IMG/VR virus record: IMGVR_UViG_3300010389_000001
Span: 168,534-232,533 of that record
Direction: 5' to 3' (one strand)
Length of the DNA: 64,000 nt
Part shown: positions 1 through 64,000 of the stretch, piece by piece
Layout: each line of letters begins with the position of its first letter
Numbering within the stretch: position 1 is the first letter of the stretch
Program-made: the position numbers and the translations under genes
Notes under the pieces: generated by a model
Seen by the model: only the letters and a program-made list of their open reading frames with translations
What the model was told of the DNA's origin: nothing
Databases searched by the model: none

Positions 1-1
1 A

Positions 2-220
2 ATGTTGACTTTTGCTTTTATGTCTTTTTCTGTTGTAACAATAAATATACTTCTTTCTACATTTGGAAGAATTGCTTTTAATGGATTTGAGATAGGCTTT
101 GCCTCCATGGAAGCTTCCGCTATGACAGCTTACCTTGGCGCTACATTTACAGCTTATGTAACACGAAGGTGGACTGATGCGAAGCACAACCCGCTCGAAG
201 AAGAGGGCAAAGAGGAGTAG
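2..220 (+). CDS. small membrane protein, holin-like (may be 5'-truncated at the window edge)
   Basis: Two hydrophobic segments (FAFMSFSVVTINILLSTF; SAMTAYLGATFTAYVT) and a charged C-terminal tail (KHNPLEEEGKEE); first of a cluster of small membrane genes. Confidence 0.4.
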   Translation: MLTFAFMSFSVVTINILLSTFGRIAFNGFEIGFASMEASAMTAYLGATFTAYVTRRWTDAKHNPLEEEGKEE

Positions 221-222
221 GC

Positions 223-561
223 ATGCTTGAATGGATAAAAGAAACTTGGAAAAATTTTAGCTTAAAAATTAAGTTTATTTTTGCCGCAGCACTTGGGCTA
301 TTTGGATTTTTTACCTTTATATTTGTAAGCAAAAAAGTTAATGCAAAACAAATACTAACTTTAGAGCTAAAGAATTTGGAAGAAAGAATAAATATAAAAA
401 AGACTGAAGGGGATATAGCCGAAAACAATAAAGAGTTAATCGAGCTAGAGAAAAAAGCCAGTATAATAAAGGAACAAATAGAAAATATTGATGCTGGAAA
501 AAGCTCTGAACTTGTTACAAAAGAAGAGCTATTTAATTTTTTTGATAGCAGAGGATTTTAA
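223..561 (+). CDS. N-terminally anchored coiled-coil membrane protein (i-spanin-like topology)
   Basis: SD GAGGAG upstream; one TM segment (FIFAAALGLFGFFTFIFVS) followed by a heptad-rich K/E/L region; stop overlaps the next start (TAATG). Confidence 0.45.
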   Translation: MLEWIKETWKNFSLKIKFIFAAALGLFGFFTFIFVSKKVNAKQILTLELKNLEERINIKKTEGDIAENNKELIELEKKASIIKEQIENIDAGKSSELVTKEELFNFFDSRGF

Positions 562-764
562 TGTTAGATAAAATAAATAATTTAATTAATTATATCGATA
601 ATGAAGATTCTGTTTTTCATAAAAAACTTATTGTAATTGCAAAAAGATTATCAGATCCAATTCATCATATTGAGATTGACGTTAAAACTCTTAGGTCAAT
701 GGTAAAGCCGGAATTGGCAGATACAGATATAGAGATCCCAAGAGTAGAGATTCCAATAGGGTAG
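561..764 (+). CDS. hypothetical protein (67 aa)
   Basis: SD GAGGA upstream and TAATG coupling to the previous gene; no recognised motif. Confidence 0.6.
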   Translation: MLDKINNLINYIDNEDSVFHKKLIVIAKRLSDPIHHIEIDVKTLRSMVKPELADTDIEIPRVEIPIG

Positions 765-772
765 GCCGATAT

Positions 773-1207
773 ATGATTTGCTTTTTTAAACACCTTTTTT
801 CTTCTCTCATCTGTTTAAACCTATTGATAGCTCCAACTGCATATGCCGGAAAAATTTTGCCAGCAGGCAGTAAGCTTTCTGAAGAATCTTATGTTTTTAC
901 TATTGACGAGGCGACTTCTTTAATGGAAAGGCTAAAAGAGCTTGAAGAAAAAGAAAAAGAACTTGTAAAGCTTAGGGAGCTTGAGCAAATTAGAATAAAG
1001 CAAATTGACTTATTTAAATTAAACGAAGAATATTATAGCCTTCAAATTGACAGGTATAAGGAATTAGATTTAAATAATCAAAAGATTATAAATAAGTATC
1101 AAAAAAGAAATCAGTTTAGCGAACTTGAAAGGGCTGGAACTTTTATTCTGGGCTTTGGCCTTGCCTTTGGGTCCATATATGCCGCAGATAAGCTTAACTC
1201 AAATTAA
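773..1207 (+). CDS. exported coiled-coil protein with C-terminal TM segment (spanin-like topology, unproven)
   Basis: Signal-peptide-like N-terminus ending in AYA, central coiled coil (LMERLKELEEKEKELVKLRELEQ), C-terminal hydrophobic segment (GTFILGFGLAFGSIYAA); no clear lipobox. Confidence 0.4.
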   Translation: MICFFKHLFSSLICLNLLIAPTAYAGKILPAGSKLSEESYVFTIDEATSLMERLKELEEKEKELVKLRELEQIRIKQIDLFKLNEEYYSLQIDRYKELDLNNQKIINKYQKRNQFSELERAGTFILGFGLAFGSIYAADKLNSN

Positions 1208-1257
1208 AATTAATCTTTTGCTAATTTTTAGTTATAGTTAAATAATTGGAATTTTAA

Positions 1258-4200
1258 ATGGCTAAGTCAAATTACCCGGATAAGTTAGATACATCGATTG
1301 AGATACCAGCAGTTAGAGACAACATAGTTGAGGTAGGTTCTGATGTTATCAATAGCTTAAGGGCTGCAATATTTCAAATAGAAAGAACTCTAGGAATAAA
1401 TCCGCAGGGTGCCACTGGTAATACTGTAGCCAGCCGTATCGGAAAATCATTAGATTCTAATGGAAATATATTAAAAGAGGCGCTAGACTCTGCCGGCTTG
1501 CTATCCGGTCCCGTATCAGACAAGGATATATCAAAAACTGCTGCAATCAATGAATCAAAGCTAAATCTTGATTACCCAACAACTCTGCTTCAGGACGAAA
1601 TTTCACAAATAACAAGTCAGCTCGATCTTATCGAGTCTGCCGTAAACGACCTTTCGACGACTTTGGCCATCCATATCAATCCTCTTGCTACAGGAAGGCA
1701 TAGTGGTATTGCGATTAATATAGATGCTATATCCAGCACCGGCTCTGGGGACGGAATTACCTCATTGGAAGCAACGACTTCTCAGGGCGCCTTTGAAAGC
1801 TTGTTCTCATCTCATATCAATTATGATGGAACTAATATATCTGCAGATAATCGCTCGCATTTATCTAGCCAGATCTTCTTTGATAACAACAATGTATCAA
1901 CTTACATTCCCTCATCAGACACCCAAGGCGCAATAGAGGACCTCGTAGACACCATAATTGGTCAGGCAGATGTTCATCAGAACTTATTCCATTCAAATTC
2001 AATTGAAAGATCATCACTTTTGGTTGATCCCAATAATCCAGCTCGCGGAACTCAAATTATATCTAATGAAGCAGCAACTTATCCTGCATCTGTAGCCTCT
2101 TCTGATCTAGGAGTTTCTAGGATTTTTCTCACGGACACCCCGAGCAGCCCTGAAGAAGCGATTGATATATCCGATATACTTGTAGTAACAAACATTGATG
2201 AAGAAACTGAATATCAGGTATTTCAGGCAAATTATTCTTCAGACGGGTTAAAGCTAGAATCGCTAGATGTTTATGGAAGATTTCCCGAGGCATCGCCAGC
2301 GGGAATAACCGTAAGTTTATATCGCAACAAAAATAGAGAATCAAGTAGCGCTGGCTTGCTTATTGGTGTTAGAGAATATGATTCATTAGATGGAACATCT
2401 TATACAAATGCTGATATTATTCAGATTTCAAACCCGAGTGCTACGAATATAGTTACAAAAAAAATAAAGCCTCAGGAAATTACAGATCTAAATAGATACA
2501 TAGAAATTTCAATTGATGACACTCCGCCTGTTGAGCTAGATCTATACGATCCTTCTCTGTCACTGACCGGGATTAGTCAAAATATAAACTCTATTGTAAA
2601 AAGATTAAATGAGCAATTTACTGCGAATAGGCTAAGCGCATCTGCCTATAGAGTTGACTATGATGATTCTAACTCTAGCGAGATTGCAATTGTTCACTCC
2701 ATAGGCAATTCAACCACCTCAGAGCATACGATTAAGATCTCAAGGGGCTCGGATGATGCAATTGACTCACTTGGCCTATCTGAGATAGATGACAAAACTA
2801 TTGTTGGAACAGTAGGTAATAGCTTTTATATTCAAGGAAAGGGATATAATGATCTTGCTATTCTTCTTGATGAAACCGGATTAATTCTAACGGGCGGTAC
2901 ATCCGAGATATTCTTGGGCAACATTAATCCAATTGAGTTGGGCGTAAAGGTTGGGGATGTTATTTCCATTTTTGGCTCAACTGCCGATGATGGAACTTAT
3001 GTAATTACGTCTATTTCAAGCAATACCATTATTGTAAATCGGGAGCAGCTGCCCGGCAGACAGTGGGCCTCCCTGGCCGGAGAAGATGCAAGATTTGTCG
3101 TATACTCTAGAGCCGCGTCCCTTAATGGAATGGCTTTCAAAGGCACACTTGGCGGATCCTCTATTTTATCTATAATTGAATTATTTTTAGATAAGAATAG
3201 AATATTAAACTATAATGAACTGCTAACTTATGGGCAGGAGTCATACCTTGGTTCGGAAAATTTAGTTTCTCCATGTAATGTATTTGGAAAAACGGAGAAT
3301 TATACCGAAGATAATCCTGGAACTTTGCTAATAGAAAAAGCTTTGCCGGATCCGGCTAACGAAGAAGTTTTGATATCACTAGATGGCGGAGAAAAAGTTA
3401 GTATCTATAAAGCCAAGAGCAATTATGTTACGGTATACTCTGGAAAATATGATTTATCTTTAACCCTATTTATTGCAGATTCAGGACTAATTAATACAAA
3501 GCTGGTTGCAGATGGAAGTTCATTTGAGATTAGCTTATTTGGCTATAAGTCTGTAAATAAAGAAGAAAATATTATTCTAGGAAAAGTCCTTTACGAATCA
3601 GGTGTATCTAGGATATCAGGATTTGGCAGAAGCTACCCAAGAGTCTTCAGGGATCTGAGAAAAGGCGTGACTGGAACAAAAGATCTTGGAAGCGATGTAA
3701 GAAAAGATATTTTAATACAGCCTCATTTAGATAAGCGATCAAATGGAGTAGTAAGAGGTCTGGAAGTCTTTGATGTTGTTGATAACGGAGATACTTATAC
3801 TCTTAGTATTGCTTCCGGAACTTGCTATGTAAGGGGCAAGAGGTTTGAAGTAAGCGAGTACGAAGGATATATAACGGACATAGTAACGGCAGGCTCACCA
3901 CCGTCTGTCGATAAATTCTTTGTTGCTATAGACGAATGGGGGCAGATCGTATTTTCTCCGGCAGACCCAGTAAGTTGCGGCTGCATGCTTGATCCAGCTT
4001 ATTACTGTATACTAGCATCTGTAGAAAATAACCTTAGCACAATCAATGCTATAGATCTCAGGTTGTTTATTGACGATCTTGATCTTAAGATTCTAAACTC
4101 CATAACCGTCAGTCCGCAGGATGGAATGGCACATTTTTCAGAAATCCCAAAGGCTCTAAGGTACGCCAAAAGATTCTCTGAAATCTTCCCTAACGCTGGC

Positions 4201-5817
4201 ACTCCAACTATACATCTGAAGTCTGGCACTCACAGGGTCGTTGTTGATCACGGCGTAGATCTAGCGGATGCCGACGCAAGCATAAAAGCTCAAGAAAGAT
4301 ATAACCAAGGAATGTGGATTAACTTCCCCGTAAACATAATTGGTGAAGGCGAGTCGACCATTCTGGACATGATATATGCATACAACGACCTGCCGGAAGG
4401 TTCGGATAACAGAACCTCTCCTGGCACAGATATGCTTGGAGAAATCACAATAGCAGGACCCGGCTTTACAGAAACTCCGTCTGGAGCATCCGATGTAGTC
4501 AATTCCGGATATGTAAGCCTATCCAATTTTAAAGTCAGACTTGGTTCAATAAAAGTATTTGATGCTTTAATATCTGATGCAGGTCCTATCGATTTCGGCG
4601 TTAATATGAGCGAAGTAATATTCGATTTCTCAGAAAAAGAAAGCTTTGAATTTCAGAATGCCGGTGTGATAATAAGAAATCAAAGCCTAACTGCGACCGA
4701 CCCCGCTGGAAATATAAATATTAATGACTGCATTTTTATAAATAGCAATATAACAATAGGCGGAATTCAAACAGAATATTTCTTTAACTCAATTATATCT
4801 AATAATGTATTTAAATCTCAAGAAACTCCTCCGACCGAAGGCGCTACAAACTACGCTATACGCTGCACGGCATCTGGAAATATATTTAGCTTTGATGATT
4901 GTCCTTCAGAAAATAATGTAAACATTATTGGAAATATTATCGGAGACAACTTTATCCCCAATAGGGATAGTGGTGGACCTACGATTGATCATGACGGAGA
5001 TTATCCCTGGGGAGAAAGATTCAGCAGAGATGTCAATATTGGTTCCAAGCTAAGCGTTGTAAAGAATGCGGTAATTGACGGATCTACATCAGTCGGTGTT
5101 GACTTAGAGGTAGGTAATGACGCCTCAATTGCAGGAGCGCTTTCTGTAGGCACCACTATAGAGGCTGCGTCATCTGTGACTGCGCAAGAATACCTATACG
5201 GAGTTACCACAAAGAAGATTAACACCAAGTTCTTTGCGGAGGATATCGGGTGGACCGCTGTTAATGATCAGTACAGAGCTTATTATGAGCCTGGAAGCTC
5301 TTTCACAGGATCTACTACAGTCTTCTGCAGAGAGGCTGAAATATATCGCACCACTGGTGCAGCACCAGAAGAATTCGGCTTACCTGTTCGATATTTTGAA
5401 ATACCTGATAATTCATTTAGAACTTCATTTAGAATAAAACTTACTCCTGGCTCAAAAATAGAGCGCATCGGAATTGGAGCCCTTGTCAATAAGGGCGGCG
5501 GACCAACGGCCCCAAGCACACTGACTCCGGGAACGGAAGTAACACTAAGCTTGTATAAGCTAGATGCAGATGGAGATCTTTTATCAAATCCGTTAATACT
5601 TGTTGGATCAGAAATTTTTGAAACAAGCCTAAATTTAACTGACTTTTTTGAAGAATATACTTTTAACTTTTCTTCGTATAATGAAACTGTTGATATAACA
5701 GATAATCATTATCTAGTATCCATAAGCCATGATGATCCGTCTAATGATCTAAGCGTTGCATACCTAAGGGTCAGGACTGAAATAAGCTCGGTAGAAGAAG
5801 GAATTGGAGCCTCGTAA
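1258..5817 (+). CDS. large virion protein, tailspike/tail-fibre-like (paralog 1)
   Basis: 1519 aa, beta-rich and acidic. N-terminal region is paralogous to 5817..9440. The segment after TIHLKSGTH resembles a parallel beta-helix (N/I-rich: ININDCIFINSNI, ISNNVF, VNIIGNII), followed by 6-residue beta repeats (~5030-5185) and a C-terminal beta-sandwich-like region. Confidence 0.6.
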   Translation: MAKSNYPDKLDTSIEIPAVRDNIVEVGSDVINSLRAAIFQIERTLGINPQGATGNTVASRIGKSLDSNGNILKEALDSAGLLSGPVSDKDISKTAAINESKLNLDYPTTLLQDEISQITSQLDLIESAVNDLSTTLAIHINPLATGRHSGIAINIDAISSTGSGDGITSLEATTSQGAFESLFSSHINYDGTNISADNRSHLSSQIFFDNNNVSTYIPSSDTQGAIEDLVDTIIGQADVHQNLFHSNSIERSSLLVDPNNPARGTQIISNEAATYPASVASSDLGVSRIFLTDTPSSPEEAIDISDILVVTNIDEETEYQVFQANYSSDGLKLESLDVYGRFPEASPAGITVSLYRNKNRESSSAGLLIGVREYDSLDGTSYTNADIIQISNPSATNIVTKKIKPQEITDLNRYIEISIDDTPPVELDLYDPSLSLTGISQNINSIVKRLNEQFTANRLSASAYRVDYDDSNSSEIAIVHSIGNSTTSEHTIKISRGSDDAIDSLGLSEIDDKTIVGTVGNSFYIQGKGYNDLAILLDETGLILTGGTSEIFLGNINPIELGVKVGDVISIFGSTADDGTYVITSISSNTIIVNREQLPGRQWASLAGEDARFVVYSRAASLNGMAFKGTLGGSSILSIIELFLDKNRILNYNELLTYGQESYLGSENLVSPCNVFGKTENYTEDNPGTLLIEKALPDPANEEVLISLDGGEKVSIYKAKSNYVTVYSGKYDLSLTLFIADSGLINTKLVADGSSFEISLFGYKSVNKEENIILGKVLYESGVSRISGFGRSYPRVFRDLRKGVTGTKDLGSDVRKDILIQPHLDKRSNGVVRGLEVFDVVDNGDTYTLSIASGTCYVRGKRFEVSEYEGYITDIVTAGSPPSVDKFFVAIDEWGQIVFSPADPVSCGCMLDPAYYCILASVENNLSTINAIDLRLFIDDLDLKILNSITVSPQDGMAHFSEIPKALRYAKRFSEIFPNAGTPTIHLKSGTHRVVVDHGVDLADADASIKAQERYNQGMWINFPVNIIGEGESTILDMIYAYNDLPEGSDNRTSPGTDMLGEITIAGPGFTETPSGASDVVNSGYVSLSNFKVRLGSIKVFDALISDAGPIDFGVNMSEVIFDFSEKESFEFQNAGVIIRNQSLTATDPAGNININDCIFINSNITIGGIQTEYFFNSIISNNVFKSQETPPTEGATNYAIRCTASGNIFSFDDCPSENNVNIIGNIIGDNFIPNRDSGGPTIDHDGDYPWGERFSRDVNIGSKLSVVKNAVIDGSTSVGVDLEVGNDASIAGALSVGTTIEAASSVTAQEYLYGVTTKKINTKFFAEDIGWTAVNDQYRAYYEPGSSFTGSTTVFCREAEIYRTTGAAPEEFGLPVRYFEIPDNSFRTSFRIKLTPGSKIERIGIGALVNKGGGPTAPSTLTPGTEVTLSLYKLDADGDLLSNPLILVGSEIFETSLNLTDFFEEYTFNFSSYNETVDITDNHYLVSISHDDPSNDLSVAYLRVRTEISSVEEGIGAS

Positions 5818-8800
5818 TGTCTAAGTCAAATTATCCGGAAAAATTAGACACATCTGTTGAGATTCCTGCCGTAAGAGACAATGTTACGGAAATTGGATCG
5901 GATGTTCTCAACAGCCTTCGTTCGGCCATATTTAATATCGAAAGAACACTTGGCATCAATCCCCAGGGAGTTGCCGGAAATACTCTGGCCTCTAGGCTGG
6001 CAAACTTAATAGATGAAAATGGAAATCTAAAAGACGAAGCCCTAGTTAAAGCTGGCATTTTATCTGGCCCAATATCTGATAAAGATGTTTCAAAGACTGC
6101 TGCAATAAAAGAATTTAAGTTAGATTTGGATTATCCTACGACTCTTCTTCAGGATGAGATATCTATTTTAGATTCAAAAATCCAGCAATTTGTCGAAGCA
6201 ATAAATGAATTAAATGCAATTGTTTCAACACATGTTAACCAAAATGCAATAAATCGCCATCTTGCAAAAGCCATAACTGTAGAAGAAGCTGATATTGTGC
6301 CATCTGATGTAGGATTGAATTCAATAGAAGCGCAGGGCCTGCAGGAGTTTATTCAAGCTCTTTTTAACTCCCACATATCATACACTGGCACTAATATATC
6401 AGAGGCCAATAATTCTCATAAAGCTGACCAGATTTTTTACGATAACTCAGAGAATAGCGATATCATATTATCCAATAGCGTTCAGGGCGCAATAGACGAT
6501 CTTGCGGATATCGAAGGAGTTGGACTAAGGAGTTCCATATTACAGCTAAACTCTAACGGAAGAATAAGAACTGGCTCCCAAATAGATGCATTTGAGGGGA
6601 ATGATTCTGGAAGCCTTATAGTCGATCTAACGGAAATTACTTATGCAGATTACTCCGGCGCATCAACGACTGAGATTTCTTTCAGCGAATCTCCAAGCCT
6701 CCTGCTTGATATAAATAAATTTGATATTCTAGAAATCTCAGAATCTTTAAATGAAGATGATAATGGCGAATATGTAATAGCCTCTTTTCAGACCAATGTA
6801 GATGATACCTTGAGTTCTGTAACTATATTCGGTGGACCAAAGAGCAGCTTTACTAGCGGCACTCTTGCTAGAGTTAAGAAGAATACTTATCAGGTCCATA
6901 ACAGGAACGGCCTAAATTGCTCCGTCAGGCCCAGGGCAGGCTTCACAAATACTCCGTCGATTCAGGCGGCTATGCCAAACTCCGCAACAGTTATATCTTC
7001 TAGAGCTGACTTTTCAAGGCTAGAGAGTGGTGTTTACGAAAATCTATCATTAGAAATAGATGGAGGCGCTGCTATAGACATTCCTGTGTATAGCTCTGAT
7101 TATTCAATCCATAATGTAGATATTGCGGTTTCTAATATAAACAGATATTGTGTTCAAAATAATCTGAATATATTTGCTTATAAACTAAGAACAAATAGCT
7201 GCTATGAACTTGCTATATCGCATAACATTCCAAATCACTCTGCGGATACAAAGGTTAGATCATTAAAAGTTGTTCAATCTGGCTCCTTGGATGCATCAGG
7301 CATTCTTGGTTTTGAAGATTTAGTAGACAAAGAGATTCGAGGATCATTTGGAAACTCCTTCCACATCAACGGGCTAATACTAAATGAATTCGGCTCGGTA
7401 AAAACTTATACAGGGTCAACAATTACAATTGGGTCTGGAACAACAACTCTTGAAACATTAGAGTTAAACTTCCTGGAGCTTGGAATAAGGGTTGGCGATC
7501 TTTGCGTAATAGATGGATCATCTGTAGATTCAGATAATGGTACTTACACAGTAAATGCTGTTGAAAGCGATAGAGTAACGCTAGACTACACAACAAGCTT
7601 GTTTAGCGGCGAAGCAGATGAAAGTTCTTTATTTACATTTATAAGATGCACTGCACCCATATCTGAGCTAAACTTTATTGATATTAATGGATCGATGCTT
7701 CTTGATATTTTTGCCGATGAGAATCTTAATATTCATCATAACAGAAGAGCAGATATAGTAGGCTCCTTTAACTCGTCGAATTTCTTCTTGGTTGTAACAG
7801 ACATATCTAAAAACTTTATAACCGAAGAAGATCAGTATACGTTAAGGGTTAAAAATGATGGCTTGGCGTCGATCAAGCTTTCTTCTGGCGGCAGCTATGG
7901 CGAAGAGGTGTTCGTAGGAAGCACTGGAGACTACATAATTCCTTTCTCGGACGGTATGGAGTTTATCAAGGTAAAGGTATTCGTTCCGAATGAGGCCTCT
8001 CCAATATTTGTGCCATCATCTTTAACAATAGATATAATTGGATATTCAGAAATACCAGATAGCGTTCTTCATCTTTCTCGCTGTCTTTTCTCCCCAGAAT
8101 TTGGCACAGTAATAGAGGATATAAACGCTGGGCTTGGAGAGACGGGTGCTGTAGGTCTAATTGACAAAAGAATTTCAGGAACAGTCGATGATACCATTAT
8201 ATCCGAACCATTTTTAGAGAGATATATTCAGGGGCCAAGAAATGAGCTTAGATCAAATGGAATCATAAGAGGTCTTGAGATTTTAAATCTAAGCTTATCT
8301 TCCGGAGTTGCTACGTTCGATGTAACACCAGGAATAGTCGTTGTTAATGGTCTAAGAGTCGAATTCTTAGGAAAAGAAGGATTTACATTTGACTATTCAA
8401 CGGGGGCAACTGACAGCTTTTACATAGCCATAGACAACGAGGGGTGCATAAAAGCTTTAAGCGAAGTAGATAAAACTGGAGGAACAGATTATAGTTCTGC
8501 ATTTTCTCCAGAGACAAATTTACACATAGCATATTATGATTCTAATTTATCTGAGCTATATGATTTAAGATTCTTTATAGACAGAATTGATTACAAGATA
8601 CTAAACCAGTTAATTGTTTCTCCCGAAAAACACTTTGGACAATTTAGTAGTTTGGATAGCGCTGTAAAATATTGCAGAGTTTTTTCAAAAATATTTAAAG
8701 ACCAAAGCAAGCCAAAGATCACTCTTGCTCCGGGTACACACATTGTTAATAATGAAATTTTTATAGACTTTGACTTAGAGATAGAGGGAGCGGGACCAGA

Positions 8801-9440
8801 GAGTATTATTCAAAGAGGCCCGGATTACCTGCTACAGTTCCTCGGACCGCTCGATAATAATAGACCTGTTTTTCAGATTGGCACACAAGGCGTCGACAAA
8901 GATAATCGTGGAGTAAATAATTTTACGTATGGTGTTAAGCTATCTAACTTTACTTATAAAGGTGTTGATGGAAGCGAGGCGCTAGGAAATATAAAGCCAG
9001 AGTGCTTTATAATATTTAGCCATGATGTTGCAGAGCCACTAAATTCCAAGTCTGCGTCATTTCATATGAATAACATAATATTATCGACGGAGAACTATGG
9101 CCCAGGCCAAGGAAATGATTGGAGAGAGATCATAGCTATAGGCGCACCAGCAAGCGCATCCTTGATCGAGGGAGCGGAATTTCAAAATGTTTTAATTACA
9201 AACTGCTTCTTTAGAAGCTTTGGGACTTACCAGAACCCTACAGCAAGTGGAGTTGTAACTCTAACAAACTCGTACGGGCTAGGTGATAACCCAGTATACT
9301 CTAACATCGTCCTAACAAACTGTATTAGAGACCTTACGGCTTACGACTCGTTAGCGTTCACTCCAGCTTTTATTGCCGCTCCTAGCACAAATGTAGATAC
9401 GGTTAACGTTATAGAGGTAAATAATGTCTCAATTGAGTGA
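5817..9440 (+). CDS. large virion protein, tailspike/tail-fibre-like (paralog 2)
   Basis: 1207 aa; begins MSKSNYPEKLDTSVEIPAVRDN versus MAKSNYPDKLDTSIEIPAVRDN in the previous gene; C-terminal beta-helix-like region after ITLAPGTH (NVLITNCFF, NIVLTNCI). Confidence 0.6.
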   Translation: MSKSNYPEKLDTSVEIPAVRDNVTEIGSDVLNSLRSAIFNIERTLGINPQGVAGNTLASRLANLIDENGNLKDEALVKAGILSGPISDKDVSKTAAIKEFKLDLDYPTTLLQDEISILDSKIQQFVEAINELNAIVSTHVNQNAINRHLAKAITVEEADIVPSDVGLNSIEAQGLQEFIQALFNSHISYTGTNISEANNSHKADQIFYDNSENSDIILSNSVQGAIDDLADIEGVGLRSSILQLNSNGRIRTGSQIDAFEGNDSGSLIVDLTEITYADYSGASTTEISFSESPSLLLDINKFDILEISESLNEDDNGEYVIASFQTNVDDTLSSVTIFGGPKSSFTSGTLARVKKNTYQVHNRNGLNCSVRPRAGFTNTPSIQAAMPNSATVISSRADFSRLESGVYENLSLEIDGGAAIDIPVYSSDYSIHNVDIAVSNINRYCVQNNLNIFAYKLRTNSCYELAISHNIPNHSADTKVRSLKVVQSGSLDASGILGFEDLVDKEIRGSFGNSFHINGLILNEFGSVKTYTGSTITIGSGTTTLETLELNFLELGIRVGDLCVIDGSSVDSDNGTYTVNAVESDRVTLDYTTSLFSGEADESSLFTFIRCTAPISELNFIDINGSMLLDIFADENLNIHHNRRADIVGSFNSSNFFLVVTDISKNFITEEDQYTLRVKNDGLASIKLSSGGSYGEEVFVGSTGDYIIPFSDGMEFIKVKVFVPNEASPIFVPSSLTIDIIGYSEIPDSVLHLSRCLFSPEFGTVIEDINAGLGETGAVGLIDKRISGTVDDTIISEPFLERYIQGPRNELRSNGIIRGLEILNLSLSSGVATFDVTPGIVVVNGLRVEFLGKEGFTFDYSTGATDSFYIAIDNEGCIKALSEVDKTGGTDYSSAFSPETNLHIAYYDSNLSELYDLRFFIDRIDYKILNQLIVSPEKHFGQFSSLDSAVKYCRVFSKIFKDQSKPKITLAPGTHIVNNEIFIDFDLEIEGAGPESIIQRGPDYLLQFLGPLDNNRPVFQIGTQGVDKDNRGVNNFTYGVKLSNFTYKGVDGSEALGNIKPECFIIFSHDVAEPLNSKSASFHMNNIILSTENYGPGQGNDWREIIAIGAPASASLIEGAEFQNVLITNCFFRSFGTYQNPTASGVVTLTNSYGLGDNPVYSNIVLTNCIRDLTAYDSLAFTPAFIAAPSTNVDTVNVIEVNNVSIE

Positions 9441-9882
9441 TAGAGAAAAGTCTGCCATAGACGCTATATACGATATGGAGAACAGGCTGAAGGAAATGGA
9501 GAAAAAGCTTAAAGCCAGTGAAGGAAAGCTTGACCTAGTTCTTGCTAAGCTTGATAAACTTAGTAAGCAATCCCCTGTTGTTAAGATAAATAGCCCGCCC
9601 AAATCTGTTAGTCAACAAAAAGTTGAAAAATTATTATTGGGAGCAGTTAAAGTCTTTGGACACATAGTTAATAAATCACAGACACCATTGGTTGGCGTTC
9701 AAGTAAAGATCTATGATGACAAGAATGAACTTGTTAAAGATTTAAAAACAGATGACAATGGCTATTGGGAGGCTAGACTGCCTGGTGGCAGGTACGGCGT
9801 AGAATATCTGCACAAAAATTTTAAGCCAGTAAATAAGACTATAGAATTTAAGAAGGAAGACAAGTCTTATGAAGTGAGGTAG
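9424..9882 (+). CDS. coiled-coil plus carboxypeptidase-regulatory/Cna-B-like beta-sandwich protein
   Basis: SD GAGGT; N-terminal coiled coil; C-terminal pattern VFGHIVNKSQTPLVGVQVKIYD...TDDNGYWEARLPGGRYGVEYLHKNF is typical of transthyretin-like Cna-B folds. Confidence 0.6.
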   Translation: MSQLSDREKSAIDAIYDMENRLKEMEKKLKASEGKLDLVLAKLDKLSKQSPVVKINSPPKSVSQQKVEKLLLGAVKVFGHIVNKSQTPLVGVQVKIYDDKNELVKDLKTDDNGYWEARLPGGRYGVEYLHKNFKPVNKTIEFKKEDKSYEVR

Positions 9883-9885
9883 AGG

Positions 9886-10248
9886 TTGTTCGTAGTAAGG
9901 TTTTATAACAGAAATTTTAAAGATAATGAAGTCCTAAATAAGACTATAGCAAAATTATCATCTTTAGTAAAAAGCAAAAGAAAGTCAAAAACTAGAATAA
10001 TAAAAGATTCAAGTTGTGTCGAAATTATTTCTGGTAATTTAAATGCTTCTAATATAGAAGATGAAGTTATAGTTGAGCTTACTACGAAAAAGATTTTGAG
10101 GATCTCAAAAGAGCAGCTACAATCAAAGCATGAGTTAGACAGGTTTATTAGAGAGATCGAAAGCTTTTGCAATCAAGCGTCAGAAAGTGAAGAAGTTAAG
10201 TATTTGCCCTTAAACTTTAGGGAATTCAGGGATAAAAAAACAGATTAA
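9886..10248 (+). CDS. hypothetical protein (TTG start)
   Basis: GAGGTAGAGG directly upstream of TTG; fills the gap between co-oriented genes. Confidence 0.6.
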   Translation: MFVVRFYNRNFKDNEVLNKTIAKLSSLVKSKRKSKTRIIKDSSCVEIISGNLNASNIEDEVIVELTTKKILRISKEQLQSKHELDRFIREIESFCNQASESEEVKYLPLNFREFRDKKTD

Positions 10249-10265
10249 AGTAATCAGGGCTTGAA

Positions 10266-11072
10266 ATGATAGACGAACAAAATCTGCCGGGAACAGCGCT
10301 CAACGGCGATCACATTGTTTATTCAAGCTTTTTTGCTGATAATTTCGTAGTACAGCAGAGCGCAATAGTTCATCCAAAGGCGCTACTCATCGACGGTCTG
10401 AGAAAGATATTCCAAAATGACTCTGTCTTTACCTATCGCGATGACGAATTCGGGTATCCGCTAACGCCCGATCTAACTGGCCTGGATGTCGACTCAGAGC
10501 TAACAACAAAGATCCTCATATCTGATACGTTCAGGTATGAGGTAAAGTTTTTTCCTGCGATCCTGGTAAAGTCAAATGGCGGATCTTATAAGCCGCTCTC
10601 TTTCAATCAAAATATGACTTATAAGTATAGGACCGATGTGATAGAGAATGAGTATGGTGCCAGAAAAGTTTTCAGCACTCCAACTCATAGGGTCTATGCG
10701 GGAAGATGGGAGATGAGATTTGATGTTCAGATCTACTCCGAAAGTCAGGCCGAGCTTCAAGAGTTGACAGACATAGTTTCTCTCGCCTTGCAGTACTCTC
10801 TTTGGAATGAGCTTAGAGCAAATGGCCTTTTCATAAGCAGTCTATCAATCGGCGGCGAATCTGCCGAGCCATATGCTAATGATTATGTTTATAACAACAC
10901 AATATCATTGACGACATTATCCGAATGGAGAGTCGAAATTCCAATAGAAAATATTGTTGAAAAAATAGCATTTACACTAGAGCCAACCTGGACTCCAATA
11001 CCGGGCGTAAAAACGAATGGCGACTCATTATCGAGAAGGTTTAGTGAAATAGTTGATTTGACCGAAATTTAA
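10266..11072 (+). CDS. putative tail completion/terminator protein
   Basis: Lies immediately upstream of the sheath gene; pattern FPAILVKS...MRFDVQIYSESQAELQELTDIVSLAL resembles tail-terminator (gpU/gp15-like) proteins. Confidence 0.55.
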   Translation: MIDEQNLPGTALNGDHIVYSSFFADNFVVQQSAIVHPKALLIDGLRKIFQNDSVFTYRDDEFGYPLTPDLTGLDVDSELTTKILISDTFRYEVKFFPAILVKSNGGSYKPLSFNQNMTYKYRTDVIENEYGARKVFSTPTHRVYAGRWEMRFDVQIYSESQAELQELTDIVSLALQYSLWNELRANGLFISSLSIGGESAEPYANDYVYNNTISLTTLSEWRVEIPIENIVEKIAFTLEPTWTPIPGVKTNGDSLSRRFSEIVDLTEI

Positions 11073-11079
11073 AATGAAA

Positions 11080-11112
11080 CTACTAATAATAAACAATTTG
11101 ATGACATATAAT
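11080..11112 (+). promoter_or_regulatory. candidate promoter upstream of the sheath gene
   Basis: CTACTAATAATAAA (11080-11093) recurs with 13/14 identity at 51607-51620; TATAAT at 11107-11112; SD GGAGG before ATG 11131. Confidence 0.4.
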
Positions 11113-11130
11113 ATATGCGGAGGATTTTAA

Positions 11131-14100
11131 ATGGCTAACATACCTGGAGTATCAGGATTTATACAGCCCGGAGCTTTTGCCAGAGATAGAGTTATCTCCA
11201 GGGGCGTGTCTATTCCTGGTGGAATTAGAATAGTTTGTATTATGGGTGAAGGCCTTAGAGAAGAGACCATCATTGAGTCAGCCGCTGGCTTGGGTCAGGA
11301 TGGAAGCGCTGATTGCAGCCCTACCGGCTCCGCTGATGGAAGGTTCTTTAGACTCCAGAATTGGCCGGTTGTAAGCGGCAGAACAGAGCTTAGGCTAAAT
11401 GGAACTCTTCTTTTTGGAAAAGAGGAGGAGATCGATGCCTCTGGTTTAGCTTCTCCGTTTGACTTTAGACTTGATCCAGAGACTGGCTGCATAGAGCTTA
11501 GAGGAGCTTCTATAGGCGACCAGGATGGAAAGGGCTTCTCTGCTTCCTCTTCAAATATCGGAACAGGAATTATCGTTGAGAATGATGACTGTGATCCGCT
11601 TGTTACACTCGATATCTTGGATGACTCCGCGCCAAGTGAGAGATGGACAATCAAGTGCGTATCTGTAGTCAGAGATTCTAACGGCGACCCCATTCCTGGC
11701 CTGTCAACTTTCACGGCAACGGGCTCTGTCTCCGGCCAGATCTACGACGACTCAGGCGCTCCAATAACATTCACGAGCGGTTACTTCACTAGTAACGCTG
11801 GTGCGGTATCTGGAAATGTATCAGAGTGCGATGACGGCTTTACGGTCGCCTATGGTGACATCTCAGGCTCAGCCTTCCCACAGGGCCTCGTCAAGATTAG
11901 AGAGGGCGATACCTCTCTTGATACATCAAATACATTTATTGTCCCTGGAGCAGATCTTGTTTCACAGGGTCAGGCTCTTCCTGGCGATTTCCTTTGTCTC
12001 GATGGCTATGCGGGTCATGAGATCGAGTCAATTGACTATGACGGCAGCGACACCACTATCACGGTTATAAGCGACAGCCTTGGTCCTGCAGATCCTGCAT
12101 GGGGTGAGGAGCCTGACGACGCTCTCGATTGGACGATTAAGGCTACAAACATCTTAATCGATGACGACTCAGTAGCTCATGATGAGATTACTGGCGAGCC
12201 TGCATCAGAGGGAAGCTTCTCTTCCGGCGATATCGGCAAGACGGTTCTAATTTGCCCCGGCGGAGCTTTCGGCGGTGGCAGATTTGTTATAACGGATGTA
12301 ACTTCAACAAGAAGAGTTCGCTTAGTATCACTAGAGGATGATAGCGTATCATTTGAAGACCTAGAGGGTCTGGGCGCTACCGGCCTTGGTGCTACTGGCC
12401 TTACATTCCATCTGCTTCAGAACAACGGCCTGCTTCTTCTTGGAATTCAAGAGGGCGGAACAGCCTTTGAGGTTGGCGATAAGTTCTTTGTTGATGTAAG
12501 CTCAAGAGCATTAGCTCAGGGCGACAATCTGGTTGCCAAGTATATCTACGAGTTGGACCTAAATGATCCTCAGTTCTTTACTGAGGCAAACGATCTATTC
12601 CTAAAGCACGGACTTGTATCAGAGGAGAACACACTATCCCTGGGTGCTCAGCTGGCGCTTGAGAACGGAGCGCCTGGCGTGCTAGCAGTACAGTGTAAGC
12701 CGGCCGTTCCAAGAAGAACGTCCGTAACCCTCCTAGAAGAAAGAGATTCTCTCGGAAATGGTGGATTCTCTGCATGTTATGATGCCGGCACTGAGTCAGC
12801 AGATGCATGTGAGGTCGATGATCTCAGATTCGTTATCCCGAGACCAACGGAGGGCCTTAGAAACGGCCGTCCCGATCCGGATTCCAGAGTCAACATTTTT
12901 GTTGTAAGAGATGGAGCAGAAACTCAGGTATTCCCTAACAAGGTTGCTTTCTATAACTCCCAGCTTGAGACAGATATCCAGCAGGGTCAGTGGATTGCAA
13001 GCTCTGACAATGCATTCTCTTACACAATTGTAAATTCAGAGACAGATATTCTTGCGAGCGGCGATAACGGAACACTCGATGTCGAGTCTGGCAGAGAATA
13101 CTTTACAACTCCAGAGATTGATTTCGACGGAGCAAATGTCGGCGACGTAATTGTCATAACGAGCATGGAAGATGCCTCTGGAACAGTATACACTTCAGTC
13201 GAAGAAATATCTGAGCAGCTATTCGGAGTAGCTCTCCTAGTGCCTTCAGTCGAGCTTCTGATTGATTCAGTTCAGGATGACTCATTGGTTTACGTTTCAG
13301 CAGAGAATGGCGAAACGCTAAATCTATTAAGCTCTTACTCAGACATCCAGTTCTTTGTAAAGGACCCTGCAAATACCAACGCAGACGATGCCTCACTCCT
13401 TCTGCACCGCGACCTAGTATCCAGCGGAGTAATCAGAGAGGGTGATGGAATCAGAATCTCCTATGTAGATGAGAACGATGCAGACTTCTTCGATACAAAT
13501 TGGTTTGAGGCACTTGAAGCACTTGAGGCTTCAGAGGCACAGATTGTTGTACCGCTTCCGAACCAGGCTATTTCATCAATCTTTAGAGCTACTGTAAACC
13601 ACTGTGAAAACATGAGTTCTATTGTAAATAGAAAGGAAAGAGTTGCATTTATTGGAGCCCAGAGAGGAGTTACTCCGGCCGCATTGATTGGAACTGAAGA
13701 AGTTGCTGTTGAAGATATCGGTATAATTGAGGGAATTCAGGGAGATGATCCGGAAGAGGTTCTCGCAGGAAATACCGAAGACCTAGTCAACTTTAAGTTA
13801 AGCGATAATTACACCAGCAACAGATGCGTCTATCTCTACCCAGATGAGATCGTAAGAAATGTAAATGGAACAAATGTTTCTCTGCATGGATTCTACGCAG
13901 CTGCAGCTGCCGCAGGATATCTTTCTGCAAGACAGAATGTTGCAATACCTCTGACGAACAAGGTTCTTTCTGGATTCTCACTAACCAGAGATAAGATCTT
14001 TAGACCGATTATACAGAATCAGCTTGGCGCCGTTGGAGCTACCCTGCTTCAGCCTGTAGCGGGCGGCGGAAGAGTTCTCGCAGGAAGAACTACCAGCCAG

Positions 14101-14406
14101 TCAGGGTTCGTAGAGGACGAGGAGATCTCAATTATATTCATCAGGGATTTCGTAAAGAGAGCGTTGAGAAACTCTCTTGCAGGCTTTATCGGCGGAGTCC
14201 AGAACCCCGACGTAAATCTTCTTATATCACAGAGAACAAGATCAATTATGTCAGGGCTGGTAAGCCAGGGCCTCGTAACCGTCTTTGACAACATTAAGGT
14301 TGAGCAAGATAAGGTTGACCCAAGGCAGATAAATGTGTTCCTCCGATTTACACCGGCGTACCCCATTAACTACGTATTCATCGACATTGAGGTCGGCATA
14401 ATCTAA
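11131..14406 (+). CDS. contractile tail sheath protein (enlarged, 1091 aa)
   Basis: N-terminus PGVSGFIQPGAFARD and C-terminal sheath signature (EEISIIFIRDFVKRALR...VEQDKVDPRQINVFLRFTPAYPINYVFIDIEV); strong SD; upstream of a tube gene. Confidence 0.9.
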   Translation: MANIPGVSGFIQPGAFARDRVISRGVSIPGGIRIVCIMGEGLREETIIESAAGLGQDGSADCSPTGSADGRFFRLQNWPVVSGRTELRLNGTLLFGKEEEIDASGLASPFDFRLDPETGCIELRGASIGDQDGKGFSASSSNIGTGIIVENDDCDPLVTLDILDDSAPSERWTIKCVSVVRDSNGDPIPGLSTFTATGSVSGQIYDDSGAPITFTSGYFTSNAGAVSGNVSECDDGFTVAYGDISGSAFPQGLVKIREGDTSLDTSNTFIVPGADLVSQGQALPGDFLCLDGYAGHEIESIDYDGSDTTITVISDSLGPADPAWGEEPDDALDWTIKATNILIDDDSVAHDEITGEPASEGSFSSGDIGKTVLICPGGAFGGGRFVITDVTSTRRVRLVSLEDDSVSFEDLEGLGATGLGATGLTFHLLQNNGLLLLGIQEGGTAFEVGDKFFVDVSSRALAQGDNLVAKYIYELDLNDPQFFTEANDLFLKHGLVSEENTLSLGAQLALENGAPGVLAVQCKPAVPRRTSVTLLEERDSLGNGGFSACYDAGTESADACEVDDLRFVIPRPTEGLRNGRPDPDSRVNIFVVRDGAETQVFPNKVAFYNSQLETDIQQGQWIASSDNAFSYTIVNSETDILASGDNGTLDVESGREYFTTPEIDFDGANVGDVIVITSMEDASGTVYTSVEEISEQLFGVALLVPSVELLIDSVQDDSLVYVSAENGETLNLLSSYSDIQFFVKDPANTNADDASLLLHRDLVSSGVIREGDGIRISYVDENDADFFDTNWFEALEALEASEAQIVVPLPNQAISSIFRATVNHCENMSSIVNRKERVAFIGAQRGVTPAALIGTEEVAVEDIGIIEGIQGDDPEEVLAGNTEDLVNFKLSDNYTSNRCVYLYPDEIVRNVNGTNVSLHGFYAAAAAAGYLSARQNVAIPLTNKVLSGFSLTRDKIFRPIIQNQLGAVGATLLQPVAGGGRVLAGRTTSQSGFVEDEEISIIFIRDFVKRALRNSLAGFIGGVQNPDVNLLISQRTRSIMSGLVSQGLVTVFDNIKVEQDKVDPRQINVFLRFTPAYPINYVFIDIEVGII

Positions 14407-14429
14407 AAAAACATTCCATATTTTTGGAT

Positions 14430-14467
14430 CCCCCCGGTACAATAGTGCCAGGGGGTTTTTTTGTTTT
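14430..14467 (+). terminator. intrinsic terminator after the sheath gene, overlapping the start signals of the next gene
   Basis: CCCCCCGGTAC-AATA-GTGCCAGGGGG stem-loop followed by TTTTTTTGTTTT. Confidence 0.75.
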
Positions 14468-16206
14468 ACGCAAAATGTTACGAATGCAATTCCAAGATGG
14501 AATATGCAAGAAAAAACGCTGCAGCTAGAGCTGAAAAAAACAAGATAGTATGCAAGACCTGTAAGAAAAGAAAAAAGGAAGCAAGAGAGAGGGCTTGCCC
14601 ATCTTGTAGTTGCCCTATAATATACAAGACATATGCCGGCTTTAAAAAGGGCGAGGAAAGTGATGCGCTATGCCCTTCTTGTGCAAAGCTTACACAATAT
14701 GAAGCTAGGCATTCAATTAAATGCTCAGAGTGTTCGGGGACACACTTTGTAAAGAGAGAAGAAACTTTAAAGAAAATGAGCAAAATGAGTCAGCCTTTTA
14801 TCTGCGGAAGCTGCAAGAAAAAGGCCAGACTAAGCATTGTTTACTCTAGAGATTGCGTAACTTGCGGTAAAAGCATAACTTATAAGAACAAATATAATTA
14901 TAATGCATCAATTAAAAGAAGCAAAAAAGCAAGGTGCGCTTCCTGCGCTCGCACGAATGGCTTCGTACTTCCCATGGAAAGGCCATGTCCAAAATGTAAT
15001 AAGATTATTCATTATAAAACAAAAGATAGCTGCGCGAGAGCCAATAAGCATGACTCGTTCTGCAAGTCCTGCGCACTGTCCGGAAGAATGCCTTCCGATC
15101 GAGCAATTGAGGCTGCGAGAAAAGCAAGGATCGGCAGAGTTGCCTCTCCTGAGGAGCTTAAAAGAAAGGAGGCAACTCTTCTTGAGAAATATGGGGCAAA
15201 AAGCTACCTTGGAACTGACGCTCACAGAAGGATGATGGTTGATTCTGGAGCGTGGAAAGACTATGACGGAAAAACAATAAAGCAAATAGCTAATGAAAAT
15301 GGTCTTCCAGAAAGCGTTCATTCTTCTCTATACAAATGGGTTGCAAGCTCTGATGAAATAAGCTATGATGATATAGCAGAATATTGCAGCAGTTATGAGA
15401 AGAAAATAAGCAACCTAGAAAATCTGGCGTCATTAGCCCTTGGCATCGATCATTTTAATAAAAAAATAAGTGAAGAATTGCCCTATAGGCCAGACTTTAA
15501 GATAAGTGATAAAATATTTTTAAATGTCGATGGCCTTTACTGGCATTCGGAACTTCACTCCGATAGGAAATATCATTTTGATATGAGGAAGAGTTATGAG
15601 GAAGCTGGCCTTAGGATAATTCAGTTCAGAGAAGACGAAGTTAATAAAAAAATGCATATTATCAAATCTATGATAGATAATGCTAGCGGACTTATTAAGA
15701 GTAAGATAGGCGCCAGAAAGTGTAAGATCGCCAAGCCTACGACCGATGAGGCAGAGTCTTTTCTGAGAGAGAACCACATCAAGGGCTACATTACATCGAG
15801 GCATTTGGGCTTATATTATAATGATCAGCTTGTTTCGCTAATGTCGTATAAGCTAAGAAAATCATATGTAAAAATAGACAGATTCTGCTCTAAGGCCGGC
15901 TGGTCTGTGCAGGGAGGGTTCTCTAGATTATTCAAAGAGGTTGAGAGGCAAAATGATCAAGATCTGCCGATTCATTATTGGGTTGATCTCAGATATGGCA
16001 CTGGAGACTTTCTTTTAAGCCAAGGCTTTAAACTTGAAAAAGAAACCCTTGGATGGGAATGGACCGACTTTAAAAAGACTCATAATAGGCTTAAGTGCAG
16101 GGCAAATATGGATGATAGATGCCTCTCTCAGTCGGAGCATGCAAAAGAGCTGGGATTATTTAAAATATATGATGCAGGCCAAAGACTTTACATCAAAAAT
16201 AAATAA
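14461..16206 (+). CDS. free-standing homing-endonuclease-like protein (Zn-ribbon repeats, DUF559/VSR-like nuclease, Hef-like/GNAT-like C-terminal domain)
   Basis: Ten CxxC motifs in the first ~205 aa; NUMOD3-like SGRMPSDRAIEAARKARIG; nuclease core YRPDF...LNVDGLYWHS...GLRIIQFREDE; C-terminal IGARKCKI...FLRENHIKG...RFCS...GGFSRL...IYDAGQ. Basic composition, unlike the acidic flanking tail genes. TTG start inferred; the alternative is ATG 14497. Confidence 0.7.
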   Translation: MFYAKCYECNSKMEYARKNAAARAEKNKIVCKTCKKRKKEARERACPSCSCPIIYKTYAGFKKGEESDALCPSCAKLTQYEARHSIKCSECSGTHFVKREETLKKMSKMSQPFICGSCKKKARLSIVYSRDCVTCGKSITYKNKYNYNASIKRSKKARCASCARTNGFVLPMERPCPKCNKIIHYKTKDSCARANKHDSFCKSCALSGRMPSDRAIEAARKARIGRVASPEELKRKEATLLEKYGAKSYLGTDAHRRMMVDSGAWKDYDGKTIKQIANENGLPESVHSSLYKWVASSDEISYDDIAEYCSSYEKKISNLENLASLALGIDHFNKKISEELPYRPDFKISDKIFLNVDGLYWHSELHSDRKYHFDMRKSYEEAGLRIIQFREDEVNKKMHIIKSMIDNASGLIKSKIGARKCKIAKPTTDEAESFLRENHIKGYITSRHLGLYYNDQLVSLMSYKLRKSYVKIDRFCSKAGWSVQGGFSRLFKEVERQNDQDLPIHYWVDLRYGTGDFLLSQGFKLEKETLGWEWTDFKKTHNRLKCRANMDDRCLSQSEHAKELGLFKIYDAGQRLYIKNK

Positions 16207-16307
16207 TTTATATGAATATATTTTTGATGTAACAAATATCATTTTCTATTTATAATTATTTTATAGTAGATAAGCCTAGTTTCATCAACCTTAATTAGGA
16301 GAATATA

Positions 16308-16937
16308 ATGGCCGAATATCCAAATACAGGCACCATTTTTGATAATCCAGATAATGGCAGTAAAACAAGAACTGGCCTATCTACTCAGATTGTCGTCTAT
16401 GTAGAGGGCGAGCCGGTTGGTGCGATACAGTCCTTTAACGAAAGTCAGAACCGAAGCGTAAAGCCTATTTCTGAGGTCGGAACGGATGGCGTTATTGAGC
16501 TGGTGCCTAACCAGCCTGCAAAGATATCGCTTACCATCAACCGAATCGTGTTCGATGGCCTTTCTCTTCCGGAGGCTTTCTCAAGAGGATATCGCAACAT
16601 CCACGCTCAGAGAATACCTTTTGACATCGTTGTAATAGATAAATTTACTGGAGACGGAGATAACGCCGTAGTTACAACTTACCATAACTGCTTCTTTACG
16701 CAGCTTGGAAAGAACTACACTGTAAATGATTATACGATTCAAGAGAACGCAAGCGTTACAGCAGAGTTTATGTCATCCACGAGAGCTGGGGGCCCCGTTG
16801 CCGATAGCCAGGGCGTATCTGGCGCCAGAGAGATTCCTGGAAGACAGACAGATTCAGTGGAGCAGTCTGCAGATACCGGCGTAAGACGCGGCCCGCTTGA
16901 CTTCTCAGGGCTAATCTCCGCTGCATACGGCAGCTAA
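16308..16937 (+). CDS. tail tube protein
   Basis: Follows the sheath; SD AGGAG; motif IVVYVEGEPVGAIQSF...EVGTDGVIELVP...PFDIVVIDK...TYHNCFF...YTIQENASVTAE matches contractile-tail tube proteins. Confidence 0.85.
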   Translation: MAEYPNTGTIFDNPDNGSKTRTGLSTQIVVYVEGEPVGAIQSFNESQNRSVKPISEVGTDGVIELVPNQPAKISLTINRIVFDGLSLPEAFSRGYRNIHAQRIPFDIVVIDKFTGDGDNAVVTTYHNCFFTQLGKNYTVNDYTIQENASVTAEFMSSTRAGGPVADSQGVSGAREIPGRQTDSVEQSADTGVRRGPLDFSGLISAAYGS

Positions 16938-16959
16938 TTTTAGCAATAAATATTTACTG

Positions 16960-16993
16960 AAAAGCACCATCTTAGCATGGTGCTTTTTCTTTA
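16960..16993 (+). terminator. intrinsic terminator after the tail tube gene
   Basis: Perfect inverted repeat AAAAGCACCAT-CTTAGC-ATGGTGCTTTT followed by a T-rich tract. Confidence 0.85.
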
Positions 16994-16998
16994 TGCGG

Positions 16999-17004
16999 TA
17001 TAAT
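16999..17004 (+). promoter_or_regulatory. candidate -10 element for the chaperone/tape-measure genes
   Basis: TATAAT just after the terminator and upstream of SD AGGAG and ATG 17024; no convincing -35. Confidence 0.35.
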
Positions 17005-17023
17005 ATCCTAAATAGGAGTAACT

Positions 17024-17509
17024 ATGCCAAAGGTTAGAGCCAGTTTGTCTGATGGTAACCGCATGGAAGAAATGCAGGAGCTTTTATCACCAGAGGCTAA
17101 CGCCGAAGAGGATAGCGGTGATGTGGATCCCGCCAAAATTTCTGACCTAAAGAACCTGATTCTTCTAGGCAAATTAACAGAGACTGTAAGGATTGGTGGG
17201 TTTAGCTTTGAGCTATCAACTTTATCTGCAAATGAGCAAGCAGAAGTAATGAAGACTCTAATGAAGGCAGAAGAAATGGATAGGGTTCTGCATTCAAAGT
17301 CTATTGCAATCTCCTATTGTATAAAGAAAATAAACTCTGTACCCCTCTCTGAGCTTGCCGCTGAGCACCCCGGCGATAGCGAGGATGAAAGAAGAGTTGC
17401 CTTTGTACTGGATATGCAGACCACTTTGGTTGAGAAGATATTTACAGAGTATGAAGCTCTAGTCGCAAGGTCAGGACAAGAAGTAGGTTTTGATTCTGTA
17501 AAAAAATAG
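17024..17509 (+). CDS. tail assembly chaperone (gpG-like)
   Basis: Between tube and tape measure; 161 aa, acidic and helical; ends GTA AAA AAA TAG. Confidence 0.75.
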   Translation: MPKVRASLSDGNRMEEMQELLSPEANAEEDSGDVDPAKISDLKNLILLGKLTETVRIGGFSFELSTLSANEQAEVMKTLMKAEEMDRVLHSKSIAISYCIKKINSVPLSELAAEHPGDSEDERRVAFVLDMQTTLVEKIFTEYEALVARSGQEVGFDSVKK

Positions 17510-17943
17510 CAGCGGAGCCATACCACAGGCTCCGCTGGAAGTTATGCAAAATATGGGGCTGCAAAGTTGATGATCCAATCTTTAATGATATCAACAATGC
17601 CCAGTGGGCTTGGTACGCAAGCATGGTTGCTGCAGATCAGAAGGAAACTTATGATCTTTATCTAGACTTCTCTGAATATTTGGCTTCTTTCTGGAATGCA
17701 GAGGCTGTGCAAAAGATTAAGAGTTCAAGAGTAAGGCCCGAAGATCAAGGGTTCGCATCCGATGAGGAATTCGAAGAACAGGTGCTAACAGGAGCATTTA
17801 AGGAAAATGATATTGTTAAGGCTATAAAAGATAAGTATAAAAATACTAATTTAGCTGATAATAATATGGGCTCCAAGGAAAGAACGAGAAGACTGCCGAA
17901 GGACCTATCTGGGATCAGGGATTTATTCGGAGATAGCGACTAA
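17024..17943 (+). CDS. tail assembly chaperone frameshift product (gpGT-like, ~306 aa); includes the tracked ORF 17623..17943
   Basis: The -1 frame from 17506 reads IAAEPYHRLRWKLCKIWGCKVDDPIFNDINNAQWAWYAS and joins MVAADQKETY... without a stop; ATG 17623 has no SD; the stop overlaps the tape-measure start. Confidence 0.8.
17500..17537 (+). promoter_or_regulatory. programmed -1 ribosomal frameshift signal
   Basis: Slippery heptamer A AAA AAA (17500-17506) in frame before TAG, then a perfect 10-bp stem CAGCGGAGCC (17510-17519) / GGCTCCGCTG (17528-17537) with an 8-nt loop; the -1 frame is open through to 17943. Confidence 0.85.
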
Positions 17944-19862
17944 TGGCATTGGATAAAGAAAATCTGAAAGCATTAGGCCAAGGGTTAGATGCATTTACAA
18001 ATTCTGTAAAAACTGCCGAAAAAGCTTTGGGGGATTTTTTCGCCCTAGGCTCCAGAACCCCCAACAGCCTTGGGCCTGCGACTCCTGCTTTAAATGATCT
18101 GAAAAAAGCAATTCAGGGTGTGGGGCAAATCGCAACCGGTACTGCCGGCGCCATCGACGCAATGATTGACGGGCTGGGTTCTGGAGGCTCTGCTATTGGA
18201 GGCTTTTCTGGTGCCCTAGTCGACCTTACGTCGGGACTGGTAAATACGCTTCCTGAGGCTATAGTCGGTATGGCGGAGGTTGTCGCCGGAGCGTTTGATG
18301 GCCCAACGAAAGATCTAAGAGCTTTTGATGCGAGCATATTCGAGGTGGGCAAGAGATTCGGTGATCCAATTCAGTCATCAAAAGATTTTGCTGATGCAAT
18401 AAAAGCTATACCGGCGTCGGAATTTGGGCAGGCACTGTCATTAACAAGAGATGAGTTAAGTAAATTTTATAGCAGAGCGGCTCAATATAATTTGACTCAG
18501 GAGATGTTAAACGAAACTGTGTCAACAGGCATTGGGGAAACAAACCTTCTTGCTGCGGCTTATGCTTTTGGAGAGTCTGCAGCGATGGGTGCCGGTGAAA
18601 CAATGCGCCTGTTAGATACAATCATAAATAAACAGGGTGTATCGGCTGGTGAGGCGGCAGAGATGCTTGGCGTTTACTCAGGAGTCGCAAAAGAAGTTGG
18701 CATAGCGATAGACGATGTTGCTTCAACGCTTAATTCGGCAGTATCCCAGTTCTCTAAGCTTGGAATATCTGCAGATTTTGGTGCGCCAATCCTAGAGGGG
18801 TTCGGAAGAGTCGTCAAAGATATGGGGCTTGGTATAGATGAGGCAACCTCCTTGACCCAGGGGCTTGCCAGCGCACTTGGAGGGCTCACAACTGATTATG
18901 CGAATGCTTATGTCATGTTTCAAAGGGGAGGGCTAGATATCGGAGCGGGTGGGGGCGCCCTTGGGGCTTCTATAGGGCTTCAGGCAGAGCTGCTTAGGGC
19001 TGAGCAGACCGGTGATCAGGCGGCGATAGGTGCTCAGCTCGTCGGAGCGATGAAGGATACTCTGGCATCGTTTGGCGGAGGAAACATAGTTACTGTTTCT
19101 GAGGCCGCAGAGAGCCCGGAGCTACAAACTCAATTTTATACCCAGCAGCAGCTTCTTATGAATCAGTTTGGGATAAGGGATCAAGCTTCTGCGACGAGAA
19201 CTCTCGAACTCTTGGCCGAGATTGATGATGCAACACGATCAGGCAATATGGAGGCCAAAGAAGAGCTTCAGAAACAACTTGAAAATGAGGTAGAAGGAAG
19301 AGATAAGACTCTGGATGTTTTGGAGCAAATAAACAGAGAGATTGCGGCTCAAAGTAATCTGCTGGCTATTGCTGCCAGAGAGGACCTTGAAGCCTTATCA
19401 AATCTTGGTTTTGATATAGCAAAAGAATTTGCTTCGCCAAAAATTGCGGAGGCCGGATCGGCTGGAGTGGGGGCCATAGAGTCGGGAGGGGATTCGTTCC
19501 AGAGAGTTTTAGATTCAATAAGGAGCTTCTTTAGCTCCGAAGGTGCAGAGGGCAAGCTGGTGCAGGAGGTCGAAAAAAGGGGTGCGATTGCAAAGGCGGC
19601 TCAGGAATCAACTCCCGATGTAAATCTTACGAATAAGGAATTATCCGCCATATCGGCGAGAGTTGCCTTGGCGGACAAGCAGATAAGCAAGGAAGAATTT
19701 AAGGCTATTTTTAAAGAGGCTATTATAGAGGGCATTGCTTCTGGCGACAGGGACTTGTCAAATCTAAATGTTACAATTGATTTTGCAAACGAAGAAATGA
19801 GGAAGGTATTTAAGGGCGTTGGAGCTGCCGTTAAAGAAATTAGTGAAGTTGGGGGTCCATAA
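17943..19862 (+). CDS. tape measure protein
   Basis: Directly after the chaperone pair; 639 aa, Ala/Gly-rich and helical. Confidence 0.75.
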   Translation: MALDKENLKALGQGLDAFTNSVKTAEKALGDFFALGSRTPNSLGPATPALNDLKKAIQGVGQIATGTAGAIDAMIDGLGSGGSAIGGFSGALVDLTSGLVNTLPEAIVGMAEVVAGAFDGPTKDLRAFDASIFEVGKRFGDPIQSSKDFADAIKAIPASEFGQALSLTRDELSKFYSRAAQYNLTQEMLNETVSTGIGETNLLAAAYAFGESAAMGAGETMRLLDTIINKQGVSAGEAAEMLGVYSGVAKEVGIAIDDVASTLNSAVSQFSKLGISADFGAPILEGFGRVVKDMGLGIDEATSLTQGLASALGGLTTDYANAYVMFQRGGLDIGAGGGALGASIGLQAELLRAEQTGDQAAIGAQLVGAMKDTLASFGGGNIVTVSEAAESPELQTQFYTQQQLLMNQFGIRDQASATRTLELLAEIDDATRSGNMEAKEELQKQLENEVEGRDKTLDVLEQINREIAAQSNLLAIAAREDLEALSNLGFDIAKEFASPKIAEAGSAGVGAIESGGDSFQRVLDSIRSFFSSEGAEGKLVQEVEKRGAIAKAAQESTPDVNLTNKELSAISARVALADKQISKEEFKAIFKEAIIEGIASGDRDLSNLNVTIDFANEEMRKVFKGVGAAVKEISEVGGP

Positions 19863-20821
19863 TGGAAGGAATAGGTAGACAGACAATAATTTTCTTTTTG
19901 CCAAATGATATGGACGCTTTTTTGAGCGATCAGAGTCCAAGCACAAATTCAAGCAGCTTAAGAGATGAGAATGTTGGGTGGTTTAAGACTCAGCTTTATA
20001 TGAACCCTCAGAGCTTTGATATTAATGAAAAGAAATTTATTAAATCAGATCTAACAAAGGGCGGATTCGTAACCCAGTATTGGGGAGAGGATCTAACCAG
20101 AATAAGCATTGCTGGTACAACAGGTTCTTCTGGAATAGAGGGGATCAATGTTTTGCGCTCTATTTATCGTCATGAGCAGGGACAGTATAGAAAGCTGCTA
20201 GAAGATAGAAGAAATAAGCTGGCAGAAGAAGCCGCCACCATACAGGCGCAAGCAATAGCAGAGGCTCAGTCAAGAGAAGGCATCGGAGGATTCTTTGTTA
20301 ACGCTGCAGACTTGCTTACAGGAGGAGCTTTTACTCAGACGGTAGACGGTCTTCAAAATTCAGTTGAGCTAATAAGCAATGCTATAAATGGAGAATCTCA
20401 GATAGAAGGAAATACGTTTAGATCAATACCCACTCTTGCTGCACTTGCAACAAATGTAGATATGTATTATCAGGGCGAGTTTTTTAGGGGATATTTTGAG
20501 TTTTTTAACGTAAGAGAAAACTCTAATGAGCCGGGACATTTTAATTACAGCACAAGCTTTGTTGTTACGAGAAGAACGGGAAGAAGAAGTAACTTTATGC
20601 CATGGCATAGAAATCCTTTGGATGCTAGCGGAGTAGCACAAATGAGCAAGGGAGTTACGGAGGCAAAGGGAGATCCCCTGACGGGCGGTGATAACTTCTC
20701 CTTCCCCATTGGCGGATATGAGGAGGAAAATGCAAGACCGGAAGTTTCTATCACTCAGGATGTAGAAGCAGAAATAGATTTAGAAATATCCCTGCCGCAA
20801 AATAGGCCCGGCCAAGGCTAA
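19862..20821 (+). CDS. tail tube initiator / baseplate protein (gp48/gp54-like)
   Basis: After the tape measure; motifs LYMNPQSFDI...TKGGFVTQYWGEDLTRISIAGTTG and YYQGEFFRGYF...FNYSTSFVV resemble tube-fold initiators. Confidence 0.65.
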   Translation: MEGIGRQTIIFFLPNDMDAFLSDQSPSTNSSSLRDENVGWFKTQLYMNPQSFDINEKKFIKSDLTKGGFVTQYWGEDLTRISIAGTTGSSGIEGINVLRSIYRHEQGQYRKLLEDRRNKLAEEAATIQAQAIAEAQSREGIGGFFVNAADLLTGGAFTQTVDGLQNSVELISNAINGESQIEGNTFRSIPTLAALATNVDMYYQGEFFRGYFEFFNVRENSNEPGHFNYSTSFVVTRRTGRRSNFMPWHRNPLDASGVAQMSKGVTEAKGDPLTGGDNFSFPIGGYEEENARPEVSITQDVEAEIDLEISLPQNRPGQG

Positions 20822-20851
20822 AATAATACAAAAGGTTAAGTAAAATACAAT

Positions 20852-23800
20852 ATGTCCTATGAATTGTCAAAAAGAATATATCAGACATGGCAACAAGCTA
20901 AATCTAATATAATAAACGGAGTTAGCCCGGCTTATCTCGATGTAAATTCTCATCCGCTAATTAACACTGGGGCTTCAATATTTTTTAATCAAGATCAATC
21001 TGTATCTGTAACTCCAGATACAAGAAATCACATTGCTATGTCTCCCGAGGCAACTGTTCTGATTAAAAAGAAGGTATTCTCGACCCTTAAAGGATCCAAC
21101 GATTTAAGGTTCATGGACAAAACCGAGAAGATGCTATTGAGGGCTACGAAGGCTCTTTTTGCCTACAAGGTTCAGCAGATCAGGGCTTATGAAAGTCTAA
21201 CAAAGTTTGACAGCTTTTTTCAAAATAATAACTCTTATAGCCTTTCTTTGCTCTCATCTTTTATAAATGAGTCAAGCGCGATATTAAATGCAGATGAAAA
21301 CTTAAAGCAAAATTTAGCAGAAGAAGGCACGGGATTCTTTGATGACTTAGCGAACATCCTATCTTCGAGTAGCTCTGTTGAAAATTTAACCGCAGTCAAC
21401 GATGATATTATATCTATCCTGAAAAGAAATGCATTCTCAGAGGATGCTGGATTGACCACTTGGATTGTAGATCCTGAGAATCCCGAGAATTACATAATAG
21501 GTCCTGGAACTGGCGTTATAGAGCTAACTATGTTTCGTGGATTCAGAACATCGGTAGGCAATGACTCATCTCCTTCTTCTGCAAGTTTGAATATAACTTA
21601 TCCGTATAGAATTGGAAATGTGTCCGAAGAAGATATTGAGATTGCAATTCAGGAGGCTCTAAAAGGCACGCTTGGGCTATTCAATGAGCTGCTGAACGGA
21701 GGAATATCAAGCCAATCGCTTGCCGGCCAGACAGCTTATGTAGATGGAGCCTCTATTATTTCTTCTGCATTTGAGCTTTCAAACGAAAGTTTATTTAATA
21801 CTGCAATAGACACTGGATACATAAGAGAAAGACTTAGAACGTTCTATCTGGGGAAGCCATTTATTAGCGCTTCTGATATAGTTCATTTTTACATAAAGGG
21901 AAATAGAACTTTTACTGATTTCTCTTCTGAAAATTCAACTTATTCTGAGGAAACAACCGAATCTCCATTTGACGAAGAGTACATGGAGATAGATGAGACC
22001 ATCCTAAAGGCTGAGCATCAGCTTTACACCGCTGGCGCCATAGATTATGAGAAATATAAAAAACTCAGAAGAAGGCAAGATAATTCTTTTGGAATGATTC
22101 ATGTGTATGCGGGTTTAGTCACAAATACTTCCGAATCCTTCTCGGGTGGTTTCTGGGATCTATCGGTAAGCATAACAGACAATATGTCTTGGTTAAAGTG
22201 GAGTAGATTTCAAACTGAGCCGCCGATATCTGACCCCAAGAATGTTCTTGAAGACCCACTTACTCCATTTGAGTTTGAGAAAGATCCACAGGGAAAAATT
22301 ATTAGCTCAAGCAGAGATCTTCTTTATGAAAACAAGCAGCTGCTTCAGTCTGGCTTATTGAGCTATGATTCCGGACTGCTTGCCGGCCAAAATGCTTCGG
22401 AAGGAAACCTTATTCAGGGGCAATACAATGGAATAGGATCGCTGCGCGGCAAAAAGGTAATGCAGCATCCAAGCGGTTTTGTTTATAGATGGAAGACAGG
22501 CATAATCACTGCTACTGCAGGTTTTGCTGCGACTGATCCTTCAGAGCAAAATAGAAGCCAATCTAATATTTGGGGGCAGAACTATCAATTGACAGTAACA
22601 AATACTGTCTTAAACAACCTGGATATTCCAAATATACTAAGCATATTAATTGTTGGACAGCCTTATAATATAGAGACTTTTATTGAACAAGCTTATACTG
22701 CTCACAATATTTCAGACAGATCAACTCGATTACAGAATAGGGACGCTCTGACTGGAGTTTTGGATGTTATCCGAAAGCAAAATGTTTACTATGGCAATTT
22801 TCATCCATATAGAATGCTAAGCATGAGTGTTGCTACAACCCAAAGAATGCTAAACAATGCTGGTAACAGAGATGATGCAAATAATAATATTGAAGTCCTC
22901 CAGAGAAAGAAAAGGGAAATCCGCAGTAGGATAAGAGCCTTGGAGGGAGGGCAGTCTGTAACTCCGATTATTGAGTCACTTAATAGGGAGATTGAGACAA
23001 TCGATGCCGCTCTTAGGGAGCAGGTAAAAGTTGCGGTTAATTCGGAGAGGGCATTAACATCAGAGGATAGGGTGGGGATACAAATAAGTCTTGGGGGCTC
23101 CACAAACTTACCTCTATACGATAACGAAGACGAAAATAACGACGTAACTAGAGCGATGATGCTTGTAGGTGCTCAAAGAAGAATCGAAGATGTAAGATTA
23201 AATAGGGATAGGAATTTATTTGTTGTTTCGGATCAGTATGACTCTGCTGATATACGCCCATTCGTTTTAAATCTAAATAAAAGTGGATGGAGATTATTTG
23301 AGGGCAAATATCAGGATGTTTGGCAGATGTGCAACCAGGCATCTAACTATTTGGAACTAGAATTTTTTGCGAATTCGCAGGGCCACCTTGAGTTTAGACC
23401 TCCGCTTTGGAATAGAATTCCTCTAACAATTTTAAAAGAAGCGATAATAAAGCAAGAATCTGAAGATGTAGAGGTTATTCCAAGATTTATTACAGACTTA
23501 TTCAATACTCGAATCGAAGCACTATATCTTCAAGTACATACTCAAAATGTAAAGATTGTATTGGCAGCCCTGATGCTTGGAAGGTATCCTGACAATACCC
23601 TTATACCGAATGTTAAGTCAACTGGAGCGAGATCTTTAACATTCTTTGGCGTAGAGCTTAATGACCAAAAGGGCGTTAATAAAGCTGTAAATAATGTTGG
23701 CAATTCCTTATCTGGCCTTCCGGAGGACTCCGCCCTTAGATTAAGGCAGACAAACTTTGAGACCAGCGCCAATACAAAGCTTGGCCAGGCATTTGGAGAA

Positions 23801-25726
23801 AACCTTGATCTTGGAGTTTCATTTCAGGAGAAGGGGGACGTTTTAAAGGGTGATACTGAAACTATTTTGGGTAATTTCGATTCAGTAATTCAAGAGCAAG
23901 CTTCTTTGTTAAATGATATTGAGAATGTTATTGAAGATACAAGCGGTACAGTTAAGCCTGCCGCACAATACACTGCAGATGACTTAAATAACATCCGAGA
24001 TACCTTTAGAAAACAATTCGGAAAAGACCCAGCATCGGGGCTGCCTCTATCGGACAGGCAAGGTCAGGGTTTCACCAATAAAGATTTAGTTTATTCAATA
24101 AGCGATAAGGAAAAAATTGATCAAGCAATAGGCAATGCAGATCAAATAGCAAGAGCATTAAAGAAGGCTATTTCGGATAGAGACAGCTATGTAACAATGC
24201 TTCAGGCTAACCTTCTAAAATCAAAGGAGCTTGAGGAGATAAAGGAGCTTTTGCTTACAGGCGGCAACGAAGACTTTGAGGGATCTCAAAATAGTATATC
24301 TCCATTTTTATCGGATACAGCAGATTTCCTGGCAAAATCGGCAAACGGTCTTCAGACTGCGTCTGATATAATAACTGGGAAGCTAGCAGAGGGAACTGTT
24401 TATGATCACCTGATTGAAGATGATACAAGAAATCTTCTTGGCTATGGATCCGGAAAGAGATTTATCCTAAAAGATGAGCATATAAAGGCAATAACCTTCA
24501 ACGAGAAGCCTCCAGGATTTACAAGACTCGACATTCTTGGCGGCGCACCACTGGGATTCGATCAGGCCTTAAACAGGTCATTTGATGGCCTTTATTTCTG
24601 GGCCGGCGCAACAGATTTTGATTTATGGAGGCAGTACGGATATAAGTCGACGAGCGTATCTCTTCCGTTCGTATCTGATCCAGAGGGCCAAGGGAAGCCT
24701 TATGCTTACCTGAAGCTTGCAATGGAAAAGCTAAATATAAATACCGCAAGCGCGACTGTTGTGGGTAATGAATTTTACCAGCCAGGAGATACGATTTACA
24801 TACCATCGAAGGGCCTGCTTTATTATGTTCAATCTGTAAATCACAGCTTTGATTATGGGTCAAAGAATTTTACAACGACACTAGACTTGCAGTATGGACA
24901 TCCTGCTGGGAATTACATACCAAGCCCTCTTGATGTAATTGGGCAGCAATTGGTTTCAAACATATTGGAAGATCCCGCAATTATTTACAGATCAGATGAA
25001 TCTGACGACAATTACTCTCCTCTCCGCCCCGACTCTTCTCTCGTGTTTCCTACGGGCGGAGCTGGGCCTGCTGAACTGCTGGCCTTCTCTGATAATCAGG
25101 TGAGATTCACAAATATGATGATTGATATAATGGCGAGGATCGCTGGCAGCAATTATCTTCTAATTCGAGGGTTCGTAACTGATGAAAACGCAGATACTAA
25201 AGATACTTTGGAGAAAATGGCTATCGTAAGGTATCTTTTTGAAAATCCAAGTCAGCTAACTCAATCCAATCAGTTTAGCCTGGGGGATGATCTGATAGAG
25301 CCTTTTGCCTCGCTAGGAACAACGACAAGCTCAGTTTTTGGAGGCGGCTCCGTTGGAACGACAAAGACGCTGGCGCCAATGAGGCTGCCGAATAACCTTC
25401 CGGTAACTCCTATAAGTCCTAGGAAAATTATAGAACAGGTATCCTATTTTAAGAGAAGAGATAGGGATACCCTGGGAGAGATAAGATGCCTTGATAGAGA
25501 TTTGGTTACAGCTATGCAGATTGATGCAGGGCAGTTTGAATCAGTATCATCGGATATTGTAAATGGGATCTTTCCGAAGGGAGGCCCCCGCCAGTCCAGC
25601 TGGCTTGACCTAAGAGATGAGGTTTCTGGTTTTAACTTTACATCTTCATTTAAGTCAAACGTAATAGAAGTCGGTGTATTAAAGATACCAAGCAGCCTTT
25701 TAGCTAAGGCTAGCTCAACAGAGTAA
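20852..25726 (+). CDS. baseplate hub protein (gp27/gpD-like, enlarged)
   Basis: 1624 aa; hub-type motifs LEFFANSQGHLEFRPP and TASATVVGNEFYQPGDTIYIPSKGLLYYVQSVNHSFDY...TTTLDLQYG; sits directly before the spike gene. Confidence 0.7.
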   Translation: MSYELSKRIYQTWQQAKSNIINGVSPAYLDVNSHPLINTGASIFFNQDQSVSVTPDTRNHIAMSPEATVLIKKKVFSTLKGSNDLRFMDKTEKMLLRATKALFAYKVQQIRAYESLTKFDSFFQNNNSYSLSLLSSFINESSAILNADENLKQNLAEEGTGFFDDLANILSSSSSVENLTAVNDDIISILKRNAFSEDAGLTTWIVDPENPENYIIGPGTGVIELTMFRGFRTSVGNDSSPSSASLNITYPYRIGNVSEEDIEIAIQEALKGTLGLFNELLNGGISSQSLAGQTAYVDGASIISSAFELSNESLFNTAIDTGYIRERLRTFYLGKPFISASDIVHFYIKGNRTFTDFSSENSTYSEETTESPFDEEYMEIDETILKAEHQLYTAGAIDYEKYKKLRRRQDNSFGMIHVYAGLVTNTSESFSGGFWDLSVSITDNMSWLKWSRFQTEPPISDPKNVLEDPLTPFEFEKDPQGKIISSSRDLLYENKQLLQSGLLSYDSGLLAGQNASEGNLIQGQYNGIGSLRGKKVMQHPSGFVYRWKTGIITATAGFAATDPSEQNRSQSNIWGQNYQLTVTNTVLNNLDIPNILSILIVGQPYNIETFIEQAYTAHNISDRSTRLQNRDALTGVLDVIRKQNVYYGNFHPYRMLSMSVATTQRMLNNAGNRDDANNNIEVLQRKKREIRSRIRALEGGQSVTPIIESLNREIETIDAALREQVKVAVNSERALTSEDRVGIQISLGGSTNLPLYDNEDENNDVTRAMMLVGAQRRIEDVRLNRDRNLFVVSDQYDSADIRPFVLNLNKSGWRLFEGKYQDVWQMCNQASNYLELEFFANSQGHLEFRPPLWNRIPLTILKEAIIKQESEDVEVIPRFITDLFNTRIEALYLQVHTQNVKIVLAALMLGRYPDNTLIPNVKSTGARSLTFFGVELNDQKGVNKAVNNVGNSLSGLPEDSALRLRQTNFETSANTKLGQAFGENLDLGVSFQEKGDVLKGDTETILGNFDSVIQEQASLLNDIENVIEDTSGTVKPAAQYTADDLNNIRDTFRKQFGKDPASGLPLSDRQGQGFTNKDLVYSISDKEKIDQAIGNADQIARALKKAISDRDSYVTMLQANLLKSKELEEIKELLLTGGNEDFEGSQNSISPFLSDTADFLAKSANGLQTASDIITGKLAEGTVYDHLIEDDTRNLLGYGSGKRFILKDEHIKAITFNEKPPGFTRLDILGGAPLGFDQALNRSFDGLYFWAGATDFDLWRQYGYKSTSVSLPFVSDPEGQGKPYAYLKLAMEKLNINTASATVVGNEFYQPGDTIYIPSKGLLYYVQSVNHSFDYGSKNFTTTLDLQYGHPAGNYIPSPLDVIGQQLVSNILEDPAIIYRSDESDDNYSPLRPDSSLVFPTGGAGPAELLAFSDNQVRFTNMMIDIMARIAGSNYLLIRGFVTDENADTKDTLEKMAIVRYLFENPSQLTQSNQFSLGDDLIEPFASLGTTTSSVFGGGSVGTTKTLAPMRLPNNLPVTPISPRKIIEQVSYFKRRDRDTLGEIRCLDRDLVTAMQIDAGQFESVSSDIVNGIFPKGGPRQSSWLDLRDEVSGFNFTSSFKSNVIEVGVLKIPSSLLAKASSTE

Positions 25727-25736
25727 CGGAGAGCGC

Positions 25737-28100
25737 ATGTCTGCTGAAGAAATACAAGGTGCCTTGAGCAATCTAAAGATATTTGAGGCTATAGTCGATC
25801 GCGTTGACCCTGATACTGGCAATATTTATATAAAGGCATCTAGTTCATCAGATATAACTGATCCGGATATCATCCCGCCCATTTACTACGGCGGTTTAGA
25901 TGGAACAGGCCTATTTATGCACCCCCGACCGGGTGATGTAGTTATTTGCGCAAGAGTTTTTCCTGGAGGCAAGGGCATAACTCAGGGAATTAGAGTTATT
26001 CCGAAGACATCATTAACCGCCGATAACGAGAATATAGTAAGGAGCGACTCCGAAAACCTCGGCGCGGGAATGCCGGAGTATCCAGCGGTAAAACAGGGAG
26101 AGGTAAAAATAAGAGGCCTCTCTGGCAAGGTGGACATTACGGGAGATGGAGAGCGGGGAGGAGGAGTTTCTGTAGGCACCTTATCTGGCGATGGCTTACA
26201 CGTAAAGGAAAATGCCTCTACAAACTCAGCAGTTACTATAGTTGGAAATTCTTTAAAAGTTACAAATGATGCAACAAGAGTTAGCTCAAGAAATATATAT
26301 AGATATAAGAAAAATGATCCAGAGTCTTCAAATAAAGTATCTGCAAATAGCTATTTTCAAATAGAAGATATTGATAGAGGAAAAAAGAGAGGAACATTTC
26401 CCGGTCTTGAGGCTTCTGAGTCTGCATTATTAAGCGGCTTTAGAAACCCCGGATTATCAGAGTATAGATTTGTTGCAAATGAGTTTTCTGAAACAGATTA
26501 TTTCGAAGGCTGGGATAATGAGTCTGGCAAAAGAGATTCTGAAAATATAAAGAAATTTGCTACCAATAAGCTGATGAGATCTCTTTCTTTTGAGAATGCC
26601 CTTCATCTTGCTCCGCACCAGCTTGTTGAAGTTGTTATTGGCAATGTTGTAAACTCAAGAGGCGAAGCTTTAGATATCAATTATGGCTCAGTAGTTTTGG
26701 GCAACGCGCTTGGACTGCCGGTTGGAGATGGCTCAATATCCCAAGTATATGAGGATGCTAGGCTAAAGTCAAGAAGAAGTATTGGTTATCATTTTCAGCT
26801 GTCCACGAATAGTCTTTCTGCTGAAATATCTAACGATATGGACAATTTTGTTTTTGCCGTAGACAAAGAGGGCGTGCTAAAGGCCAATATTCCAGCGTCA
26901 TCTAACACTGGAAATGTGCTTTATCCAACGGCTGCGGAATTCTACCAGGAAGATTCTGGCAAGGTAAAGACAGAGTATGCGTTTGACAAGAAAAGAGAGA
27001 AGATTCCAATAACTCTTGCGAAAAGGGCTAAGGGCGAAACTGCTATTCTGTATCCGTCTATAATAACGGAAGATAATGAGATCCCCGAAAGATACACTGG
27101 AGTTAGGTTTTCTAACGAAAATAACTATTTTAAAGGATTCTCTGATACTGCAGATCCGCTGGATGCCCAGACTGTAAGGGTTAATCCGACCAAGCATCAT
27201 AATATGTATGCTGCAGCGGAGATGCTAATCGCAAATAAGGTTGTGAGAGTAAACGTTCCGGTCACAAGCGCAGAATGCACAGGCTATATTGCAGGGACTT
27301 CCATAAGGTCAAGCTTTGAAATAAGGGCGGATAGTAAAGACGGAAAATATACATACCCAAATTATATGTCGACTGTAACTATCGCCCCAGATAAGCCAGC
27401 CATAGGGACAGGCGGCGGCACAGTTGTAGCCGGATTAGATTATTCTAAAGAAATAAAATTTGCAAATAGCTTTACGCTTTCCGAGGGAGAGGCCGGGATA
27501 TCTGCAAGGAACATAAGCAAAGATGGTGAAGAAAGAAGCAGCCCGGGTGGAAAGAGCGCGAACATAAATCTGGAAGGTTCCCTTGAGCTTTCGGTCGGAA
27601 AAGACAATTTTGATCAAAAGTCAATTCTTTTAGATACGGCCGGAGGCATGGTTGCATGGTTTGGGAAAGATAAAAATGGTCGATCTATTGTGGCTCAAAC
27701 AGATGGATCAGTCCTGCTGAATGTCGGTGGAATGAATGGAGATACTTTTAATAAGGGCAGCTTTGACTTAAGGGTAAACGTATCAAACAAGGGGTGGGTT
27801 GGAGATGAGCGAGAGGGCATAAATGACTCAGATTATCTTATATCAATAAGCGAGAACGGCCTAGTAATTGCTGGCATGAAAAAGAATGCTCCTATGATCA
27901 TAAGAAATGATGGAGATCTTATGATTGAAAGTTCAACAAAGCTTATTCTTAGCGGCATGTCGGTAGCAGTAAGGGAAGGCTGTAGACCTGAAAGGAAGAC
28001 TCACATAGGCCCTGAGTCTGCTGATACTCCAGAGGCAAATGAAAAGGGAATTCTAGAAATAGGAAGCTGCTACGTTGAAGCTTTTGGCGAAGACTCATAG
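25737..28100 (+). CDS. baseplate central spike (gp5/VgrG-like)
   Basis: N-terminal OB-fold pattern FEAIVDRVDPDTG...GLFMHPRPGDVVICA; C-terminal Gly-rich beta-strand repeats (SILLDTAGGMVAWFGKDKNGRSIVAQTDGSVLLNVGG). Confidence 0.65.
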   Translation: MSAEEIQGALSNLKIFEAIVDRVDPDTGNIYIKASSSSDITDPDIIPPIYYGGLDGTGLFMHPRPGDVVICARVFPGGKGITQGIRVIPKTSLTADNENIVRSDSENLGAGMPEYPAVKQGEVKIRGLSGKVDITGDGERGGGVSVGTLSGDGLHVKENASTNSAVTIVGNSLKVTNDATRVSSRNIYRYKKNDPESSNKVSANSYFQIEDIDRGKKRGTFPGLEASESALLSGFRNPGLSEYRFVANEFSETDYFEGWDNESGKRDSENIKKFATNKLMRSLSFENALHLAPHQLVEVVIGNVVNSRGEALDINYGSVVLGNALGLPVGDGSISQVYEDARLKSRRSIGYHFQLSTNSLSAEISNDMDNFVFAVDKEGVLKANIPASSNTGNVLYPTAAEFYQEDSGKVKTEYAFDKKREKIPITLAKRAKGETAILYPSIITEDNEIPERYTGVRFSNENNYFKGFSDTADPLDAQTVRVNPTKHHNMYAAAEMLIANKVVRVNVPVTSAECTGYIAGTSIRSSFEIRADSKDGKYTYPNYMSTVTIAPDKPAIGTGGGTVVAGLDYSKEIKFANSFTLSEGEAGISARNISKDGEERSSPGGKSANINLEGSLELSVGKDNFDQKSILLDTAGGMVAWFGKDKNGRSIVAQTDGSVLLNVGGMNGDTFNKGSFDLRVNVSNKGWVGDEREGINDSDYLISISENGLVIAGMKKNAPMIIRNDGDLMIESSTKLILSGMSVAVREGCRPERKTHIGPESADTPEANEKGILEIGSCYVEAFGEDS

Positions 28101-28153
28101 TAATATTCTTTTAATATTTTAAGTATAATTTAAGCTGGAAAAGTAGGTAATCA

Positions 28154-31100
28154 ATGGCAAGCATTTTAGAGTTAATAGTCGGAGCTATTAATGAGAAAGA
28201 AGATTATACTTCTGTTGAAATAAACTGTGAGGATAAAGGCGGATCCGGCAAAAGCCTTTTCCCGCCAAAAGCGCTGGAGGTTTTATTCCCTGATCAGGGC
28301 AGCGAGAACATTGTGCCTCTTAATGGCGGCTCTGTTGTAAAGATACAGCTGGGTAGAGATATCGATCCCGAGTCATATGCCGGAGTTACCTCGAAGATAA
28401 GCAGCAAGCTCACAGGCATTGGAAGCCTAACTAACTTCGTAAGCAATAAAAGCACTCTAGCAGAAAGTGGATCAAGTCTGGCCGAACTTTATGTAAAGAT
28501 TAACAGCTTTCTTGAAAAGACTGGCTTTTTTCAAAAAAGCCTCAGGTCACTTGGCGTTCCTACTCTTGCCTTATCTTCTGTAATTTCCGAAGATATAGTT
28601 GACTTTGAGGATCTAGAATCAGAAATAGAAAGAACGAGATTACTTGGCGTGCGAAGCAATGAGTTATCTGTAATTGGTTCTTTTAAATTTATACCATTTG
28701 AAACTATTAAGCAAATTTATAAAATAGCAAAAGAGGGCTATGGATATAATGTATCCATATCAGGAAATACATTTTTTGAGATTGCAGAAAAGCTAGATTC
28801 AAATCCTGAAGATGAAGATATTTCAAAAGCAATTTTAAATATATTTCCAATACTCAGAATTGATGATGACTTTATTTTCGGCGATGATATTCAGCAGTTA
28901 ATTGGATACTACACTATATATAAAGATTCAATATACGTAAAAACTCCAGACTTAAGCGCTAGGGATTCTTCCGGTTATTCGATCAACCCATACGACATCG
29001 GCGTAGACAATGTGCAGGATTATGTTAACTTTGCCTTTGAAATGATCACGAGCGAGACAATAACTAGCTCTGGTTATGACGCAATAGCTTTTGATTACTT
29101 AGCTCCACCAAGCATAGAGGTTTTGGATCAAGATTACGAATTCCCGGCGATTAAGGAGAATGGAAGCATCTCTGTGGAGATTAGCGCTAGCGGAGCTGTA
29201 GATGGCGCCTCCTATTATCTTTCGCCAATAGATAAGGCAACTACTGCAAAAATACAGGGCGTTAAAAATGTAAGAAAAGTATCTGATGCCGTAGAATTTT
29301 TTACTGCGCCGAATCTAGCTGTTCCTTATTATTCAGATTCAGAGGGTTTGAAGCCAGTATTCGTTATGGACGACTCATTTACGTCGGATGATTTCGGAAC
29401 GAAGATTAACTACAGCTATACCAACGATGATATAAAAAAGCTTGGAGACCAAATCATTGTATCTCTTGCATCATCTAATATATTTGTTTCATCAACAGAA
29501 ACAGATATTGACAATTATGAAATTGAAATAAACAAAGAAACTATAGGCTTAAGCCAACTGGGCGTACCACTTTTTGTTAGCGAGGGAACCATAGGTGTAA
29601 CAAGCTCTCAATATTGCGGAATTGCAAACAGGCCTGATATATTTCTGGGAAGCAGAGAAGAAGATGCATCTTACAGGAGAAATGATAGAAAGTATTTAAG
29701 CGATAAAATTTACGCCTCGAAAGAGTTCTTTATGTCGCTAACTCCAAATATAGCCAGAGAAGAGCAAATACCAAAACTTTGGATAAAAGCTAAGGGCGGC
29801 CCTAGCAATGCGGATTCGAATGGGCGAAGATTTATAGAATTTGGTGAAGCACAAAATGGCTTCCTGGCCCTGGATGATTTTGGTAGCCCAAATGGAAATA
29901 CAGATGTAGAGTTTGCGTTATATGCTGTCGATAAGCTTGGGCAGATATCAAGAGCTTATGGGCCAAATATTGTCGTAACTAAAAATGAGGTGTTGACTCT
30001 TGGGGTAAGTCCCGATGGATTCAAGGATGATGGAGTTATTATTCAGGTAGGCTCTGCAATGCCCACCCTAACTATAGAGCTTGAAGAGTCAACCAAATTT
30101 GAATCTCTAGTTGCATGGAGCCAAAAGTCTGGTGGAATCAAGTTGTTTGAGATAAATCCATCGGAAGTAGATATAGTAAACACATCTAGTGGATTTACTA
30201 TATCATTTAATGGTATAAGCGTAGAAGAAGTAGTCGGAACAGCCAATGGAGTAGTTTGGCTTGAGATAAATGGATCTGAAAACCGTATTCAGCTCTTTAT
30301 TGCAGATCCGGACGTAACCTCTATTGACCAGCTCCCTGGTCCGCTAACAGAAAAAGTAGAGTTTATTGATCCTAATGGGCTAAAGGCAAAGAGATTTGGA
30401 AAAACAATTGACTCAATACCGATACTCCTAGATGGATCAAACGCTGAAATAACATTAAAGTATAAAAAGAAAATATTTAAGCAAGGCTCAGAAATTTATG
30501 CTTATTTTGCTTTCTGCAAAAATAAGGATGAGGAAAACTACAAAATACTATCCGAAGATGTATCACCTTTGACGGGGACTTCTGGAGGTATTTGCGAAGT
30601 CTTTCTAGATGGCCTTGGGTATTGGGTGCCAACAAATATAGAGTACAAGTTTGGCTCTAGTTATTTCAGCAGAATATCCAACAAGAAGGCTTTGTTGAAG
30701 TTTCCTGGTCCAGCCGGAAATATAAATATAAGTAGATTTGGAAGGTTTACTGGAAATAGTTTGCAGTCGCCAGCATGCATAATCCTGACAAATAGTAAGC
30801 TTAGCCCGGCGCAGGATGGATCATTTATATCATTAATCTCTGCAGATAATGAATATGCAAAAATATCCATAGGATCGAATACTAGTGTTGGCGAAGAAGA
30901 CAGAAAACCAGCATTCATAAATCCTCCCCATATCCTTGGGATGGTTGCCGGTATACCGGACTCTGATCAATTTGCCTCATCGTCTAAGGTTATGGGTGAT
31001 TATTTTCAAGATATAAGAGGCGTTAGTAATGCCGCCCAGATAAGTAATGAAGATGTGGTTGGGCCTATAATTACTTCTGATCGCCTAGATCGATTGGCCC

Positions 31101-34100
31101 TAATTTTCACTGGCTCAAACAATGAAAGAAGAGTATCGAAAGCTTACACTGCATATATAGGGTCAACAAGGGTAAGGAGAAGGCAGCGAGCAGGAAAGAT
31201 AAAAAGGATTTCCAGTGATGAAAACCTTCTCTTAATGAATCTAAAAAAGATAAAAGATGTAAGAGACGTAGGCTGGACCAATATCCGAATAGAGAAAGAA
31301 GATAAAAGATTTAATGTTAATTACGACTCTACCGTGTATAACGTATCGACGGTAAAGTTCTCATGCACTGGAGAAAATCCGGACCCAAACTGCTCAGAAG
31401 ATGAGGCTGACCCTGGAATAACAAAAACCGAAGGAAGTGGCAAGAACGCCATATCTGTACTAAGAAAAGAGAATAAATTTATTCTAGCGAATGATGGAGA
31501 AAATAAGCTCATATGCTCTGAGTCAGCAAATATATTCCCAGATGTAAATAACGGCGGGTTATCACCGTTGCCTTACTATCCCCAGTTTGATGGCACAAGA
31601 TCATTTAGCCTAGGAAGTTGCTCTGGAGGTGGCCTCCAAATATTTGATAAAGGGTCATCTTATGCTTACTTTAGAAATCCGATAAAAATATTTCCAGATA
31701 CAGATCTGCTTCTGAATTTATTTCTTACTGATACTGATACGGTTAACAATCCGTCAGGAGAGATGACCACTGTAAGAAAAAATGGGTCTATAACCGTTAG
31801 TAATAATCTTGACGAGCTAAAAGAAACTTATAACAAAATATCAGGGCAAGCAGATGAGGCGAACGCAAAGCTTGATGAGGCCAGTGCTAAGCTCGAAGAA
31901 GAAAGTCAGAATAGAGATCCCGACGGTCTAAGTCGAACAGAAGAGGAGATAAATCAGGATAAAGAAGATATTCAAAAGTCTAAGGAAATTTACACTGAGT
32001 CTGATGAAAGTGCGCAAGAAGGAATTAGCGCTGTTGAGAAAGCTGAGGCGGAGGAGGCGGCCGCACAACAGGTCCGAGATTCACTGGATCCAAATTCTCC
32101 AGAGGATATAGTGGCTAGCGCAGATGCTGCACTCAAAGATGCGCAAGATGCAGCAAATAAAGCTTTGAACGCAGCAAATGAGGCTGTAGACGGACTTAAC
32201 AACGCCCTCAATGTGCTTGAAAATCTGAATGATGAGCTATCAAGAAAGCTTATGATAGCAAACGGACTAATTAATGAAGCGGAAGATGCGCTAACGGTAT
32301 CAAGGTCCGATAGCTTCTATGGAGTTAGAATAGCTGATATGGCAATAAGCAAGACCGCCGCCATATCGACTGGCAACATTGATTCTTCAAATAAAAATGA
32401 GATATGGCTAAATATCAAAACAAGATTTGATCAGACTGCAGCAATAAAGTTTAACTCACCTGAGATTCTTTCAATAACAACTGATGGAAAAGATTTTCTT
32501 CCAGGTAAGTTCTCTGAGATAAAACTCGGTGATGGAAGAAATATACTTCTGCTTACAACGGTCGGAACAGACAGGAATACGAAATTAGAAATAAATAAAA
32601 TAAGAACAGACTTTACGATACAAAATGAGTTAGGCATACTTAAGGACTTATCTGTAATAATCGAGTCAAAAAATGAGTTCTTATTATCTGGATCAAAACC
32701 ATGTCTTGAGATTGCGCTAACAAATTCAAATCAAGAAAGGCTGCTTTTGTCGAATCTAGACAATAATTTGGCAATTGACCTTCAATCGACATATGAACGC
32801 TTTCTTATAGGCGGAGATAGAGTCAAGAAGGGCGTTCCGAGCACTCTAAAGGACACTCTAGCGGATAATCCTCTTAAGTTTATAAACGTTAGCTTGGAAA
32901 AGGCAAATATTCCAAAAGAATTTATGCAGAGCTTCTGCGATATGTCCTTCCATCTGACAGCGGAACTATCTCTTCAGCTTAGAAATTTTAGAGTTCTTCT
33001 TGTGCCAATCAAAGTAATCCTATGTATAGTTGATGTAATCTGTGCCTTACTTCACCCTATCCGGCTTGCATTCGCAATAATAAGACTATTCCTTTGCCTG
33101 TATGATTTAATCCTACTCTTGCCACAGCTTTCTGTGCCCGCCATGCTAATAAATCTGCTGCTGCATATTCTTGAGTTGTTACTTTGCGTAATTGTAAAAA
33201 TGCTAAGCATCGTTAACGCAATAAACGAAATAATATCAGCATTTGACGTTGCAATCAGGGATAAAAATTATCCGGCAATTATCGCTCTGGAGGAAACACT
33301 AAATGAGCATTTAGCCAGCTTGGAAGCAGATCTGGAGGTGCTTGAGCCTATCCTAACGATACTTGGATTATTCCTTGAGCTTTTGCAGCTTGTTTTCGCA
33401 TTCCCATGCCAGGTTGGATCAGATGAGGATGCGCCCTCCTGCATTGACCCCTCAATGATTGCCGGGATAATACTGAGCAAAGTTGCTCCATCTGGACGAA
33501 TAGAGCCAGACGCCCTACTTCCGATGGCTCAGACTTACACCACGCTTGACCCGGCAGATGGGACAAATGGAAATACTCCAAGCTCGGATAATGATAACGA
33601 CGAGGACAGATTTGGTAGAGTAGACGTTCTGAAAGAAGCCAAAGAAAATGTAGGAGCGACAGTTGTTCCTGATAATTCAGGCTATGGAGGAAGGGAGCTT
33701 ACAGGCCTAACGGATTCCCTGACCGGTGAGCCAAAAGTTATTGGAGAAGGAGGCTTCTTCTCCGGGGATAACGATGAGGATGGAAGGCACGATAACGTTG
33801 ATTATACGACACTTAGATTTGATGAAGGCGGAGATAACTTCCAGGCAACATTTGGTGTGTCATTTACAAAGTCGATAAAGAAGTTTAATCTTTTCACTGG
33901 ACCAGACCCAAGGCTTGTAACTTTCCAATTTAACGAAAGAGGCTTAACTAATCCATTGGCCTTTAACTGGTTCTTAGCAGCTTTCTTTAGAAAAAAGAAT
34001 ATAGACTTGTTCCAGACTCTGGATTCACCGCCGGGCTTTGTAATTCCAGATGGCAACTCCTTAATCGTCAACAGCGATCAAGTAGGCTTTACGTCACCAG

Positions 34101-35998
34101 TTGATGGTTCTTCTGACTTTACAAACGGAGGATTTACTGGATTCTACCTAGAAGAGAGAGCTGGAGGGACTTATCAGCCTAAGCTTTTGACGGCAACAAT
34201 TGAGGTTGAAGTAAGAGGGGTCGATGAAAATGGACAAGAGACGGTGGAGATCGTAGAGGAGACGCAGGATATAGGTCAGATTCCTATGATAGCTCTTGTT
34301 GACGATGAGTTTAACGTTTATTACGTAGAGGAAGGCGATGGCGGAACTGGAGGCATTATCGTTGAGGATATCGACGGAGTTCAGTGCATAACCTCTATTA
34401 GTGCAAAAATGATAAATTATCCAACTGCACCAAAGAAGAAGTTCTCAAGAGAGGATCGCGAAGTCTACAGGTCCGCTGAGGAGCTAAAGCCAAAGAGCGT
34501 TAGGGGCGAGGAGCTTAAAGACGGGAAAACTCTGACCGGCCCAAGAGATGACCCGGCTGTTCCGACGCCACCAATACCTGTTGTTGTGGGCGGACCTGGA
34601 GATATAGATCTCGGGCAGATACTAGTTTATGAGCAAGCCAATGCAAACTGGTTATCTGGAGAGTTTGATCCAGATGAAGGCCTGGAATATGGCAGTGAAT
34701 TCTTTACGAGCGAAGCTGATGGCCAAATATTTAAGCCAACTAAGTTTAATAAAGATTTTGGCTCATTTACCGCGCAGTATATACAAGAAGAAATGGCAGA
34801 GGGAAGAAGTGTTAAGGGGGTGCTAATTGATAATATTTCAGCTCCGCCATTCCCAGAATATGGAGTATATGATTGGGCCAATGGATCAAAGAAAGAGCAG
34901 AATGATTTCGGAGACTCCATTGATTCAATTAAGGTATTTGACTTTCCAACACTTCACTTTGTAGATATGCGCCATCTAAAAGATGATATTCTGGCAGCTT
35001 GCTTTGGGCGGCCTGACTCGCTTCTGCTGGATAATGATGTATTTACCGACGAGGGAATCGGAGATCTAGAGGATCTTATCGAGGAGACACAAGATTGCGT
35101 TCAGTCATTCCTAGACTTCTTCCTATCGGACAAAGAAGTATCTCCAGGGACTCCAGAGGGTGTGGTTCCGAGGATTAGGGCACAGCTTGAGCAGGGCATT
35201 GTTCCGGAGCCAGTTGTTGTAGACAATGTTATTTCAAAATATAATGAGACAAGAGAGTGTATACAGGATAAGGTTGACAGAGCATGCAAGTTTGTTTTGA
35301 ATCCTTTGAACACATCCTTTAAGCTGCTTAATGACATAGACGAATCTCCTCTAACAAATTACATCAATCCAGAGCAGGAAGATCTTGCGAATCTAATTAA
35401 CTATGACTTAGTAGATGAGCTTGAGCTTGACTCAGAGCTTCAAGGGTTCCCGAAAATTACAGGCGCAATGGAATATGCTTCCGGAATAGGCGATTCTGCG
35501 GCAGTTAGAGTTGGCGAAAAGGCAGTAATAAGGATAATCCCAAGAGATTGTTATGACGATACGCTGCCTTCTAATTTGGATCTAACTGATTCTATTAAAA
35601 TACAGATATTAGAAGACGGAACTGGCGGAGCAGCTTTAGTTGCCCCAGGTGAAGGACCCGAGTTATTTGTTAAAAATGAAGGAGAATATACGGCGGCAAT
35701 ATCATCAGACTCTCCTGGAGTGGTTAAGATAAAGGCGACCGTTTGCTCAGTTACTGTTCAGGCGGTCACAGATCAGTCTATTCGCTCTTCAGTTTCTTCT
35801 GCTGAGGTAGACTGCGTTGATGACGATGGCGTAGATCCAGATGACGTTGGCTCGTTTGCCCCGGGAGCTTTAACGAAGGTCGATAGAATTTTAACTATAC
35901 TATTTACTTCTGCTCCGGTAACAATGGCTGCAGAGGGCGATGCCGGAAGGCTCGCGACACCAAGGGACCAGGTATTCGGTACTAATCTGGAGAATTAA
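28154..35998 (+). CDS. 2614-aa multidomain virion-associated protein of unknown function
   Basis: Uninterrupted ORF with TATAAT at 28124-28129 upstream; beta-rich N-terminal half, coiled coil (~31800-32290), long hydrophobic Leu/Ile/Cys segment (~32993-33409) and a C-terminal invasin/Big_1-like Ig pattern (~35495-35760). Confidence 0.75.
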   Translation: MASILELIVGAINEKEDYTSVEINCEDKGGSGKSLFPPKALEVLFPDQGSENIVPLNGGSVVKIQLGRDIDPESYAGVTSKISSKLTGIGSLTNFVSNKSTLAESGSSLAELYVKINSFLEKTGFFQKSLRSLGVPTLALSSVISEDIVDFEDLESEIERTRLLGVRSNELSVIGSFKFIPFETIKQIYKIAKEGYGYNVSISGNTFFEIAEKLDSNPEDEDISKAILNIFPILRIDDDFIFGDDIQQLIGYYTIYKDSIYVKTPDLSARDSSGYSINPYDIGVDNVQDYVNFAFEMITSETITSSGYDAIAFDYLAPPSIEVLDQDYEFPAIKENGSISVEISASGAVDGASYYLSPIDKATTAKIQGVKNVRKVSDAVEFFTAPNLAVPYYSDSEGLKPVFVMDDSFTSDDFGTKINYSYTNDDIKKLGDQIIVSLASSNIFVSSTETDIDNYEIEINKETIGLSQLGVPLFVSEGTIGVTSSQYCGIANRPDIFLGSREEDASYRRNDRKYLSDKIYASKEFFMSLTPNIAREEQIPKLWIKAKGGPSNADSNGRRFIEFGEAQNGFLALDDFGSPNGNTDVEFALYAVDKLGQISRAYGPNIVVTKNEVLTLGVSPDGFKDDGVIIQVGSAMPTLTIELEESTKFESLVAWSQKSGGIKLFEINPSEVDIVNTSSGFTISFNGISVEEVVGTANGVVWLEINGSENRIQLFIADPDVTSIDQLPGPLTEKVEFIDPNGLKAKRFGKTIDSIPILLDGSNAEITLKYKKKIFKQGSEIYAYFAFCKNKDEENYKILSEDVSPLTGTSGGICEVFLDGLGYWVPTNIEYKFGSSYFSRISNKKALLKFPGPAGNINISRFGRFTGNSLQSPACIILTNSKLSPAQDGSFISLISADNEYAKISIGSNTSVGEEDRKPAFINPPHILGMVAGIPDSDQFASSSKVMGDYFQDIRGVSNAAQISNEDVVGPIITSDRLDRLALIFTGSNNERRVSKAYTAYIGSTRVRRRQRAGKIKRISSDENLLLMNLKKIKDVRDVGWTNIRIEKEDKRFNVNYDSTVYNVSTVKFSCTGENPDPNCSEDEADPGITKTEGSGKNAISVLRKENKFILANDGENKLICSESANIFPDVNNGGLSPLPYYPQFDGTRSFSLGSCSGGGLQIFDKGSSYAYFRNPIKIFPDTDLLLNLFLTDTDTVNNPSGEMTTVRKNGSITVSNNLDELKETYNKISGQADEANAKLDEASAKLEEESQNRDPDGLSRTEEEINQDKEDIQKSKEIYTESDESAQEGISAVEKAEAEEAAAQQVRDSLDPNSPEDIVASADAALKDAQDAANKALNAANEAVDGLNNALNVLENLNDELSRKLMIANGLINEAEDALTVSRSDSFYGVRIADMAISKTAAISTGNIDSSNKNEIWLNIKTRFDQTAAIKFNSPEILSITTDGKDFLPGKFSEIKLGDGRNILLLTTVGTDRNTKLEINKIRTDFTIQNELGILKDLSVIIESKNEFLLSGSKPCLEIALTNSNQERLLLSNLDNNLAIDLQSTYERFLIGGDRVKKGVPSTLKDTLADNPLKFINVSLEKANIPKEFMQSFCDMSFHLTAELSLQLRNFRVLLVPIKVILCIVDVICALLHPIRLAFAIIRLFLCLYDLILLLPQLSVPAMLINLLLHILELLLCVIVKMLSIVNAINEIISAFDVAIRDKNYPAIIALEETLNEHLASLEADLEVLEPILTILGLFLELLQLVFAFPCQVGSDEDAPSCIDPSMIAGIILSKVAPSGRIEPDALLPMAQTYTTLDPADGTNGNTPSSDNDNDEDRFGRVDVLKEAKENVGATVVPDNSGYGGRELTGLTDSLTGEPKVIGEGGFFSGDNDEDGRHDNVDYTTLRFDEGGDNFQATFGVSFTKSIKKFNLFTGPDPRLVTFQFNERGLTNPLAFNWFLAAFFRKKNIDLFQTLDSPPGFVIPDGNSLIVNSDQVGFTSPVDGSSDFTNGGFTGFYLEERAGGTYQPKLLTATIEVEVRGVDENGQETVEIVEETQDIGQIPMIALVDDEFNVYYVEEGDGGTGGIIVEDIDGVQCITSISAKMINYPTAPKKKFSREDREVYRSAEELKPKSVRGEELKDGKTLTGPRDDPAVPTPPIPVVVGGPGDIDLGQILVYEQANANWLSGEFDPDEGLEYGSEFFTSEADGQIFKPTKFNKDFGSFTAQYIQEEMAEGRSVKGVLIDNISAPPFPEYGVYDWANGSKKEQNDFGDSIDSIKVFDFPTLHFVDMRHLKDDILAACFGRPDSLLLDNDVFTDEGIGDLEDLIEETQDCVQSFLDFFLSDKEVSPGTPEGVVPRIRAQLEQGIVPEPVVVDNVISKYNETRECIQDKVDRACKFVLNPLNTSFKLLNDIDESPLTNYINPEQEDLANLINYDLVDELELDSELQGFPKITGAMEYASGIGDSAAVRVGEKAVIRIIPRDCYDDTLPSNLDLTDSIKIQILEDGTGGAALVAPGEGPELFVKNEGEYTAAISSDSPGVVKIKATVCSVTVQAVTDQSIRSSVSSAEVDCVDDDGVDPDDVGSFAPGALTKVDRILTILFTSAPVTMAAEGDAGRLATPRDQVFGTNLEN

Positions 35999-36000
35999 TA

Positions 36001-38037
36001 ATGGCTAATGAAGAGCTTATTGAAAGACTGTCTAGAACCAGTGTAGCTGGATCAAATTACTTAAAAGAAGCACTGTCTAAAGCTTTGGGTGTTTTAGCAG
36101 ATGAGGGAACTGGCGATAATCAAGAAATAGTTCAGGGAATTGAGGCGCCTAACAATAAAGATAGTATAGAGCAGTATAAAAAAATCTTTTCTGAGATATC
36201 AGAAGAATTCAATGGTTTATTTCAAAGCCTTGAAAGTATAAGGTCTTCTTATTTGCCTTATAGCTTTGTTGCTGATGCTATTAACCAAAACAGTGGTCAA
36301 ACAGAGTCTCTGATAGAAATCTCCAGTCAGGAGTCCTTAAAGGAATCCTATGAGAATGCGTTCTTTAGAATGCTTGGCCTGCCCTCTACAGCCGATTTGG
36401 AAGATGATGTCGAATTAATCTGCGTAGATACAAGGGGAAATATAGAGCGACTGAAAAAGGATGAGTATACGCGGAGCATTCTTGACGCTAGGCAAGTTGA
36501 GGTTGGAGACAGAGATACCTCTGTTTCTATCGAGGTTTATAATTTAATTCAAAATCCAGATCCTATTCAAGTATTGGTCGAGAGTGGATATGACGAAAAT
36601 CGAGGAGAAGATCTCGATAAGCCTAGTGACCGTCTCGTCAAAACTCTTGAGATATTAAAAGAGCTTTATGATCTCGGTACTACGAGGGGGGAGAAGGCTC
36701 AGCAGCTTGCACAAGGCAAGTTATCAGCATCTATAGTCAAAGTCCCTGATGCGGAATTAAATGAGCCAGGTAGAGTTAGGCAGAATAAATTGCAAGAAGA
36801 TATCTTTAACTTTACATCTAATTTTAAAGAAGAAAATGATGGAGATGAGAATCCTAATTTTAGCAGCAGTTTTAAGCAAATTATAACCAGTATAGTCGGA
36901 GCTACTGAGCCAACTTATCCTGAGATTGGAGTGGAGCTAAGGGATGCCATATTTGCTCGGTATATATTAGGAATCGAGAGTAATACAATTGGAACGCTCG
37001 ATCAAAGTCCAAACTTTTGGAGATACTGCAGCCTATTATTTCCCCCTGTCCAAGATGGAAGAATTGCCAAATGTATCAATGAGCCGGAAGCAATTGTTGC
37101 AGAGCCGTTTCTGCCAGAAACAATGAGGAAGGTAAATTCAAAGAAGATGAGATCCAGCTTGCTTGAGGCTATAATTAGAATAAGGCTCGATATTGTAACA
37201 GGCACATCGAACCTTCGTCTATCAGATTTCTCTAGACCAGCCTTCTCTTTTGGCAGCGACAATCCTAATGGAGTAAGGTACAATGACATTGCGGAAAATT
37301 ATGGCATATTGGAAGCTTATTTGATTGCAAGATTATTTAACTCATTTTCAGGGATAGCTTCATTCACAAAAGAAAATATAAAGCAAATGCTTATACAGCA
37401 GTCAAATACCGGCCTCGTGCCGGCCCAGGAAGGCAGAAGAGCCAAACAAAATGATGGTTCTGCGGGAGAGGCCAAGAAGAAGGAGGATAGCCCTGAAGTC
37501 AAAAGGCTAAAGGCAACCAAGGCAATAGATGATTCGATGCTTCTTTTGTTAGGGGAAAATAATCTAAATAAAGCTCTAGACTTACAGGAAAATGTAGCAA
37601 GATCTTCTAGTGTTCATGATGCGCATCTTATGGAAATAGTAACTGCGGCAGTCACCTATCCCTCTAAGTGGACAGATAAAAAACTAAAAGAGATTGAAGA
37701 AAGAAATCTTGCTGACGCAAGAACCAAGCTCGATAAAAATAGATCCAAGATAGATAAGACGATGGGCAGATCCAAGGGAGTCGGGGTAATAGATATAATG
37801 TCATATGTTATTGCAATGTTTTCTGTAGAAGAAAAAGTACTACTTAGCCTTCTTAATGAAAGACAATTTTCATATCTAAAGAAGGAATTTCCTAAAGACT
37901 TTTTCAACGATACAGATAGAATAGAGATATCTTCTGCAGTAAATCTATTATCTTCAGCAGCATACGATGCATACGAGCTTTTTAGATCGATTTTATCTGA
38001 TAAACAAGTGGGCGGTTTATTTATTTACGATGACTAA
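36001..38037 (+). CDS. hypothetical helical protein (678 aa), probably virion-associated
   Basis: Starts 2 nt after the previous stop, inside the baseplate block; no family recognised. Confidence 0.7.
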   Translation: MANEELIERLSRTSVAGSNYLKEALSKALGVLADEGTGDNQEIVQGIEAPNNKDSIEQYKKIFSEISEEFNGLFQSLESIRSSYLPYSFVADAINQNSGQTESLIEISSQESLKESYENAFFRMLGLPSTADLEDDVELICVDTRGNIERLKKDEYTRSILDARQVEVGDRDTSVSIEVYNLIQNPDPIQVLVESGYDENRGEDLDKPSDRLVKTLEILKELYDLGTTRGEKAQQLAQGKLSASIVKVPDAELNEPGRVRQNKLQEDIFNFTSNFKEENDGDENPNFSSSFKQIITSIVGATEPTYPEIGVELRDAIFARYILGIESNTIGTLDQSPNFWRYCSLLFPPVQDGRIAKCINEPEAIVAEPFLPETMRKVNSKKMRSSLLEAIIRIRLDIVTGTSNLRLSDFSRPAFSFGSDNPNGVRYNDIAENYGILEAYLIARLFNSFSGIASFTKENIKQMLIQQSNTGLVPAQEGRRAKQNDGSAGEAKKKEDSPEVKRLKATKAIDDSMLLLLGENNLNKALDLQENVARSSSVHDAHLMEIVTAAVTYPSKWTDKKLKEIEERNLADARTKLDKNRSKIDKTMGRSKGVGVIDIMSYVIAMFSVEEKVLLSLLNERQFSYLKKEFPKDFFNDTDRIEISSAVNLLSSAAYDAYELFRSILSDKQVGGLFIYDD

Positions 38038-38096
38038 TCGAGTCTCATAGTCTTTCTATTATTTTTATAGTAAAAAAGAGAACTTAGGAATAATAG

Positions 38097-38528
38097 ATGT
38101 CTTTTGATTTAAAAATAAAGAATGGCGATATATCTCTTAATAATGATGGGTCTTTAACTACTGTAGTTGGCAACAATAAGCTTCGTCAGGATATTCTAAA
38201 GATACTCTTAACAGATTTCGGCAGCAATAAGTACCATAAAAGATATGGGAGTTATATTGGGCGCTTAAATATCGGAGATGTTGCCGATAGTCAAATAATA
38301 AGCTTGGATTTAGAGCGTTCAGCTAGAAATGCCGTAAAGAATCTAATGGCGCTCCAGAGGGCTCAGTCTGCAAGGCAAGGTCTGAGTCCAGGTGAAATAA
38401 TCGTTGATATAAACAGCGTTACAGTAGAGCGGGACGAGTTAGATCCAAGACTGTATAATGTAAGTGTATCGGTACTTACAAGAGAGCTGACAGACTTAAC
38501 AACATCATTATCGGTAAGGATTGCTTAG
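38097..38528 (+). CDS. baseplate wedge subunit, gp25/gpW-like
   Basis: 143 aa; MSFDLKIKNGDI...LRQDILKILLT...YHKRYGS...IVDINSVTV...YNVSVSVLT; directly before baseplate J. Confidence 0.85.
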   Translation: MSFDLKIKNGDISLNNDGSLTTVVGNNKLRQDILKILLTDFGSNKYHKRYGSYIGRLNIGDVADSQIISLDLERSARNAVKNLMALQRAQSARQGLSPGEIIVDINSVTVERDELDPRLYNVSVSVLTRELTDLTTSLSVRIA

Positions 38529-38536
38529 GAGTTATA

Positions 38537-41500
38537 ATGGCAAATTTTAGATCATTCAGCGAAATCGTTTCCTCGATGATACAGAGGCTTGGCTTATCAC
38601 AGCCTAATCTGGATACAAAGCCGGGCACTGTTTCTAGGGATGTTTTCATTGACCCTGTTGCCGATCAAATATCGAGACTCTATTCAACCTTATCTGTTGT
38701 TTCCGAAAAGCAATCTCTTGCGACAACTTCTGGTGCAGATTTAGATCGGTTGGCATCAAACTTTGGCGTAACAAGAAATACAGGCTCATCTGCAAACGGA
38801 CTTGTTATTTTTGCAACAAATAACTTGGCATCCGATATATCCATACCAAATGGCACTGTGGTTACCGCAAGAAATGGTGCGAGCTTTAGAACCATTGGAA
38901 ACTTTGTAATGGCATCTGCAGATAAAAATAGATACGCTGCGAATGCAACGAGGCTGAGAAGAGCGCTAAATATTGCGGGTTTAAATAGCACTTATGTAAT
39001 TGAAGTTCCGATACAGGCAGAAAGACCGGGAACTACAGGAAATGTTTCTTCGCTGCAAATTGTGAGAACAAATCTTCAGGCGACTTTATCTGTAATCAAC
39101 CTTGTTGCAACTACGGGCGGAATAAACCGCGAAACAGACGCTTCTTTTAGAGCAAGAATTCTATCTGTATTTAGTGGGGCAAATATAGGGACTTCTCTGG
39201 GGTATCGAAATGCCCTGCTTGGAGTGGACGGTGTCGTTGACGCGCTAGTCGTTGAACCGGGCAACTCTCTAATGCTCAGAGACGGAACAGAGACGATAGC
39301 CCTAGAGGATGGAACCAGCAGAATTCTGAATTCAGGGACGGGCGGAAAAGTTGATATATACGTTCTCGGAAGAAAGGTGGAGCCGGTAACTGAATCTTAT
39401 ATATTTACCGATTTCTCTGGAACCGGAGATATTAGCGATGAAAGAAATGATTTTATACTTGGTCAGGGAAATCAGGATAAGACGAGGACATCAGAGGAGA
39501 GAAGAGTTATAGCCTTTAGGGACGGAACTCTTCCGGCGCAACCAATAGACTCTATTGTTTCACTAGTAGGAAGTCAATCTGGCCCATTGACAGAAGCCTT
39601 TGTTGATGAGAATGGAGTTAAAAGAGGTAACTTCGAGTTAAAAAAAGACTTTAATGAAGACACGGGAGGCAGCCCGTTCGGCTTTGATAAGATTAGTTAT
39701 ATATCGAACATAAAGAAAGTAAGAGCAGAGCCTATAATTAAGGGAGAAAGATTCTCTCTAGACATACCAAGTTTTACCGACATTGATGTCCTTAACGGAG
39801 TCTATCTGGATAGAGTAGAGTCTGGAGAAAATGCCGATGTTAGCTCCGCTGGATCTAACTTCATTAAGCTAAAGCACGTTCCGGTAGTCAAGGTTACAAG
39901 CGTTCAGAACAAGACTACTGGTGAGATCTACTCTGTAGTTAATCAGAATTTAGAGAATGGACTTAACTACACGGGGCTGATAGAAATAAGCGGAAGATCA
40001 CTGCCTAATGCTTCGAACATTCTGAGTGTAAATTATACTTGGCGACAATTCTACGATAAGAATATTGATTTTTCCGGCGGAGATGACTATCAGTTTAAAG
40101 ATCCTAATGCTGGAGATGTTATAGATTGGAGTCAGACCGGAGGTATATTTGAAGAGGAGTCCGTAATATCAAGAACGGCTGACGATATAGACTATGAAGT
40201 AGAGCTTGATTACGATGTAAATAGAATTATATCTATCTATACAAAGGATATTGCCCAAGCAACGATCGAGTCCATCACAAGGCCTGACGGAACGACTGGA
40301 GTTGGAGCAAGATTGTCCCTAGACGATGAGGCTGTCACAAACATAATATCAATCAGAAGGGTTTCCGACGCCCTAGAGTTATATAATACGGAAAAGGCCG
40401 ATGGAGAATTTTCGTCTAGAGATATTTATCTTCCGTCTGACTCACAGGGCCTGATTGGTGATGAGATAGTAGTTGATTATAATAAGGTGGAGATATTTGA
40501 CTTAGACGGTACAGACGGATCATATTACGGAAATGTAGCGGTCCTACCATCCGAGGGCATCCTTGAGGCGGAGGGTCTTACCGAGCTGGTAGATTCAACG
40601 TTCTTGTCCGAAGACCCCGTGTACGTAACTTACGTTTATGATTCATCTTCAGTCTATCCTGCAACTCAGCTAACTGACCTCCCAATAACTGGTGACGACA
40701 ATTCTGATACCCTCTCTAGTGCCTCTGGGTCTGGGGCTGCCGGCTCCAATCAGCCTATATTCTTTGATCGCACTTCTGATTTTTCAGCAAATCCAATAAA
40801 TAGATTTGGCCCGACTTATCTATCTGTTTCGGTATCCGGAACAACGTCACCTGGTAAGATCAAAATTTTGGGCACATCCCTAAATGTGTATACACTAGAT
40901 ATAGTTGCAGGAGTAAGCATATCTGGCAGCAAGGTTGACTTGGAAACGGAAATAAAAAATGCACTTGGATTAAATGAGCTAAATGAAGACATCGGTATAG
41001 CCAGGATATTCTCAGTTTCAAAGCTTGATGGCAATGGTGATCCCAGCGATTTATTTAGCAAAGTTGGACACGGCCTATCTTCGATCGAGTTTACGGTTGG
41101 CACGGCAAGCTTGGATCAGACGCTTAACAATTATGAGTTTACGATACCGTCCAACGAGGTCAATCGCAACATCACTCTGTCATCATCAGATAGGGTTAGA
41201 GTAGAGCTTTGTGTTTATAATAGAAACGAGTCTGAAGAGCTTTTCTTTAGCGCTCCATCGGAGAGGACCACATCTAATCGTTACGGAAGAATCGCCAGCA
41301 TATCGGTATCATCAGGTTTTCGGGATAACATCGGCGGATTGACTGGCTCAGTATCTATTGCTTCATTAAATCAGCCACTATTGTCTAGCCAGTATCAAAT
41401 AGATTACGATTTTGTTTCTCCAAAAGAAGGCGAAAGAATTACGGTATCATACAATATAAATAAGCTTATACTTGATGCCACGAGGGAAATCGAAAGAGTC

Positions 41501-41857
41501 AGGCCGATTACTGCAGATGTCCTTGTGAAAGAAGCCGAGGAGATTCAGGTAGATGTTGCCGGTACAATTTTGATAAATGATGATGCACTAATCAATACGG
41601 ATAGTATTCTGGAAAGTGTATCGAATGCAGTAACAAACCTTCTTTCAACCTCTTCTCTCGGTGGCACAGTCGATTATTCAGATGTTATCGCTACCGCCGC
41701 AGCACAAAATGGTGTTGACTCAGTAAATATATCAATATTTAACGAAACAGAGCTTTCCGGAAGAAGGCCATTTATAAGAGCGCTTGATAATCAATATATT
41801 TCTCCAGGAGTAATATCTTTTGAGGCAGTGTCAAGAAATAAATTTAGAATCAACTAG
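38537..41857 (+). CDS. baseplate J-like wedge protein (enlarged, 1106 aa)
   Basis: Classical N-terminal motifs TSGADLDRLASNFGVTR, IPNGTVVT, AERPGTTGNV, GGINRETDASFRARI, ALLGVDGVVDA; J-like C-terminus (DVIATAAAQNGVDSV). Confidence 0.9.
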   Translation: MANFRSFSEIVSSMIQRLGLSQPNLDTKPGTVSRDVFIDPVADQISRLYSTLSVVSEKQSLATTSGADLDRLASNFGVTRNTGSSANGLVIFATNNLASDISIPNGTVVTARNGASFRTIGNFVMASADKNRYAANATRLRRALNIAGLNSTYVIEVPIQAERPGTTGNVSSLQIVRTNLQATLSVINLVATTGGINRETDASFRARILSVFSGANIGTSLGYRNALLGVDGVVDALVVEPGNSLMLRDGTETIALEDGTSRILNSGTGGKVDIYVLGRKVEPVTESYIFTDFSGTGDISDERNDFILGQGNQDKTRTSEERRVIAFRDGTLPAQPIDSIVSLVGSQSGPLTEAFVDENGVKRGNFELKKDFNEDTGGSPFGFDKISYISNIKKVRAEPIIKGERFSLDIPSFTDIDVLNGVYLDRVESGENADVSSAGSNFIKLKHVPVVKVTSVQNKTTGEIYSVVNQNLENGLNYTGLIEISGRSLPNASNILSVNYTWRQFYDKNIDFSGGDDYQFKDPNAGDVIDWSQTGGIFEEESVISRTADDIDYEVELDYDVNRIISIYTKDIAQATIESITRPDGTTGVGARLSLDDEAVTNIISIRRVSDALELYNTEKADGEFSSRDIYLPSDSQGLIGDEIVVDYNKVEIFDLDGTDGSYYGNVAVLPSEGILEAEGLTELVDSTFLSEDPVYVTYVYDSSSVYPATQLTDLPITGDDNSDTLSSASGSGAAGSNQPIFFDRTSDFSANPINRFGPTYLSVSVSGTTSPGKIKILGTSLNVYTLDIVAGVSISGSKVDLETEIKNALGLNELNEDIGIARIFSVSKLDGNGDPSDLFSKVGHGLSSIEFTVGTASLDQTLNNYEFTIPSNEVNRNITLSSSDRVRVELCVYNRNESEELFFSAPSERTTSNRYGRIASISVSSGFRDNIGGLTGSVSIASLNQPLLSSQYQIDYDFVSPKEGERITVSYNINKLILDATREIERVRPITADVLVKEAEEIQVDVAGTILINDDALINTDSILESVSNAVTNLLSTSSLGGTVDYSDVIATAAAQNGVDSVNISIFNETELSGRRPFIRALDNQYISPGVISFEAVSRNKFRIN

Positions 41858-41865
41858 GAATAGCA

Positions 41866-44800
41866 ATGCTTAGACCTGTATCATTTTCTGCAATTTCAAG
41901 CACTGAGCTTAAAATTGTTTTTAACAAAAAGTTAAGCCAATTAATTACCAAAGATAACTTTCTAATAACGTCAATCGACGGTAACACAGAGGGACTGGAA
42001 ATATCTGGCGTTACCGTGGATGACAACGTAGTTGTCTTAAAGACTAGACCTCAGACTTCTGGCAATTATTATCTACTAAGCCTGCTAGATCTAGATGATA
42101 TTAAGTTTAAATCAGAAAATGGCATCGGCCTAATAAACGATGATGTTTCAAGGCAGCTTTACTTTGTAGGTATAAGCAATAGAAATCCGATTAAAGATAG
42201 CATATATCAGGTTCTACCAGATATATATTCACTACAGAACTCGAACATATCTAATATAGTAGACGCTCAAGCAGAGCAGATTTACAAAGCTCAGAAAAGT
42301 GTCGGCGAAGTTCTTTCTGATAACTATATAAAGCAAACTGTTGTAGATGAGCTGCGCACAAGAGCGCCTGGAGCTACAGATAGGCTGGCCAACGAGAACG
42401 CTTACGCTGTAGATAGGGTGTCTAAGGAGCCTACCGGGGATTTGCTGAGGTTCAAATCGCTTCAGTATAATGAGGATTCTGCTGTACCTGGAAATAACTC
42501 TTTTCCAAATTACCCAGTGTCTCTTCAGGAAGAATATGTAGAGCTTGAGGAGGTTTCTTTATTTTCAGAAAACAATTCATTTAAAAACTTTACTCTGTCT
42601 CTTTCAAACAAGAATGTCATATCTGTCAAAGAGATTATTTACATAAAGCCAGATGATACTGAGGACTGTGATGGGAATCTTGGCACGAGATATCGGCTGG
42701 ATATTTATAAGTACTCCTTAGCAGAAAATAAGTACGATCCGAATTTTGCATTTAAAAATATAAATCTAGAATCAAATCAGGTCCAAATATCCGAGTTTGG
42801 AAATATTCAGAGACCAGGCTTTAATGATAAATTTTTAGTTTCTTATGTTTATAAGGATTTGTCGACTAATGTTGATGAAGAAACTCTGCAGGTCTTTAAT
42901 ATAGTCGATGTGCCGAGCGAGAGCGTGCCTTCAAGCTCTACTAGATTCTTTATTAAGAATGCCCCCATTGTTGATTTTGAGGGCGAGACTGGCGATCTTG
43001 GCGATATTGTCTTTTCTACAAATGAGAATGCTATCGAATCAGGCAATCCTTTTCGCAAGGAAATTGCATTTAATTCATCCAAATTGCCTTCTGAGATTGG
43101 CGAATATACGGTAAATTACGCTACTGGCGAAGTGATTGTAGCTGGAGCGAATTTTGTTGGAGAGGGTACCGGAAGGGTCGCCTATACCGCTGCATATTCT
43201 TACAAAAATAGCTTTACGAGAAATCTAGATTACTACGTAAAGGATAATGATATAGTTGCCACTCCGAACAGGTCGCTGGCCGAGAGCGAAGTTGAGCTAG
43301 AGTTTGGCTACGAGAAGATTCTGGTAAAAGATATTGACTATAAAGCCGACTGCCATGTAGAAGTAATAAATGAGCAGGTAAAAAATGACATAGTCTCATC
43401 ATTTGTTATTCGAACAAAAAAGCATCCAATTACAAATGTTTTTAAGATCTTCAACCAGACTACCGGTGAGATTTATCAGCCAGTTTACTACTCGAATACT
43501 GATATCCAGTTTTCTGGCAGAAGATCTCCAGAAATAAGGGAAGCTTATGAGGTTGCAAGTTTTGCGCAATCAGACAGGGAAGACCTTATTCCGTCTGGCT
43601 CATTTGTAATCCCGGCCTTCTCTGTCTCAATTGACGCAATTCCGTCTAATGCAAACATAAGAATATCTCCCGGAATTCCCAGCGAGCTTATAAGCGCAGG
43701 AACAACGACCTACTTTATAAGAAGCTTCGGACTAAATGGCACTGATGCTGTCGAAGATATAGAGATAAAGTTTTTTGGAGAGCCTGATTCAAACGGGTTA
43801 ATAAATAGTATCGGCATTTTAAGTACAGCTCAGCCACCATCCTTGTTTGAAGAGGTTACTATAGGCCCCGCTGGATATGCGTTTGATTTATCTAATGCGA
43901 TGATTATTTCTGATACAGATAGCTACATTGGATCATTTTTAAATACTTCTGCTGACTTTTCTGATAAAGATCTTTTCGGGGCAGAGAAATTTTATGAGCC
44001 CCTATCTCTTGCTCCGGAGCTAAAGAGGGTTAATTCAGAAAGCTTTTTATCAACCATAGAGTACGATAGCTATGATGGGTTTATCGACAATATTTCAAGA
44101 TTAAGAATATCTGGAGATTACTCTGTAGACTATGAAAACGGAAGAGTATATGTTGCGACTAATAACTTTAATGTCGAAGGCTTTGGCGTTATAACCTACA
44201 GGTACAATTCGGCCTTGACCAGAAGCAAGAATGTTATAGCGGTAACTGAAGCCTCAAGAAAGATTAATGAATCAAATTCCGTCTTTGATTCGGCTAAAAA
44301 CTATGACAATATTTCAAATGATTTTGAGTCTATATCTGTGCTTGATCTGGAAAGTTCTACGACTTTGTGGGCAAACTCTTTTGCCTTAGACTTAGATAAT
44401 AATTCAAGAGAAACAAATGTTATTCTCGATGACTACACAGTCGTGCTGCAGAATAACATAAAGTCCATAAGATCAGTTGTAGATTACAAATATATTTATG
44501 GAGAAAATTTAAACTATACCGATCCGGACAGCAGAGTCTCCGAGCTTTCTTCTGGCGAGCTAATCGGCAATAATGATTATAACCTTTACGTTCCAGGTGT
44601 AACAAGCTTCGAAAAAAATGTATTAGATTTAAAGCGTTATTACTCAACTAAAGTTTTCTCAAATGAAGATAACTTTATAATAAGGGTAAATGACCCTATG
44701 GCGTCCGGAGTTTACAGGGCGATCTATAACCCTACGGGCGAAGAAATTTTTGATGAAAAGCTAAATGTAACAAAAATTTCTGATATGCTTATCGTTGCAA

Positions 44801-47800
44801 CTGGCACTGATGGCACCGGGCTCTATGCTGAAATAAAGTCTGGTCCGAATCTATCGCTTATAGATACTGATGGCGATTTCTTGCTTGATCTAAACGGTTC
44901 AAGGTTTGTAATCACTGGCGTTGATGAGCTTCTTTCGAGAATTTACATAGACTCTCCGGCTGCCAATGCATCCGATAAATTTGAGCCAGAACTCGGAGCG
45001 GCAGAAGTTATAAACAAAGTAACGATAGAATACAATGATGCCGGAATAGTCATATCCATTCCGACTGACTCATTCCTTTCTAATGGGGACTCTGTTACTG
45101 TCGAATACATTACGGAAAATATTCCGACTATAGGTACGAGGCTCGCTGTAGATTATAATTACGGATCACTTTACCTATCCTATAGCTTCCTTTACGATGA
45201 TCTTTATGTCTCTTATGAATATGGCGATAACGAAATTGATTGGTCAATCAGCGATTCAATCGAAGAAGGCGAAGAGTACTATGTAAGCTACAGATATGGC
45301 GCGCTAAGAGACGCTCTACGAAATAACTTTGGCATATTGACAAAGATTCCTTTCTTTCAAAACTTTGACCTTACTACCGACCGAGAAGTTTATCGAGATG
45401 CCCTGAGCGGAACGATAGAGTCTTTCGCCACAGGCCCGACGCTGCCTTCTTTCGAAAATCTAATAGAATCCTTTACTGACATGACGCCGGAAATATCCGA
45501 AACGGCATTCAGTACCTGGGTGTTGGGAAGAAATTATCTCGATCCAGAAAAGGTTGTTGCCGATGGTAATCTTGAATTTTTGCCATCCAAATTTAATGAT
45601 GGACTCTTGATTAAAGATGGCATAACTGTTACTACACCATCTCTTTCAAATATAAATTTAACAGAGGGCACAGTTTCTGCTTGGCTAACTCCAAACTGGA
45701 ATGGTATCGATAATGATGCTGAAATAGAAATTGAAATTGATAACCTTGGCGAAAAAGTTTATTCTTATATGAATGGTCAAAATCCATTCGATTTTGAATC
45801 GAATTTCAGACTATTTTCAGAAAAAGATAACTTTAGCATTATTGATAGCTCAAGAGGCGGAATAACAGCAAATAACAAAAGAGTTTATTTAGATGGCGAA
45901 GATGAGAAGATCGAGTTTTCCAGCTACCTACTAAGTAAAGAAGATGCTCTTCTAAACAGAATCTCTAGATCCAAGCTGGAAGTAGAACTTTCTTTTAATT
46001 ATTTCTTTAAAAATGGACTCTATGATTTTGGTAAATCTTTTGATGAATTATCAGGCGGCTTTGGTGATTACGGATCCAATGTAAATGCGGCAGCCCTATC
46101 AGAGTTCATAGCAGGAAGCTTAATCGTAGACGATAGCAATAAAAGTATAGTAACACTATTTTCATTAAAGCCATTGCTTGTAAACAATTATGAGCTTGCA
46201 GTGTTTGCTATCGACGAATTTGATATAACTAAAAATGATTTTGATAAATATGATCGATATCATAAAACATCACTTTGCTCATGCGCAATAAAAGATACGG
46301 TTGATACCTTATCCTTATTTAGGGATAAAGACTTTAATGCTGTAACCGTTACTTTTGATGCTGCCGTTAGTACTCAGCTAATGCTTGATACCGATGTTGT
46401 GACTGATAGTGGAGCTAATGCCTTTGTCTTTATAGACTCAAGCGAAAATATCTTTAAGGTTATGGCATTCTTAAACTCTGATTTGGAAGAAGTAACTGGA
46501 TCCATACCTGAAGAGATATTTGGAGTAGTTGTAAGCAGAATTCCGATTAATAAGCCTGAGATATCAGCCATGGGATCTGACGCTATAAACTCAACTTATC
46601 CATCTGGAGCATGTGTATTGGCCTATGGTACGGCGACAATATTAACTGATAGCAATACCGCCTCTAATAAGATTTTTGGATATGAAGAAAAGAGCTTTGT
46701 TCTTGATCTGATGAGCGATATTTCAATAACAGTAGATAGAAGGCCTGTAGAAAATACTGTAAATATACTCTTAAATGCAGAGTCTATAGATCTGTTTTAT
46801 ACTGATGTAATTGATTCGAGCGATAGCTCATTTTACTCAGTCTTTGGCTTAGATGAGCTGGCAGGAGATCCTACCACTTCTGAGTATGGATCATTATCCA
46901 TAGGTTCTTTGCAGTCAGAGATTAACTCCGAAATAAATATAACAAAGTTTGTTTATACTCTAAATAATCGCTTTAATTTAAACGATATATTTATCGGTAA
47001 GAACGGACTATCTCCTAAAACAAACCCATTTAAGATATCAAAAGAAAGCTTCTACCCGATTGGTTCTTCTCCGTATAACTTGCAGGATGATGAAGGAATA
47101 TTTATTTGGTATGACGAACTTTGCAGCTCAGAGCTGTCGAGCGATGCAGGCCAGTGGATATTTAGAAGCCGTATAGCAGAGGATGCGAATGTACCTGTTG
47201 ATGTTGTAGTAACTGGTGAAGACTATTTCTTTGTTTATGACCTAGTTCCGCTGAATTACAACCTAACCGGAAGGCTAATTACGGATGGTGAATTTTCATC
47301 AGTCAACAGGTCGCATAGAAAAGAGGATTCTAGCTGCGCCGATGGAGTTATTTGCTCTTCCTCGTTTAGGTATTGTGGTGATGGCAAGCTTGAGGATTCT
47401 GGCTGGCTAAAAATAAATGAGACTAATTCAGATATAATTAATGCAATTATTGGGGGCTCTCAAAACGACAGAGGGCATTGGGCTAAGACTGTGGACTTTG
47501 GTACATCCAACTCATCTGGAATTTACACCATTGGACCATCTATATTTGATGAAAACTCAGATGGAAACAACTCTGTTTACACTCCAATGCCATGTCCCGG
47601 TGGCAATTATTCTGTGTCAGTTAACTTCAGGGTAGATAGTTATGAAGAAACTGAGCTAAGTACATTTAGCGGAGATATCTCCGGCAAATCTGTGGGTATA
47701 GCGCCAATCCATGTATTCGATGGAGAAATAAACATCAAGCTGATGCTTGGAGTCACAAATGCCGGTCAGAGCGTCATACTGGTTATCGATGCACATGCCC

Positions 47801-50800
47801 TTGAAATCGTTGATATAGCTTACTTTGAATGGCAGAATAGCAGCTTTAACAAGATCGTCCTAAGAAAGGCTGACGATCAAATATTTGTAGAGACAGAAAC
47901 AGAGATCATATCTAGGCTTTCTACTTATGATTTTGAGACAGCTCAATATGACAGTTGCGATATAATGTCTGAACCATTTTTCGCAATAAACCTTTTTGAT
48001 TCAGCATCATTAAACGCACAGGCGTTCCATCAGTCATTCCCTGGAAATGTGATGTCTATTTCCCTAATTGAATTCGATGGCATTCATACTGATGGCCAAG
48101 ACCTTCTGGATGACAAAGATACTTATATCTCAACCGATAAAAAGATCGAATTCTCATTCTTCGCGGAGAAGCTTGTTGATGGATATGAAGATGGATATAT
48201 TGACGACTACCTTGACGGTTATGTTGACGGATATGGTGATGAGGTATCATTTGATGTCGATGAGCTTCGCTTTACATCCGACAAGTTAAGATATCTTTTT
48301 GACTCAGGAGAGTCTGACAGCAAGAATCGTATATCAATATTTAAGGATGGCAAGGGCTTCTTGAACTTCAGGGTTTATGACAATGGGTTTACAACCAATG
48401 GTTATCCTGCAATGTACAATATTGCAAAAAATATAAAGAACTTTAAAGCAGGAGAGATTCATCACATTGCTGCAAGCTGGAGGTTAAATACCTTATATGA
48501 AAAAGATGAGATGCATCTTTTTGTTGACGGACAAGAGGCTCCAAATATATTTAGATTCGGCGGCCCAATTAAGGCAAAGATAAATGATAAGTTCTCTGGA
48601 ATAGAGAAGGAAACATTGCAGGATTTTATAACAGATCTAATTACCTACTATCCGGTTATTAGTGATGGTACAATTTTAGCAGGTTCTGCTACACTATCAT
48701 CTTCGCTATTTGAGTTCACCCCTGAGATGTATGGTAGAGCGATAATATTTAGTTCATCTGAAGATGCCAGCATATACGTTGGAGGGAAATACATTATCGG
48801 CCAGAAGGTTGGCAATGGCGTTACGATACTTGATCCAGATACCCTTCTTCCCGTCATCTTTAATGTTTCCGCGAATGATATCAACTTCTCTCTTGCCCCC
48901 TCGGCAGGTATAAAGAGCGCTATAAATACCGATCTTGTTAATTCATCATTCTCAATCTATATAACGAAATGTGATCAGAGCGAGGAAGAGATCGGCGGAA
49001 CTAAGTATAGTGTAAAAAATGGGCAGATAACAATCGAAAATGAAGGATCCGTCATTAGCCCCAAGTATCGGACAAACGCGCAGTCTGGCATAATAGAGTT
49101 TGTTGGCCTAGACAAAGATTGCAATTGGAATACAACCGTAAGCATATCCGACCTAGATATTCACATAAAAACTTTTGGATTGCTATTTAGGGGAGTTAAC
49201 GAAAGAGTTCACCTATCTAGTTCGTCATATCTTCCCGGCTCTTCTTACCTTGAGCCTGTGAAGCATACGGGCCAAAGCTACCTAAAGACGCTTGGCGGCA
49301 AGAGCGTATTTATGGCCCATGCAGTTGAGCCCATATCTCTATCATCAGTAAGCATAACGAGAATCGTAAAAGAAAGATATATACCAGAGTGTACAATAAC
49401 TCCTGGATTCGAAAACTACTCTGCAACTTTTCTTACAGATATAAGCGATTCAAAGCTATCATCAGAGTATGAAAGAGTTTCAAAGACTAACTTTGGAAGA
49501 TATTTAACCTTAAATGTTGATTCAGACAATATTATCTTCTGCGAAGAAATGGTAGATGGTTATTCGGAGGAAGAAAATATACTGATTATCAGAGGAGAAA
49601 CTGTAGACGGCTCAAACTTTGAGGAATTTGAAGTAAGAGGAAACGGAGATATAGTTGGCGAAAAACTATTCCTTACCGTTGACTCAATTGAGGGCAGCTT
49701 AACTTTGGCCGACCCATATTATGAGCCGCTTGTCATTGAGCTAAAAGAGCGAGATCCAATAACTGTTCAAAATAGCAGTGGGGAATACGCAGAAATATTC
49801 AAATATTACAATGGAAGCTTTATAATAAGCTCGTATGGAACAGACGGCGCTATACCATTTGAGCTTGTATCTGGAGATTATATCGTAAAGTATCCGGCAT
49901 TCTTAAATGTAAAGATTCCCAATGTTGGGCACGACTTATTCTTTGGAACAGATTTCGAGGGGAGCAATTCAATAAATGGAATCATTGACGATCTAAAGAT
50001 CATAACAGAAATGTCATCAGATACAAGAGTTTATGAGAAGTTTACAAGTGGAACCAGAAGTATAACGAGAGACTTTGTCTCGCCTAATCCAGCTTGCTAC
50101 GATGATCAAACTCTACTATTAGTTAATTTTGATAATCCAATTGATCTGCAGTCAAGAAGGCTGAGACAGAAAGAGTTTTTGAATAAAGAATTTAACTATA
50201 AGTTTAAGTTAGACTTGGATGACAGAGAAAGGCTGCTTGAGGTCATAAATAACCAGGCAGAATTTGAGTCTCGTATGATAAGGCTTGGTTTTGATGCAGA
50301 TGTTGCAAGACAAACCTTTATTGAGTGTAATCAGGCGGAAGGCGGTCCTCTATTTAATGATGCAAGGTATGTCCGAAATGACAAAATGCTTGTTAGCTCG
50401 ATGAGCGTTAATGATAACTTTGGATTATCTGGCATTTTTGCCGGCAGACGCCCAGTAACACTAAATAATGATCTTTCTATATTCAGAAAGAATGGTGGTA
50501 CGATTGAATTCTGGGTTAGCCCAATTCTAGATACACTAAATGACTCAACTTTAAGGTATTATGTGGATATATCTTCGGTAAATACAAAGAGGGTTCAGTC
50601 TACATCTCCCATCGAGATTGAGCTGCCGAGCCCTGCCGGCAAGATACTTAGCGTAAAACTTCTAGATCGGAGCAAGAGGTTTGCAAAATTCTATAATAAG
50701 GATGAAGAAGATAGCATCCTCTTTGATGAAATTGAAAGAAGCAACCTCTCCGGACTTCTAGATGGCGGTACGGGCGTTTCAAAGGATTTCTCAAGAGGAT

Positions 50801-51603
50801 CAGCCTTATCTCCAAATGGCCGAACCATAAGGCTGAAGGAGGCGCTACCAGGGTTTAATGTTGATGTGATCGTAACTTACATTCCGCTTGGCTTAAATGG
50901 CGAAAGAGTATCGGTTTACAAGACCGAAGAAAGCGAAGTAGTATTTTCAATCAGCGATGGAGAAAGACAAATACTAACTGGAATCGATGTAGATTGGAAG
51001 AGAAATACATGGCATAGAGTAAAGTGTGTTTGGAAGGCTAACTCAAGCGATGACTTTATAAAGATATTCGTTGATGGGGCTGCTGCAACATCAATTAGAT
51101 ATGGAGATCCTGGTCTTAAATATGGTGGAGGAAGTGTATACGGAGAAAGCCCGAATTCCACAAATAATTCAAATAAGAGAAGAAAAATCTCGCTCACAGA
51201 TGACTTTAGAGTTATATCAATTGGCGGAAGCGTGTTGGATAACAAGACCGCACTTGCTAGAATTGATAATCTTCGAATGAGCAATAAGCCTCGGGATAAT
51301 ACAAGATCTCCAAGTGGAGAAAGCATCGATCTTGATTACTCAGAAAACTTGGGCACAGTACTTCCTGTAACCAAGGATGATGCAACAACGTTCTTGCTTG
51401 ATCTCAACTTCGATGAGAATCCAGAATACGCTCAAGTCACTGACCCAGTTAGGGGAATCTTTAATTTCGATATAGAAATCTTTGACGAATTTGAAAAAAT
51501 TAATACAGAAGAAATAGAAGATTTAATCGTAGAATTAGTTAACAGATTGAAGCCTTCTCATACTAATGCTTTGGTTAAATTTCCGAGAAATTTATGCAAA
51601 TAA
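41866..51603 (+). CDS. giant baseplate wedge protein (gp7/gpI position) with LamG-like domains
   Basis: 3245 aa after baseplate J; N-terminal Ig-like strand (FSAISSTELKIVFNKKL); YxVxYxxGxI motifs; LamG signatures EGTVSAWLTP, HHIAASW...MHLFVDG and GTIEFWVSP...WHRVKCVW...IFVDG...IDNLRMS; C-terminal LVNRLKPSHT is typical of wedge subunits. Confidence 0.75.
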   Translation: MLRPVSFSAISSTELKIVFNKKLSQLITKDNFLITSIDGNTEGLEISGVTVDDNVVVLKTRPQTSGNYYLLSLLDLDDIKFKSENGIGLINDDVSRQLYFVGISNRNPIKDSIYQVLPDIYSLQNSNISNIVDAQAEQIYKAQKSVGEVLSDNYIKQTVVDELRTRAPGATDRLANENAYAVDRVSKEPTGDLLRFKSLQYNEDSAVPGNNSFPNYPVSLQEEYVELEEVSLFSENNSFKNFTLSLSNKNVISVKEIIYIKPDDTEDCDGNLGTRYRLDIYKYSLAENKYDPNFAFKNINLESNQVQISEFGNIQRPGFNDKFLVSYVYKDLSTNVDEETLQVFNIVDVPSESVPSSSTRFFIKNAPIVDFEGETGDLGDIVFSTNENAIESGNPFRKEIAFNSSKLPSEIGEYTVNYATGEVIVAGANFVGEGTGRVAYTAAYSYKNSFTRNLDYYVKDNDIVATPNRSLAESEVELEFGYEKILVKDIDYKADCHVEVINEQVKNDIVSSFVIRTKKHPITNVFKIFNQTTGEIYQPVYYSNTDIQFSGRRSPEIREAYEVASFAQSDREDLIPSGSFVIPAFSVSIDAIPSNANIRISPGIPSELISAGTTTYFIRSFGLNGTDAVEDIEIKFFGEPDSNGLINSIGILSTAQPPSLFEEVTIGPAGYAFDLSNAMIISDTDSYIGSFLNTSADFSDKDLFGAEKFYEPLSLAPELKRVNSESFLSTIEYDSYDGFIDNISRLRISGDYSVDYENGRVYVATNNFNVEGFGVITYRYNSALTRSKNVIAVTEASRKINESNSVFDSAKNYDNISNDFESISVLDLESSTTLWANSFALDLDNNSRETNVILDDYTVVLQNNIKSIRSVVDYKYIYGENLNYTDPDSRVSELSSGELIGNNDYNLYVPGVTSFEKNVLDLKRYYSTKVFSNEDNFIIRVNDPMASGVYRAIYNPTGEEIFDEKLNVTKISDMLIVATGTDGTGLYAEIKSGPNLSLIDTDGDFLLDLNGSRFVITGVDELLSRIYIDSPAANASDKFEPELGAAEVINKVTIEYNDAGIVISIPTDSFLSNGDSVTVEYITENIPTIGTRLAVDYNYGSLYLSYSFLYDDLYVSYEYGDNEIDWSISDSIEEGEEYYVSYRYGALRDALRNNFGILTKIPFFQNFDLTTDREVYRDALSGTIESFATGPTLPSFENLIESFTDMTPEISETAFSTWVLGRNYLDPEKVVADGNLEFLPSKFNDGLLIKDGITVTTPSLSNINLTEGTVSAWLTPNWNGIDNDAEIEIEIDNLGEKVYSYMNGQNPFDFESNFRLFSEKDNFSIIDSSRGGITANNKRVYLDGEDEKIEFSSYLLSKEDALLNRISRSKLEVELSFNYFFKNGLYDFGKSFDELSGGFGDYGSNVNAAALSEFIAGSLIVDDSNKSIVTLFSLKPLLVNNYELAVFAIDEFDITKNDFDKYDRYHKTSLCSCAIKDTVDTLSLFRDKDFNAVTVTFDAAVSTQLMLDTDVVTDSGANAFVFIDSSENIFKVMAFLNSDLEEVTGSIPEEIFGVVVSRIPINKPEISAMGSDAINSTYPSGACVLAYGTATILTDSNTASNKIFGYEEKSFVLDLMSDISITVDRRPVENTVNILLNAESIDLFYTDVIDSSDSSFYSVFGLDELAGDPTTSEYGSLSIGSLQSEINSEINITKFVYTLNNRFNLNDIFIGKNGLSPKTNPFKISKESFYPIGSSPYNLQDDEGIFIWYDELCSSELSSDAGQWIFRSRIAEDANVPVDVVVTGEDYFFVYDLVPLNYNLTGRLITDGEFSSVNRSHRKEDSSCADGVICSSSFRYCGDGKLEDSGWLKINETNSDIINAIIGGSQNDRGHWAKTVDFGTSNSSGIYTIGPSIFDENSDGNNSVYTPMPCPGGNYSVSVNFRVDSYEETELSTFSGDISGKSVGIAPIHVFDGEINIKLMLGVTNAGQSVILVIDAHALEIVDIAYFEWQNSSFNKIVLRKADDQIFVETETEIISRLSTYDFETAQYDSCDIMSEPFFAINLFDSASLNAQAFHQSFPGNVMSISLIEFDGIHTDGQDLLDDKDTYISTDKKIEFSFFAEKLVDGYEDGYIDDYLDGYVDGYGDEVSFDVDELRFTSDKLRYLFDSGESDSKNRISIFKDGKGFLNFRVYDNGFTTNGYPAMYNIAKNIKNFKAGEIHHIAASWRLNTLYEKDEMHLFVDGQEAPNIFRFGGPIKAKINDKFSGIEKETLQDFITDLITYYPVISDGTILAGSATLSSSLFEFTPEMYGRAIIFSSSEDASIYVGGKYIIGQKVGNGVTILDPDTLLPVIFNVSANDINFSLAPSAGIKSAINTDLVNSSFSIYITKCDQSEEEIGGTKYSVKNGQITIENEGSVISPKYRTNAQSGIIEFVGLDKDCNWNTTVSISDLDIHIKTFGLLFRGVNERVHLSSSSYLPGSSYLEPVKHTGQSYLKTLGGKSVFMAHAVEPISLSSVSITRIVKERYIPECTITPGFENYSATFLTDISDSKLSSEYERVSKTNFGRYLTLNVDSDNIIFCEEMVDGYSEEENILIIRGETVDGSNFEEFEVRGNGDIVGEKLFLTVDSIEGSLTLADPYYEPLVIELKERDPITVQNSSGEYAEIFKYYNGSFIISSYGTDGAIPFELVSGDYIVKYPAFLNVKIPNVGHDLFFGTDFEGSNSINGIIDDLKIITEMSSDTRVYEKFTSGTRSITRDFVSPNPACYDDQTLLLVNFDNPIDLQSRRLRQKEFLNKEFNYKFKLDLDDRERLLEVINNQAEFESRMIRLGFDADVARQTFIECNQAEGGPLFNDARYVRNDKMLVSSMSVNDNFGLSGIFAGRRPVTLNNDLSIFRKNGGTIEFWVSPILDTLNDSTLRYYVDISSVNTKRVQSTSPIEIELPSPAGKILSVKLLDRSKRFAKFYNKDEEDSILFDEIERSNLSGLLDGGTGVSKDFSRGSALSPNGRTIRLKEALPGFNVDVIVTYIPLGLNGERVSVYKTEESEVVFSISDGERQILTGIDVDWKRNTWHRVKCVWKANSSDDFIKIFVDGAAATSIRYGDPGLKYGGGSVYGESPNSTNNSNKRRKISLTDDFRVISIGGSVLDNKTALARIDNLRMSNKPRDNTRSPSGESIDLDYSENLGTVLPVTKDDATTFLLDLNFDENPEYAQVTDPVRGIFNFDIEIFDEFEKINTEEIEDLIVELVNRLKPSHTNALVKFPRNLCK
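48178..48240 (+). repeat. D(G/D)Yx tetrapeptide tandem repeat x5 in the wedge protein
   Basis: DGYE-DGYI-DDYL-DGYV-DGYG; 12-nt units with synonymous variation. Confidence 0.85.
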
Positions 51604-51606
51604 TCT

Positions 51607-51620
51607 CTATTAATAATAAA
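51607..51620 (+). promoter_or_regulatory. candidate phage promoter motif CTATTAATAATAAA
   Basis: 13/14 match to 11080-11093; intergenic, 31 nt upstream of ATG 51652 (SD AGGAG). Confidence 0.4.
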
Positions 51621-51651
51621 AGCTTTATCGAGAATAAAAGATTAGGAGCAA

Positions 51652-54600
51652 TTGATGTCAAAGAACAGTAGGGAAAATCTGCCTAGGGTTAATTTTTTTG
51701 ACGGACAAAAGGTTACTGAGTCAGATCTTGACACCGAGCAGATTCATCATAGAAATTTGGCTTCAAATATCATCTTGGACTTTCACCAAAATGGTGTAGT
51801 CAGGGATAGCATTTTTGAGAGCAGAGTTCTTTTTGACACGGCATCTCCTGGTGATTTTTCCGCTGAACCAAATGAATCAGAGGTAAAAATCGGTGCTGGC
51901 AAGTTCGACGGTTCTGCAATTTATTTTGATCGCCAGCCGAGCGATACAACCTATGGAAATAGACTTGAGGTAACGGCATCAAACCTTAGCGTAGGAGGAA
52001 GGCTTAAGGCTAAGGTGCTTATTCTCGGATTGAGGTATAGCTCAACCAAGACTCAGGGGGAGCTTGTAACGGAGTTGATTGAGTTTGATTCAAACGGCAC
52101 CAGAATAACTAACAACTACTACACTAGAGTAATCTCTGTCTTTTTCAATAACTTCTCTGGAGGAACAGGCAAGAGCGAGTACGCCGCTATGGCAGAAAGC
52201 GTCCAGACGAATGCAGCCGATGGAAAAATTGTTTTTAGGGAGTCCGAGCCGCTAAGAGTATTTCCAAAGACAGATACCTTCTCTCAGGTTGAATCGCCAA
52301 ACTACGGTCTTGCGTCATTTGTTACATCTTCAACTAGCAGATCAATTGAGGATGAAATAAGGACGGCTCTTGGTACAACATACAACTTTAACGAACTTTA
52401 TTTTGAGCTAGAAGCTTCCAGCAACTTTTTGTTCGAGCCTGATGCAGATCAAACCATCCAGTACGGCCAGAAGTTTCTATCTAAGACAAACAATCTTCAA
52501 AGAATTGATCTACTCTTTTACGTTCAAAGAGACGATTCTGCGCCAGTCGGAAGCGAGTACGATTTCTCCGGTGAGATCGTTGTGTCGGTTCACAAGCTGC
52601 TTGATAACATATCCTGCATAACTGATCCCAACCCCGAGAATCTACTGGACTTTGATCCAAATCCATCCCCGCTAATAGAGGTTGCTTATTCTCAAGAGGA
52701 TTTTGCTGAAATTGGCGTAAAGCTAGACGAAAATCCGCAGATTGTTAGTATCGATCTATCAACTACGCTGATTGCAGATCCAAACATAGAGCCGTCCCTG
52801 GAAGAGGATAAGTTCTATGCCGTACTTGTATCAAGAAGGGGAAATAACAGCCGTGGAACACTCGGAATTCCCGCAGGATATTATAAGCCCTCTAGAAAGA
52901 CCGATAATGGCCAAGATTTAAATCCGCAAGAAAGATTTGGAAGACAAGACTATAGACTTATAGAATACGATCCAACTAACTCATCTTATGTTGACTATCC
53001 AGATTTATCTATGTGGATTGTTGTCCACTCTGATTCCATAGAAATAACTGATGGGCAAGCTTATACGACTGACGGTTTCCCAGTATCAGTACCAAAGACG
53101 GTAGAGTACGTTGGTTCGACCAGAATACCATTCTTTATAAGAAATATTCCCTTAGCCTCTGTTGCAGAGGGAGAGAAGAATTATGTAGTGCTTTACCGTG
53201 AGGATGAATTTGTTGATCCGGCTACTCACCCAAGAACCGGCAACTTTGTTTACACGAATATTAAAGATGCGCCATCAATTGGCGTCCTAACTGAGTCAGA
53301 GCTTGATGAGCAGCTCGATGATTCTCCCCTCATTTTGAGCAGAGTTACTGACAAAAATGCAAGAGATGCACAAGATATAAGCGGAACTGCCGATAAGCCG
53401 GGACTTATAGGTCGAGATTATGCACTATTTATAGATCCGGGATCAGACGTTCTGATACAAAACTTGGTAGGAAGAATTTTCACTCCAGATCTAGATTGCG
53501 AATGCAATTCAAGATACCGAATTACAAGCGTTGAATGCAGCGCCCTCAGACTTGGCGATTTAAACAACGACGGAGAATACACATCCGATGATATCAGCAT
53601 TCTTTTGGATGTCGTTGGCAACACGCTTGGTGCGCAAACAACGGATCGCAGAATTCTGGGTGGAGAACTCGATATCGTAGAGTTTCTGCAATCAGATCTA
53701 AATAATGATGGTACAGTAGACGGCGAAGATATAGAGCTTCTAGAAGATGCGGTCGATGGATATGTAAACTTTGAGGCGGAAGAAGTTATCAAGGTTCTAA
53801 AGGTATCTTTAGAAAACATAACAGATGATAGCAACTTCCCAACTTTATTCAACTCTGCCGATGAAGTTTCTTCGAGCTTATCTGCAAGCACAGATCTTGG
53901 AACAAATACAATAAGCTTTACCGTAAGCAAAGAGCAAGAGGGTCTTGCAATAAGGGCTGGAGACAAAGTCATCGTTCCTGCCACTTCTGTTGACAGTGGT
54001 GAATATTTTGTTGCAACAAAGACCTTTGATGTAGACACCCTAGAGGTAATCCTGACAGTCAAAGATGCTGGCGGAGGAGAGCCCACCTTTGATGGGTCAT
54101 CCGGGTTTGACGTAGTGGTAGTTAGTGGGACTGCAGTAAACATGTTTGCAGATAATTTAAACCTGCTAAAAACTCCATATGCAGAGAAAAACTGGTCTAT
54201 ATCTTATTCCGGAGTTCTTCATCTAGAATCTCAGATAGAAGCTTGCGATCTCAGAAGATTTGTGGAGACAAACCTAATCGAAGAAGTGGCAGGATCATGT
54301 GTCTGCGAAACAGAAGAGTGTATTCAGCCGGATGCATGCAGCCCCATCCTCAGAAATCAAAAGATCCTTCCAAATGACCTCTACATCCCCAATGGCGAAA
54401 TCTATAGCGAGCCTGGCGTTCCCTATCATGGAGATATTGAGTATTCAACAATCTCTATAGCTATGCCGCCAGGAACGATTGAAGATTGTCAAATTGATCT
54501 TTACAATAACTTTATAAAATCCGATGCCGGTGGTTGCAAGACTGCCTCCGGCTATCCCGCTATGGTCTTTTCCGATGGTACCTACGTCGGCTGCGAAGAC

Positions 54601-56217
54601 TCGGGCGGAGAAACCGATCTAACAAAGGGTAGAGTAAAGATAACGCAATGTATAGCCAGCCTTCACGTCGATGCTCTCGTTGACGGCTACGCTGTTGATG
54701 GCTATGCCGATGAAGAAGCAAACAACTTAATTGATGAGATTATAAGCGAAACGTTTGTTGATTATAGCTATCCTACATCAGTTGGCTTCTCTGATTGGAC
54801 GGTGACGGACCCATCTGGAGGAACTTATTTCGTAATAACAACAGATCCTTTCGCAAATACTCCAGCTACCTTCCTGCTGGAAACCACCAGCGCACCAGAA
54901 AGAACTGCAATAATCGATTATCCTGCCGCTCTCGATCCAATTTCCGGCGACTTTGTAATAGATTTTGTAGCATCAAGATCAACGTGGTCAGACTCTGGCT
55001 TAATCGCTGGAAAGGTCAGCTTTTTCGGTGAGGTAGAAATTGTTAATGGTGACGGAACAACCTGTAACCTAAAGATTGGCTGGAGAGTCTCTGCCGGAGA
55101 TTCAACCGAGATGTTCTACTCCGGAACTCTATCTGATACTTCCACGGGAACCGTTCTAAACGACTTTGATAGAGCCATTGTCGCCAAAGATGACCTTGGG
55201 GACGAGATTACATTTAGATTAAGAAGAACAAGCGAAGCTGTTTTCGGAATGTACTATGACGAGACACTTCTAGACGAGGACAGCATTGATGGAAAATTCA
55301 GCAAAATTGGTTCGACGCCAAGCTTCTCACCGGGAGCTGGGGATGCATCCTTGGCCTTTAAGCTATCCCAGCAGCTTACTCCAAATGCCGGCCAGGTATT
55401 CTTTGCAAAGATTCATAGTACAGCGGTCAGGTATAACCTGACGAGCCTTGATAATACTGGTAATAACTTTGTTGAAATCTCCAGAGACTCATCAACAAAT
55501 ATCATTAACAGAGCAACTGTTGGGTTCCCAATTTCTCTAAACCGGAGAACAAACATTGTATCTGCAAGCATGAAGTTTACATTATCTGATGCTTATCCAG
55601 GAGGGGATACTTTTAACCTTATACCCTTAGAAGTTATAAACGCAGATAATCTTGGAACTATAATCGATTATCCTCAAACAATCAACGAGTCACTGATATC
55701 TTCATTTACACCCGGCCCACTTGCCGCTGGGTCTGACATTACAGTTGATGTTACCGGTATGGCTGTATATTTCCTTTCCAGAACCGGGCATCTGCCAGGC
55801 TTCTCTAAGGCGATCGTAGTAGAGCCATCTTCTGGTGCAAACTCAGCTCTTTATATAGATGGAGATATAAGCTTTGACATTGCTTATGAGGATATTACGT
55901 CGGGAGTAATCTTTAAGATTGGAGCTAGCATAGATCCTTCGACTGGGATTGTATCGTTTAGCACAAGAAATATTCTATATGATGCATTAAATAAGGCTAA
56001 TAGAACCGTACTTTCTTTTGGCATTCACCTAAAGAAGTCTGGATTTAGGAATGATGATATTTACATTGGCATTAAGGACCTTGAGAAGCTCGGCATAGGC
56101 ACCTGCAAAGATGAGACTGCTATTGCCGATGAAGATCTTTGCTTCTTTATCACCGGAGATACTGCCACGGGCACCTTTGTTGAGGGCCCGTTCCCCTGTA
56201 ACTTCCATCTCCCATAG
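51652..56217 (+). CDS. baseplate/tail structural protein with a dockerin-like domain
   Basis: N-terminal LPRVNFFDGQKVTESDLDTEQ motif as in contractile baseplate/fibre-attachment proteins; duplicated Ca-binding loops GDLNNDGEYTSDD and SDLNNDGTVDGED (53551-53760); Cys-rich. Confidence 0.7.
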   Translation: MMSKNSRENLPRVNFFDGQKVTESDLDTEQIHHRNLASNIILDFHQNGVVRDSIFESRVLFDTASPGDFSAEPNESEVKIGAGKFDGSAIYFDRQPSDTTYGNRLEVTASNLSVGGRLKAKVLILGLRYSSTKTQGELVTELIEFDSNGTRITNNYYTRVISVFFNNFSGGTGKSEYAAMAESVQTNAADGKIVFRESEPLRVFPKTDTFSQVESPNYGLASFVTSSTSRSIEDEIRTALGTTYNFNELYFELEASSNFLFEPDADQTIQYGQKFLSKTNNLQRIDLLFYVQRDDSAPVGSEYDFSGEIVVSVHKLLDNISCITDPNPENLLDFDPNPSPLIEVAYSQEDFAEIGVKLDENPQIVSIDLSTTLIADPNIEPSLEEDKFYAVLVSRRGNNSRGTLGIPAGYYKPSRKTDNGQDLNPQERFGRQDYRLIEYDPTNSSYVDYPDLSMWIVVHSDSIEITDGQAYTTDGFPVSVPKTVEYVGSTRIPFFIRNIPLASVAEGEKNYVVLYREDEFVDPATHPRTGNFVYTNIKDAPSIGVLTESELDEQLDDSPLILSRVTDKNARDAQDISGTADKPGLIGRDYALFIDPGSDVLIQNLVGRIFTPDLDCECNSRYRITSVECSALRLGDLNNDGEYTSDDISILLDVVGNTLGAQTTDRRILGGELDIVEFLQSDLNNDGTVDGEDIELLEDAVDGYVNFEAEEVIKVLKVSLENITDDSNFPTLFNSADEVSSSLSASTDLGTNTISFTVSKEQEGLAIRAGDKVIVPATSVDSGEYFVATKTFDVDTLEVILTVKDAGGGEPTFDGSSGFDVVVVSGTAVNMFADNLNLLKTPYAEKNWSISYSGVLHLESQIEACDLRRFVETNLIEEVAGSCVCETEECIQPDACSPILRNQKILPNDLYIPNGEIYSEPGVPYHGDIEYSTISIAMPPGTIEDCQIDLYNNFIKSDAGGCKTASGYPAMVFSDGTYVGCEDSGGETDLTKGRVKITQCIASLHVDALVDGYAVDGYADEEANNLIDEIISETFVDYSYPTSVGFSDWTVTDPSGGTYFVITTDPFANTPATFLLETTSAPERTAIIDYPAALDPISGDFVIDFVASRSTWSDSGLIAGKVSFFGEVEIVNGDGTTCNLKIGWRVSAGDSTEMFYSGTLSDTSTGTVLNDFDRAIVAKDDLGDEITFRLRRTSEAVFGMYYDETLLDEDSIDGKFSKIGSTPSFSPGAGDASLAFKLSQQLTPNAGQVFFAKIHSTAVRYNLTSLDNTGNNFVEISRDSSTNIINRATVGFPISLNRRTNIVSASMKFTLSDAYPGGDTFNLIPLEVINADNLGTIIDYPQTINESLISSFTPGPLAAGSDITVDVTGMAVYFLSRTGHLPGFSKAIVVEPSSGANSALYIDGDISFDIAYEDITSGVIFKIGASIDPSTGIVSFSTRNILYDALNKANRTVLSFGIHLKKSGFRNDDIYIGIKDLEKLGIGTCKDETAIADEDLCFFITGDTATGTFVEGPFPCNFHLP

Positions 56218-56241
56218 ATGCAGCCCTGATTAGAGATTGAA

Positions 56242-56598
56242 ATGAATAGACTTAATAGATTAGCGCGCATATTAAAAATTGCTCAGATGTCTGATGCTGG
56301 TTCCGAAGATCATAAGATCAGACAAACCGAGGAGCGCGCAGGCATGACTCTAGAAGAATTCGAGAATAAGGTAGCTCGACTAATTTTGAAAGAAAGAATT
56401 AGATCAGAAGAGACAGAAGAGATAGGCATCGAGATGGATATGAGTGAACTAGAAATTGATGGCCCTACAATGGTCAGGGCGCTCTTAGACGGTGCCGATA
56501 AAGTGGCTGATCCTGCGTTCTTCCCATACACATTCTTGAGCGAAAGAAAGACTCCTGAAGATTATTTTAATTTTCTGAAGCAGAATGGCGTTATCTAA
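56242..56598 (+). CDS. hypothetical protein (118 aa)
   Basis: Co-oriented ORF with a GAGA purine tract upstream; no recognised motif. Confidence 0.6.
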   Translation: MNRLNRLARILKIAQMSDAGSEDHKIRQTEERAGMTLEEFENKVARLILKERIRSEETEEIGIEMDMSELEIDGPTMVRALLDGADKVADPAFFPYTFLSERKTPEDYFNFLKQNGVI

Positions 56599-56640
56599 GG
56601 CTGTTCAGAAAATAAGTCCAATATTTAGTACAATATCTGC

Positions 56641-57723
56641 ATGAAAAATGTAAATATTCGCTGCGAGTCTATGCTTGGAACAAGCCATAGCTGGGCTGTT
56701 ACTATGCGGAATCTTTTGGGCAGTCTACATGACCTTGGCTGCGACCTTCATCTGAAAAGCATCAATGGAACCTCACTTTTGCCGGCAAAATTGAGTCGGC
56801 TTATCCGAGATGTAAGTGATCCTGATATAGATATCGCTTATACGCTTCCGAGAAATTTCGAGCATAGGTTTAAGAAGAATGCAAAGCTTAAGTTGGCCAT
56901 CTATAACTATGAAACAAGTATCATGCCCCAGGTCTGGAGAGATTCTATAAAGCATATTGATTATGCCCTGCCCTCTTCACACTTTTCTAAAAAAGTTTTT
57001 GTAGACTCAGGTTGGCCAGAAGATAAATGCATAGTAGTTCCTCACGGAATTAATTTATCTGACTTTAGTAACAAGAAAAAAATAAAGCTAACTAATGATA
57101 GTAGATTTAGATTTTTAAACGTTTCTATACCTCATTATAGAAAAAATTTAGATCGTCTTATTGATGCTTATTACACTGCTTTCACAAATAAAGATGACGT
57201 ATGCCTGGTGCTAAAGACAAGCTTAAAGGCGCCAAAAAATTATTTTGAGTGTGACGTAAAAAAGCAGCTGATGATTGTTCAAAATAAGCATAGAAAGAGA
57301 ACCGATCTGCCCATGATCGAAATTGTTCAAAAAAGGTACGAAAGCATAGTGCCCCTATATAACGCTTGTGATGCCCTTGTGAGCGCCACATCCGCCGAAG
57401 GCTTCGGGCTACCCCTACTAGAGGGTCTGGCGGCAGGAATGATCGTTGTAGCCCCTCGCTTCTCTGGTCATCTTGATTTTCTTACGGACAAGAACTCTGT
57501 TCTTTACGATTATAAGATCGTTGATGCAGAAAAGCGGTATCAATATTGGCGGCCAACGCCGGGGGCTACAACGAGCCTGCCCGATATAAAGGCTCTCGCA
57601 GAGTCGATGCACAAAGTATATCGCAATCACGCTTCTCTCAAGGCTAAGTTTAGAAAAAATGCTCTAGAGACTGCAAAAAGATTTACTTGGGAGAATGCCG
57701 CAAAAAGCATTTTGGAAATATAA
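56641..57723 (+). CDS. GT-B fold glycosyltransferase, GT4-like (1 of 7)
   Basis: SATSAEGFGLPLLEGLAAG (E-x7-E motif), HYRKNLDRLIDAY, terminal RFTWENAA. Confidence 0.9.
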   Translation: MKNVNIRCESMLGTSHSWAVTMRNLLGSLHDLGCDLHLKSINGTSLLPAKLSRLIRDVSDPDIDIAYTLPRNFEHRFKKNAKLKLAIYNYETSIMPQVWRDSIKHIDYALPSSHFSKKVFVDSGWPEDKCIVVPHGINLSDFSNKKKIKLTNDSRFRFLNVSIPHYRKNLDRLIDAYYTAFTNKDDVCLVLKTSLKAPKNYFECDVKKQLMIVQNKHRKRTDLPMIEIVQKRYESIVPLYNACDALVSATSAEGFGLPLLEGLAAGMIVVAPRFSGHLDFLTDKNSVLYDYKIVDAEKRYQYWRPTPGATTSLPDIKALAESMHKVYRNHASLKAKFRKNALETAKRFTWENAAKSILEI

Positions 57724-59213
57724 TGATTGTTCTAGATTTAAAAAATAAAAAAGACTGGAATATGAATGGCGTAAACTGTGAATCTAGCGTAAAAATGAAT
57801 AATAAAGGTTATTTTTATTCATTTATTGATAAGCCTGGTGAATACGAGTTTCGTATATTATCAAAAAATATTTCAGGTAATGGTCTTTTTTATTTAAGGG
57901 TAGTTAGCGAAAAAGATAAAATATTGTTCAATAAAAAGATAAAGTTTACATCAAAAAGCTGGAATGAATCAATCTTTAAAATAAGCTTAAAAGACTTTGG
58001 CAAAAAAGCAAAAGTCCTGATAACAAGAGAGCTTGACGGAATTGGCAGGATAGAAATCGGAAGACTTACCGTTAAGATTTCGGAAGAAGTTCTTCCGAAG
58101 GAATCTAAAAGACAAAAATCTATAGCGGACAATAAGCTTATAAGATGCGAGTCTGCAGTTCGCGCTGCAGTCATTATTCCATATGCAATATACGGCGGAG
58201 CAGAAGTTTATTTAAGAAATTTATTCTGCCACAGACCTGCTGGACTAGAGGTAGATTTTTTATTTTTAAAACCAAATAAGTTATCAGATTATCTAAAAGA
58301 ATATGACTGCTTTAATCTTGGAAGCTTAAGCAAATTGAAGCATCAGCTGATAAAAGAAAATTATGATAAAATTATTTACTACAACAGCAAAAGTGTATAT
58401 TCTTTTATTTTAAATTTAAAGCAGAATAATCTTATTTGCTCCGATTTAATAGAAATATATCATAGCAATTTTAAGTGGTCTGATTCATTATCTTCGCTAA
58501 ACTCAAGGAGCGGCATATCCAAGATAATTAGAGTTGCTGATAATCTGTGCAATGATATTTCCGGAGACTTTAGCCTAAAAACAATACCTGTAAGCATAGA
58601 TGTTGAAAAATATAAGCCGAAAGACTCCCCGATCAAAGAGCTTATTGGGGAAGGAGAAGGGGGCATGCTCTTTGGGATGGTTGCTCGCCTGTCTCCCGAA
58701 AAGAATATATCGTATGCTATCGATTTATTTAAGCGATTGAGCAATCATAGGCTGATTGTAATCGGAGATGGCCCGTTGCGCAATAGTCTCAAAGAAAAAA
58801 TAGTCAAAGAAAAAATTGATAATGTAAAGCTTATTGGTTACAAAGAAAATGTTTATGAATATTATAATTTATTAGATGTTTTTTTGCTTACCTCAAAGTT
58901 TGAAGGAACGCCAATATCTATAATTGAAGCTATGTCGTATAATCTTCCTATATTTACAACGGATGTCGGAGAAATAAGAGCTTCTCTATCTTATGTAGAA
59001 GGAATAGGTTATCTAACCGGGGAGTTGGATGAGGATGCGAAAATGATAAGTGATTTTAAATTTGATGAATCTATAAATTGTAGAGAGTGGGTCCTAAAAA
59101 ATAATAATTCACTTATTAATTCGAGCATGTTCTTTGGCGAGATAATTGGAAATTCTCTAACTTACTCAGAGTTAGATTTATCTTTGCCAATTTTAAGCGG
59201 AGCTTATTTTTAA
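57723..59213 (+). CDS. GT4-like glycosyltransferase with an extra N-terminal beta-sandwich region (2 of 7)
   Basis: YGGAEVY, VARLSPEKNI, LTSKFEGTPISIIEAMSY. Start placed at ATG 57723 (TAATG overlap) rather than the tracked TTG 57687. Confidence 0.85.
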   Translation: MIVLDLKNKKDWNMNGVNCESSVKMNNKGYFYSFIDKPGEYEFRILSKNISGNGLFYLRVVSEKDKILFNKKIKFTSKSWNESIFKISLKDFGKKAKVLITRELDGIGRIEIGRLTVKISEEVLPKESKRQKSIADNKLIRCESAVRAAVIIPYAIYGGAEVYLRNLFCHRPAGLEVDFLFLKPNKLSDYLKEYDCFNLGSLSKLKHQLIKENYDKIIYYNSKSVYSFILNLKQNNLICSDLIEIYHSNFKWSDSLSSLNSRSGISKIIRVADNLCNDISGDFSLKTIPVSIDVEKYKPKDSPIKELIGEGEGGMLFGMVARLSPEKNISYAIDLFKRLSNHRLIVIGDGPLRNSLKEKIVKEKIDNVKLIGYKENVYEYYNLLDVFLLTSKFEGTPISIIEAMSYNLPIFTTDVGEIRASLSYVEGIGYLTGELDEDAKMISDFKFDESINCREWVLKNNNSLINSSMFFGEIIGNSLTYSELDLSLPILSGAYF

Positions 59214-60310
59214 TGACCCAGAGATCAATAAGATTATTCGGTAATCCCCAGGATTTTACAGGATATGGAAACGCCACTCAGGCTATATCCATGGCCCTTG
59301 ATTTATCCGGGATACCGACAAAGTATGTCTTCTCTGGGCCAAATAAGCATTTCTCAAAAAAGCTTCGTCAACATAACTGTAAACCTGATGTTGATTTATA
59401 CATACAAACTCCCCCATTTTCTAGGCACAGGTCTCTGAATTATAGAATTGGGTATTTTTACTGGGAAACGGATAAACTACCGAACTTGTGGGCTAAAGAC
59501 ATAAAGACAAGTCTGGATGAGATATGGGCTCCATGCCAACTTGTAAAAGATGTTTGCTTAAAGGCCGGCTTCAAGGGTCCAATTAAAATAATTCCTACGC
59601 CAGCTCTGAGCCCCACGTCAAGCTCTAAAATACAAATTCCATCTAAATTTAAAAATTTAGTTTTAGATGAAAGCGTATTTAAATTTTATTCAATTTTTCA
59701 ATGGAATGAGCGAAAAGGATATCATAAGTTAATAAAAAGTTATTATGAAGAATTTTCATCTAAAGATAATGTGATCTTGATCCTAAAGGTTAATCCAATT
59801 AACCATAAGCTTCACGGAATGCAAAAAATAAAAGATGATATTTTAAAAATAAGATCGCTAGTTAAGAGGTCAAAAAAAGATTTACCAAAAATCTTCTTGT
59901 CCACAGATCATATCGATCGCCATCTTTTAGACGCTCTACATCATACTTGTGATGCGTTCGTTCTCCCTCACCATGGAGAGGGGTGGGGTATGCCAATACA
60001 TGATGCAATCAACCATAATAATTTTATAATTACAACGAAGTATGGAGGAGTAACTGAATGGCTAAATAATGAGAACTCCTTTATAATAAAGCATTCTATG
60101 ACAGCCGCAAAGTCCATGAATTGGAATCCATGGTATGAGCCAAGTCAAAGGTGGGCAAATCCAAGTGCCAATAGCTTAAAGAGGCAGATGAGAAGCTGCT
60201 ATGAAGACAGAAATAACTTTGATTATAAGAAGGAAAATCTAAATCAAATTACTAATTTATTTACTATAGATAAGTGCGCTCTTAATATTAAGAAAGCATT
60301 AGAAGCGTAG
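59213..60310 (+). CDS. GT4-like glycosyltransferase (3 of 7)
   Basis: TGYGNAT, FYWETDKLP, QWNERKGYHKLI, LPHHGEGWGMPIHDA; paralogous to 56641..57723. Confidence 0.88.
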   Translation: MTQRSIRLFGNPQDFTGYGNATQAISMALDLSGIPTKYVFSGPNKHFSKKLRQHNCKPDVDLYIQTPPFSRHRSLNYRIGYFYWETDKLPNLWAKDIKTSLDEIWAPCQLVKDVCLKAGFKGPIKIIPTPALSPTSSSKIQIPSKFKNLVLDESVFKFYSIFQWNERKGYHKLIKSYYEEFSSKDNVILILKVNPINHKLHGMQKIKDDILKIRSLVKRSKKDLPKIFLSTDHIDRHLLDALHHTCDAFVLPHHGEGWGMPIHDAINHNNFIITTKYGGVTEWLNNENSFIIKHSMTAAKSMNWNPWYEPSQRWANPSANSLKRQMRSCYEDRNNFDYKKENLNQITNLFTIDKCALNIKKALEA

Positions 60311-60316
60311 TTCGTT

Positions 60317-61252
60317 ATGTCAAAAAGATATATTATAGCAGATTGGCTAGTGCATGGCGGTCATCAATATGAGTTTTTTAAAACTGGGCATGACTTCTTC
60401 TGCGCTAACCCGGATGGCTCCGCGCCTGATCCAAAGTCATTGGGCCGACCGATAAATGAAAATGTGAAGTATGTAAAACAAAGCGCTCTTCAGGAAAAGA
60501 GGGTTTCCATTATAATGGTAAGAAGCCCTATTAAGGCAGAAAAGTACAATCGCCTTAGAGGAAAGTACGCCTTTAATAAGCCTCCTGGTATTGCGGTAGT
60601 GCAGACAACAAATCCTTTTGTTCCACCAAGATGGGTGCGATGCGTTGTGTGGAACTCTGAGCATTGTATGAAGTTACATTCTAAAGCAATCGGTTGGGCA
60701 AAGCACTTCTATATTCCGCACGGCTTTGATCCGAATGAATTTAGCAACCTGGGGCTGCAGAGAAATGGCAAAATGCTCGGCGCAGGAAGCCTGTATAGGC
60801 AAAGAGACAATCTATTGGGTTATCGCGAATGGAGGTGGGTTGCAGATCGTCTAAAGGATCGCTGCGCCCTCATAGGGCACGGAAATGACGACCCAGAGTC
60901 AATAGGCAGCCACTCTCTCGATCGCTTGGTAAAGATATATAATGAGCATTCCGTATTTCTAAATACAACAAAACATAGTGCTATGCCGAGAACCAGAGCG
61001 GAGGCCATGATGTGCGGCATGCCGCTTGTTTCTACCGCAAATTATGGTATAGAAAAATATCTTATAAACGGAAAAAATTGTATTATAGCAAATGGCAAGC
61101 AGGATATGCTAGAGGGAGTGAAAAAGATATTGGACTCGCCTTCGATGCAGGAAGATTTTTCTTCGGCCTCAAGAGAAACTGCTTTAAAATACTTTCATAT
61201 AAATGAGTATCTTAATAGATGGAAACAAGTTTTTGAAGAGGCTTTAAAATGA
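60317..61252 (+). CDS. GT-B glycosyltransferase (4 of 7)
   Basis: YIPHGFD, FLNTTKHSAMPRTRAEAMMCGMPLVST, LINGKNCII, RWKQVF. Confidence 0.82.
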   Translation: MSKRYIIADWLVHGGHQYEFFKTGHDFFCANPDGSAPDPKSLGRPINENVKYVKQSALQEKRVSIIMVRSPIKAEKYNRLRGKYAFNKPPGIAVVQTTNPFVPPRWVRCVVWNSEHCMKLHSKAIGWAKHFYIPHGFDPNEFSNLGLQRNGKMLGAGSLYRQRDNLLGYREWRWVADRLKDRCALIGHGNDDPESIGSHSLDRLVKIYNEHSVFLNTTKHSAMPRTRAEAMMCGMPLVSTANYGIEKYLINGKNCIIANGKQDMLEGVKKILDSPSMQEDFSSASRETALKYFHINEYLNRWKQVFEEALK

Positions 61253-62115
61253 AAAAAATACTGCTTTTAACTGACTCTTATAATTGGGCTACTTATTTTA
61301 GAGCAGTAAATCTTAAGCATAATTTAAAAAACTATGATTTTACAATTCTATCCTTCGAAGATAAGCACAAAGTAGATTTTAATGATTTTGATATTGTTTA
61401 CATAACAAATTGGCCAATATACGGATACGTTCGAGATAAAATTTCTAGCAGAAGAGGCTACAAGCTCGTTACCGGAGTATCAAGTCATATAGGCAGGAAA
61501 AGCGCGCGTGAAATGAGAACATTTTTTTCCTCTTTTGACGCTATAGGTCTTTCAAATAACTTTTTAATGAAAGAATTCGCTAGTGCAAAATTTAAAAAGC
61601 TTGTTTATACGCCATTTGGTGTAAATCATAATATCTTTAATAAAAAAACAAATCCGGCGGACTACAAACACGTATTTGGATGGGTTGGCAATAAAGATAG
61701 GCCGGTAAAGCGATATTCCGAAATAAAAGAAGCAATACAAAGCTTGGGCACAACATATGAGCTGAGAACCGTTGGAAGCTCTAACAATTTTTCCAGGGAA
61801 AAGATGGCAAAATTTTACAACTCTATAGGTACCCTTATTTGCTTCAGCGAATCAGAGGGCACTCCGAATCCAGTATTGGAGGCCGCCATGTGTGGGAGGG
61901 CCATAATTTCTACAAATGTAGGCAATGTTCCTCAGCTGATGTCTAAGGTAAGGGAGTTTACTCCAATAGACTCTAGAAAATCTCTTATAGATCAAATTTT
62001 TGAATATAAGAATAAGAAAGACCTTGCATCTTTCGGGTCAGATATAGAGGCGATTGCGAAAAGGGAGTGGACCTGGGAGAGGCAATCAAAAAGATTCGTA
62101 AAATTATTCGAGTAA
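61249..62115 (+). CDS. GT4-like glycosyltransferase (5 of 7)
   Basis: TPFGVNHNIF, FGWVGN, CFSESEGTPNPVLEAAMCGRAIISTNVG, WTWERQ. Confidence 0.88.
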   Translation: MKKILLLTDSYNWATYFRAVNLKHNLKNYDFTILSFEDKHKVDFNDFDIVYITNWPIYGYVRDKISSRRGYKLVTGVSSHIGRKSAREMRTFFSSFDAIGLSNNFLMKEFASAKFKKLVYTPFGVNHNIFNKKTNPADYKHVFGWVGNKDRPVKRYSEIKEAIQSLGTTYELRTVGSSNNFSREKMAKFYNSIGTLICFSESEGTPNPVLEAAMCGRAIISTNVGNVPQLMSKVREFTPIDSRKSLIDQIFEYKNKKDLASFGSDIEAIAKREWTWERQSKRFVKLFE

Positions 62116-62118
62116 ATC

Positions 62119-63141
62119 ATGCAAAGAATTTTAATTACAAGTACTCAATACCCCTATTATGGCGGTGCGGCAACAAACGCATATGCTTTAATAAAGCATT
62201 TTAGAAAGCTAGGCATAAAAGTATGTGGTACATTTTTCGAAGAGAAAAGCGTAAATGCTGATCCAGACTCTATTGGAGGAGTATTTCTTGCCTCAAAGAA
62301 AGATGTGCAAAGTTGTAAAAAAAAGATAAATCAGTATCTAAAAGGAGAGCCCGATGTTGTGCTTTGCAAAAATTACGTTGCGCCAGTCTTGTCCAGGAAG
62401 ATTTATCCAAATTCAAAAATATTTTACTTAGCTTCTGGCTGTCCCCACATGATGGAGCTATCATCAAAAGATATATCTGCAATTAAATACTTAAAATCAT
62501 CTAGGTCTATAGAATTTGCTGCTGAAAAAAGCGCGATAAAATCTTCTGACTTTATTGTTCCAAATAGCGAAATTGGAAGAAGATTGCTGCAAAAACATTA
62601 TGGCAATTCAAAGAAAATTTTAAACTCATTCAATACATCGCTTGAAATAAATAGAAAGCCCAGATCCATTGAGTTTGATCGTAGAAATTATGACATAGGC
62701 TTTATATGCTCTAATTTTAATAGAACAGTAAAGAACTCAAGATTAGCTTTATCTATTTTTAGTAATTTTAAATCAAATAAAAAAATTGCCATAGGAAATA
62801 ACTCATCTGCTTTTAAATCAGTAGACAGAACTACAGTTATGAACTCTAAAGATAATGACTTTATCATAAGGACTCTTTCACAAACAAAATTGATTATCTG
62901 CCCATCTTATTACGATGCATCACCAAATATCGTGCGAGAAGCTATTTTATGCGGATGCAATGTTTTGGTTTCAAAAAACTGCGGATGGAGTGAGGCTTAC
63001 CCAAGAACAAGCGTGTGTGAAGATATCTATGATAAAAAAGAGTGGGTCGCTAAGGCGAAATTTTTAGTTAAACGAAATGTAAAATATGACTACAAATATA
63101 ATGCAGATATAGTCAGATATCTTGAGGGTGCATTAAAATGA
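62119..63141 (+). CDS. GT-B glycosyltransferase (6 of 7)
   Basis: PYYGGAATN, VPNSE, RTVKNSRL, ICPSYYDASPNIVREAILCGC. Confidence 0.8.
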   Translation: MQRILITSTQYPYYGGAATNAYALIKHFRKLGIKVCGTFFEEKSVNADPDSIGGVFLASKKDVQSCKKKINQYLKGEPDVVLCKNYVAPVLSRKIYPNSKIFYLASGCPHMMELSSKDISAIKYLKSSRSIEFAAEKSAIKSSDFIVPNSEIGRRLLQKHYGNSKKILNSFNTSLEINRKPRSIEFDRRNYDIGFICSNFNRTVKNSRLALSIFSNFKSNKKIAIGNNSSAFKSVDRTTVMNSKDNDFIIRTLSQTKLIICPSYYDASPNIVREAILCGCNVLVSKNCGWSEAYPRTSVCEDIYDKKEWVAKAKFLVKRNVKYDYKYNADIVRYLEGALK

Positions 63142-63952
63142 AAAGAGTTTTATTTATAGTTGATAAGCCGGGCTGGGCCTATGATGATGCAGCTCAAAAT
63201 TGGAAAAGACTACTTTGCAAAGAATATAAAATAGATATTCTACATCTGGCTGAATATGATGGCGTTCGCCCAGATCATAGATTTTACGGACTAATTAAAG
63301 AATATCAAGATTGTGCAATAAATAATCAATCTGCAGATTTAAAAGATTTAATATCAGAAAAAAATTTGTTTTTATGCAAAGGAATTAAGGCAGAGCCAGT
63401 TTTTGATCATAATAATTATGATATAATTTATTTATTTTATCACAGAGCACTATGTGATTCAAGGCTTCTTGCTACACCAATCCCACTTGAAAAAGTTGTA
63501 ATTGCTATAAATAATGAAAAGTGGACAGATCTTGGCGCAAAAAAAGAATATGATACATATATGAAGGGAGTGGGCGGCATTTCTGTATGCAACTCTTTTG
63601 TTGAAAAATCTTTCAGTGGATTAAACCCAAATATTTTTAGAGTCTCTCAATCTATTAACAAAGATGTATTTTTCAAAATAAAAGATAATGCCAAAAGTAA
63701 TCGTTTTATAGCCGGCTGGTCTGGCAATTATAAAAATCCTTTAAAAAATTTTGAACTAATAAAAGAAGCTATTTCAAATACTAAAGCTAGATTTACCTAT
63801 GCGAATAACCTTTCCAGAAAAGAGCTTAACGTATGGTATAATAACATAAACTGCGTGGTATGCGCTAGTGTGTCTGAGGGCGGCCCCCTTATGCTCTTGG
63901 AAGCCGGAGCAGTGGGGCTTCCTGTGATAACCTCTAAAGTTGGGTTGGCTAG
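63138..63952 (+). CDS. GT4-like glycosyltransferase, 3'-truncated (7 of 7; absent from the ORF track)
   Basis: ATGA overlap with the previous gene; my translation reads MKRVLFIVDKPGWAYDD...AGWSGNYKNPLKNF...CASVSEGGPLMLLEAGAVGLPVITSKVGL and then runs into adapter sequence. Confidence 0.85.
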
Positions 63953-64000
63953 CTGTCTCTTATACACATCTCCGAGCCCACGAGACGTAGAGGAATCTCG
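63953..64000 (+). other. Illumina Nextera adapter read-through (technical artefact)
   Basis: CTGTCTCTTATACACATCT (Tn5 mosaic end) + CCGAGCCCACGAGAC + index GTAGAGGA (N712) + ATCTCG (start of the P7 side). Confidence 0.98.

What the first reader, a model, noticed from the sequence alone, without database searches (positions are those of the whole stretch)
1258..63952. Hypertrophied contractile-tail operon with adhesin-type modules running directly into a glycosyltransferase array
Seen: the canonical myophage order (sheath, tube, G/GT, TMP, initiator, hub, spike, gp25, J, wedge) is intact, but most parts are inflated: sheath 1091, hub 1624, J 1106, wedge 3245 aa. Knowledge: T4 gp18, gp27, gp6 and gp7 are 659, 391, 660 and 1032 aa. 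The proteins carry LamG-, Ig/invasin- and dockerin-like modules and many Cys, and seven GTs follow on the same strand. Inference: an undescribed jumbo-phage tail machine that is heavily decorated, possibly glycosylated, and built for glycan-rich or unusual host envelopes.
Basis: partly seen in the sequence, partly recalled or inferred. Interest (0 to 1): 0.72.

Follow-up and report, generated by a model that had tools for sequence, protein, structure and literature searches.

The report
Giant phage tail with sugar-enzyme island
This is the tail and baseplate gene block of an uncultured marine or sediment jumbo phage distantly related to Bacillus phage G, with several parts roughly doubled in size and a block of sugar-transferase genes attached in every relative checked, so the phage may coat its own particle with sugars.

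Summary
The observation largely holds. Window 1258-56217 is a complete contractile-tail and baseplate module. It is followed on the same strand by six whole GT4 glycosyltransferase genes and a seventh cut off by Illumina adapter at the contig end. The window is the last 64 kb of a 232.5-kb IMG metagenome contig that also carries terminase, portal and capsid genes.

At least 62 IMG/VR loci hold the same 1091-aa-type sheath. Complete relatives reach 335 kb with terminal repeats. The nearest cultured relative is Bacillus phage G (capsid 53% identical). Its tail module matches gene for gene, but its sheath, hub-position protein and J are about half the size. The tape measure here is short (639 aa against 2893 aa).

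Three giant proteins (2614, 3245, 1521 aa) are clade-specific orphans.

The GT array follows the 1521-aa gene in all seven relatives with data. In a complete genome it opens a roughly 28-kb island of soluble sugar enzymes. That island has no membrane export genes. The genomes have no hydroxymethylase for DNA glycosylation.

Virion glycosylation is the best reading (about 0.4) but is unproven. "Many Cys" and Ig/invasin modules were not confirmed.

The parts
1258..5817 (+). 1519-aa fibre- or tailspike-like protein, paralogue A
   Evidence: 32% identical over about 1090 aa to the next gene, and about 70% over the first 130 aa. No Pfam or PDB match. Only a weak Atlas lead to pectate-lyase/beta-helix proteins, score 0.79. 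Orthologues of 1155-1747 aa occur in over 25 relatives.
5817..9440 (+). 1207-aa paralogue B of the same family
9424..9882 (+). 152-aa protein with a prealbumin/CarboxypepD_reg beta-sandwich
   Evidence: Pfam PF13620 E 1.1e-8. HMM match to phage G gp174.
10266..11072 (+). 268-aa conserved protein just upstream of the sheath; candidate tail terminator or completion protein
   Evidence: 55-96% identical in 47 relatives. HMM 1.5e-12 to phage G gp177, which sits directly upstream of the phage G sheath. Function inferred from position.
11131..14406 (+). Tail sheath, 1091 aa
   Evidence: PHROG 2839/279. AlphaFold2 pLDDT 72.8. Foldseek and VIA hits to sheaths of phi812, T4 gp18, phiCD508 and others. 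Clade HMM positions about 10-42, 399-515 and 874-1068 align with phage G gp178; the rest is extra.
14430..14460 (+). GC-rich hairpin plus T-run after the sheath gene (terminator-like)
   Evidence: Read directly from the sequence.
14461..16206 (+). Free-standing homing endonuclease, 581 aa, 4.65% Cys; an insertion, not a tail part
   Evidence: phrog_3339 1e-38 and phrog_559 5e-33. Absent from this site in G002, whose homologue lies at 216 kb.
16308..16937 (+). Tail tube, 209 aa
   Evidence: phrog_985. HMM 1.8e-22 to phage G gp180 and 1e-15 to gp179. 55-91% identical in 64 loci.
17024..17943 (+). Tail assembly chaperones G/GT with a programmed -1 frameshift (slippery site 17500-17506, hairpin 17510-17537)
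   Evidence: 31 of 31 relatives. HMM 9.5e-20 to phage G gp181, an annotated frameshifted chaperone.
17943..19862 (+). Tape measure protein, 639 aa (assigned by position)
   Evidence: Pfam TMP_3 E 0.005. Lies between G/GT and the gp184 homologue, as in phage G. Length is 588-688 aa across relatives.
19862..20821 (+). 319-aa tube-initiator or hub-proximal protein
   Evidence: Pfam Phage_tail_tube_init E 0.002. HMM 2.8e-17 to phage G gp184.
20852..25726 (+). 1624-aa hub-position protein
   Evidence: HMM 2e-14 and hhalign 94% to phage G gp185, 840 aa. Atlas lead to GpP/Mu gp44-like hubs. No direct match to Mu gp44 or to the PDB.
25737..28100 (+). 787-aa central spike candidate
   Evidence: Atlas feature hits to Gp5_OB/Phage_base_V clusters, score 0.92 with 173 shared features. 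The AlphaFold2 model failed, pLDDT 31. No PDB profile hit.
28154..35998 (+). 2614-aa clade-specific protein with a central block of 4-5 membrane-type helices (residues about 1608-1752)
   Evidence: (block present in all 34 homologous clusters). No Pfam, PHROG or PDB match. No phage G counterpart.
36001..38037 (+). 678-aa baseplate-region protein, function unknown
   Evidence: Orthologues in relatives. No family match.
38097..38528 (+). Sheath initiator, gp25-like, 143 aa
   Evidence: Pfam PF10934. phrog_2669. HMM 4e-12 to phage G gp187.
38537..41857 (+). Baseplate J / gp6-like protein, 1106 aa
   Evidence: Pfam Baseplate_J 6e-26. phrog_6 9e-43. Clade HMM positions 4-301 and 952-1065 align with phage G gp188 (619 aa), which implies an insert of about 650 aa.
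41866..51603 (+). 3245-aa peripheral baseplate giant with one LamG domain (about residues 2144-2233); 'wedge' by position only
   Evidence: Pfam PF13385. 42 homologous clusters, most of them 3158-3320 aa (a few shorter or partial, some up to 4736 aa), at 30-78% identity. No PDB or phage G match.
51652..56217 (+). 1521-aa terminal structural protein; fibre or receptor-binding candidate
   Evidence: Length conserved at 1511-1532 aa in relatives. Weak Dockerin_1 hits in two orthologues. No other match.
56242..56598 (+). 118-aa acidic ORF, not conserved
   Evidence: Absent in L002 and G002.
56641..63141 (+). Six complete GT4 glycosyltransferase genes (360, 508, 365, 311, 288, 340 aa), overlapping or 3-6 nt apart
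   Evidence: Pfam. phrog_2170. EX7E motif in GT1, GT2 and GT5. GT1-GT4 are syntenic orthologues in L004 and G002. No membrane-type segments.
63141..63952 (+). Seventh GT4 gene, cut off by the contig end
   Evidence: Pfam. EX7E motif at residue 246.
63953..64000 (.). Illumina Nextera adapter and index; not biological sequence

Best explanation
SHOWN: the region is the late morphogenesis block of an uncultured jumbo or mega phage. It comes from JGI metagenome 3300010389, and near-identical DNA occurs in marine, aquaculture and sediment runs. The block encodes a contractile tail whose parts match those of Bacillus phage G gene for gene: gp174, gp177, sheath, tube, frameshifted chaperones, TMP slot, gp184, gp185, gp25-like and J. 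The sheath, the hub-position protein and J carry inserts of several hundred residues. The clade also adds orphan giants of 2614, 678, 3245 and 1521 aa, plus a pair of 1519/1207-aa fibre-like paralogues upstream of the sheath.

INFERRED mechanism: a short tail (639-aa tape measure, about 95 nm at 0.15 nm per residue) sits on a very large baseplate. The baseplate-side genes from the 319-aa protein to the 1521-aa protein total about 12,000 aa. The peripheral giants (LamG-bearing 3245 aa and 1521 aa) bind the host surface and trigger the J/gp25/sheath contraction. The spike candidate leads the tube through the envelope. The 2614-aa protein encoded next to it, with its conserved block of membrane-type helices, is delivered into or anchored in the host membrane as part of the DNA conduit.

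SHOWN: the GT4 array that follows is an ancestral, co-inherited part of this block, not a recent add-on.

INFERRED: it is expressed with the late genes. Together with the phage's own nucleotide-sugar, methyl-, acetyl- and sulfo-transferase genes, seen in complete relatives, it builds a glycan in the cytoplasm on a soluble acceptor. The most likely acceptors are virion proteins.

My confidence is about 0.9 for the tail-module part and about 0.4 for virion glycosylation. The figure below is for the whole statement.
For: Phage identity: TerL, portal, a protease-domain protein and MCP lie upstream. The MCP is 53% identical to phage G gp27. There are 62 IMG/VR loci with the full-length sheath, on contigs up to 335 kb with terminal repeats.

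Collinear homology with phage G and location of the inserts.

Sheath fold.

G/GT frameshift.

gp25 and J.

Length conservation of the giants across 30-82% identity.

Membrane-type block in the 2614-aa family.

GT linkage: the 1521-aa homologue is directly followed by GT4 genes in G001, G002 (8 in a row), G003 (4), G004 (up to 11), L002, L004 and L126.

Vertical descent of the GTs: GT1-GT5 diverge from their G002 orthologues (32-52%) about as much as the baseplate proteins do (41-48%).

Coupling: GT genes overlap or lie 3-6 nt apart, and no terminator-like site lies between the 1521-aa gene and GT1.

Soluble pathway: all 28 island genes in G002, and every GT in the window, lack membrane-type segments.

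Island contents in G002 and L004: NTP-transferase, UDP-Glc/GDP-Man dehydrogenase, epimerase, GDP-mannose 4,6-dehydratase, sulfotransferase, methyltransferase, hexapeptide acyltransferases, AsnB-like amidotransferase and GT2.

No thymidylate-synthase-type hydroxymethylase in five genomes, two of them complete.

Precedent: phage-encoded GTs glycosylate the capsid and tail tube of mycobacteriophages (Freeman et al. 2023, as cited in PMC12619734).
Against: There is no direct evidence of glycosylated virion proteins, of the timing of expression, or of the acceptor.

GT4 enzymes commonly act on lipid-linked or small-molecule acceptors, and the phage could use the host's carrier lipid, flippase and polymerase.

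No GT reaches any NCBIfam equivalog cut-off, so specificity is unknown. GT3, GT4 and GT6 lack a canonical EX7E motif.

The hub and spike names rest on position, on homology to an unannotated phage G protein, and on language-model leads. The spike model failed and hhalign to Mu gp44/gp45 found nothing.

The role proposed for the 2614-aa protein is pure inference. It may not be a virion protein at all.

The tail-length estimate assumes the usual TMP scaling.

The contig is incomplete (CheckV 68%). It begins and ends inside GT genes, so the window's own island is not fully seen.
Confidence: 0.5

Rival explanations
1. The GT island remodels the host's envelope glycans (LPS O-antigen, capsule, S-layer or wall polymers) during infection. 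The purpose would be to block superinfection or to stop progeny sticking to debris. It would use host carrier lipid and export machinery, and the virion itself would not be glycosylated.
For: GT4, GT2, nucleotide-sugar enzymes, acyl- and methyl-transferases are the normal content of bacterial surface-polysaccharide loci. The weak NCBIfam similarities are to TuaC, Pgl, Tvi, Eps and Pel enzymes. A 2026 preprint treats huge-phage GTs as envelope-associated genes.
Against: None of the 28 island genes in the complete relative has a membrane-type segment, so there is no priming phosphoglycosyl transferase, flippase, polymerase or ABC exporter. The island is fixed to the end of the baseplate genes across the whole clade and diverges at the same rate as they do. 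That pattern is not typical of host-takeover morons.
Confidence: 0.25
2. The GTs hypermodify the phage DNA with sugars to evade restriction, as T4 glucosyltransferases and other DNA-glycosylating phage GTs do.
For: Phage GTs are classically DNA-modifying. PMC12619734 lists this as one option for jumbo-phage GTs.
Against: No thymidylate-synthase-family hydroxymethylase is present in five genomes, two of them complete. Four to eleven GT4 genes plus a sulfotransferase and sugar-nucleotide enzymes are far more than known DNA systems use. The island sits in the late structural block, not with the replication genes.
Confidence: 0.08
3. The GT island makes a non-virion, non-envelope product for metabolic takeover, such as a glycolipid, a compatible solute or a storage glycan.
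For: Weak similarities to BshA, MshA, glycogen and sucrose-phosphate synthases and to MGlcDAG synthase. GTs are among the commonest auxiliary genes in huge phages.
Against: These similarities are generic to the GT4 fold and lie far below family cut-offs. The conserved position after the baseplate genes is unexplained by this reading.
Confidence: 0.12
4. The junction of tail genes and GT array is an assembly chimera, or the locus is a bacterial contractile injection system or tailocin rather than a phage.
For: Both contig ends carry sequencing adapter. Two 46-kb relatives end within about 145 nt after the 1521-aa gene. IMG/VR labels one relative a provirus.
Against: The same junction occurs in seven independent relatives at 35-82% identity. 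Both sides are present at similar depth in four independent runs. TerL, portal and MCP lie on the same contig and strand. A relative is complete with terminal repeats.
Confidence: 0.02

Closest known systems
Bacillus phage G (Donellivirus gee) tail module, gp174-gp189
   Same: The MCP is 53% identical. The gene order is the same, and HMM-level homology covers gp174, gp177, sheath gp178, tube gp179/180, frameshifted chaperone gp181/182, gp184, gp185, the gp25-like gp187 and the J-like gp188.
   Different: In phage G the sheath is 579 aa, gp185 840 aa and J 619 aa, against 1091, 1624 and 1106 aa here. Its TMP is 2893 aa against 639 aa here. It has no counterpart of the 2614-, 3245- or 1521-aa proteins, and no GT gene is annotated in the ~35 kb after its baseplate genes. 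Its host is a soil Bacillus; this clade comes from marine and sediment samples.
Mycobacteriophage virion glycosylation (Freeman et al. 2023, cited in PMC12619734)
   Same: Phage-encoded glycosyltransferases act in the cytoplasm on structural proteins. The MCP here is distantly related (about 29% identity) to MCPs of large actinophage myoviruses (Mycobacterium phage HyRo, Rhodococcus phages E3 and Finch).
   Different: From recollection, those phages have only a few GT genes, whereas this clade has 4-11 GT4 genes plus its own sugar-nucleotide, sulfo-, methyl- and acyl-transferases. Glycosylation here is not demonstrated.
Glycosylation machinery of giant eukaryotic viruses (chlorovirus capsid glycans, mimivirus fibrils); from general knowledge, not tested here
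   Same: Virus-encoded GDP-mannose 4,6-dehydratase, UDP-glucose dehydrogenase-type enzymes and many soluble GTs build virion glycans without host export machinery. The G002 island has the same kinds of enzymes.
   Different: Different virus realm and different hosts. No sequence relationship was examined.
Moraphages (Perez-Hernandez et al. 2025, PMC12619734)
   Same: Aquatic jumbo phages of 200-307 kb with four core GT orthogroups, sigma factors, PhoH, homing endonucleases and an unrecognised TMP. Here sigma factors are present, PhoH is present in G002 and G003, and four to five GT orthologues are conserved.
   Different: Their marker family-B DNA polymerase is absent from G000 and from two (near-)complete relatives. 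There is no DnaK in G000 and no Clp-type AAA_2 domain. The DNA polymerase here matches phrog_405, and the capsid is of the phage G type. Their sequences are on Zenodo and could not be compared directly.
T4 baseplate and tail (gp18, gp19, gp5, gp27, gp25, gp6, gp7)
   Different: No sequence or profile link for hub, spike or wedge. The gene order is the P2/Mu/phage G type with a G/GT frameshift and a TMP. The sizes are 1.6-4 times larger.
Other oversized sheaths, e.g. cyanophage S-TIM5 (1137 aa), S-WAM1 (932 aa) and uncultured Caudovirales A0A6J5RGN8 (952 aa)
   Same: A sheath core with large inserted domains. A0A6J5RGN8 matches at Foldseek E 1e-70 and 29% identity. Metagenomic sheaths of 1166-1525 aa share the C-terminal core.
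   Different: Those come from different lineages. The inserts were not shown to be homologous.

Membership tests
Contractile (myovirus-type) phage tail module | Tail sheath protein with the conserved sheath fold | tested here: met
Contractile (myovirus-type) phage tail module | Tube protein, G/GT chaperones with a -1 frameshift, and a tape measure gene directly downstream | tested here: met
   Tube. Frameshift in 31 of 31 relatives. TMP by position plus a weak Pfam hit.
Contractile (myovirus-type) phage tail module | gp25-like sheath initiator and gp6/J-like wedge protein | tested here: met
Contractile (myovirus-type) phage tail module | gp27/Mu gp44-type hub and gp5/gpV-type spike | tested here: inconclusive
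   Only Atlas leads and homology of the 1624-aa protein to the unannotated phage G gp185. The spike model failed. There is no PDB profile hit and no hhalign match to Mu gp44/gp45.
Tailed phage rather than tailocin or eCIS | Terminase, portal and major capsid genes in the same replicon | tested here: met
   A complete relative with terminal repeats.
Phage G-like jumbo phage lineage | Shared capsid type and collinear tail module | tested here: met
   MCP 53% identical. Ten collinear HMM matches. Genome-wide gene sharing and the terminase relationship were not tested; no phage G TerL appears among the top TerL hits.
Moraphages (PMC12619734) | Family B DNA polymerase marker (VOG00275, found in nearly all members) | tested here: not met
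   No Pfam DNA_pol_B match in G000, G002 (complete) or G003 (99% complete).
Moraphages (PMC12619734) | Chaperones and ClpA-type ATPase common in the lineage | tested here: not met
   HSP70 absent in G000. AAA_2 absent in three genomes.
Moraphages (PMC12619734) | Direct sequence similarity to the 25 published genomes | not testable with these tools
   The genomes are on Zenodo (10.5281/zenodo.15586673) and are not in the tool collections.
Phage virion-glycosylation system (mycobacteriophage type) | Phage-encoded GTs genetically tied to the structural genes | tested here: met
Phage virion-glycosylation system (mycobacteriophage type) | Glycans attached to capsid or tail proteins | not testable with these tools
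   Needs virions and mass spectrometry.
Wzx/Wzy- or ABC-dependent surface polysaccharide locus | Polytopic membrane components: priming transferase, flippase, polymerase or exporter | tested here: not met
   No membrane-type segment in any of the 28 island genes of G002 or in the window's GTs. This was a hydropathy scan only.
DNA glycosylation system (T4 type) | Hydroxymethyl-pyrimidine synthesis (ThyA-family hydroxymethylase) | tested here: not met
   (0 of 5 genomes)

The most novel reading that the evidence does not exclude
A widespread clade of marine and sediment mega-phages carries a self-sufficient cytoplasmic glycosylation pathway: its own nucleotide-sugar synthesis, 4-11 glycosyltransferases, and sulfo-, methyl- and acyl-transferases. 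The pathway coats an oversized baseplate and its fibres, or the whole virion, with complex and possibly sulfated glycans. That would be a phage counterpart of the glycan coats of giant eukaryotic viruses. In addition, a spike-adjacent protein of about 2600 aa with a multi-helix membrane domain is fired into the host membrane as a new type of DNA-conduit component.
Probability: 0.3. Interest if true: 0.8.

Novelty: new variant of a known kind. Interest (0 to 1): 0.55.

Why it matters
Virion glycosylation in phages has so far been shown only in actinophages with a few GT genes. A conserved island of up to about 28 kb fixed to the baseplate genes of a cosmopolitan, uncultured 230-380-kb phage clade would extend it to aquatic mega-phages. 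It would also give a concrete, testable target: co-express the GTs with structural proteins, or run glycoproteomics on viral fractions.

The comparison with phage G shows how a tail can be rebuilt by inserting domains into the sheath, hub and J while the tape measure shrinks. That is useful for understanding baseplate evolution and host recognition.

The 2614-aa protein with its conserved membrane-helix block is a new candidate for the poorly understood step of membrane crossing by myophages.

For annotation, the work assigns the TMP and the G/GT frameshift in a lineage where these genes were not recognisable by standard family searches. It also flags contigs of this clade that sit inside bacterial and archaeal MAG bins.

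Tried and rejected
- Pfam and PHROG found nothing for the 1519-, 1207-, 787-, 2614-, 678- and 1521-aa proteins, and only a marginal PHROG hit for the 1624-aa protein.
- Pfam Gp23 and Terminase_6N found nothing in the genome. MCP and TerL were found with PHROGs instead.
- The AlphaFold2 model of the spike candidate, built from a 5-sequence alignment, was unusable at pLDDT 31.
- Profile searches against PDB sequences found nothing for hub or spike. Single-sequence searches found nothing for the 3245-, 2614-, 1521- and 1519-aa proteins.
- hhalign of the clade alignments against Mu gp42-gp48 and phage G gp183/186/187/189 gave only hub vs gp185 (94%) and a weak J vs Mu gp47. A first, larger run timed out.
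- BLAST found no internal repeats in the giants.
- NCBIfam gave no equivalog for any GT.
- Read laying showed both sides of the tail/GT junction in four runs, but no single Logan contig spans 56.2-56.6 kb.
- A literature search for the IMG identifiers found nothing. Freeman et al. 2023 is not held in the library.
- Host: sheath relatives sit in MAG bins labelled Chitinophagales, Bacteroidales, Hydrogenedentes and Gammaproteobacteria. Strong GGAG-type ribosome-binding sites precede the genes. No host call was possible.
- I considered that the 2614-aa protein might be the true tape measure. I rejected this because the 639-aa gene occupies the TMP slot between G/GT and the gp184 homologue, as in phage G.

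Full report
**What is in the window**

One strand carries a near-gapless run of genes from 1258 to the end. Family searches identify the following:
- a tail sheath at 11131-14406 (PHROG E 6e-15);
- a homing endonuclease at 14461-16206;
- a tube protein at 16308-16937;
- a weak tape-measure match at 17943-19862;
- a weak tube-initiator match at 19862-20821;
- a gp25-type sheath initiator at 38097-38528;
- a Baseplate_J protein at 38537-41857;
- one LamG domain in the 3245-aa protein;
- six complete GT4 glycosyltransferases at 56641-63141, plus a seventh that starts at 63141.

The last 48 bases of the window are Nextera adapter, as are the first ~44 bases of the contig. The seventh GT is therefore truncated by the assembly, not by biology.

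**Genome context**

- The window is the last 64 kb of a single 232,533-bp contig. The contig is Ga0136549_10000001 of JGI metagenome 3300010389.
- Upstream on the same strand lie the large terminase, the portal, a 1070-aa protein with a head-protease domain and a 336-aa major capsid protein. A DNA polymerase also lies upstream. This is a phage, not a tailocin or injection system.
- CheckV rates the contig 68% complete.
- The contig starts inside the C-terminal part of another GT4 gene. That gene's best match in a complete relative lies 17 kb beyond the match of the window's last GTs. Both contig ends therefore fall inside one glycan island.

**Relatives**

- The sheath finds 62 IMG/VR loci at 45-90% identity, with the same length.
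- These include a 335,169-bp genome with direct terminal repeats (G002), a 332-kb genome (G003), and fragments of 211 kb and 178 kb.
- Gene-by-gene comparison with G002 shows strict collinearity from about 60 kb to the end of the contig. This covers every tail gene.
- The lengths of the giants are conserved across 30-82% identity: hub 1544-1714 aa, J 1104-1107 aa, the 3245-aa family mostly 3158-3320 aa in 42 clusters, the 1521-aa family 1511-1532 aa, and the 2614-aa family mostly 2500-2990 aa in 34 clusters. The large sizes are therefore selected, not annotation noise.
- Near-identical DNA is present in marine, aquaculture and sediment metagenome runs.

**Closest cultured relative and the nature of the hypertrophy**

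The capsid protein is 53% identical to that of Bacillus phage G. HMMs built from this clade hit the phage G tail module in order:

| This clade | Phage G | E-value |
|---|---|---|
| 152 aa | gp174 | 2.5e-5 |
| 268 aa | gp177 | 1.5e-12 |
| sheath | gp178 | 3e-22 |
| tube | gp180 / gp179 | 1.8e-22 / 1e-15 |
| 161-aa chaperone | gp181 | 9.5e-20 |
| 319 aa | gp184 | 2.8e-17 |
| 1624 aa | gp185 | 2e-14 (hhalign 94%) |
| gp25-like | gp187 | 4e-12 |
| J | gp188 | 8e-50 |

- For the sheath and J, the matches cover N- and C-terminal parts. Sheath HMM positions 10-42, 399-515 and 874-1068 align, as do J positions 4-301 and 952-1065. For the 1624-aa protein, only two short segments align (HMM positions 397-453 and 797-853).
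- The doubling relative to phage G (579, 840 and 619 aa) is therefore due to inserted domains.
- A search of 1.84 billion representative proteins agrees. Many shorter sheaths share positions 1-215 and about 745-1074, and other metagenomic sheaths reach 1525 aa.
- In contrast, the tape measure is short here (639 aa; 588-688 aa in relatives) against 2893 aa in phage G. The prediction is a short tail on a very large baseplate.

**Chaperone frameshift**

- ORF 17024-17509 ends in GTA AAA AAA TAG.
- The -1 frame is open from 17494 into ORF 17623-17943.
- A 10-bp hairpin follows at 17510-17537.
- All 31 distinct relatives have a slippery heptamer (AAAAAAA, AAAAAAC, AAAAAAG or TTTAAAA) 3-6 nt before the stop.
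- In all of them the -1 frame stays open for 136-152 codons, and most of them show a hairpin whose arms change in a compensatory way.
- This fixes the G/GT assignment and, by position, the TMP.

**Parts that stay uncertain**

- The hub and spike names rest on three things: gene order, homology to the unannotated gp185, and language-model leads (GpP/Mu gp44-like for the hub, Gp5_OB/Phage_base_V for the spike). The spike model failed. PDB profile searches and hhalign to Mu proteins gave nothing.
- The 3245-aa 'wedge' and the 1521-aa protein have no detectable relatives outside the clade. Their roles are inferred from position.
- The 1519- and 1207-aa proteins upstream of the sheath are paralogues with a shared N-terminal domain and divergent C-termini. 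This pattern is typical of exchangeable fibres or spikes. A beta-helix lead is weak.

The 2614-aa protein is encoded right after the spike candidate. It contains about 80 residues of continuous membrane-type sequence plus one more hydrophobic helix (residues about 1608-1752). The same block is present in all 34 homologous clusters. Neither the TMP here nor any of the 19 phage G tail-region proteins examined has a comparable multi-helix block. I read it as a candidate membrane-inserting component of the injection path. This is inference only.

- Cys is not enriched. The structural proteins have 0.1-1.2% Cys, and only the endonuclease reaches 4.65%.
- No Ig/invasin family was detected.
- Dockerin appears only as weak hits in two orthologues.

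**The glycosyltransferase array: linkage and contents**

The result is the opposite. The 1521-aa homologue is directly followed by GT4 genes in every relative with data:

| Relative | What follows the 1521-aa homologue |
|---|---|
| G001 | GT4 immediately downstream, then the contig ends |
| G002 | eight GT4 genes in a row |
| G003 | four GT4 genes |
| G004 | up to eleven GT4 genes |
| L002 | its last 56 nt align with the start of GT1 |
| L004 | GT array, continuing into other sugar enzymes |
| L126 | GT4 genes; the most distant relative, 35% identity |

- GT1-GT4 are syntenic orthologues. Their divergence from G002 (32-52%) matches that of the baseplate proteins (41-48%), so they are old core genes.
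- In G002 the array opens a roughly 28-kb island. It holds sulfatase-family, sulfotransferase, nucleotidyl-transferase, methyltransferase, UDP-Glc/GDP-Man dehydrogenase, epimerase and AsnB-like genes, a GDP-mannose 4,6-dehydratase that carries a LAGLIDADG insert, and GT2 and GT4 genes.
- L004 adds two hexapeptide acyltransferases.
- None of the island proteins has a membrane-type segment.
- No ThyA-family hydroxymethylase exists in five genomes.
- Genes in the array overlap or lie 3-6 nt apart, and no terminator-like site separates them from the 1521-aa gene. By contrast, clear hairpin-plus-T-run sites follow the sheath and tube genes.

**The glycosyltransferase array: interpretation**

The data fit a soluble, phage-autonomous glycosylation pathway that is made with the late proteins.

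- Virion proteins are the most economical acceptor, by analogy with mycobacteriophages. My confidence is about 0.4.
- Host-envelope remodelling comes next (0.25).
- A non-structural product (0.12) and DNA modification (0.08) follow.
- Nothing here shows a glycan on a protein.

**Known or new**

- No cultured phage is close.
- The published 'moraphages' share several traits, including four core GT groups. However, their marker family-B polymerase is absent from this clade, including from a complete genome. DnaK (in G000) and the Clp-type domain are also absent. I do not file this clade there, although a direct comparison was not possible.
- The kind of thing, a jumbo myophage tail with GT genes nearby, is known. 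Three aspects appear undescribed: this particular architecture, the fixed glycan island, and the membrane-block giant.
- I rate it a new variant of a known kind, with interest 0.55.

Noticed in passing
window 63953-64000; G000:C1:1-44: Both ends of the 232.5-kb contig are Illumina Nextera transposase adapter, with an index at the 3' end. The public record carries untrimmed adapter, and the contig ends are artefacts.
   Followed up: yes
window 14461-16206: A free-standing, Cys-rich (4.65%) homing endonuclease (phrog_3339/559) sits between the sheath and tube genes. G002 has no gene at this site, and its homologue lies elsewhere, at 216 kb. This looks like a mobile insertion into the most highly expressed part of the tail operon.
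   Followed up: partly
window 17494-17540 and 31 related loci: The -1 frameshift site of the chaperone pair has a downstream hairpin whose arms co-vary among relatives, for example GGAGCC/GGCTCC, GAGCTCCC/GGGAGCTC and GGAGTC/GACTCC. No formal covariation statistics were run.
   Followed up: partly
window 28154-35998, residues about 1608-1752: A conserved block of 4-5 membrane-type helices lies in the middle of a 2614-aa orphan protein encoded beside the spike candidate. It contains a local cluster of Cys residues.
   Followed up: partly
G000:C1:118593-121256 and 122402-123364: The DNA polymerase gene (phrog_405) is in two pieces separated by about 1.1 kb. Both pieces match one 1405-aa ORF in G002. 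An intron or a mobile insertion is likely.
   Followed up: no
L076:9723-11867 (G002 189723-191867): The GDP-mannose 4,6-dehydratase of the complete relative is 714 aa and carries a LAGLIDADG domain between its two halves, so it looks intein-like.
   Followed up: no
P0212; L129-L132: A homologue of the 2614-aa protein is deposited at NCBI as a protein of 'Candidatus Pacearchaeota archaeon'. Sheath relatives lie in MAG bins labelled Chitinophagales (383-kb contig), Bacteroidales, Hydrogenedentes and Gammaproteobacteria. These are probably phage contigs binned with cellular genomes.
   Followed up: no
window intergenic regions, e.g. 11073-11130, 16207-16307, 16938-17023, 28101-28153: TATAAT-like boxes and strong GGAG-type ribosome-binding sites precede many late genes. 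GT1 is preceded by TACAAT. The strong Shine-Dalgarno use argues weakly against a Bacteroidota host.
   Followed up: no
G003 (IMGVR_UViG_3300009703_004110): IMG/VR classes this 332-kb, 99%-complete relative as a 'provirus'. That is unexpected for this kind of phage and may be a boundary-calling artefact.
   Followed up: no
window 53418-54143, minus strand: A 241-aa antisense ORF lies inside the 1521-aa gene and has a partial counterpart in G002. It is most likely a by-product of conservation of the sense strand.
   Followed up: no
window 56242-56598: A 118-aa acidic ORF lies between the last structural gene and GT1. It is present here and starts in L003, but is absent in L002 and G002. Two independent runs carry it with a 9-nt deletion at 56405.
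   Followed up: partly

What the first reader, a model, noticed from the sequence alone, without database searches (positions are those of the whole stretch)
14430..14467. One hairpin acts as sheath terminator and overlaps the endonuclease's -10 box and ribosome-binding site
Seen: the terminator's 3' arm GGGGG (14451-14455) lies 5 nt before TTG 14461, which opens the frame containing the first CxxC, and TACAAT (14438-14443) spans the stem/loop. Knowledge: T4 homing endonuclease genes such as I-TevI are silenced by hairpins that sequester the RBS on read-through mRNA and are translated from transcripts starting inside the hairpin. Inference: read-through from the highly expressed sheath gene is terminated or translationally blocked, while a start near 14450 frees the SD.
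Basis: partly seen in the sequence, partly recalled or inferred. Interest (0 to 1): 0.6.

Follow-up and report, generated by a model that had tools for sequence, protein, structure and literature searches.

The report
Regulatory hairpin guarding a homing endonuclease
A selfish endonuclease gene inserted between the tail sheath and tail tube genes of a marine jumbo phage starts with a hairpin that should end sheath transcription and hide the endonuclease's ribosome-binding site, a control design already known from phage T4.

Summary
Positions 14430-14455 fold into a 10-bp hairpin (-18 kcal/mol) followed by U7GU4. TACAAT (14438-14443) sits at its apex, AGGGGG (14450-14455) forms its 3' arm, and TTG 14461 is the first start codon of the frame.

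Comparison settles the start codon. In eight syntenic homologues the start aligns with TTG 14461, and the first CxxC (C6, C9) is invariant. ATG 14497 is an internal, non-invariant Met13.

The gene is a free-standing homing endonuclease on a ~1.9-kb cassette (14407-16295). It is absent from 71 of 93 related loci, where sheath and tube lie 11-31 nt apart.

Twelve of 13 cassette leaders have a hairpin just upstream of the start codon. Eleven of them pair the Shine-Dalgarno sequence, and the stems differ by compensatory changes.

In the window's own class, GGTAnnAT at the apex is invariant in all five hairpin leaders. It matches the family's own -10 consensus (rGTATAAT, 4-14 nt upstream of the SD).

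The U-tract is variable, so terminator function is not universal. No RNA data exist and no TSS is shown.

Verdict: a well-supported new example of the T4 I-TevI/mobE-type RBS lock combined with a PeSL-like terminator/promoter. The internal promoter is still only an inference.

The parts
11131..14406 (+). Tail sheath gene (1091 aa), stop TAA 14404-14406
   Evidence: PHROG tail sheath families 2839/279; weak Pfam Phage_sheath_1C; syntenic in all relatives
14407..16295 (+). Inserted homing-endonuclease cassette (leader + ORF + trailer, ~1.9 kb) relative to endonuclease-less relatives
   Evidence: Closest relatives L005-L011 (sheath C-terminus 89-93% aa, tube 87-91%) have stop + 12-16 nt + tube ATG. 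Homology resumes at TAGGAGAATATAATG. 71 of 93 loci have gaps of 31 nt or less
14407..14429 (+). A/T-rich leader with ATTCCAT(A)TTTTT, conserved in three cassette lineages (window, L001, L256)
   Evidence: Its distance to the -10-like hexamer varies (17-20 nt) and its match to TTGACA is 2-3 of 6, so it is not a convincing -35
14430..14455 (+). Hairpin: 5' arm 14430-14440, loop 14441-14444, 3' arm 14445-14455 (10 bp, one C/A mismatch)
   Evidence: covariation
14436..14443 (+). GGTACAAT: -10-like element (TACAAT 14438-14443) at the hairpin apex; predicted TSS about 14449-14451
   Evidence: GGTAnnAT is invariant in the five class-A hairpin leaders. It matches the family consensus rGTATAAT found 4-14 nt upstream of SDs after the tube terminator. 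Chance of such a hexamer here is 0.03 by shuffling. The TSS itself is inferred
14450..14455 (+). SD-like AGGGGG, entirely within the 3' arm, 5 nt before TTG
   Evidence: 5 of 5 nt paired. The homologous positions carry GGAGG/GGGAG/GAGG/GGGGA in relatives
14456..14467 (+). U-tract T7GT4 of the intrinsic-terminator-like element; contains the start codon
   Evidence: A 95-99% identical environmental variant has one T fewer
14461..16206 (+). Homing endonuclease ORF, 581 aa from TTG: N-terminal CxxC zinc ribbons plus a C-terminal PD-(D/E)XK-like nuclease region
   Evidence: PHROG 3339 and 559. Weak matches to T7 endonuclease I and I-Bth0305I at residues 340-396. Homologues in the same site
14497..14499 (+). 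ATG chosen by the gene caller (569-aa product); internal Met13
   Evidence: P0001 is 569 aa. Residue 13 is L or I in L089, L299 and L186. There is no SD upstream, and this start would delete the invariant C6/C9
16245..16256 (+). TCTATTTATAAT in the cassette trailer; sigma-70-like GTAACA-16-TATAAT at 16229-16256; candidate promoter restoring tube transcription
   Evidence: The motif CTATT(T/A)AT is conserved downstream of both endonuclease classes. Its function is inferred
16296..16937 (+). Tube RBS (TAGGAGAATATA) and tail tube gene 16308-16937
   Evidence: PHROG 985; Pfam Phi812_tail_tube on homologues
16963..17004 (+). Family-conserved tube terminator (16963-16984 + T-run) followed by GGTATAAT (16997-17004), 9 nt before the next SD: reference example of the family's -10

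Best explanation
Positions 14430-14467 are the 5' control module of a free-standing homing endonuclease cassette. The cassette is inserted exactly between the sheath stop codon and the tube RBS of an uncultivated marine jumbo phage.

On transcripts coming from the sheath gene, the RNA hairpin plus U-tract terminates a share of them before the endonuclease ORF. The start codon lies inside the U-tract. On read-through transcripts the same hairpin pairs all of the SD-like AGGGGG, so the TTG-initiated ORF is poorly translated.

A -10-only promoter (GGTACAAT, the family's rGTATAAT type) sits at the apex. It would start transcripts at about 14450. Those transcripts lack the 5' arm, cannot form the hairpin or terminate, and expose the SD. 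They would give a low, self-contained level of endonuclease from a weak TTG/GGGGG initiation region.

A conserved promoter-like motif in the cassette trailer would restore tube expression.

Shown: the hairpin, its covariation, SD sequestration in silico, the TTG start, and the mobile-cassette status. Inferred: termination efficiency, the internal TSS, and the trailer promoter.
For: Structure and statistics.

Start codon: homologues' ATG aligns with TTG 14461. M1, C6, C9, Y15, C31 and C34 are invariant. Differences in codons 2-12 are mostly synonymous.

Cassette: absent from the closest relatives, and present in the same site in at least 12 lineages with two different nuclease domains.

Conserved RBS lock: 12 of 13 leaders have a hairpin (-10 to -24 kcal/mol) upstream of the start, and in 11 of them the SD is 4-5 of 5 nt paired. 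Compensatory changes are seen.

-10 element: GGTAnnAT is invariant in five class-A leaders whose stems differ. In L256 it is unpaired, so the constraint is on sequence, not structure. The per-leader chance of such a hexamer is 0.03-0.28.

The family -10 consensus and its spacing were derived independently. 38 of 53 tube-downstream regions carry one (23.8 expected), with G at -1 in 28 of 38.

Either/or pattern: the one class-A leader without a -10-like hexamer (L003) has its SD outside the hairpin. L301 has no hairpin and no SD, but has AGTATAAT 9 nt before the ATG.

A transcript starting at 14450 has no significant structure (z -0.18).

The same logic is documented experimentally in T4 and Aeh1 (PMC2988022, PMC3014915). 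Terminator/promoter composites that overlap the -10 are documented as PeSLs (PMC2839356).
Against: There is no transcript data at all. Only DNA contigs were found, and the two metatranscriptomes of the same study hold next to nothing of the stretch.

There is no credible -35, and the sigma-70 scan does not report a promoter here.

GGTAYAAT also occurs inside genes (9 in the window, 3.6 expected), so the motif alone is not specific.

In class-B leaders (AT-rich loops) a -10-like hexamer is expected by chance in 40-60% of cases and is missing in 3 of 7.

The U-tract has 3 or fewer U in most relatives and none in L256, so termination is not the conserved role.

Across 40 other members of the endonuclease family in other genomic sites, SD sequestration is not significantly commoner than in neighbouring genes (12/40 vs 35/155, n.s.). 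A -10 next to the SD is only weakly enriched (9/40 vs 16/155, p 0.04).

An mRNA starting at the first base of its SD is an unusual substrate.
Confidence: 0.5

Rival explanations
1. The hairpin is a terminator/attenuator and a translational throttle only, with no internal promoter. The endonuclease is made at a trickle from read-through late sheath transcripts when the hairpin breathes or is cleaved. The apex GGTACAAT is inherited sequence without promoter function.
For: The hairpin and SD pairing are the near-universal features (11 of 13 leaders pair the SD), whereas the -10-like hexamer is not universal. There is no -35. Seven T4 free-standing endonucleases are promoter-less cassettes that ride upstream promoters (PMC2988022). 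The weak TTG/GGGGG initiation region fits a design for very low expression.
Against: GGTAnnAT is invariant in five class-A leaders while the flanking stem positions have turned over. It is unpaired in L256. It matches the family's own -10 in sequence (G at -1) and in distance to the SD. L003, which lacks it, also unlocks its SD. L301 keeps AGTATAAT without any hairpin.
Confidence: 0.3
2. The inverted repeat acts at the DNA level. It could be an operator for autorepression by the endonuclease (as for I-TevI), or a PeSL-like recombination site that mediated cassette insertion and nuclease-domain swapping. Any RNA effects would be secondary.
For: Class-B leaders carry a 17-bp near-perfect inverted repeat. 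Leader and zinc-ribbon domain are shared by two nuclease classes, which implies recombination inside the cassette. PeSLs mediate such shuffling, and I-TevI binds an operator overlapping its promoter.
Against: G-U pairs are kept where DNA would be mismatched, which points to selection on the RNA. The repeat always ends 0-7 nt before the start codon and always contains the SD. I saw no clear similarity between the leader and the empty sheath-tube junction.
Confidence: 0.12
3. It is an ordinary sheath terminator with no link to the endonuclease. Translation starts at ATG 14497, as the gene caller chose.
For: The automatic call gives a 569-aa product. TTG is a rare start codon.
Against: Endonuclease-less relatives have no terminator and only 11-31 nt between sheath and tube, so the hairpin came with the cassette. 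All homologues start at the aligned codon with ATG and a good SD. C6 and C9 are invariant, Met13 is not, and there is no SD before 14497.
Confidence: 0.03

Closest known systems
T4 I-TevI / I-TevII / I-TevIII, T4 segB and Aeromonas phage Aeh1 mobE: an RBS-sequestering hairpin with a promoter placed so that its transcripts lack the 5' arm (Gott 1988; Gibb & Edgell 2007, 2009; reviewed in PMC2988022 and PMC3014915)
   Same: A homing endonuclease gene. The SD is paired in a stable hairpin on read-through RNA. A promoter-like -10 lies inside the hairpin-encoding DNA. The design fits low expression.
   Different: This is a non-T4 phage family (no nucleotide match in the phage collection; sheath only 29-31% identical to the best phage hits). 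The -10 is rGTAYAAT, not TATAAATA. The hairpin is also a canonical terminator with the start codon in its U-tract. Upstream transcription is late (sheath), so the control is insulation rather than early/late timing. Nothing has been tested experimentally here.
PeSLs, the composite promoter-early/stem-loop terminator cassettes of T4-type phages (Arbiol 2010, PMC2839356; Comeau 2014, PMC4122927)
   Same: The order of parts matches: stop codon in an A/T-rich stretch, a stem-loop with poly-C/poly-G arms overlapping the -10, then SD and start codon. One element combines terminator and promoter. It is associated with an inserted accessory gene.
   Different: PeSLs have strong -35 and -10 early promoters, whereas here there is no -35. 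PeSLs are many repeated copies in hyperplastic regions. Here I found only about three such composites in 232 kb, and this one sits in the core tail module. In PeSL descriptions the SD lies downstream of the stem, whereas here it is in the stem.
T4 genes e, soc and 49: late genes whose SD is masked on early read-through transcripts (PMC3014915)
   Same: A masked SD on long transcripts and free translation from a promoter just upstream of the RBS.
   Different: Those are host-phage genes under temporal control. This is a selfish cassette inside a late operon.
T4 mobE: an intrinsic terminator at the endonuclease 5' end, with a separate promoter between mobE and nrdB that preserves downstream gene expression (PMC2988022)
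   Same: A terminator associated with the endonuclease, plus a promoter-like element in the 3' trailer that could rescue the essential downstream gene (here the tube).
   Different: In mobE the terminator lies inside the coding region and about 30% of transcripts stop there. Here it precedes and overlaps the start codon. The trailer promoter is only inferred from a conserved motif.

Membership tests
Intrinsic (Rho-independent) terminator | G+C-rich stem with a short loop, directly followed by a U-tract, downstream of a stop codon | tested here: met
   10-bp stem with 8 G-C pairs, a 4-nt loop, U7GU4, 24 nt after the sheath stop
Intrinsic (Rho-independent) terminator | Transcript 3' ends in the U-tract | not testable with these tools
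   No RNA reads cover the locus
Intrinsic (Rho-independent) terminator | Conserved as a terminator in homologous positions | tested here: not met
   Only the window (7+4 U), L090 (7), L089 and L303 (5) and L142 (4) have 4 or more U after the stem. L256 has none. Endonuclease-less relatives have no hairpin
T4-type RBS-sequestering hairpin with internal promoter (I-TevI/mobE class) | SD and/or start codon base-paired in a stable local hairpin | tested here: met
   AGGGGG is fully paired. The same holds for 11 of 13 leaders, with compensatory changes
T4-type RBS-sequestering hairpin with internal promoter (I-TevI/mobE class) | A promoter positioned so that its transcript lacks the 5' arm | tested here: inconclusive
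   The -10-like GGTACAAT at the apex matches the family consensus and spacing. There is no -35, and the TSS is not mappable
T4-type RBS-sequestering hairpin with internal promoter (I-TevI/mobE class) | T4 late promoter consensus TATAAATA | tested here: not met
   TACAATAG matches 4 of 8. The phage is not T4-like, so this bears on membership only, not on the mechanism
PeSL (promoter-early stem-loop) | A sigma-70-like -35 and -10 with a stem-loop between them or overlapping them, then SD and start codon | tested here: inconclusive
   The -10 (5 of 6), the overlapping stem, the A/T-rich upstream region and the SD plus start are present. The -35 is absent (2-3 of 6)
PeSL (promoter-early stem-loop) | Many similar copies flanking accessory ORFs, mediating recombination | tested here: not met
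   Only three terminator hairpins with a -10-like loop were found in 232 kb, and their sequences are unrelated
Free-standing homing endonuclease gene | Sporadic presence at one precise intergenic site between conserved genes | tested here: met
   Present in 12 of 93 loci, always between the sheath stop and the tube RBS
Free-standing homing endonuclease gene | A recognisable nuclease domain | tested here: met
   PHROG 3339 'homing endonuclease', E 1e-38. Only weak PD-(D/E)XK-type matches in the PDB (E 0.2-0.8) and no Pfam hit above threshold. The sister class has NUMOD3 + HNH
Free-standing homing endonuclease gene | Site-specific cleavage of the empty allele, and homing | not testable with these tools
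   Needs the enzyme and target DNA

The most novel reading that the evidence does not exclude
The heritable unit may not be the endonuclease gene itself. It may be a self-insulating 'chassis' made of a leader hairpin (terminator, RBS lock and -10 in about 35 nt), a zinc-ribbon targeting domain, and a trailer promoter. This chassis would persist at the sheath-tube junction of a whole marine jumbo-phage family and exchange its nuclease domain (PD-(D/E)XK-like versus NUMOD3-HNH). The hairpin would then let a selfish gene sit inside the most stoichiometry-sensitive late operon without disturbing it.
Probability: 0.3. Interest if true: 0.55.

Novelty: new member of a known kind. Interest (0 to 1): 0.4.

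Why it matters
It corrects the gene start from ATG 14497 to TTG 14461, which restores a zinc ribbon.

It identifies a mobile endonuclease cassette splitting the sheath-tube pair.

It shows that the T4-style trick of hiding a homing endonuclease's ribosome-binding site is conserved by compensatory evolution in an unrelated, uncultivated phage family. The trick may include a promoter inside the hairpin.

This supports the view that tight, compact, self-contained regulation is a general requirement for selfish nucleases to persist in essential operons.

It also gives a small natural terminator/promoter/RBS-lock element (about 40 nt) that can be tested directly with reporters.

Tried and rejected
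- blastn of 11000-17600 against 50,697 phage records found no match. tblastn of the sheath gave only distant hits.
- Pfam on the endonuclease gave nothing above threshold.
- tblastn of the endonuclease against its own genome found no paralogue. HNH, GIY-YIG and NUMOD3 family searches of the genome found no other homing endonuclease, so the design could not be tested on sister genes in the same phage.
- The DNA pattern for MFYA(K/N)CxxC was searched in two collections. In viral contigs it found only the three loci already known plus chance hits. In metagenome contigs it added two real loci (L186, L256) among roughly 120 chance hits.
- Sequencing runs: only DNA holders were found, with no RNA holder. 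Laying contigs of four runs gave no 5' or 3' ends. It showed only a 95-99% identical variant with one T fewer in the U-tract.
- A family-wide test on 40 distinct endonuclease leaders in other genomic contexts, against 155 neighbouring genes, was weak. SD pairing was not significant, and a -10 next to the SD reached only p 0.04. Automatic start picking is noisy.
- I considered ATTCCAT(A)TTTTT as a -35 and rejected it. Its spacing to the -10 varies (17-20 nt) and its match to the consensus is poor.
- I considered the T4 late consensus TATAAATA and rejected it.
- I considered similarity between the leader and the empty target site (an I-TevI-style operator) and saw nothing convincing.
- No alternative genetic code was needed.

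Full report
**Observation.** The sequence is exactly as described.
- Positions 14430-14455 read CCCCC-C-GGTAC-AATA-GTGCC-A-GGGGG.
- As RNA they fold into a 10-bp hairpin with one C/A mismatch and a 4-nt loop. The energy is -18.3 kcal/mol, against -10.8 +/- 2.6 for shuffles (z -2.9).
- The hairpin survives in 101- and 146-nt contexts.
- It is followed by T7GT4 (14456-14467).
- TACAAT is 14438-14443.
- TTG 14461 is the first possible start after the in-frame stop TAG 14443-14445.
- The simple terminator scan missed the element because of the mismatch. A custom hairpin+T-run scan of the whole 232,533-bp genome recovers it as one of the stronger intergenic candidates.

**Context.** The window is the last 64 kb of a 232.5-kb linear IMG/VR virus record, estimated 68% complete, with 42% G+C. 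It has no nucleotide relatives among 50,697 deposited phages.
- ORF 11131-14406 is the tail sheath.
- ORF 16308-16937 is the tail tube.
- The ORF between them matches PHROG 3339 'homing endonuclease' (E 1e-38) and PHROG 559.
- That ORF gets no Pfam hit. Residues 340-396 give only weak matches to the PD-(D/E)XK core of T7 endonuclease I and to I-Bth0305I.

**Start codon.** The database copy of the protein is 569 aa, meaning it was called from ATG 14497. Comparison contradicts that call.
- In every syntenic homologue an ATG with a good SD aligns with TTG 14461. The N-termini read MFYAKC.., MFTIKC.., MSYSKC.., MFYANC...
- In an eight-sequence alignment, M1, C6, C9, Y15, C31 and C34 are invariant.
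- C6/C9 together with C31/C34 make the first four-cysteine ribbon. Starting at Met13 would break that ribbon.
- Residue 13 is L or I in three relatives.
- No SD precedes 14497.
- I take TTG 14461 as the start (about 0.9).

**A mobile cassette.**
- Of 93 loci carrying the sheath 3' end, 71 have the tube gene 11-31 nt downstream, with no hairpin.
- These 71 include the window's closest relatives, with sheath C-terminus 89-93% and tube 87-91% identical.
- Relative to those relatives, window 14407-16295 is an insertion between the sheath TAA and the tube RBS TAGGAGAATATA.
- Class A cassettes carry zinc ribbons plus the PD-(D/E)XK-like C-terminus. They are the window, L001/2, L003/4/12, L089, L090 and probably L256.
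- Class B cassettes carry the same zinc-ribbon N-terminus (BLASTP E 2e-12 from residue 1) fused to NUMOD3 + HNH. They are L133, L142, L150, L186, L299 and L301-L303.
- This sporadic, site-specific distribution is the signature of a free-standing homing endonuclease.

**The leader hairpin is conserved by compensation.**
- Twelve of 13 distinct leaders fold into a hairpin of -10 to -24 kcal/mol that ends 0-11 nt before the start codon (0-5 nt in the eleven that pair the SD).
- In 11 of them the SD-like core (GGAGG, GGGAG, GAGG, GGGGA, GGGGG) is 4-5 of 5 nt paired in the 3' arm.
- The arm sequences differ: CCCCC/GGGGG, AGATCCCTCCA/TGGAGGGATCT, CCTCTTCG/CGAAGAGG, and others.
- In class A, 7 of 15 aligned pairs show double compensatory changes. 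The covariation score is 0.487, against 0.337 for shuffles (0 of 500) and 0.19-0.26 for slid controls.
- In class B, 4 of 17 pairs show compensatory changes.
- There are two exceptions. L003 has a plain terminator followed by a free GGAGG. L301 has no hairpin and no SD.
- RBS sequestration is therefore the conserved, selected property.

**Terminator.** The window's element has textbook anatomy, but the U-tract varies among relatives:
- 7 U in L090;
- 5 U in L089 and L303;
- 4 U in L142;
- 3 or fewer in the rest, and none in L256.

A near-identical environmental variant has one T fewer. Endonuclease-less phages end the sheath-tube unit with a conserved terminator after the tube (window 16963-16984). 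So termination after the sheath is a property of some cassettes, including this one. It is predicted, not shown.

**The -10.** Evidence for:
- In the five class-A hairpin leaders the only invariant block is GGTAnnAT at the apex. The versions are GGTACAAT twice, GGTATCAT, GGTACTAT and GGTATAAT.
- In L256 the block lies in an unpaired loop, so the constraint is on sequence.
- Its 3' end is 5-10 nt from the SD.
- Independently, the family's conserved tube-to-next-gene spacer defines a -10-only promoter class. In 38 of 53 distinct relatives a TAnnnT hexamer lies 4-14 nt upstream of the SD, against 23.8 expected.
- That class has G at -1 in 28 of 38 cases, giving the consensus rGTATAATa. It includes GTACAAT variants.
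- The genome's repeated early units show a similar short -10-to-SD spacing: TTGCAC-N16-TATAGG-8 nt-GGGAGG.
- Shuffling gives a chance of 0.03 for such a hexamer in the window's hairpin, and 0.10-0.28 in the other class-A leaders.
- L003, which lacks the motif, leaves its SD free. L301 keeps AGTATAAT 9 nt before a start codon that has no SD.
- An RNA starting at 14450 is unstructured (z -0.18).

Evidence against:
- There is no -35, and the consensus scan makes no promoter call here.
- GGTAYAAT also occurs inside genes.
- In AT-rich class-B loops such hexamers are at chance level.
- There are no RNA data.

I put the internal promoter at roughly 0.5-0.6.

**Trailer.** Downstream of both endonuclease classes lies a conserved TCTATT(T/A)AT... 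motif. In the window it is 16245-16256, within a sigma-70-like GTAACA-16-TATAAT. It is absent from the short sheath-tube spacers of endonuclease-less relatives, but it does occur in the 156-nt spacer of endonuclease-less L151. It may restore tube transcription, as a promoter between mobE and nrdB does in T4. This is inference.

**Mechanism and rivals.**
- Best model (0.5): one element acts as terminator, RBS lock and internal -10. It insulates a weakly translated (TTG, GGGGG) selfish gene from the strong late sheath transcript.
- Rival 1 (0.3): the same element without the promoter. Expression would come from leaky read-through.
- Rival 2 (0.12): a DNA-level operator or recombination site.
- Rival 3 (0.03): an unrelated sheath terminator with an ATG 14497 start. 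The comparison contradicts this.

**Relation to known systems.**
- The RBS lock with an internal promoter is established for T4 I-TevI/II/III, segB, Aeh1 mobE and T4 e/soc/49 (PMC2988022, PMC3014915).
- Composite terminator/promoter stem-loops that overlap the -10 are known as PeSLs (PMC2839356, PMC4122927).
- This element works like both. It is not a member of either family in the strict sense. It lacks the T4 late consensus and a -35, and it is not a repeated family. The phage is unrelated to T4.
- I therefore class it as a new member of a known kind.

**Limits and compliance.**
- All functional steps are predictions. The host is unknown.
- Read laying was given 3,601 letters.
- Only table 11 was used.

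Noticed in passing
window 14365-14406 and 16296-16343, compared with L005: The last 7 sheath codons differ at every third position between the window and the endonuclease-less relative L005, although third-position identity over the last 290 sheath codons is 0.50. In contrast, the tube RBS and first 12 tube codons are 35/36 identical. This asymmetric flank divergence could reflect co-conversion or target-site immunity.
   Followed up: partly
window 16963-17004: The tube gene is followed by a terminator hairpin and then GGTATAAT, 9 nt before the next SD. This arrangement is conserved across the phage family and defines a -35-less promoter consensus, rGTATAATa.
   Followed up: yes
own genome G000:C1 about 6,600-79,200 (outside the window): About 17 copies of a repeated unit occur here: TTGCAC/TTGATC-N16-(C)GGTTATAGG-8 nt-GGGAGG-5 nt-ATG. 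It is probably the early promoter/RBS cassette of this phage.
   Followed up: partly
own genome G000:C1 125468-125502 and 133449-133486 (outside the window): Two more hairpin+T-run elements carry a -10-like hexamer in the loop directly before a start codon. One is GGCGCGTAAAG-TATAAT-CTTTACGCGCC-TTTTGTT-ATG, before a RuvC-like gene. The other has the loop TAGTAATATAT. Compact terminator/promoter composites therefore recur in this genome.
   Followed up: partly
L133, L142, L150, L186, L299, L301-L303 (sheath-tube junction): A second endonuclease class occupies the same site. It has the same zinc-ribbon N-terminus and the same kind of leader and trailer, but NUMOD3 + HNH in place of the PD-(D/E)XK-like domain. 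This is nuclease-domain swapping on a shared targeting module.
   Followed up: partly
L168, L151/L152/L149, L163, L157 (sheath-tube spacers of 121-364 nt): These endonuclease-less relatives have terminator-like hairpins between sheath and tube. L151 also has the cassette trailer motif (CTATTAAT / CTATTTA). These may be scars of endonuclease loss.
   Followed up: no
window 11073-11130; L003 2621-2690; L089 676-727; L090 629-693: A conserved (A)CTACTAATA(T/A)AA motif lies 45-60 nt upstream of the sheath start in four distant relatives. TACTAAT is strand-biased upstream of genes (8 versus 1). It is a candidate late-promoter or activator site.
   Followed up: partly
L002 6265-7884; L090 6472-7221: Neighbouring genes in related phages carry an intein with a LAGLIDADG domain, or a free-standing LAGLIDADG gene. 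The tail module of this family hosts several kinds of selfish elements.
   Followed up: no
window 17510-17537, minus strand: A strong 10-bp hairpin (CAGCGGAGCC...GGCTCCGCTG) has a T-run on the minus strand, at the end of the 161-aa ORF 17024-17509. All neighbouring genes are on the plus strand, so its role is unexplained.
   Followed up: no

What the first reader, a model, noticed from the sequence alone, without database searches (positions are those of the whole stretch)
17500..17622. Programmed -1 frameshift with a perfect stimulatory hairpin, missed by the ORF track
Seen: A AAA AAA before TAG, a 10-bp perfect stem 3 nt downstream, and a 39-codon open -1 frame (with W/C-rich HRLRWKLCKIWGCKVDDP) joining ORF 17623..17943 to give ~306 aa. 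Knowledge: lambda-type gpG/gpGT chaperones use this mechanism upstream of the TMP; T4 does not. Inference: this jumbo myophage keeps lambda/P2-style recoding; the 3-nt spacer is shorter than the usual 5-9 nt.
Basis: partly seen in the sequence, partly recalled or inferred. Interest (0 to 1): 0.68.

Follow-up and report, generated by a model that had tools for sequence, protein, structure and literature searches.

The report
Tail chaperone frameshift with stimulatory hairpin
An uncultured aquatic jumbo phage almost certainly makes a short and a long tail-assembly chaperone from one gene by a programmed -1 ribosomal slip, the recoding known from lambda, P2 and Bacillus phage G, here helped by an unusually strong RNA hairpin placed unusually close to the slip site.

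Summary
A_AAA_AAA (17500-17506) lies in the frame of a 161-codon ORF. TAG follows at once. A perfect 10-bp stem starts 3 nt after the heptamer. The -1 frame stays open to 17943, giving a 306-aa fusion.

The genes run sheath, tube, this pair, tape-measure candidate. The upstream ORF models as the HK97 tail-assembly-chaperone fold. Both halves are homologous to Bacillus phage G gp181/gp182, an annotated and published frameshifted chaperone.

In 56 distinct relatives an in-frame X_XXY_YYZ heptamer sits zero or one codon before the stop. Five heptamer types occur, at two positions. The 39 codons between the slip site and the first ATG are conserved as protein, and no conserved start codon or ribosome-binding site precedes them.

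The hairpin is more stable than synonymous recoding allows (z about -4) and shows compensatory changes. Only its 6-bp core is family-wide. The 3-nt spacing comes from outer pairs added in some lineages.

Verdict: a real, well-supported new member of the known G/GT-type recoding. It is not new in kind. The close, strong hairpin is a modest variant worth a reporter assay. No protein or frameshift efficiency was measured.

The parts
11131..14406 (+). Tail sheath gene (1091 aa)
   Evidence: phrog_2839 and phrog_279 'tail sheath', E 6e-15 and 5e-14. tblastn hits the sheath genes of Eggerthella phage LE2-3, Rhodococcus phage E3 and Bacillus phage G.
16308..16937 (+). Probable tail tube gene (209 aa)
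   Evidence: phrog_985 virion structural protein, E 3e-12. It lies directly after the sheath gene in all relatives, and 207-227-aa homologues sit upstream of the chaperone in every locus. The name 'tube' rests on position.
16960..16992 (+). Intrinsic-terminator-like hairpin (A-tract, 11-bp stem, U-tract) between the tube and chaperone genes
   Evidence: Fold. The same architecture with different stem sequences occurs in nearly all relatives. Its function is inferred.
17024..17509 (+). Chaperone ORF in the 0 frame (G-like, 161 aa), with an AGGAG Shine-Dalgarno 6 nt upstream
   Evidence: AF2 core pLDDT above 90. Best PDB match is 2ob9, the HK97 tail assembly chaperone (Foldseek prob 1.0; VIA Z 8.0), then YqbN 3klu, Z 6.9. 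BLASTP against phage G gp181 gives 1e-10.
17500..17506 (+). Slippery heptamer A_AAA_AAA
   Evidence: In relatives it is replaced by A_AAA_AAC, A_AAA_AAG, A_AAA_AAT, or T_TTA_AAA 3 nt upstream, always in phase.
17507..17509 (+). 0-frame stop TAG, which also forms the 3-nt spacer
   Evidence: The stop is at +7 in 53 of 56 distinct relatives and at +10 in the other 3.
17510..17537 (+). Hairpin: 10-bp perfect stem with an 8-nt loop
   Evidence: It folds at -21.9 kcal/mol against -9.0 +/- 3.2 for synonymous recodings. Compensatory G-C / A-U / U-A changes occur at one outer pair.
17506..17943 (+). -1 frame extension (T-like, 145 codons after the two Lys), ending in TAA that overlaps the next ATG
   Evidence: It is homologous to the frameshifted part of phage G gp182. 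Third codon positions vary most in the -1 frame.
17943..19862 (+). Tape-measure protein candidate (639 aa)
   Evidence: Pfam TMP_3 below threshold in the window protein (E 0.005). TMP_3 matches 9 of 33 homologues (best 3.7e-5), PhageMin_Tail matches 4 and TMP_N matches 1. Its position directly after the chaperone pair is conserved.
19862..20821 (+). Possible tail tube initiator / baseplate-proximal protein (319 aa)
   Evidence: Weak hits only: Pfam Phage_tail_tube_init E 0.0024 and phrog_1011 E 0.004.

Best explanation
Window 17024-17943 is the tail assembly chaperone gene pair of an uncultured aquatic jumbo myophage (232.5-kb record, estimated 68% complete). It is expressed as two proteins from one start codon. 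Most ribosomes read ORF 17024-17509 and stop at TAG, giving a 161-aa G-like chaperone. A fraction slip back one base on A_AAA_AAA (17500-17506) and continue in the -1 frame to 17943, giving a 306-aa GT-like fusion with the junction ...DSVKK-IAAEPY.... The GC-rich hairpin at 17510-17537 most likely resists unwinding at the ribosome's mRNA entrance while the two Lys codons occupy the P and A sites, and so raises the slip frequency. The adjoining stop codon may add a pause. By analogy with lambda, the shared G part would coat the tape-measure protein encoded next (17943-19862), and the T part would recruit the tube protein (16308-16937). Shown here: the sequence anatomy, homology, fold, synteny, protein-level conservation of the -1 segment, lack of an independent start, and stem stability and covariation. 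Inferred: that the slip happens, its efficiency, the stimulatory role of the hairpin, and the binding partners.
For: Anatomy.
Synteny: sheath, tube, pair, tape-measure candidate in the window and in all related loci.
Fold: the G-part model matches the HK97 chaperone 2ob9 (prob 1.0; Z 8.0 over 99 residues) and YqbN 3klu (Z 6.9), well above unrelated rows (Z 3.2 or less). BFVD hits include phage G gp181/gp182 and actinophage 'tail assembly chaperones'.
Homology: both halves match phage G gp181/gp182. The tblastn match runs straight across G's annotated junction. G's gp182 is a two-piece join named tail assembly chaperone, upstream of 'tapemeasure', and is described as a programmed frameshift chaperone in PMC12484599.
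Relatives: 37 and then 80 IMG/VR loci match from residue 1 of the -1 translation. All 56 distinct sequences carry an in-phase X_XXY_YYZ, of five types at two positions, zero or one codon before the stop.
No independent start: the -1 frame opens only 3-66 nt upstream, and the first -1-frame start codon wanders from codon 2 to codon 104. Anti-SD pairing is -3.0 kcal/mol before those codons against -8.0 before true starts.
Coding signal: codon-position variability in the 38 codons after the site is 0.33/0.27/0.51, the signature of coding in the -1 frame. The best-modelled and most conserved part of the T domain (residues 10-50) lies upstream of ATG 17623.
Hairpin: z -3.7 to -4.0 against synonymous recoding in the window, 25 of 56 relatives at z -2 or lower, and 93% below zero. 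77% of cells are paired against 31-55% in slid controls, and 30 cells have changes on both sides against 13.5 +/- 4.2 in shuffles.
Not an indel error: independent contigs keep seven A.
Against: There is no protein, ribosome-profiling or reporter data, so nothing here measures the slip or its efficiency. The hairpin is not universal: it is weak or not significant in phage G, in the most distant clade and in much of the T_TTA_AAA clade, so it cannot be required for frameshifting in the family. Part of its complementarity follows from conserved Glu-Pro ... Arg-Leu codons. RNAalifold gave no consensus structure on the diverse alignment. A 3-nt spacer means about 3 outer pairs must already be open when the heptamer is in the P and A sites, so the effective stimulator may be only the inner 6-7 bp. 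The tape-measure identity of 17943-19862 rests on sub-threshold Pfam hits and position.
Confidence: 0.86

Rival explanations
1. Two separate genes. The second protein starts independently at ATG 17623 (106 aa) or another internal start, and the heptamer and open frame upstream are incidental.
For: ATG 17623 exists and is what an ORF finder reports. 12 of 56 relatives have their first -1-frame start codon at the same codon 41.
Against: The 39 codons upstream of that ATG are conserved as protein from the window to phage G, including invariant W13, K17, D25 and W38, and show third-position variability. They form the best-modelled helices of the domain. First start codons are scattered over codons 2-104 and lack Shine-Dalgarno pairing (-3.0 against -8.0 kcal/mol at true starts; the window's ATG is preceded by no GGAG). 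The -1 frame is closed just upstream of the slip site in every relative.
Confidence: 0.03
2. Transcriptional slippage. RNA polymerase adds one A in the run of seven A, so a subset of mRNAs encode the fusion in one frame. The ribosome does not slip.
For: Homopolymer A runs are the known substrate for this. The outcome (the same fusion protein) is indistinguishable at the sequence level. 28 of 56 relatives have A7.
Against: Fifteen relatives use T_TTA_AAA (runs of only 3 T and 4 A), and 13 use A6 followed by C, G or T. These runs are shorter than those that support efficient polymerase slippage, which my own knowledge puts at usually 8-9 or more. All are perfect tandem-slip heptamers in the correct codon phase, a constraint that matters only to the ribosome. 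No RNA reads could be laid on the site, because only DNA contigs held it.
Confidence: 0.05
3. The frameshift is real, but the hairpin is not its stimulator. It is either a by-product of codon choice or an intrinsic terminator for antisense (minus-strand) transcription, with the complement of the A-run as its U-tract.
For: On the minus strand the stem followed by CUA and U7 is picked up as terminator-like. These phages clearly use stem-plus-U-tract terminators. The hairpin is weak or absent in phage G and the distant clade, which still keep the slip site. Lambda's G/GT shift is low-level (30:1 in PMC5009743); that it needs no downstream structure is my own knowledge.
Against: There is no credible minus-strand gene in 64 kb; the only minus-strand ORF of 150 aa or more is nested in a larger plus-strand one. 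A 3-nt gap separates stem and U-tract. The stem is far more stable than synonymous recoding allows and keeps pairing through compensatory changes. Hairpins also occur with T_TTA_AAA and A6C/G/T sites, where the minus strand would have a poor U-tract. One divergent member (L095) has a different hairpin at the same place.
Confidence: 0.2
4. Assembly or sequencing error in a homopolymer. The true genome has a single uninterrupted 306-codon gene.
For: Homopolymer runs are error-prone on some platforms.
Against: The same two-frame arrangement with a stop at +7 appears in 56 distinct sequences from many samples, including sites that are not homopolymers. Independent contigs of two other studies cover the site with no gap.
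Confidence: 0.01

Closest known systems
Bacillus phage G gp181/gp182 (jumbo myophage, 497 kb)
   Same: It is a homologue of both halves (BFVD). It has the same gene order in front of the tape measure, an A_AAA_AAC heptamer followed directly by TAG, and the -1 junction at the same aligned residue. It is annotated as a joined CDS and described as a programmed frameshift chaperone.
   Different: Identity is only 25-27%. G's T part is about 110 aa longer. G has no significant downstream hairpin (-6.2 kcal/mol, z +0.7). Its tape measure is more than four times longer and shows no detectable similarity.
Lambda gpG/gpGT (Levin 1993; Xu, Hendrix and Duda 2004, 2013, 2014, as summarised in PMC5009743)
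   Same: A -1 slip occurs near the end of the chaperone ORF lying between the major tail protein and tape-measure genes. There are two products sharing an N-terminal part. The G part has the fold family of the HK97 chaperone.
   Different: There is no detectable sequence similarity. Lambda is a siphophage and its heptamer is G_GGA_AAG; as far as I know it needs no downstream structure. Here the host phage is a contractile-tailed jumbo phage, the heptamer is A_AAA_AAA, the stop follows immediately and a strong hairpin is present.
P2 gpE/gpE+E' and other myophage chaperone frameshifts
   Same: The -1 recoding sits in the sheath-tube-chaperone-tape measure module of a contractile tail. PMC5009743 notes an efficiency 2- to 3-fold higher than lambda's.
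   Different: No homology was detected with the tools used. Genome size and lineage are unrelated.
E. coli dnaX tau/gamma frameshift
   Same: It has an A-rich Lys-Lys heptamer (A_AAA_AAG), a 3' stem-loop stimulator and a stop soon after in the new or old frame.
   Different: dnaX has a 6-nt spacer and an upstream Shine-Dalgarno-like stimulator (my own knowledge). Here the spacer is 3 nt, and an upstream SD-like element is not supported (window z +0.55 against synonymous recoding). The protein is unrelated.
T4-like phages (tail chaperones made without frameshifting)
   Same: The protein role is probably the same. BFVD lists 'baseplate hub assembly protein, T4-like' among weaker fold matches of the G part (ranks 10 and 39).
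   Different: The G-T frameshift is reported conserved in long-tailed phages 'except T4' (PMC5009743). A 2022 Virology paper by Vladimirov, Gautam and Davidson, listed in the references of PMC10885494, proposes another mechanism. The window's phage uses the frameshift.

Membership tests
G/GT-type tail assembly chaperone with programmed -1 frameshift (Xu et al. 2004 class) | Two overlapping ORFs lying between the major tail (tube) gene and the tape-measure gene | tested here: met
   The order sheath-tube-pair-TMP candidate holds in the window and all related loci. The TMP call rests on sub-threshold Pfam hits plus position.
G/GT-type tail assembly chaperone with programmed -1 frameshift (Xu et al. 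2004 class) | [quoted passage not shown] | tested here: met
   A_AAA_AAA at 17500-17506 is one codon before TAG. All 56 distinct relatives have an in-phase X_XXY_YYZ.
G/GT-type tail assembly chaperone with programmed -1 frameshift (Xu et al. 2004 class) | The downstream ORF has no start codon or RBS of its own, and its conserved coding sequence reaches back to the slip site | tested here: met
G/GT-type tail assembly chaperone with programmed -1 frameshift (Xu et al. 2004 class) | The upstream product has the tail-assembly-chaperone fold (HK97 2ob9 / YqbN 3klu type) | tested here: met
   Foldseek top PDB hit is 2ob9 (E 0.018, prob 1.0). VIA Z is 8.0 and 6.9, with the next unrelated rows at 3.2 or less. 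Pfam and PHROG sequence models gave no hit.
G/GT-type tail assembly chaperone with programmed -1 frameshift (Xu et al. 2004 class) | Both a short and a long product are made at a fixed ratio, and both are needed for tail assembly | not testable with these tools
   This needs expression, mass spectrometry and genetics.
G/GT-type tail assembly chaperone with programmed -1 frameshift (Xu et al. 2004 class) | The G part binds the tape-measure protein and the T part binds the tube protein | not tested
dnaX-type stimulated -1 frameshift site | 3' stem-loop about 5-7 nt after the heptamer | tested here: inconclusive
   The stem is present and selected but starts 3 nt after the heptamer. Its conserved 6-bp core starts 7 nt after.
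dnaX-type stimulated -1 frameshift site | Upstream Shine-Dalgarno-like stimulator about 10-14 nt before the heptamer | tested here: not met
   Anti-SD pairing upstream of the site is no better than in synonymous recodings (window -6.0 kcal/mol, z +0.55; family mean z -0.3).
Transcriptional-slippage site | A long homopolymer run conserved as a run | tested here: not met
   There are seven A in the window. Half the relatives have runs of 4-6, and what is conserved is the codon phase of a tandem-slip heptamer.
Rho-independent terminator (minus strand) | GC-rich stem directly followed by a U-tract, at the end of a transcription unit | tested here: inconclusive
   The pattern scan lists it. However, there is a 3-nt gap, no minus-strand gene, and a poor U-tract in the T_TTA_AAA clade.
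Any Rfam RNA family | Match to a curated covariance model | tested here: not met
   No match at E of 1 or less in 16900-18000.

The most novel reading that the evidence does not exclude
In the window's lineage the stem has been extended outward until it abuts the stop codon. The 3-nt spacer recurs in 13 of the 25 family members with a significant hairpin (56 distinct members in all). This arrangement could set a much higher long:short chaperone ratio than lambda's roughly 1:30. It could also shift the mechanism toward a termination-coupled slip, in which the ribosome is held on AAA-TAG by a hairpin already partly inside the mRNA channel. On that reading the family would be a natural series of one slip site with tunable stimulators: heptamer type, heptamer position, and stem length from 0 to 12 bp. 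The same stem plus the A-run might also double as an antisense terminator.
Probability: 0.15. Interest if true: 0.5.

Novelty: new member of a known kind. Interest (0 to 1): 0.3.

Why it matters
For annotation, the 306-aa fusion should be recorded as a joined CDS in this record and in dozens of related uncultured aquatic jumbo-phage contigs, where gene callers report a 161-aa ORF and a truncated 106-aa ORF or none. It fixes the identity of the neighbouring tube and tape-measure genes in a lineage whose structural proteins have almost no database names.

For recoding biology, the family offers a ready-made comparative series. It contains five heptamer types at two positions and hairpins from absent to 12 bp, with spacers of 3 to 10 nt, all serving the same protein junction. 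That series could be used to test how spacer and stem strength set frameshift efficiency on bacterial ribosomes.

It does not change the known picture that long-tailed phages other than T4 use this device.

Tried and rejected
- Megablast of 16300-19900 against 50,697 phage records gave no match.
- tblastn of the G part against phages gave no match. Only the T part found phage G.
- Pfam and PHROGs gave nothing for either half.
- A profile of the G-part family against PDB sequences gave nothing meaningful (E 1.6). The chaperone assignment therefore rests on fold and on homology to phage G.
- The search for related loci with the G part found nothing, because no exact 8-mers were shared. The G parts of relatives were taken from loci found with the T part.
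- RNAalifold on the 25-sequence diverse alignment predicted no consensus pairs. The stem was then tested with a named structure and with per-sequence folds.
- An upstream Shine-Dalgarno-like stimulator is not supported. The distant clade has AGGAGG 12-14 nt upstream, but no more than synonymous recoding gives (z about -1.2).
- A pseudoknot was not tested formally. Loop sequences differ freely among relatives, which argues against a conserved loop-downstream pairing.
- BLASTP of the tape-measure candidate against phage G gp183 showed no similarity.
This gives no verdict on binding.
- The T-part model is only moderate (pLDDT 66), and its BFVD matches beyond gp182 are weak.
- No RNA run held the site, so expression and transcript heterogeneity could not be examined.
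- T_TTA_AAA at 61243, one codon before a stop with the next ORF in the -1 frame, was considered as a second recoding site and rejected. The next ORF has its own ATG in an ATGA overlap.
No alternative genetic code was used. Read laying was given 3,601 letters.
Full report
**1. What is in the sequence**

The ORF 17024-17509 (161 codons, AGGAG 6 nt before its ATG) ends GTA AAA AAA TAG.
- The seven A at 17500-17506 are an A_AAA_AAA tandem-slip heptamer in the correct phase.
- TAG (17507-17509) follows directly.
- Bases 17510-17519 pair perfectly with 17528-17537 around an 8-nt loop. The fold is -23 kcal/mol, z -3.2, and none of 200 dinucleotide shuffles is as stable.
- From 17500 the -1 frame reads KKIAAEPYHRLRWKLCKIWGCKVDDP... 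and stays open to TAA at 17941-17943.
- The first ATG, GTG or TTG in that frame is ATG 17623, 39 codons after the slip point.
- A slip would give 161 + 145 = 306 aa.

A heptamer by itself is not remarkable here. There are 95 in-phase X_XXY_YYZ sites in about 19,900 codons of this 40% G+C window. The case rests on the combination of features and on the comparative evidence below.

**2. Context**

The window is the last 64 kb of a 232,533-bp IMG/VR virus record, estimated 68% complete. It is one long plus-strand structural module with ORFs of up to 3,245 codons. Around the finding the order is:
- 11131-14406, tail sheath (PHROG tail sheath, E 6e-15).
- 14461-16206, an HNH/homing-endonuclease ORF.
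- 16308-16937, probable tube protein.
- A terminator-like hairpin.
- The ORF pair.
- 17943-19862, a 639-aa protein whose ATG overlaps the TAA of the -1 frame.
- 19862-20821, with a weak 'tail tube initiator' hit.

The 639-aa protein has only a sub-threshold TMP_3 hit. Among 33 homologues, 9 hit TMP_3 (best E 3.7e-5), 4 hit PhageMin_Tail and 1 hit TMP_N. I take it as the tape-measure protein, with moderate confidence.

The endonuclease ORF is absent from every related locus. There the sheath gene ends 15-45 nt before the tube gene. The ancestral order is therefore sheath-tube-pair-tape measure, the canonical place of the tail assembly chaperone.

**3. Identity of the two halves**

Sequence libraries were blank for both halves.

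The -1 translation finds Bacillus phage G (497 kb) by tblastn at 27% identity, E 4e-6. The match runs across the boundary of G's gp181 and gp182.
- In the G record, gp181 is 'tail assembly chaperone'.
- gp182 is a two-piece joined CDS with the same name.
- gp183 is 'tapemeasure'.
- A 2025 multi-omics paper lists a 'programmed frameshift tail chaperone protein' there (PMC12484599).
- G's site is A_AAA_AAC followed by TAG, and its -1 frame begins KKLASDTYSRIRWK..., which aligns residue for residue with the window.
- The 0-frame ORFs are also homologous (BLASTP 1e-10).

An AlphaFold model of the 161-aa protein was built on 24 family sequences. Its core pLDDT is above 90.
- Its best PDB match is the HK97 tail assembly chaperone 2ob9 (Foldseek prob 1.0; VIA-align Z 8.0 over 99 residues).
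- YqbN (3klu) follows at Z 6.9. Unrelated chains score 3.2 or less.
- In BFVD it matches phage G gp181/gp182 and several proteins named tail assembly chaperone.

The T part models as helices with moderate confidence. The best-defined stretch is residues 10-50. Its top BFVD hit is G gp182.

**4. Comparative test of the frameshift**

Two scans of IMG/VR found 37 and then 80 loci. These give 56 distinct sequences around the site. Nearly every match starts at residue 1 of the -1 translation, that is, at the slip site and not at an internal Met.

All 56 have an in-phase X_XXY_YYZ:

| Heptamer | Distinct sequences |
|---|---|
| A_AAA_AAA | 28 |
| A_AAA_AAC | 10 |
| A_AAA_AAG | 2 |
| A_AAA_AAT | 1 |
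| T_TTA_AAA, 3 nt further upstream | 15 |

- The 0-frame stop comes zero or one codon later.
- The -1 frame is closed by a stop 3-66 nt upstream of the site.
- The first possible start codon in the -1 frame wanders between codons 2 and 104.
- Those codons are preceded by poor anti-SD pairing, mean -3.0 kcal/mol, against -8.0 for the true starts of the upstream ORFs.
- In the 38 codons between the slip site and the window's ATG, mean pairwise difference by codon position is 0.33/0.27/0.51 in the -1 frame. The other two frames carry stops.
- That stretch holds four of the six invariant residues of the T part: W13, K17, D25 and W38.

This is the pattern expected if ribosomes enter the -1 frame at the heptamer. 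It is not expected for an independent gene.

Independent assemblies from other studies cover the site without an indel. Together with the non-homopolymer sites in relatives, this excludes a homopolymer sequencing error.

**5. The hairpin**

The stem lies inside conserved coding sequence (Glu-Pro ... Arg-Leu-Arg). I therefore compared each sequence with recodings that keep the -1-frame protein and draw synonymous codons at random.
- The window's fold is -21.9 kcal/mol against -9.0 +/- 3.2 (z -4.0, -3.7).
- Its close relatives give z -3 to -4.7.
- Over all 56 sequences, mean z is -1.8, 93% are below zero and 25 are at -2 or lower.

With the window's 10 pairs imposed on the 56-sequence alignment:
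- 77% of cells pair, against 31-55% when the 3' arm is slid.
- 30 cells carry changes on both sides, against 13.5 +/- 4.2 in shuffles (for the 25-sequence set).
- One outer pair occurs as G-C, A-U and U-A, through a silent change in an Arg codon matched by an amino-acid change opposite.
- One divergent member (L095) has a different hairpin at the same place.

The signal is uneven, however.
- The inner six pairs (GGAGCC/GGCTCC) are kept in most members.
- The outer pairs at alignment columns 21-23 are unpaired in 40-67% of sequences.
- Phage G and the most distant clade have no significant hairpin.
- The conserved core starts 7 nt after the A-type heptamers and 10 nt after T_TTA_AAA.
- The 3-nt spacing arises where the stem is extended outward to the stop codon. 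It recurs in 13 of the 25 significant hairpins.

Mechanistically (my inference, from the usual 11-13 nt distance between the P-site codon and the mRNA entrance), about three outer pairs would already be open when the two Lys codons sit in the P and A sites. The next translocation would then have to melt the GC-rich core. Work in a eukaryotic system shows that shortening the spacer by 1-2 nt favours -2 over -1 shifts (PMC3458567). Here the +1/-2 frame is closed by stops, so any such events would be unproductive.

An upstream Shine-Dalgarno-like stimulator of the dnaX kind is not supported. No Rfam family matches.

**6. Rivals**

- Independent initiation and sequencing error are effectively excluded (section 4).
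- Transcriptional slippage on A7 would give the same protein and cannot be excluded as a minor contributor. But half the relatives have runs of only 4-6 bases, and all keep the codon phase of a tandem-slip heptamer. Only the ribosome reads that phase.
- The hairpin might serve something else. On the minus strand, the stem plus the complement of the A-run is flagged as terminator-like, and these phages do use stem-plus-U terminators. Against this, there is no minus-strand gene, there is a 3-nt gap, and hairpins also accompany sites without a long A-run.
- I put about 0.2 on the hairpin not being a frameshift stimulator. I put about 0.86 on the overall G/GT-type -1 frameshift explanation.

**7. 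Comparison with what is known, and novelty**

The -1 frameshift that links a tail chaperone to a C-terminal extension is conserved in long-tailed phages 'except T4', according to the Atkins et al. review (PMC5009743). That review also gives lambda's 30:1 product ratio and P2's 2- to 3-fold higher efficiency.

The window meets every defining feature that can be tested in silico (see the membership table). The ratio of products and the binding partners remain untested.

It is a new member of a known kind. The recoding is even annotated in a distant jumbo-phage homologue. What is slightly unusual is a strong, selected stem placed 3 nt from the heptamer with the stop codon as spacer. The family also forms a natural series of heptamer types, positions and stem strengths. 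That is worth a reporter assay but would not surprise a specialist. Interest: 0.3.

**8. Limits**

- There are no expression data of any kind. No RNA run held the site.
The two halves were folded apart.
- The host is unknown. Runs holding near-identical sequence are marine, sediment, freshwater and other aquatic metagenomes.

Noticed in passing
window 14461-16206 (+): A 581-aa HNH/homing-endonuclease ORF (phrog_3339 E 1e-38, phrog_559 E 5e-33) sits between the sheath and tube genes. None of 33 related loci has it. In nearly all of them the sheath gene ends 15-45 nt before the tube gene. It therefore looks like a lineage-specific insertion of a free-standing homing endonuclease into the tail module.
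   Followed up: partly
window 16960-16992 (+), and the tube-chaperone intergenic region of L003-L039: An A-tract, an 11-bp stem and a U-tract form a hairpin of the intrinsic-terminator type right after the tube gene. Nearly every relative has the same kind of hairpin there with a different stem sequence. This suggests conserved attenuation of transcription between the abundant tube protein and the chaperone and tape-measure genes. The pattern scan did not list it.
   Followed up: partly
window 17537-17500 (-): Read on the minus strand, the frameshift hairpin followed by CUA and seven U is scored as terminator-like. No minus-strand gene is nearby, so any role in stopping antisense transcription is speculative.
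   Followed up: partly
outside the window: G000:C1:23814-53026: The same virus record carries seven tRNA genes (Arg-UCU, Leu-UAA, Met, Lys-CUU, Pro, Thr, Ala) and a tmRNA gene at 52650-53026 with tag ANNNYHYNSVALAA (aragorn). The phage tRNA-Lys reads AAG, not the AAA codons of the slip site.
   Followed up: no
window 61243-61252: T_TTA_AAA lies one codon before the stop of ORF 60317-61252, and the next ORF (61249-62115) is in the -1 frame. That ORF has its own ATG in an ATGA overlap, so this is ordinary translational coupling rather than a second recoding site.
   Followed up: partly
L107-L118 (IMG/VR relatives), 12-14 nt before the heptamer: The most distant clade has an AGGAGG-like stretch upstream of its A_AAA_AAA site and only a weak downstream stem, reminiscent of the dnaX upstream stimulator. 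It is not significantly stronger than synonymous recoding gives (z about -1.2).
   Followed up: partly
window 28154-35998, 41866-51603 and neighbours (+): Very large structural ORFs (2,614 and 3,245 codons, several of 1,100-1,600) follow the tail module on the same strand. They were not examined.
   Followed up: no
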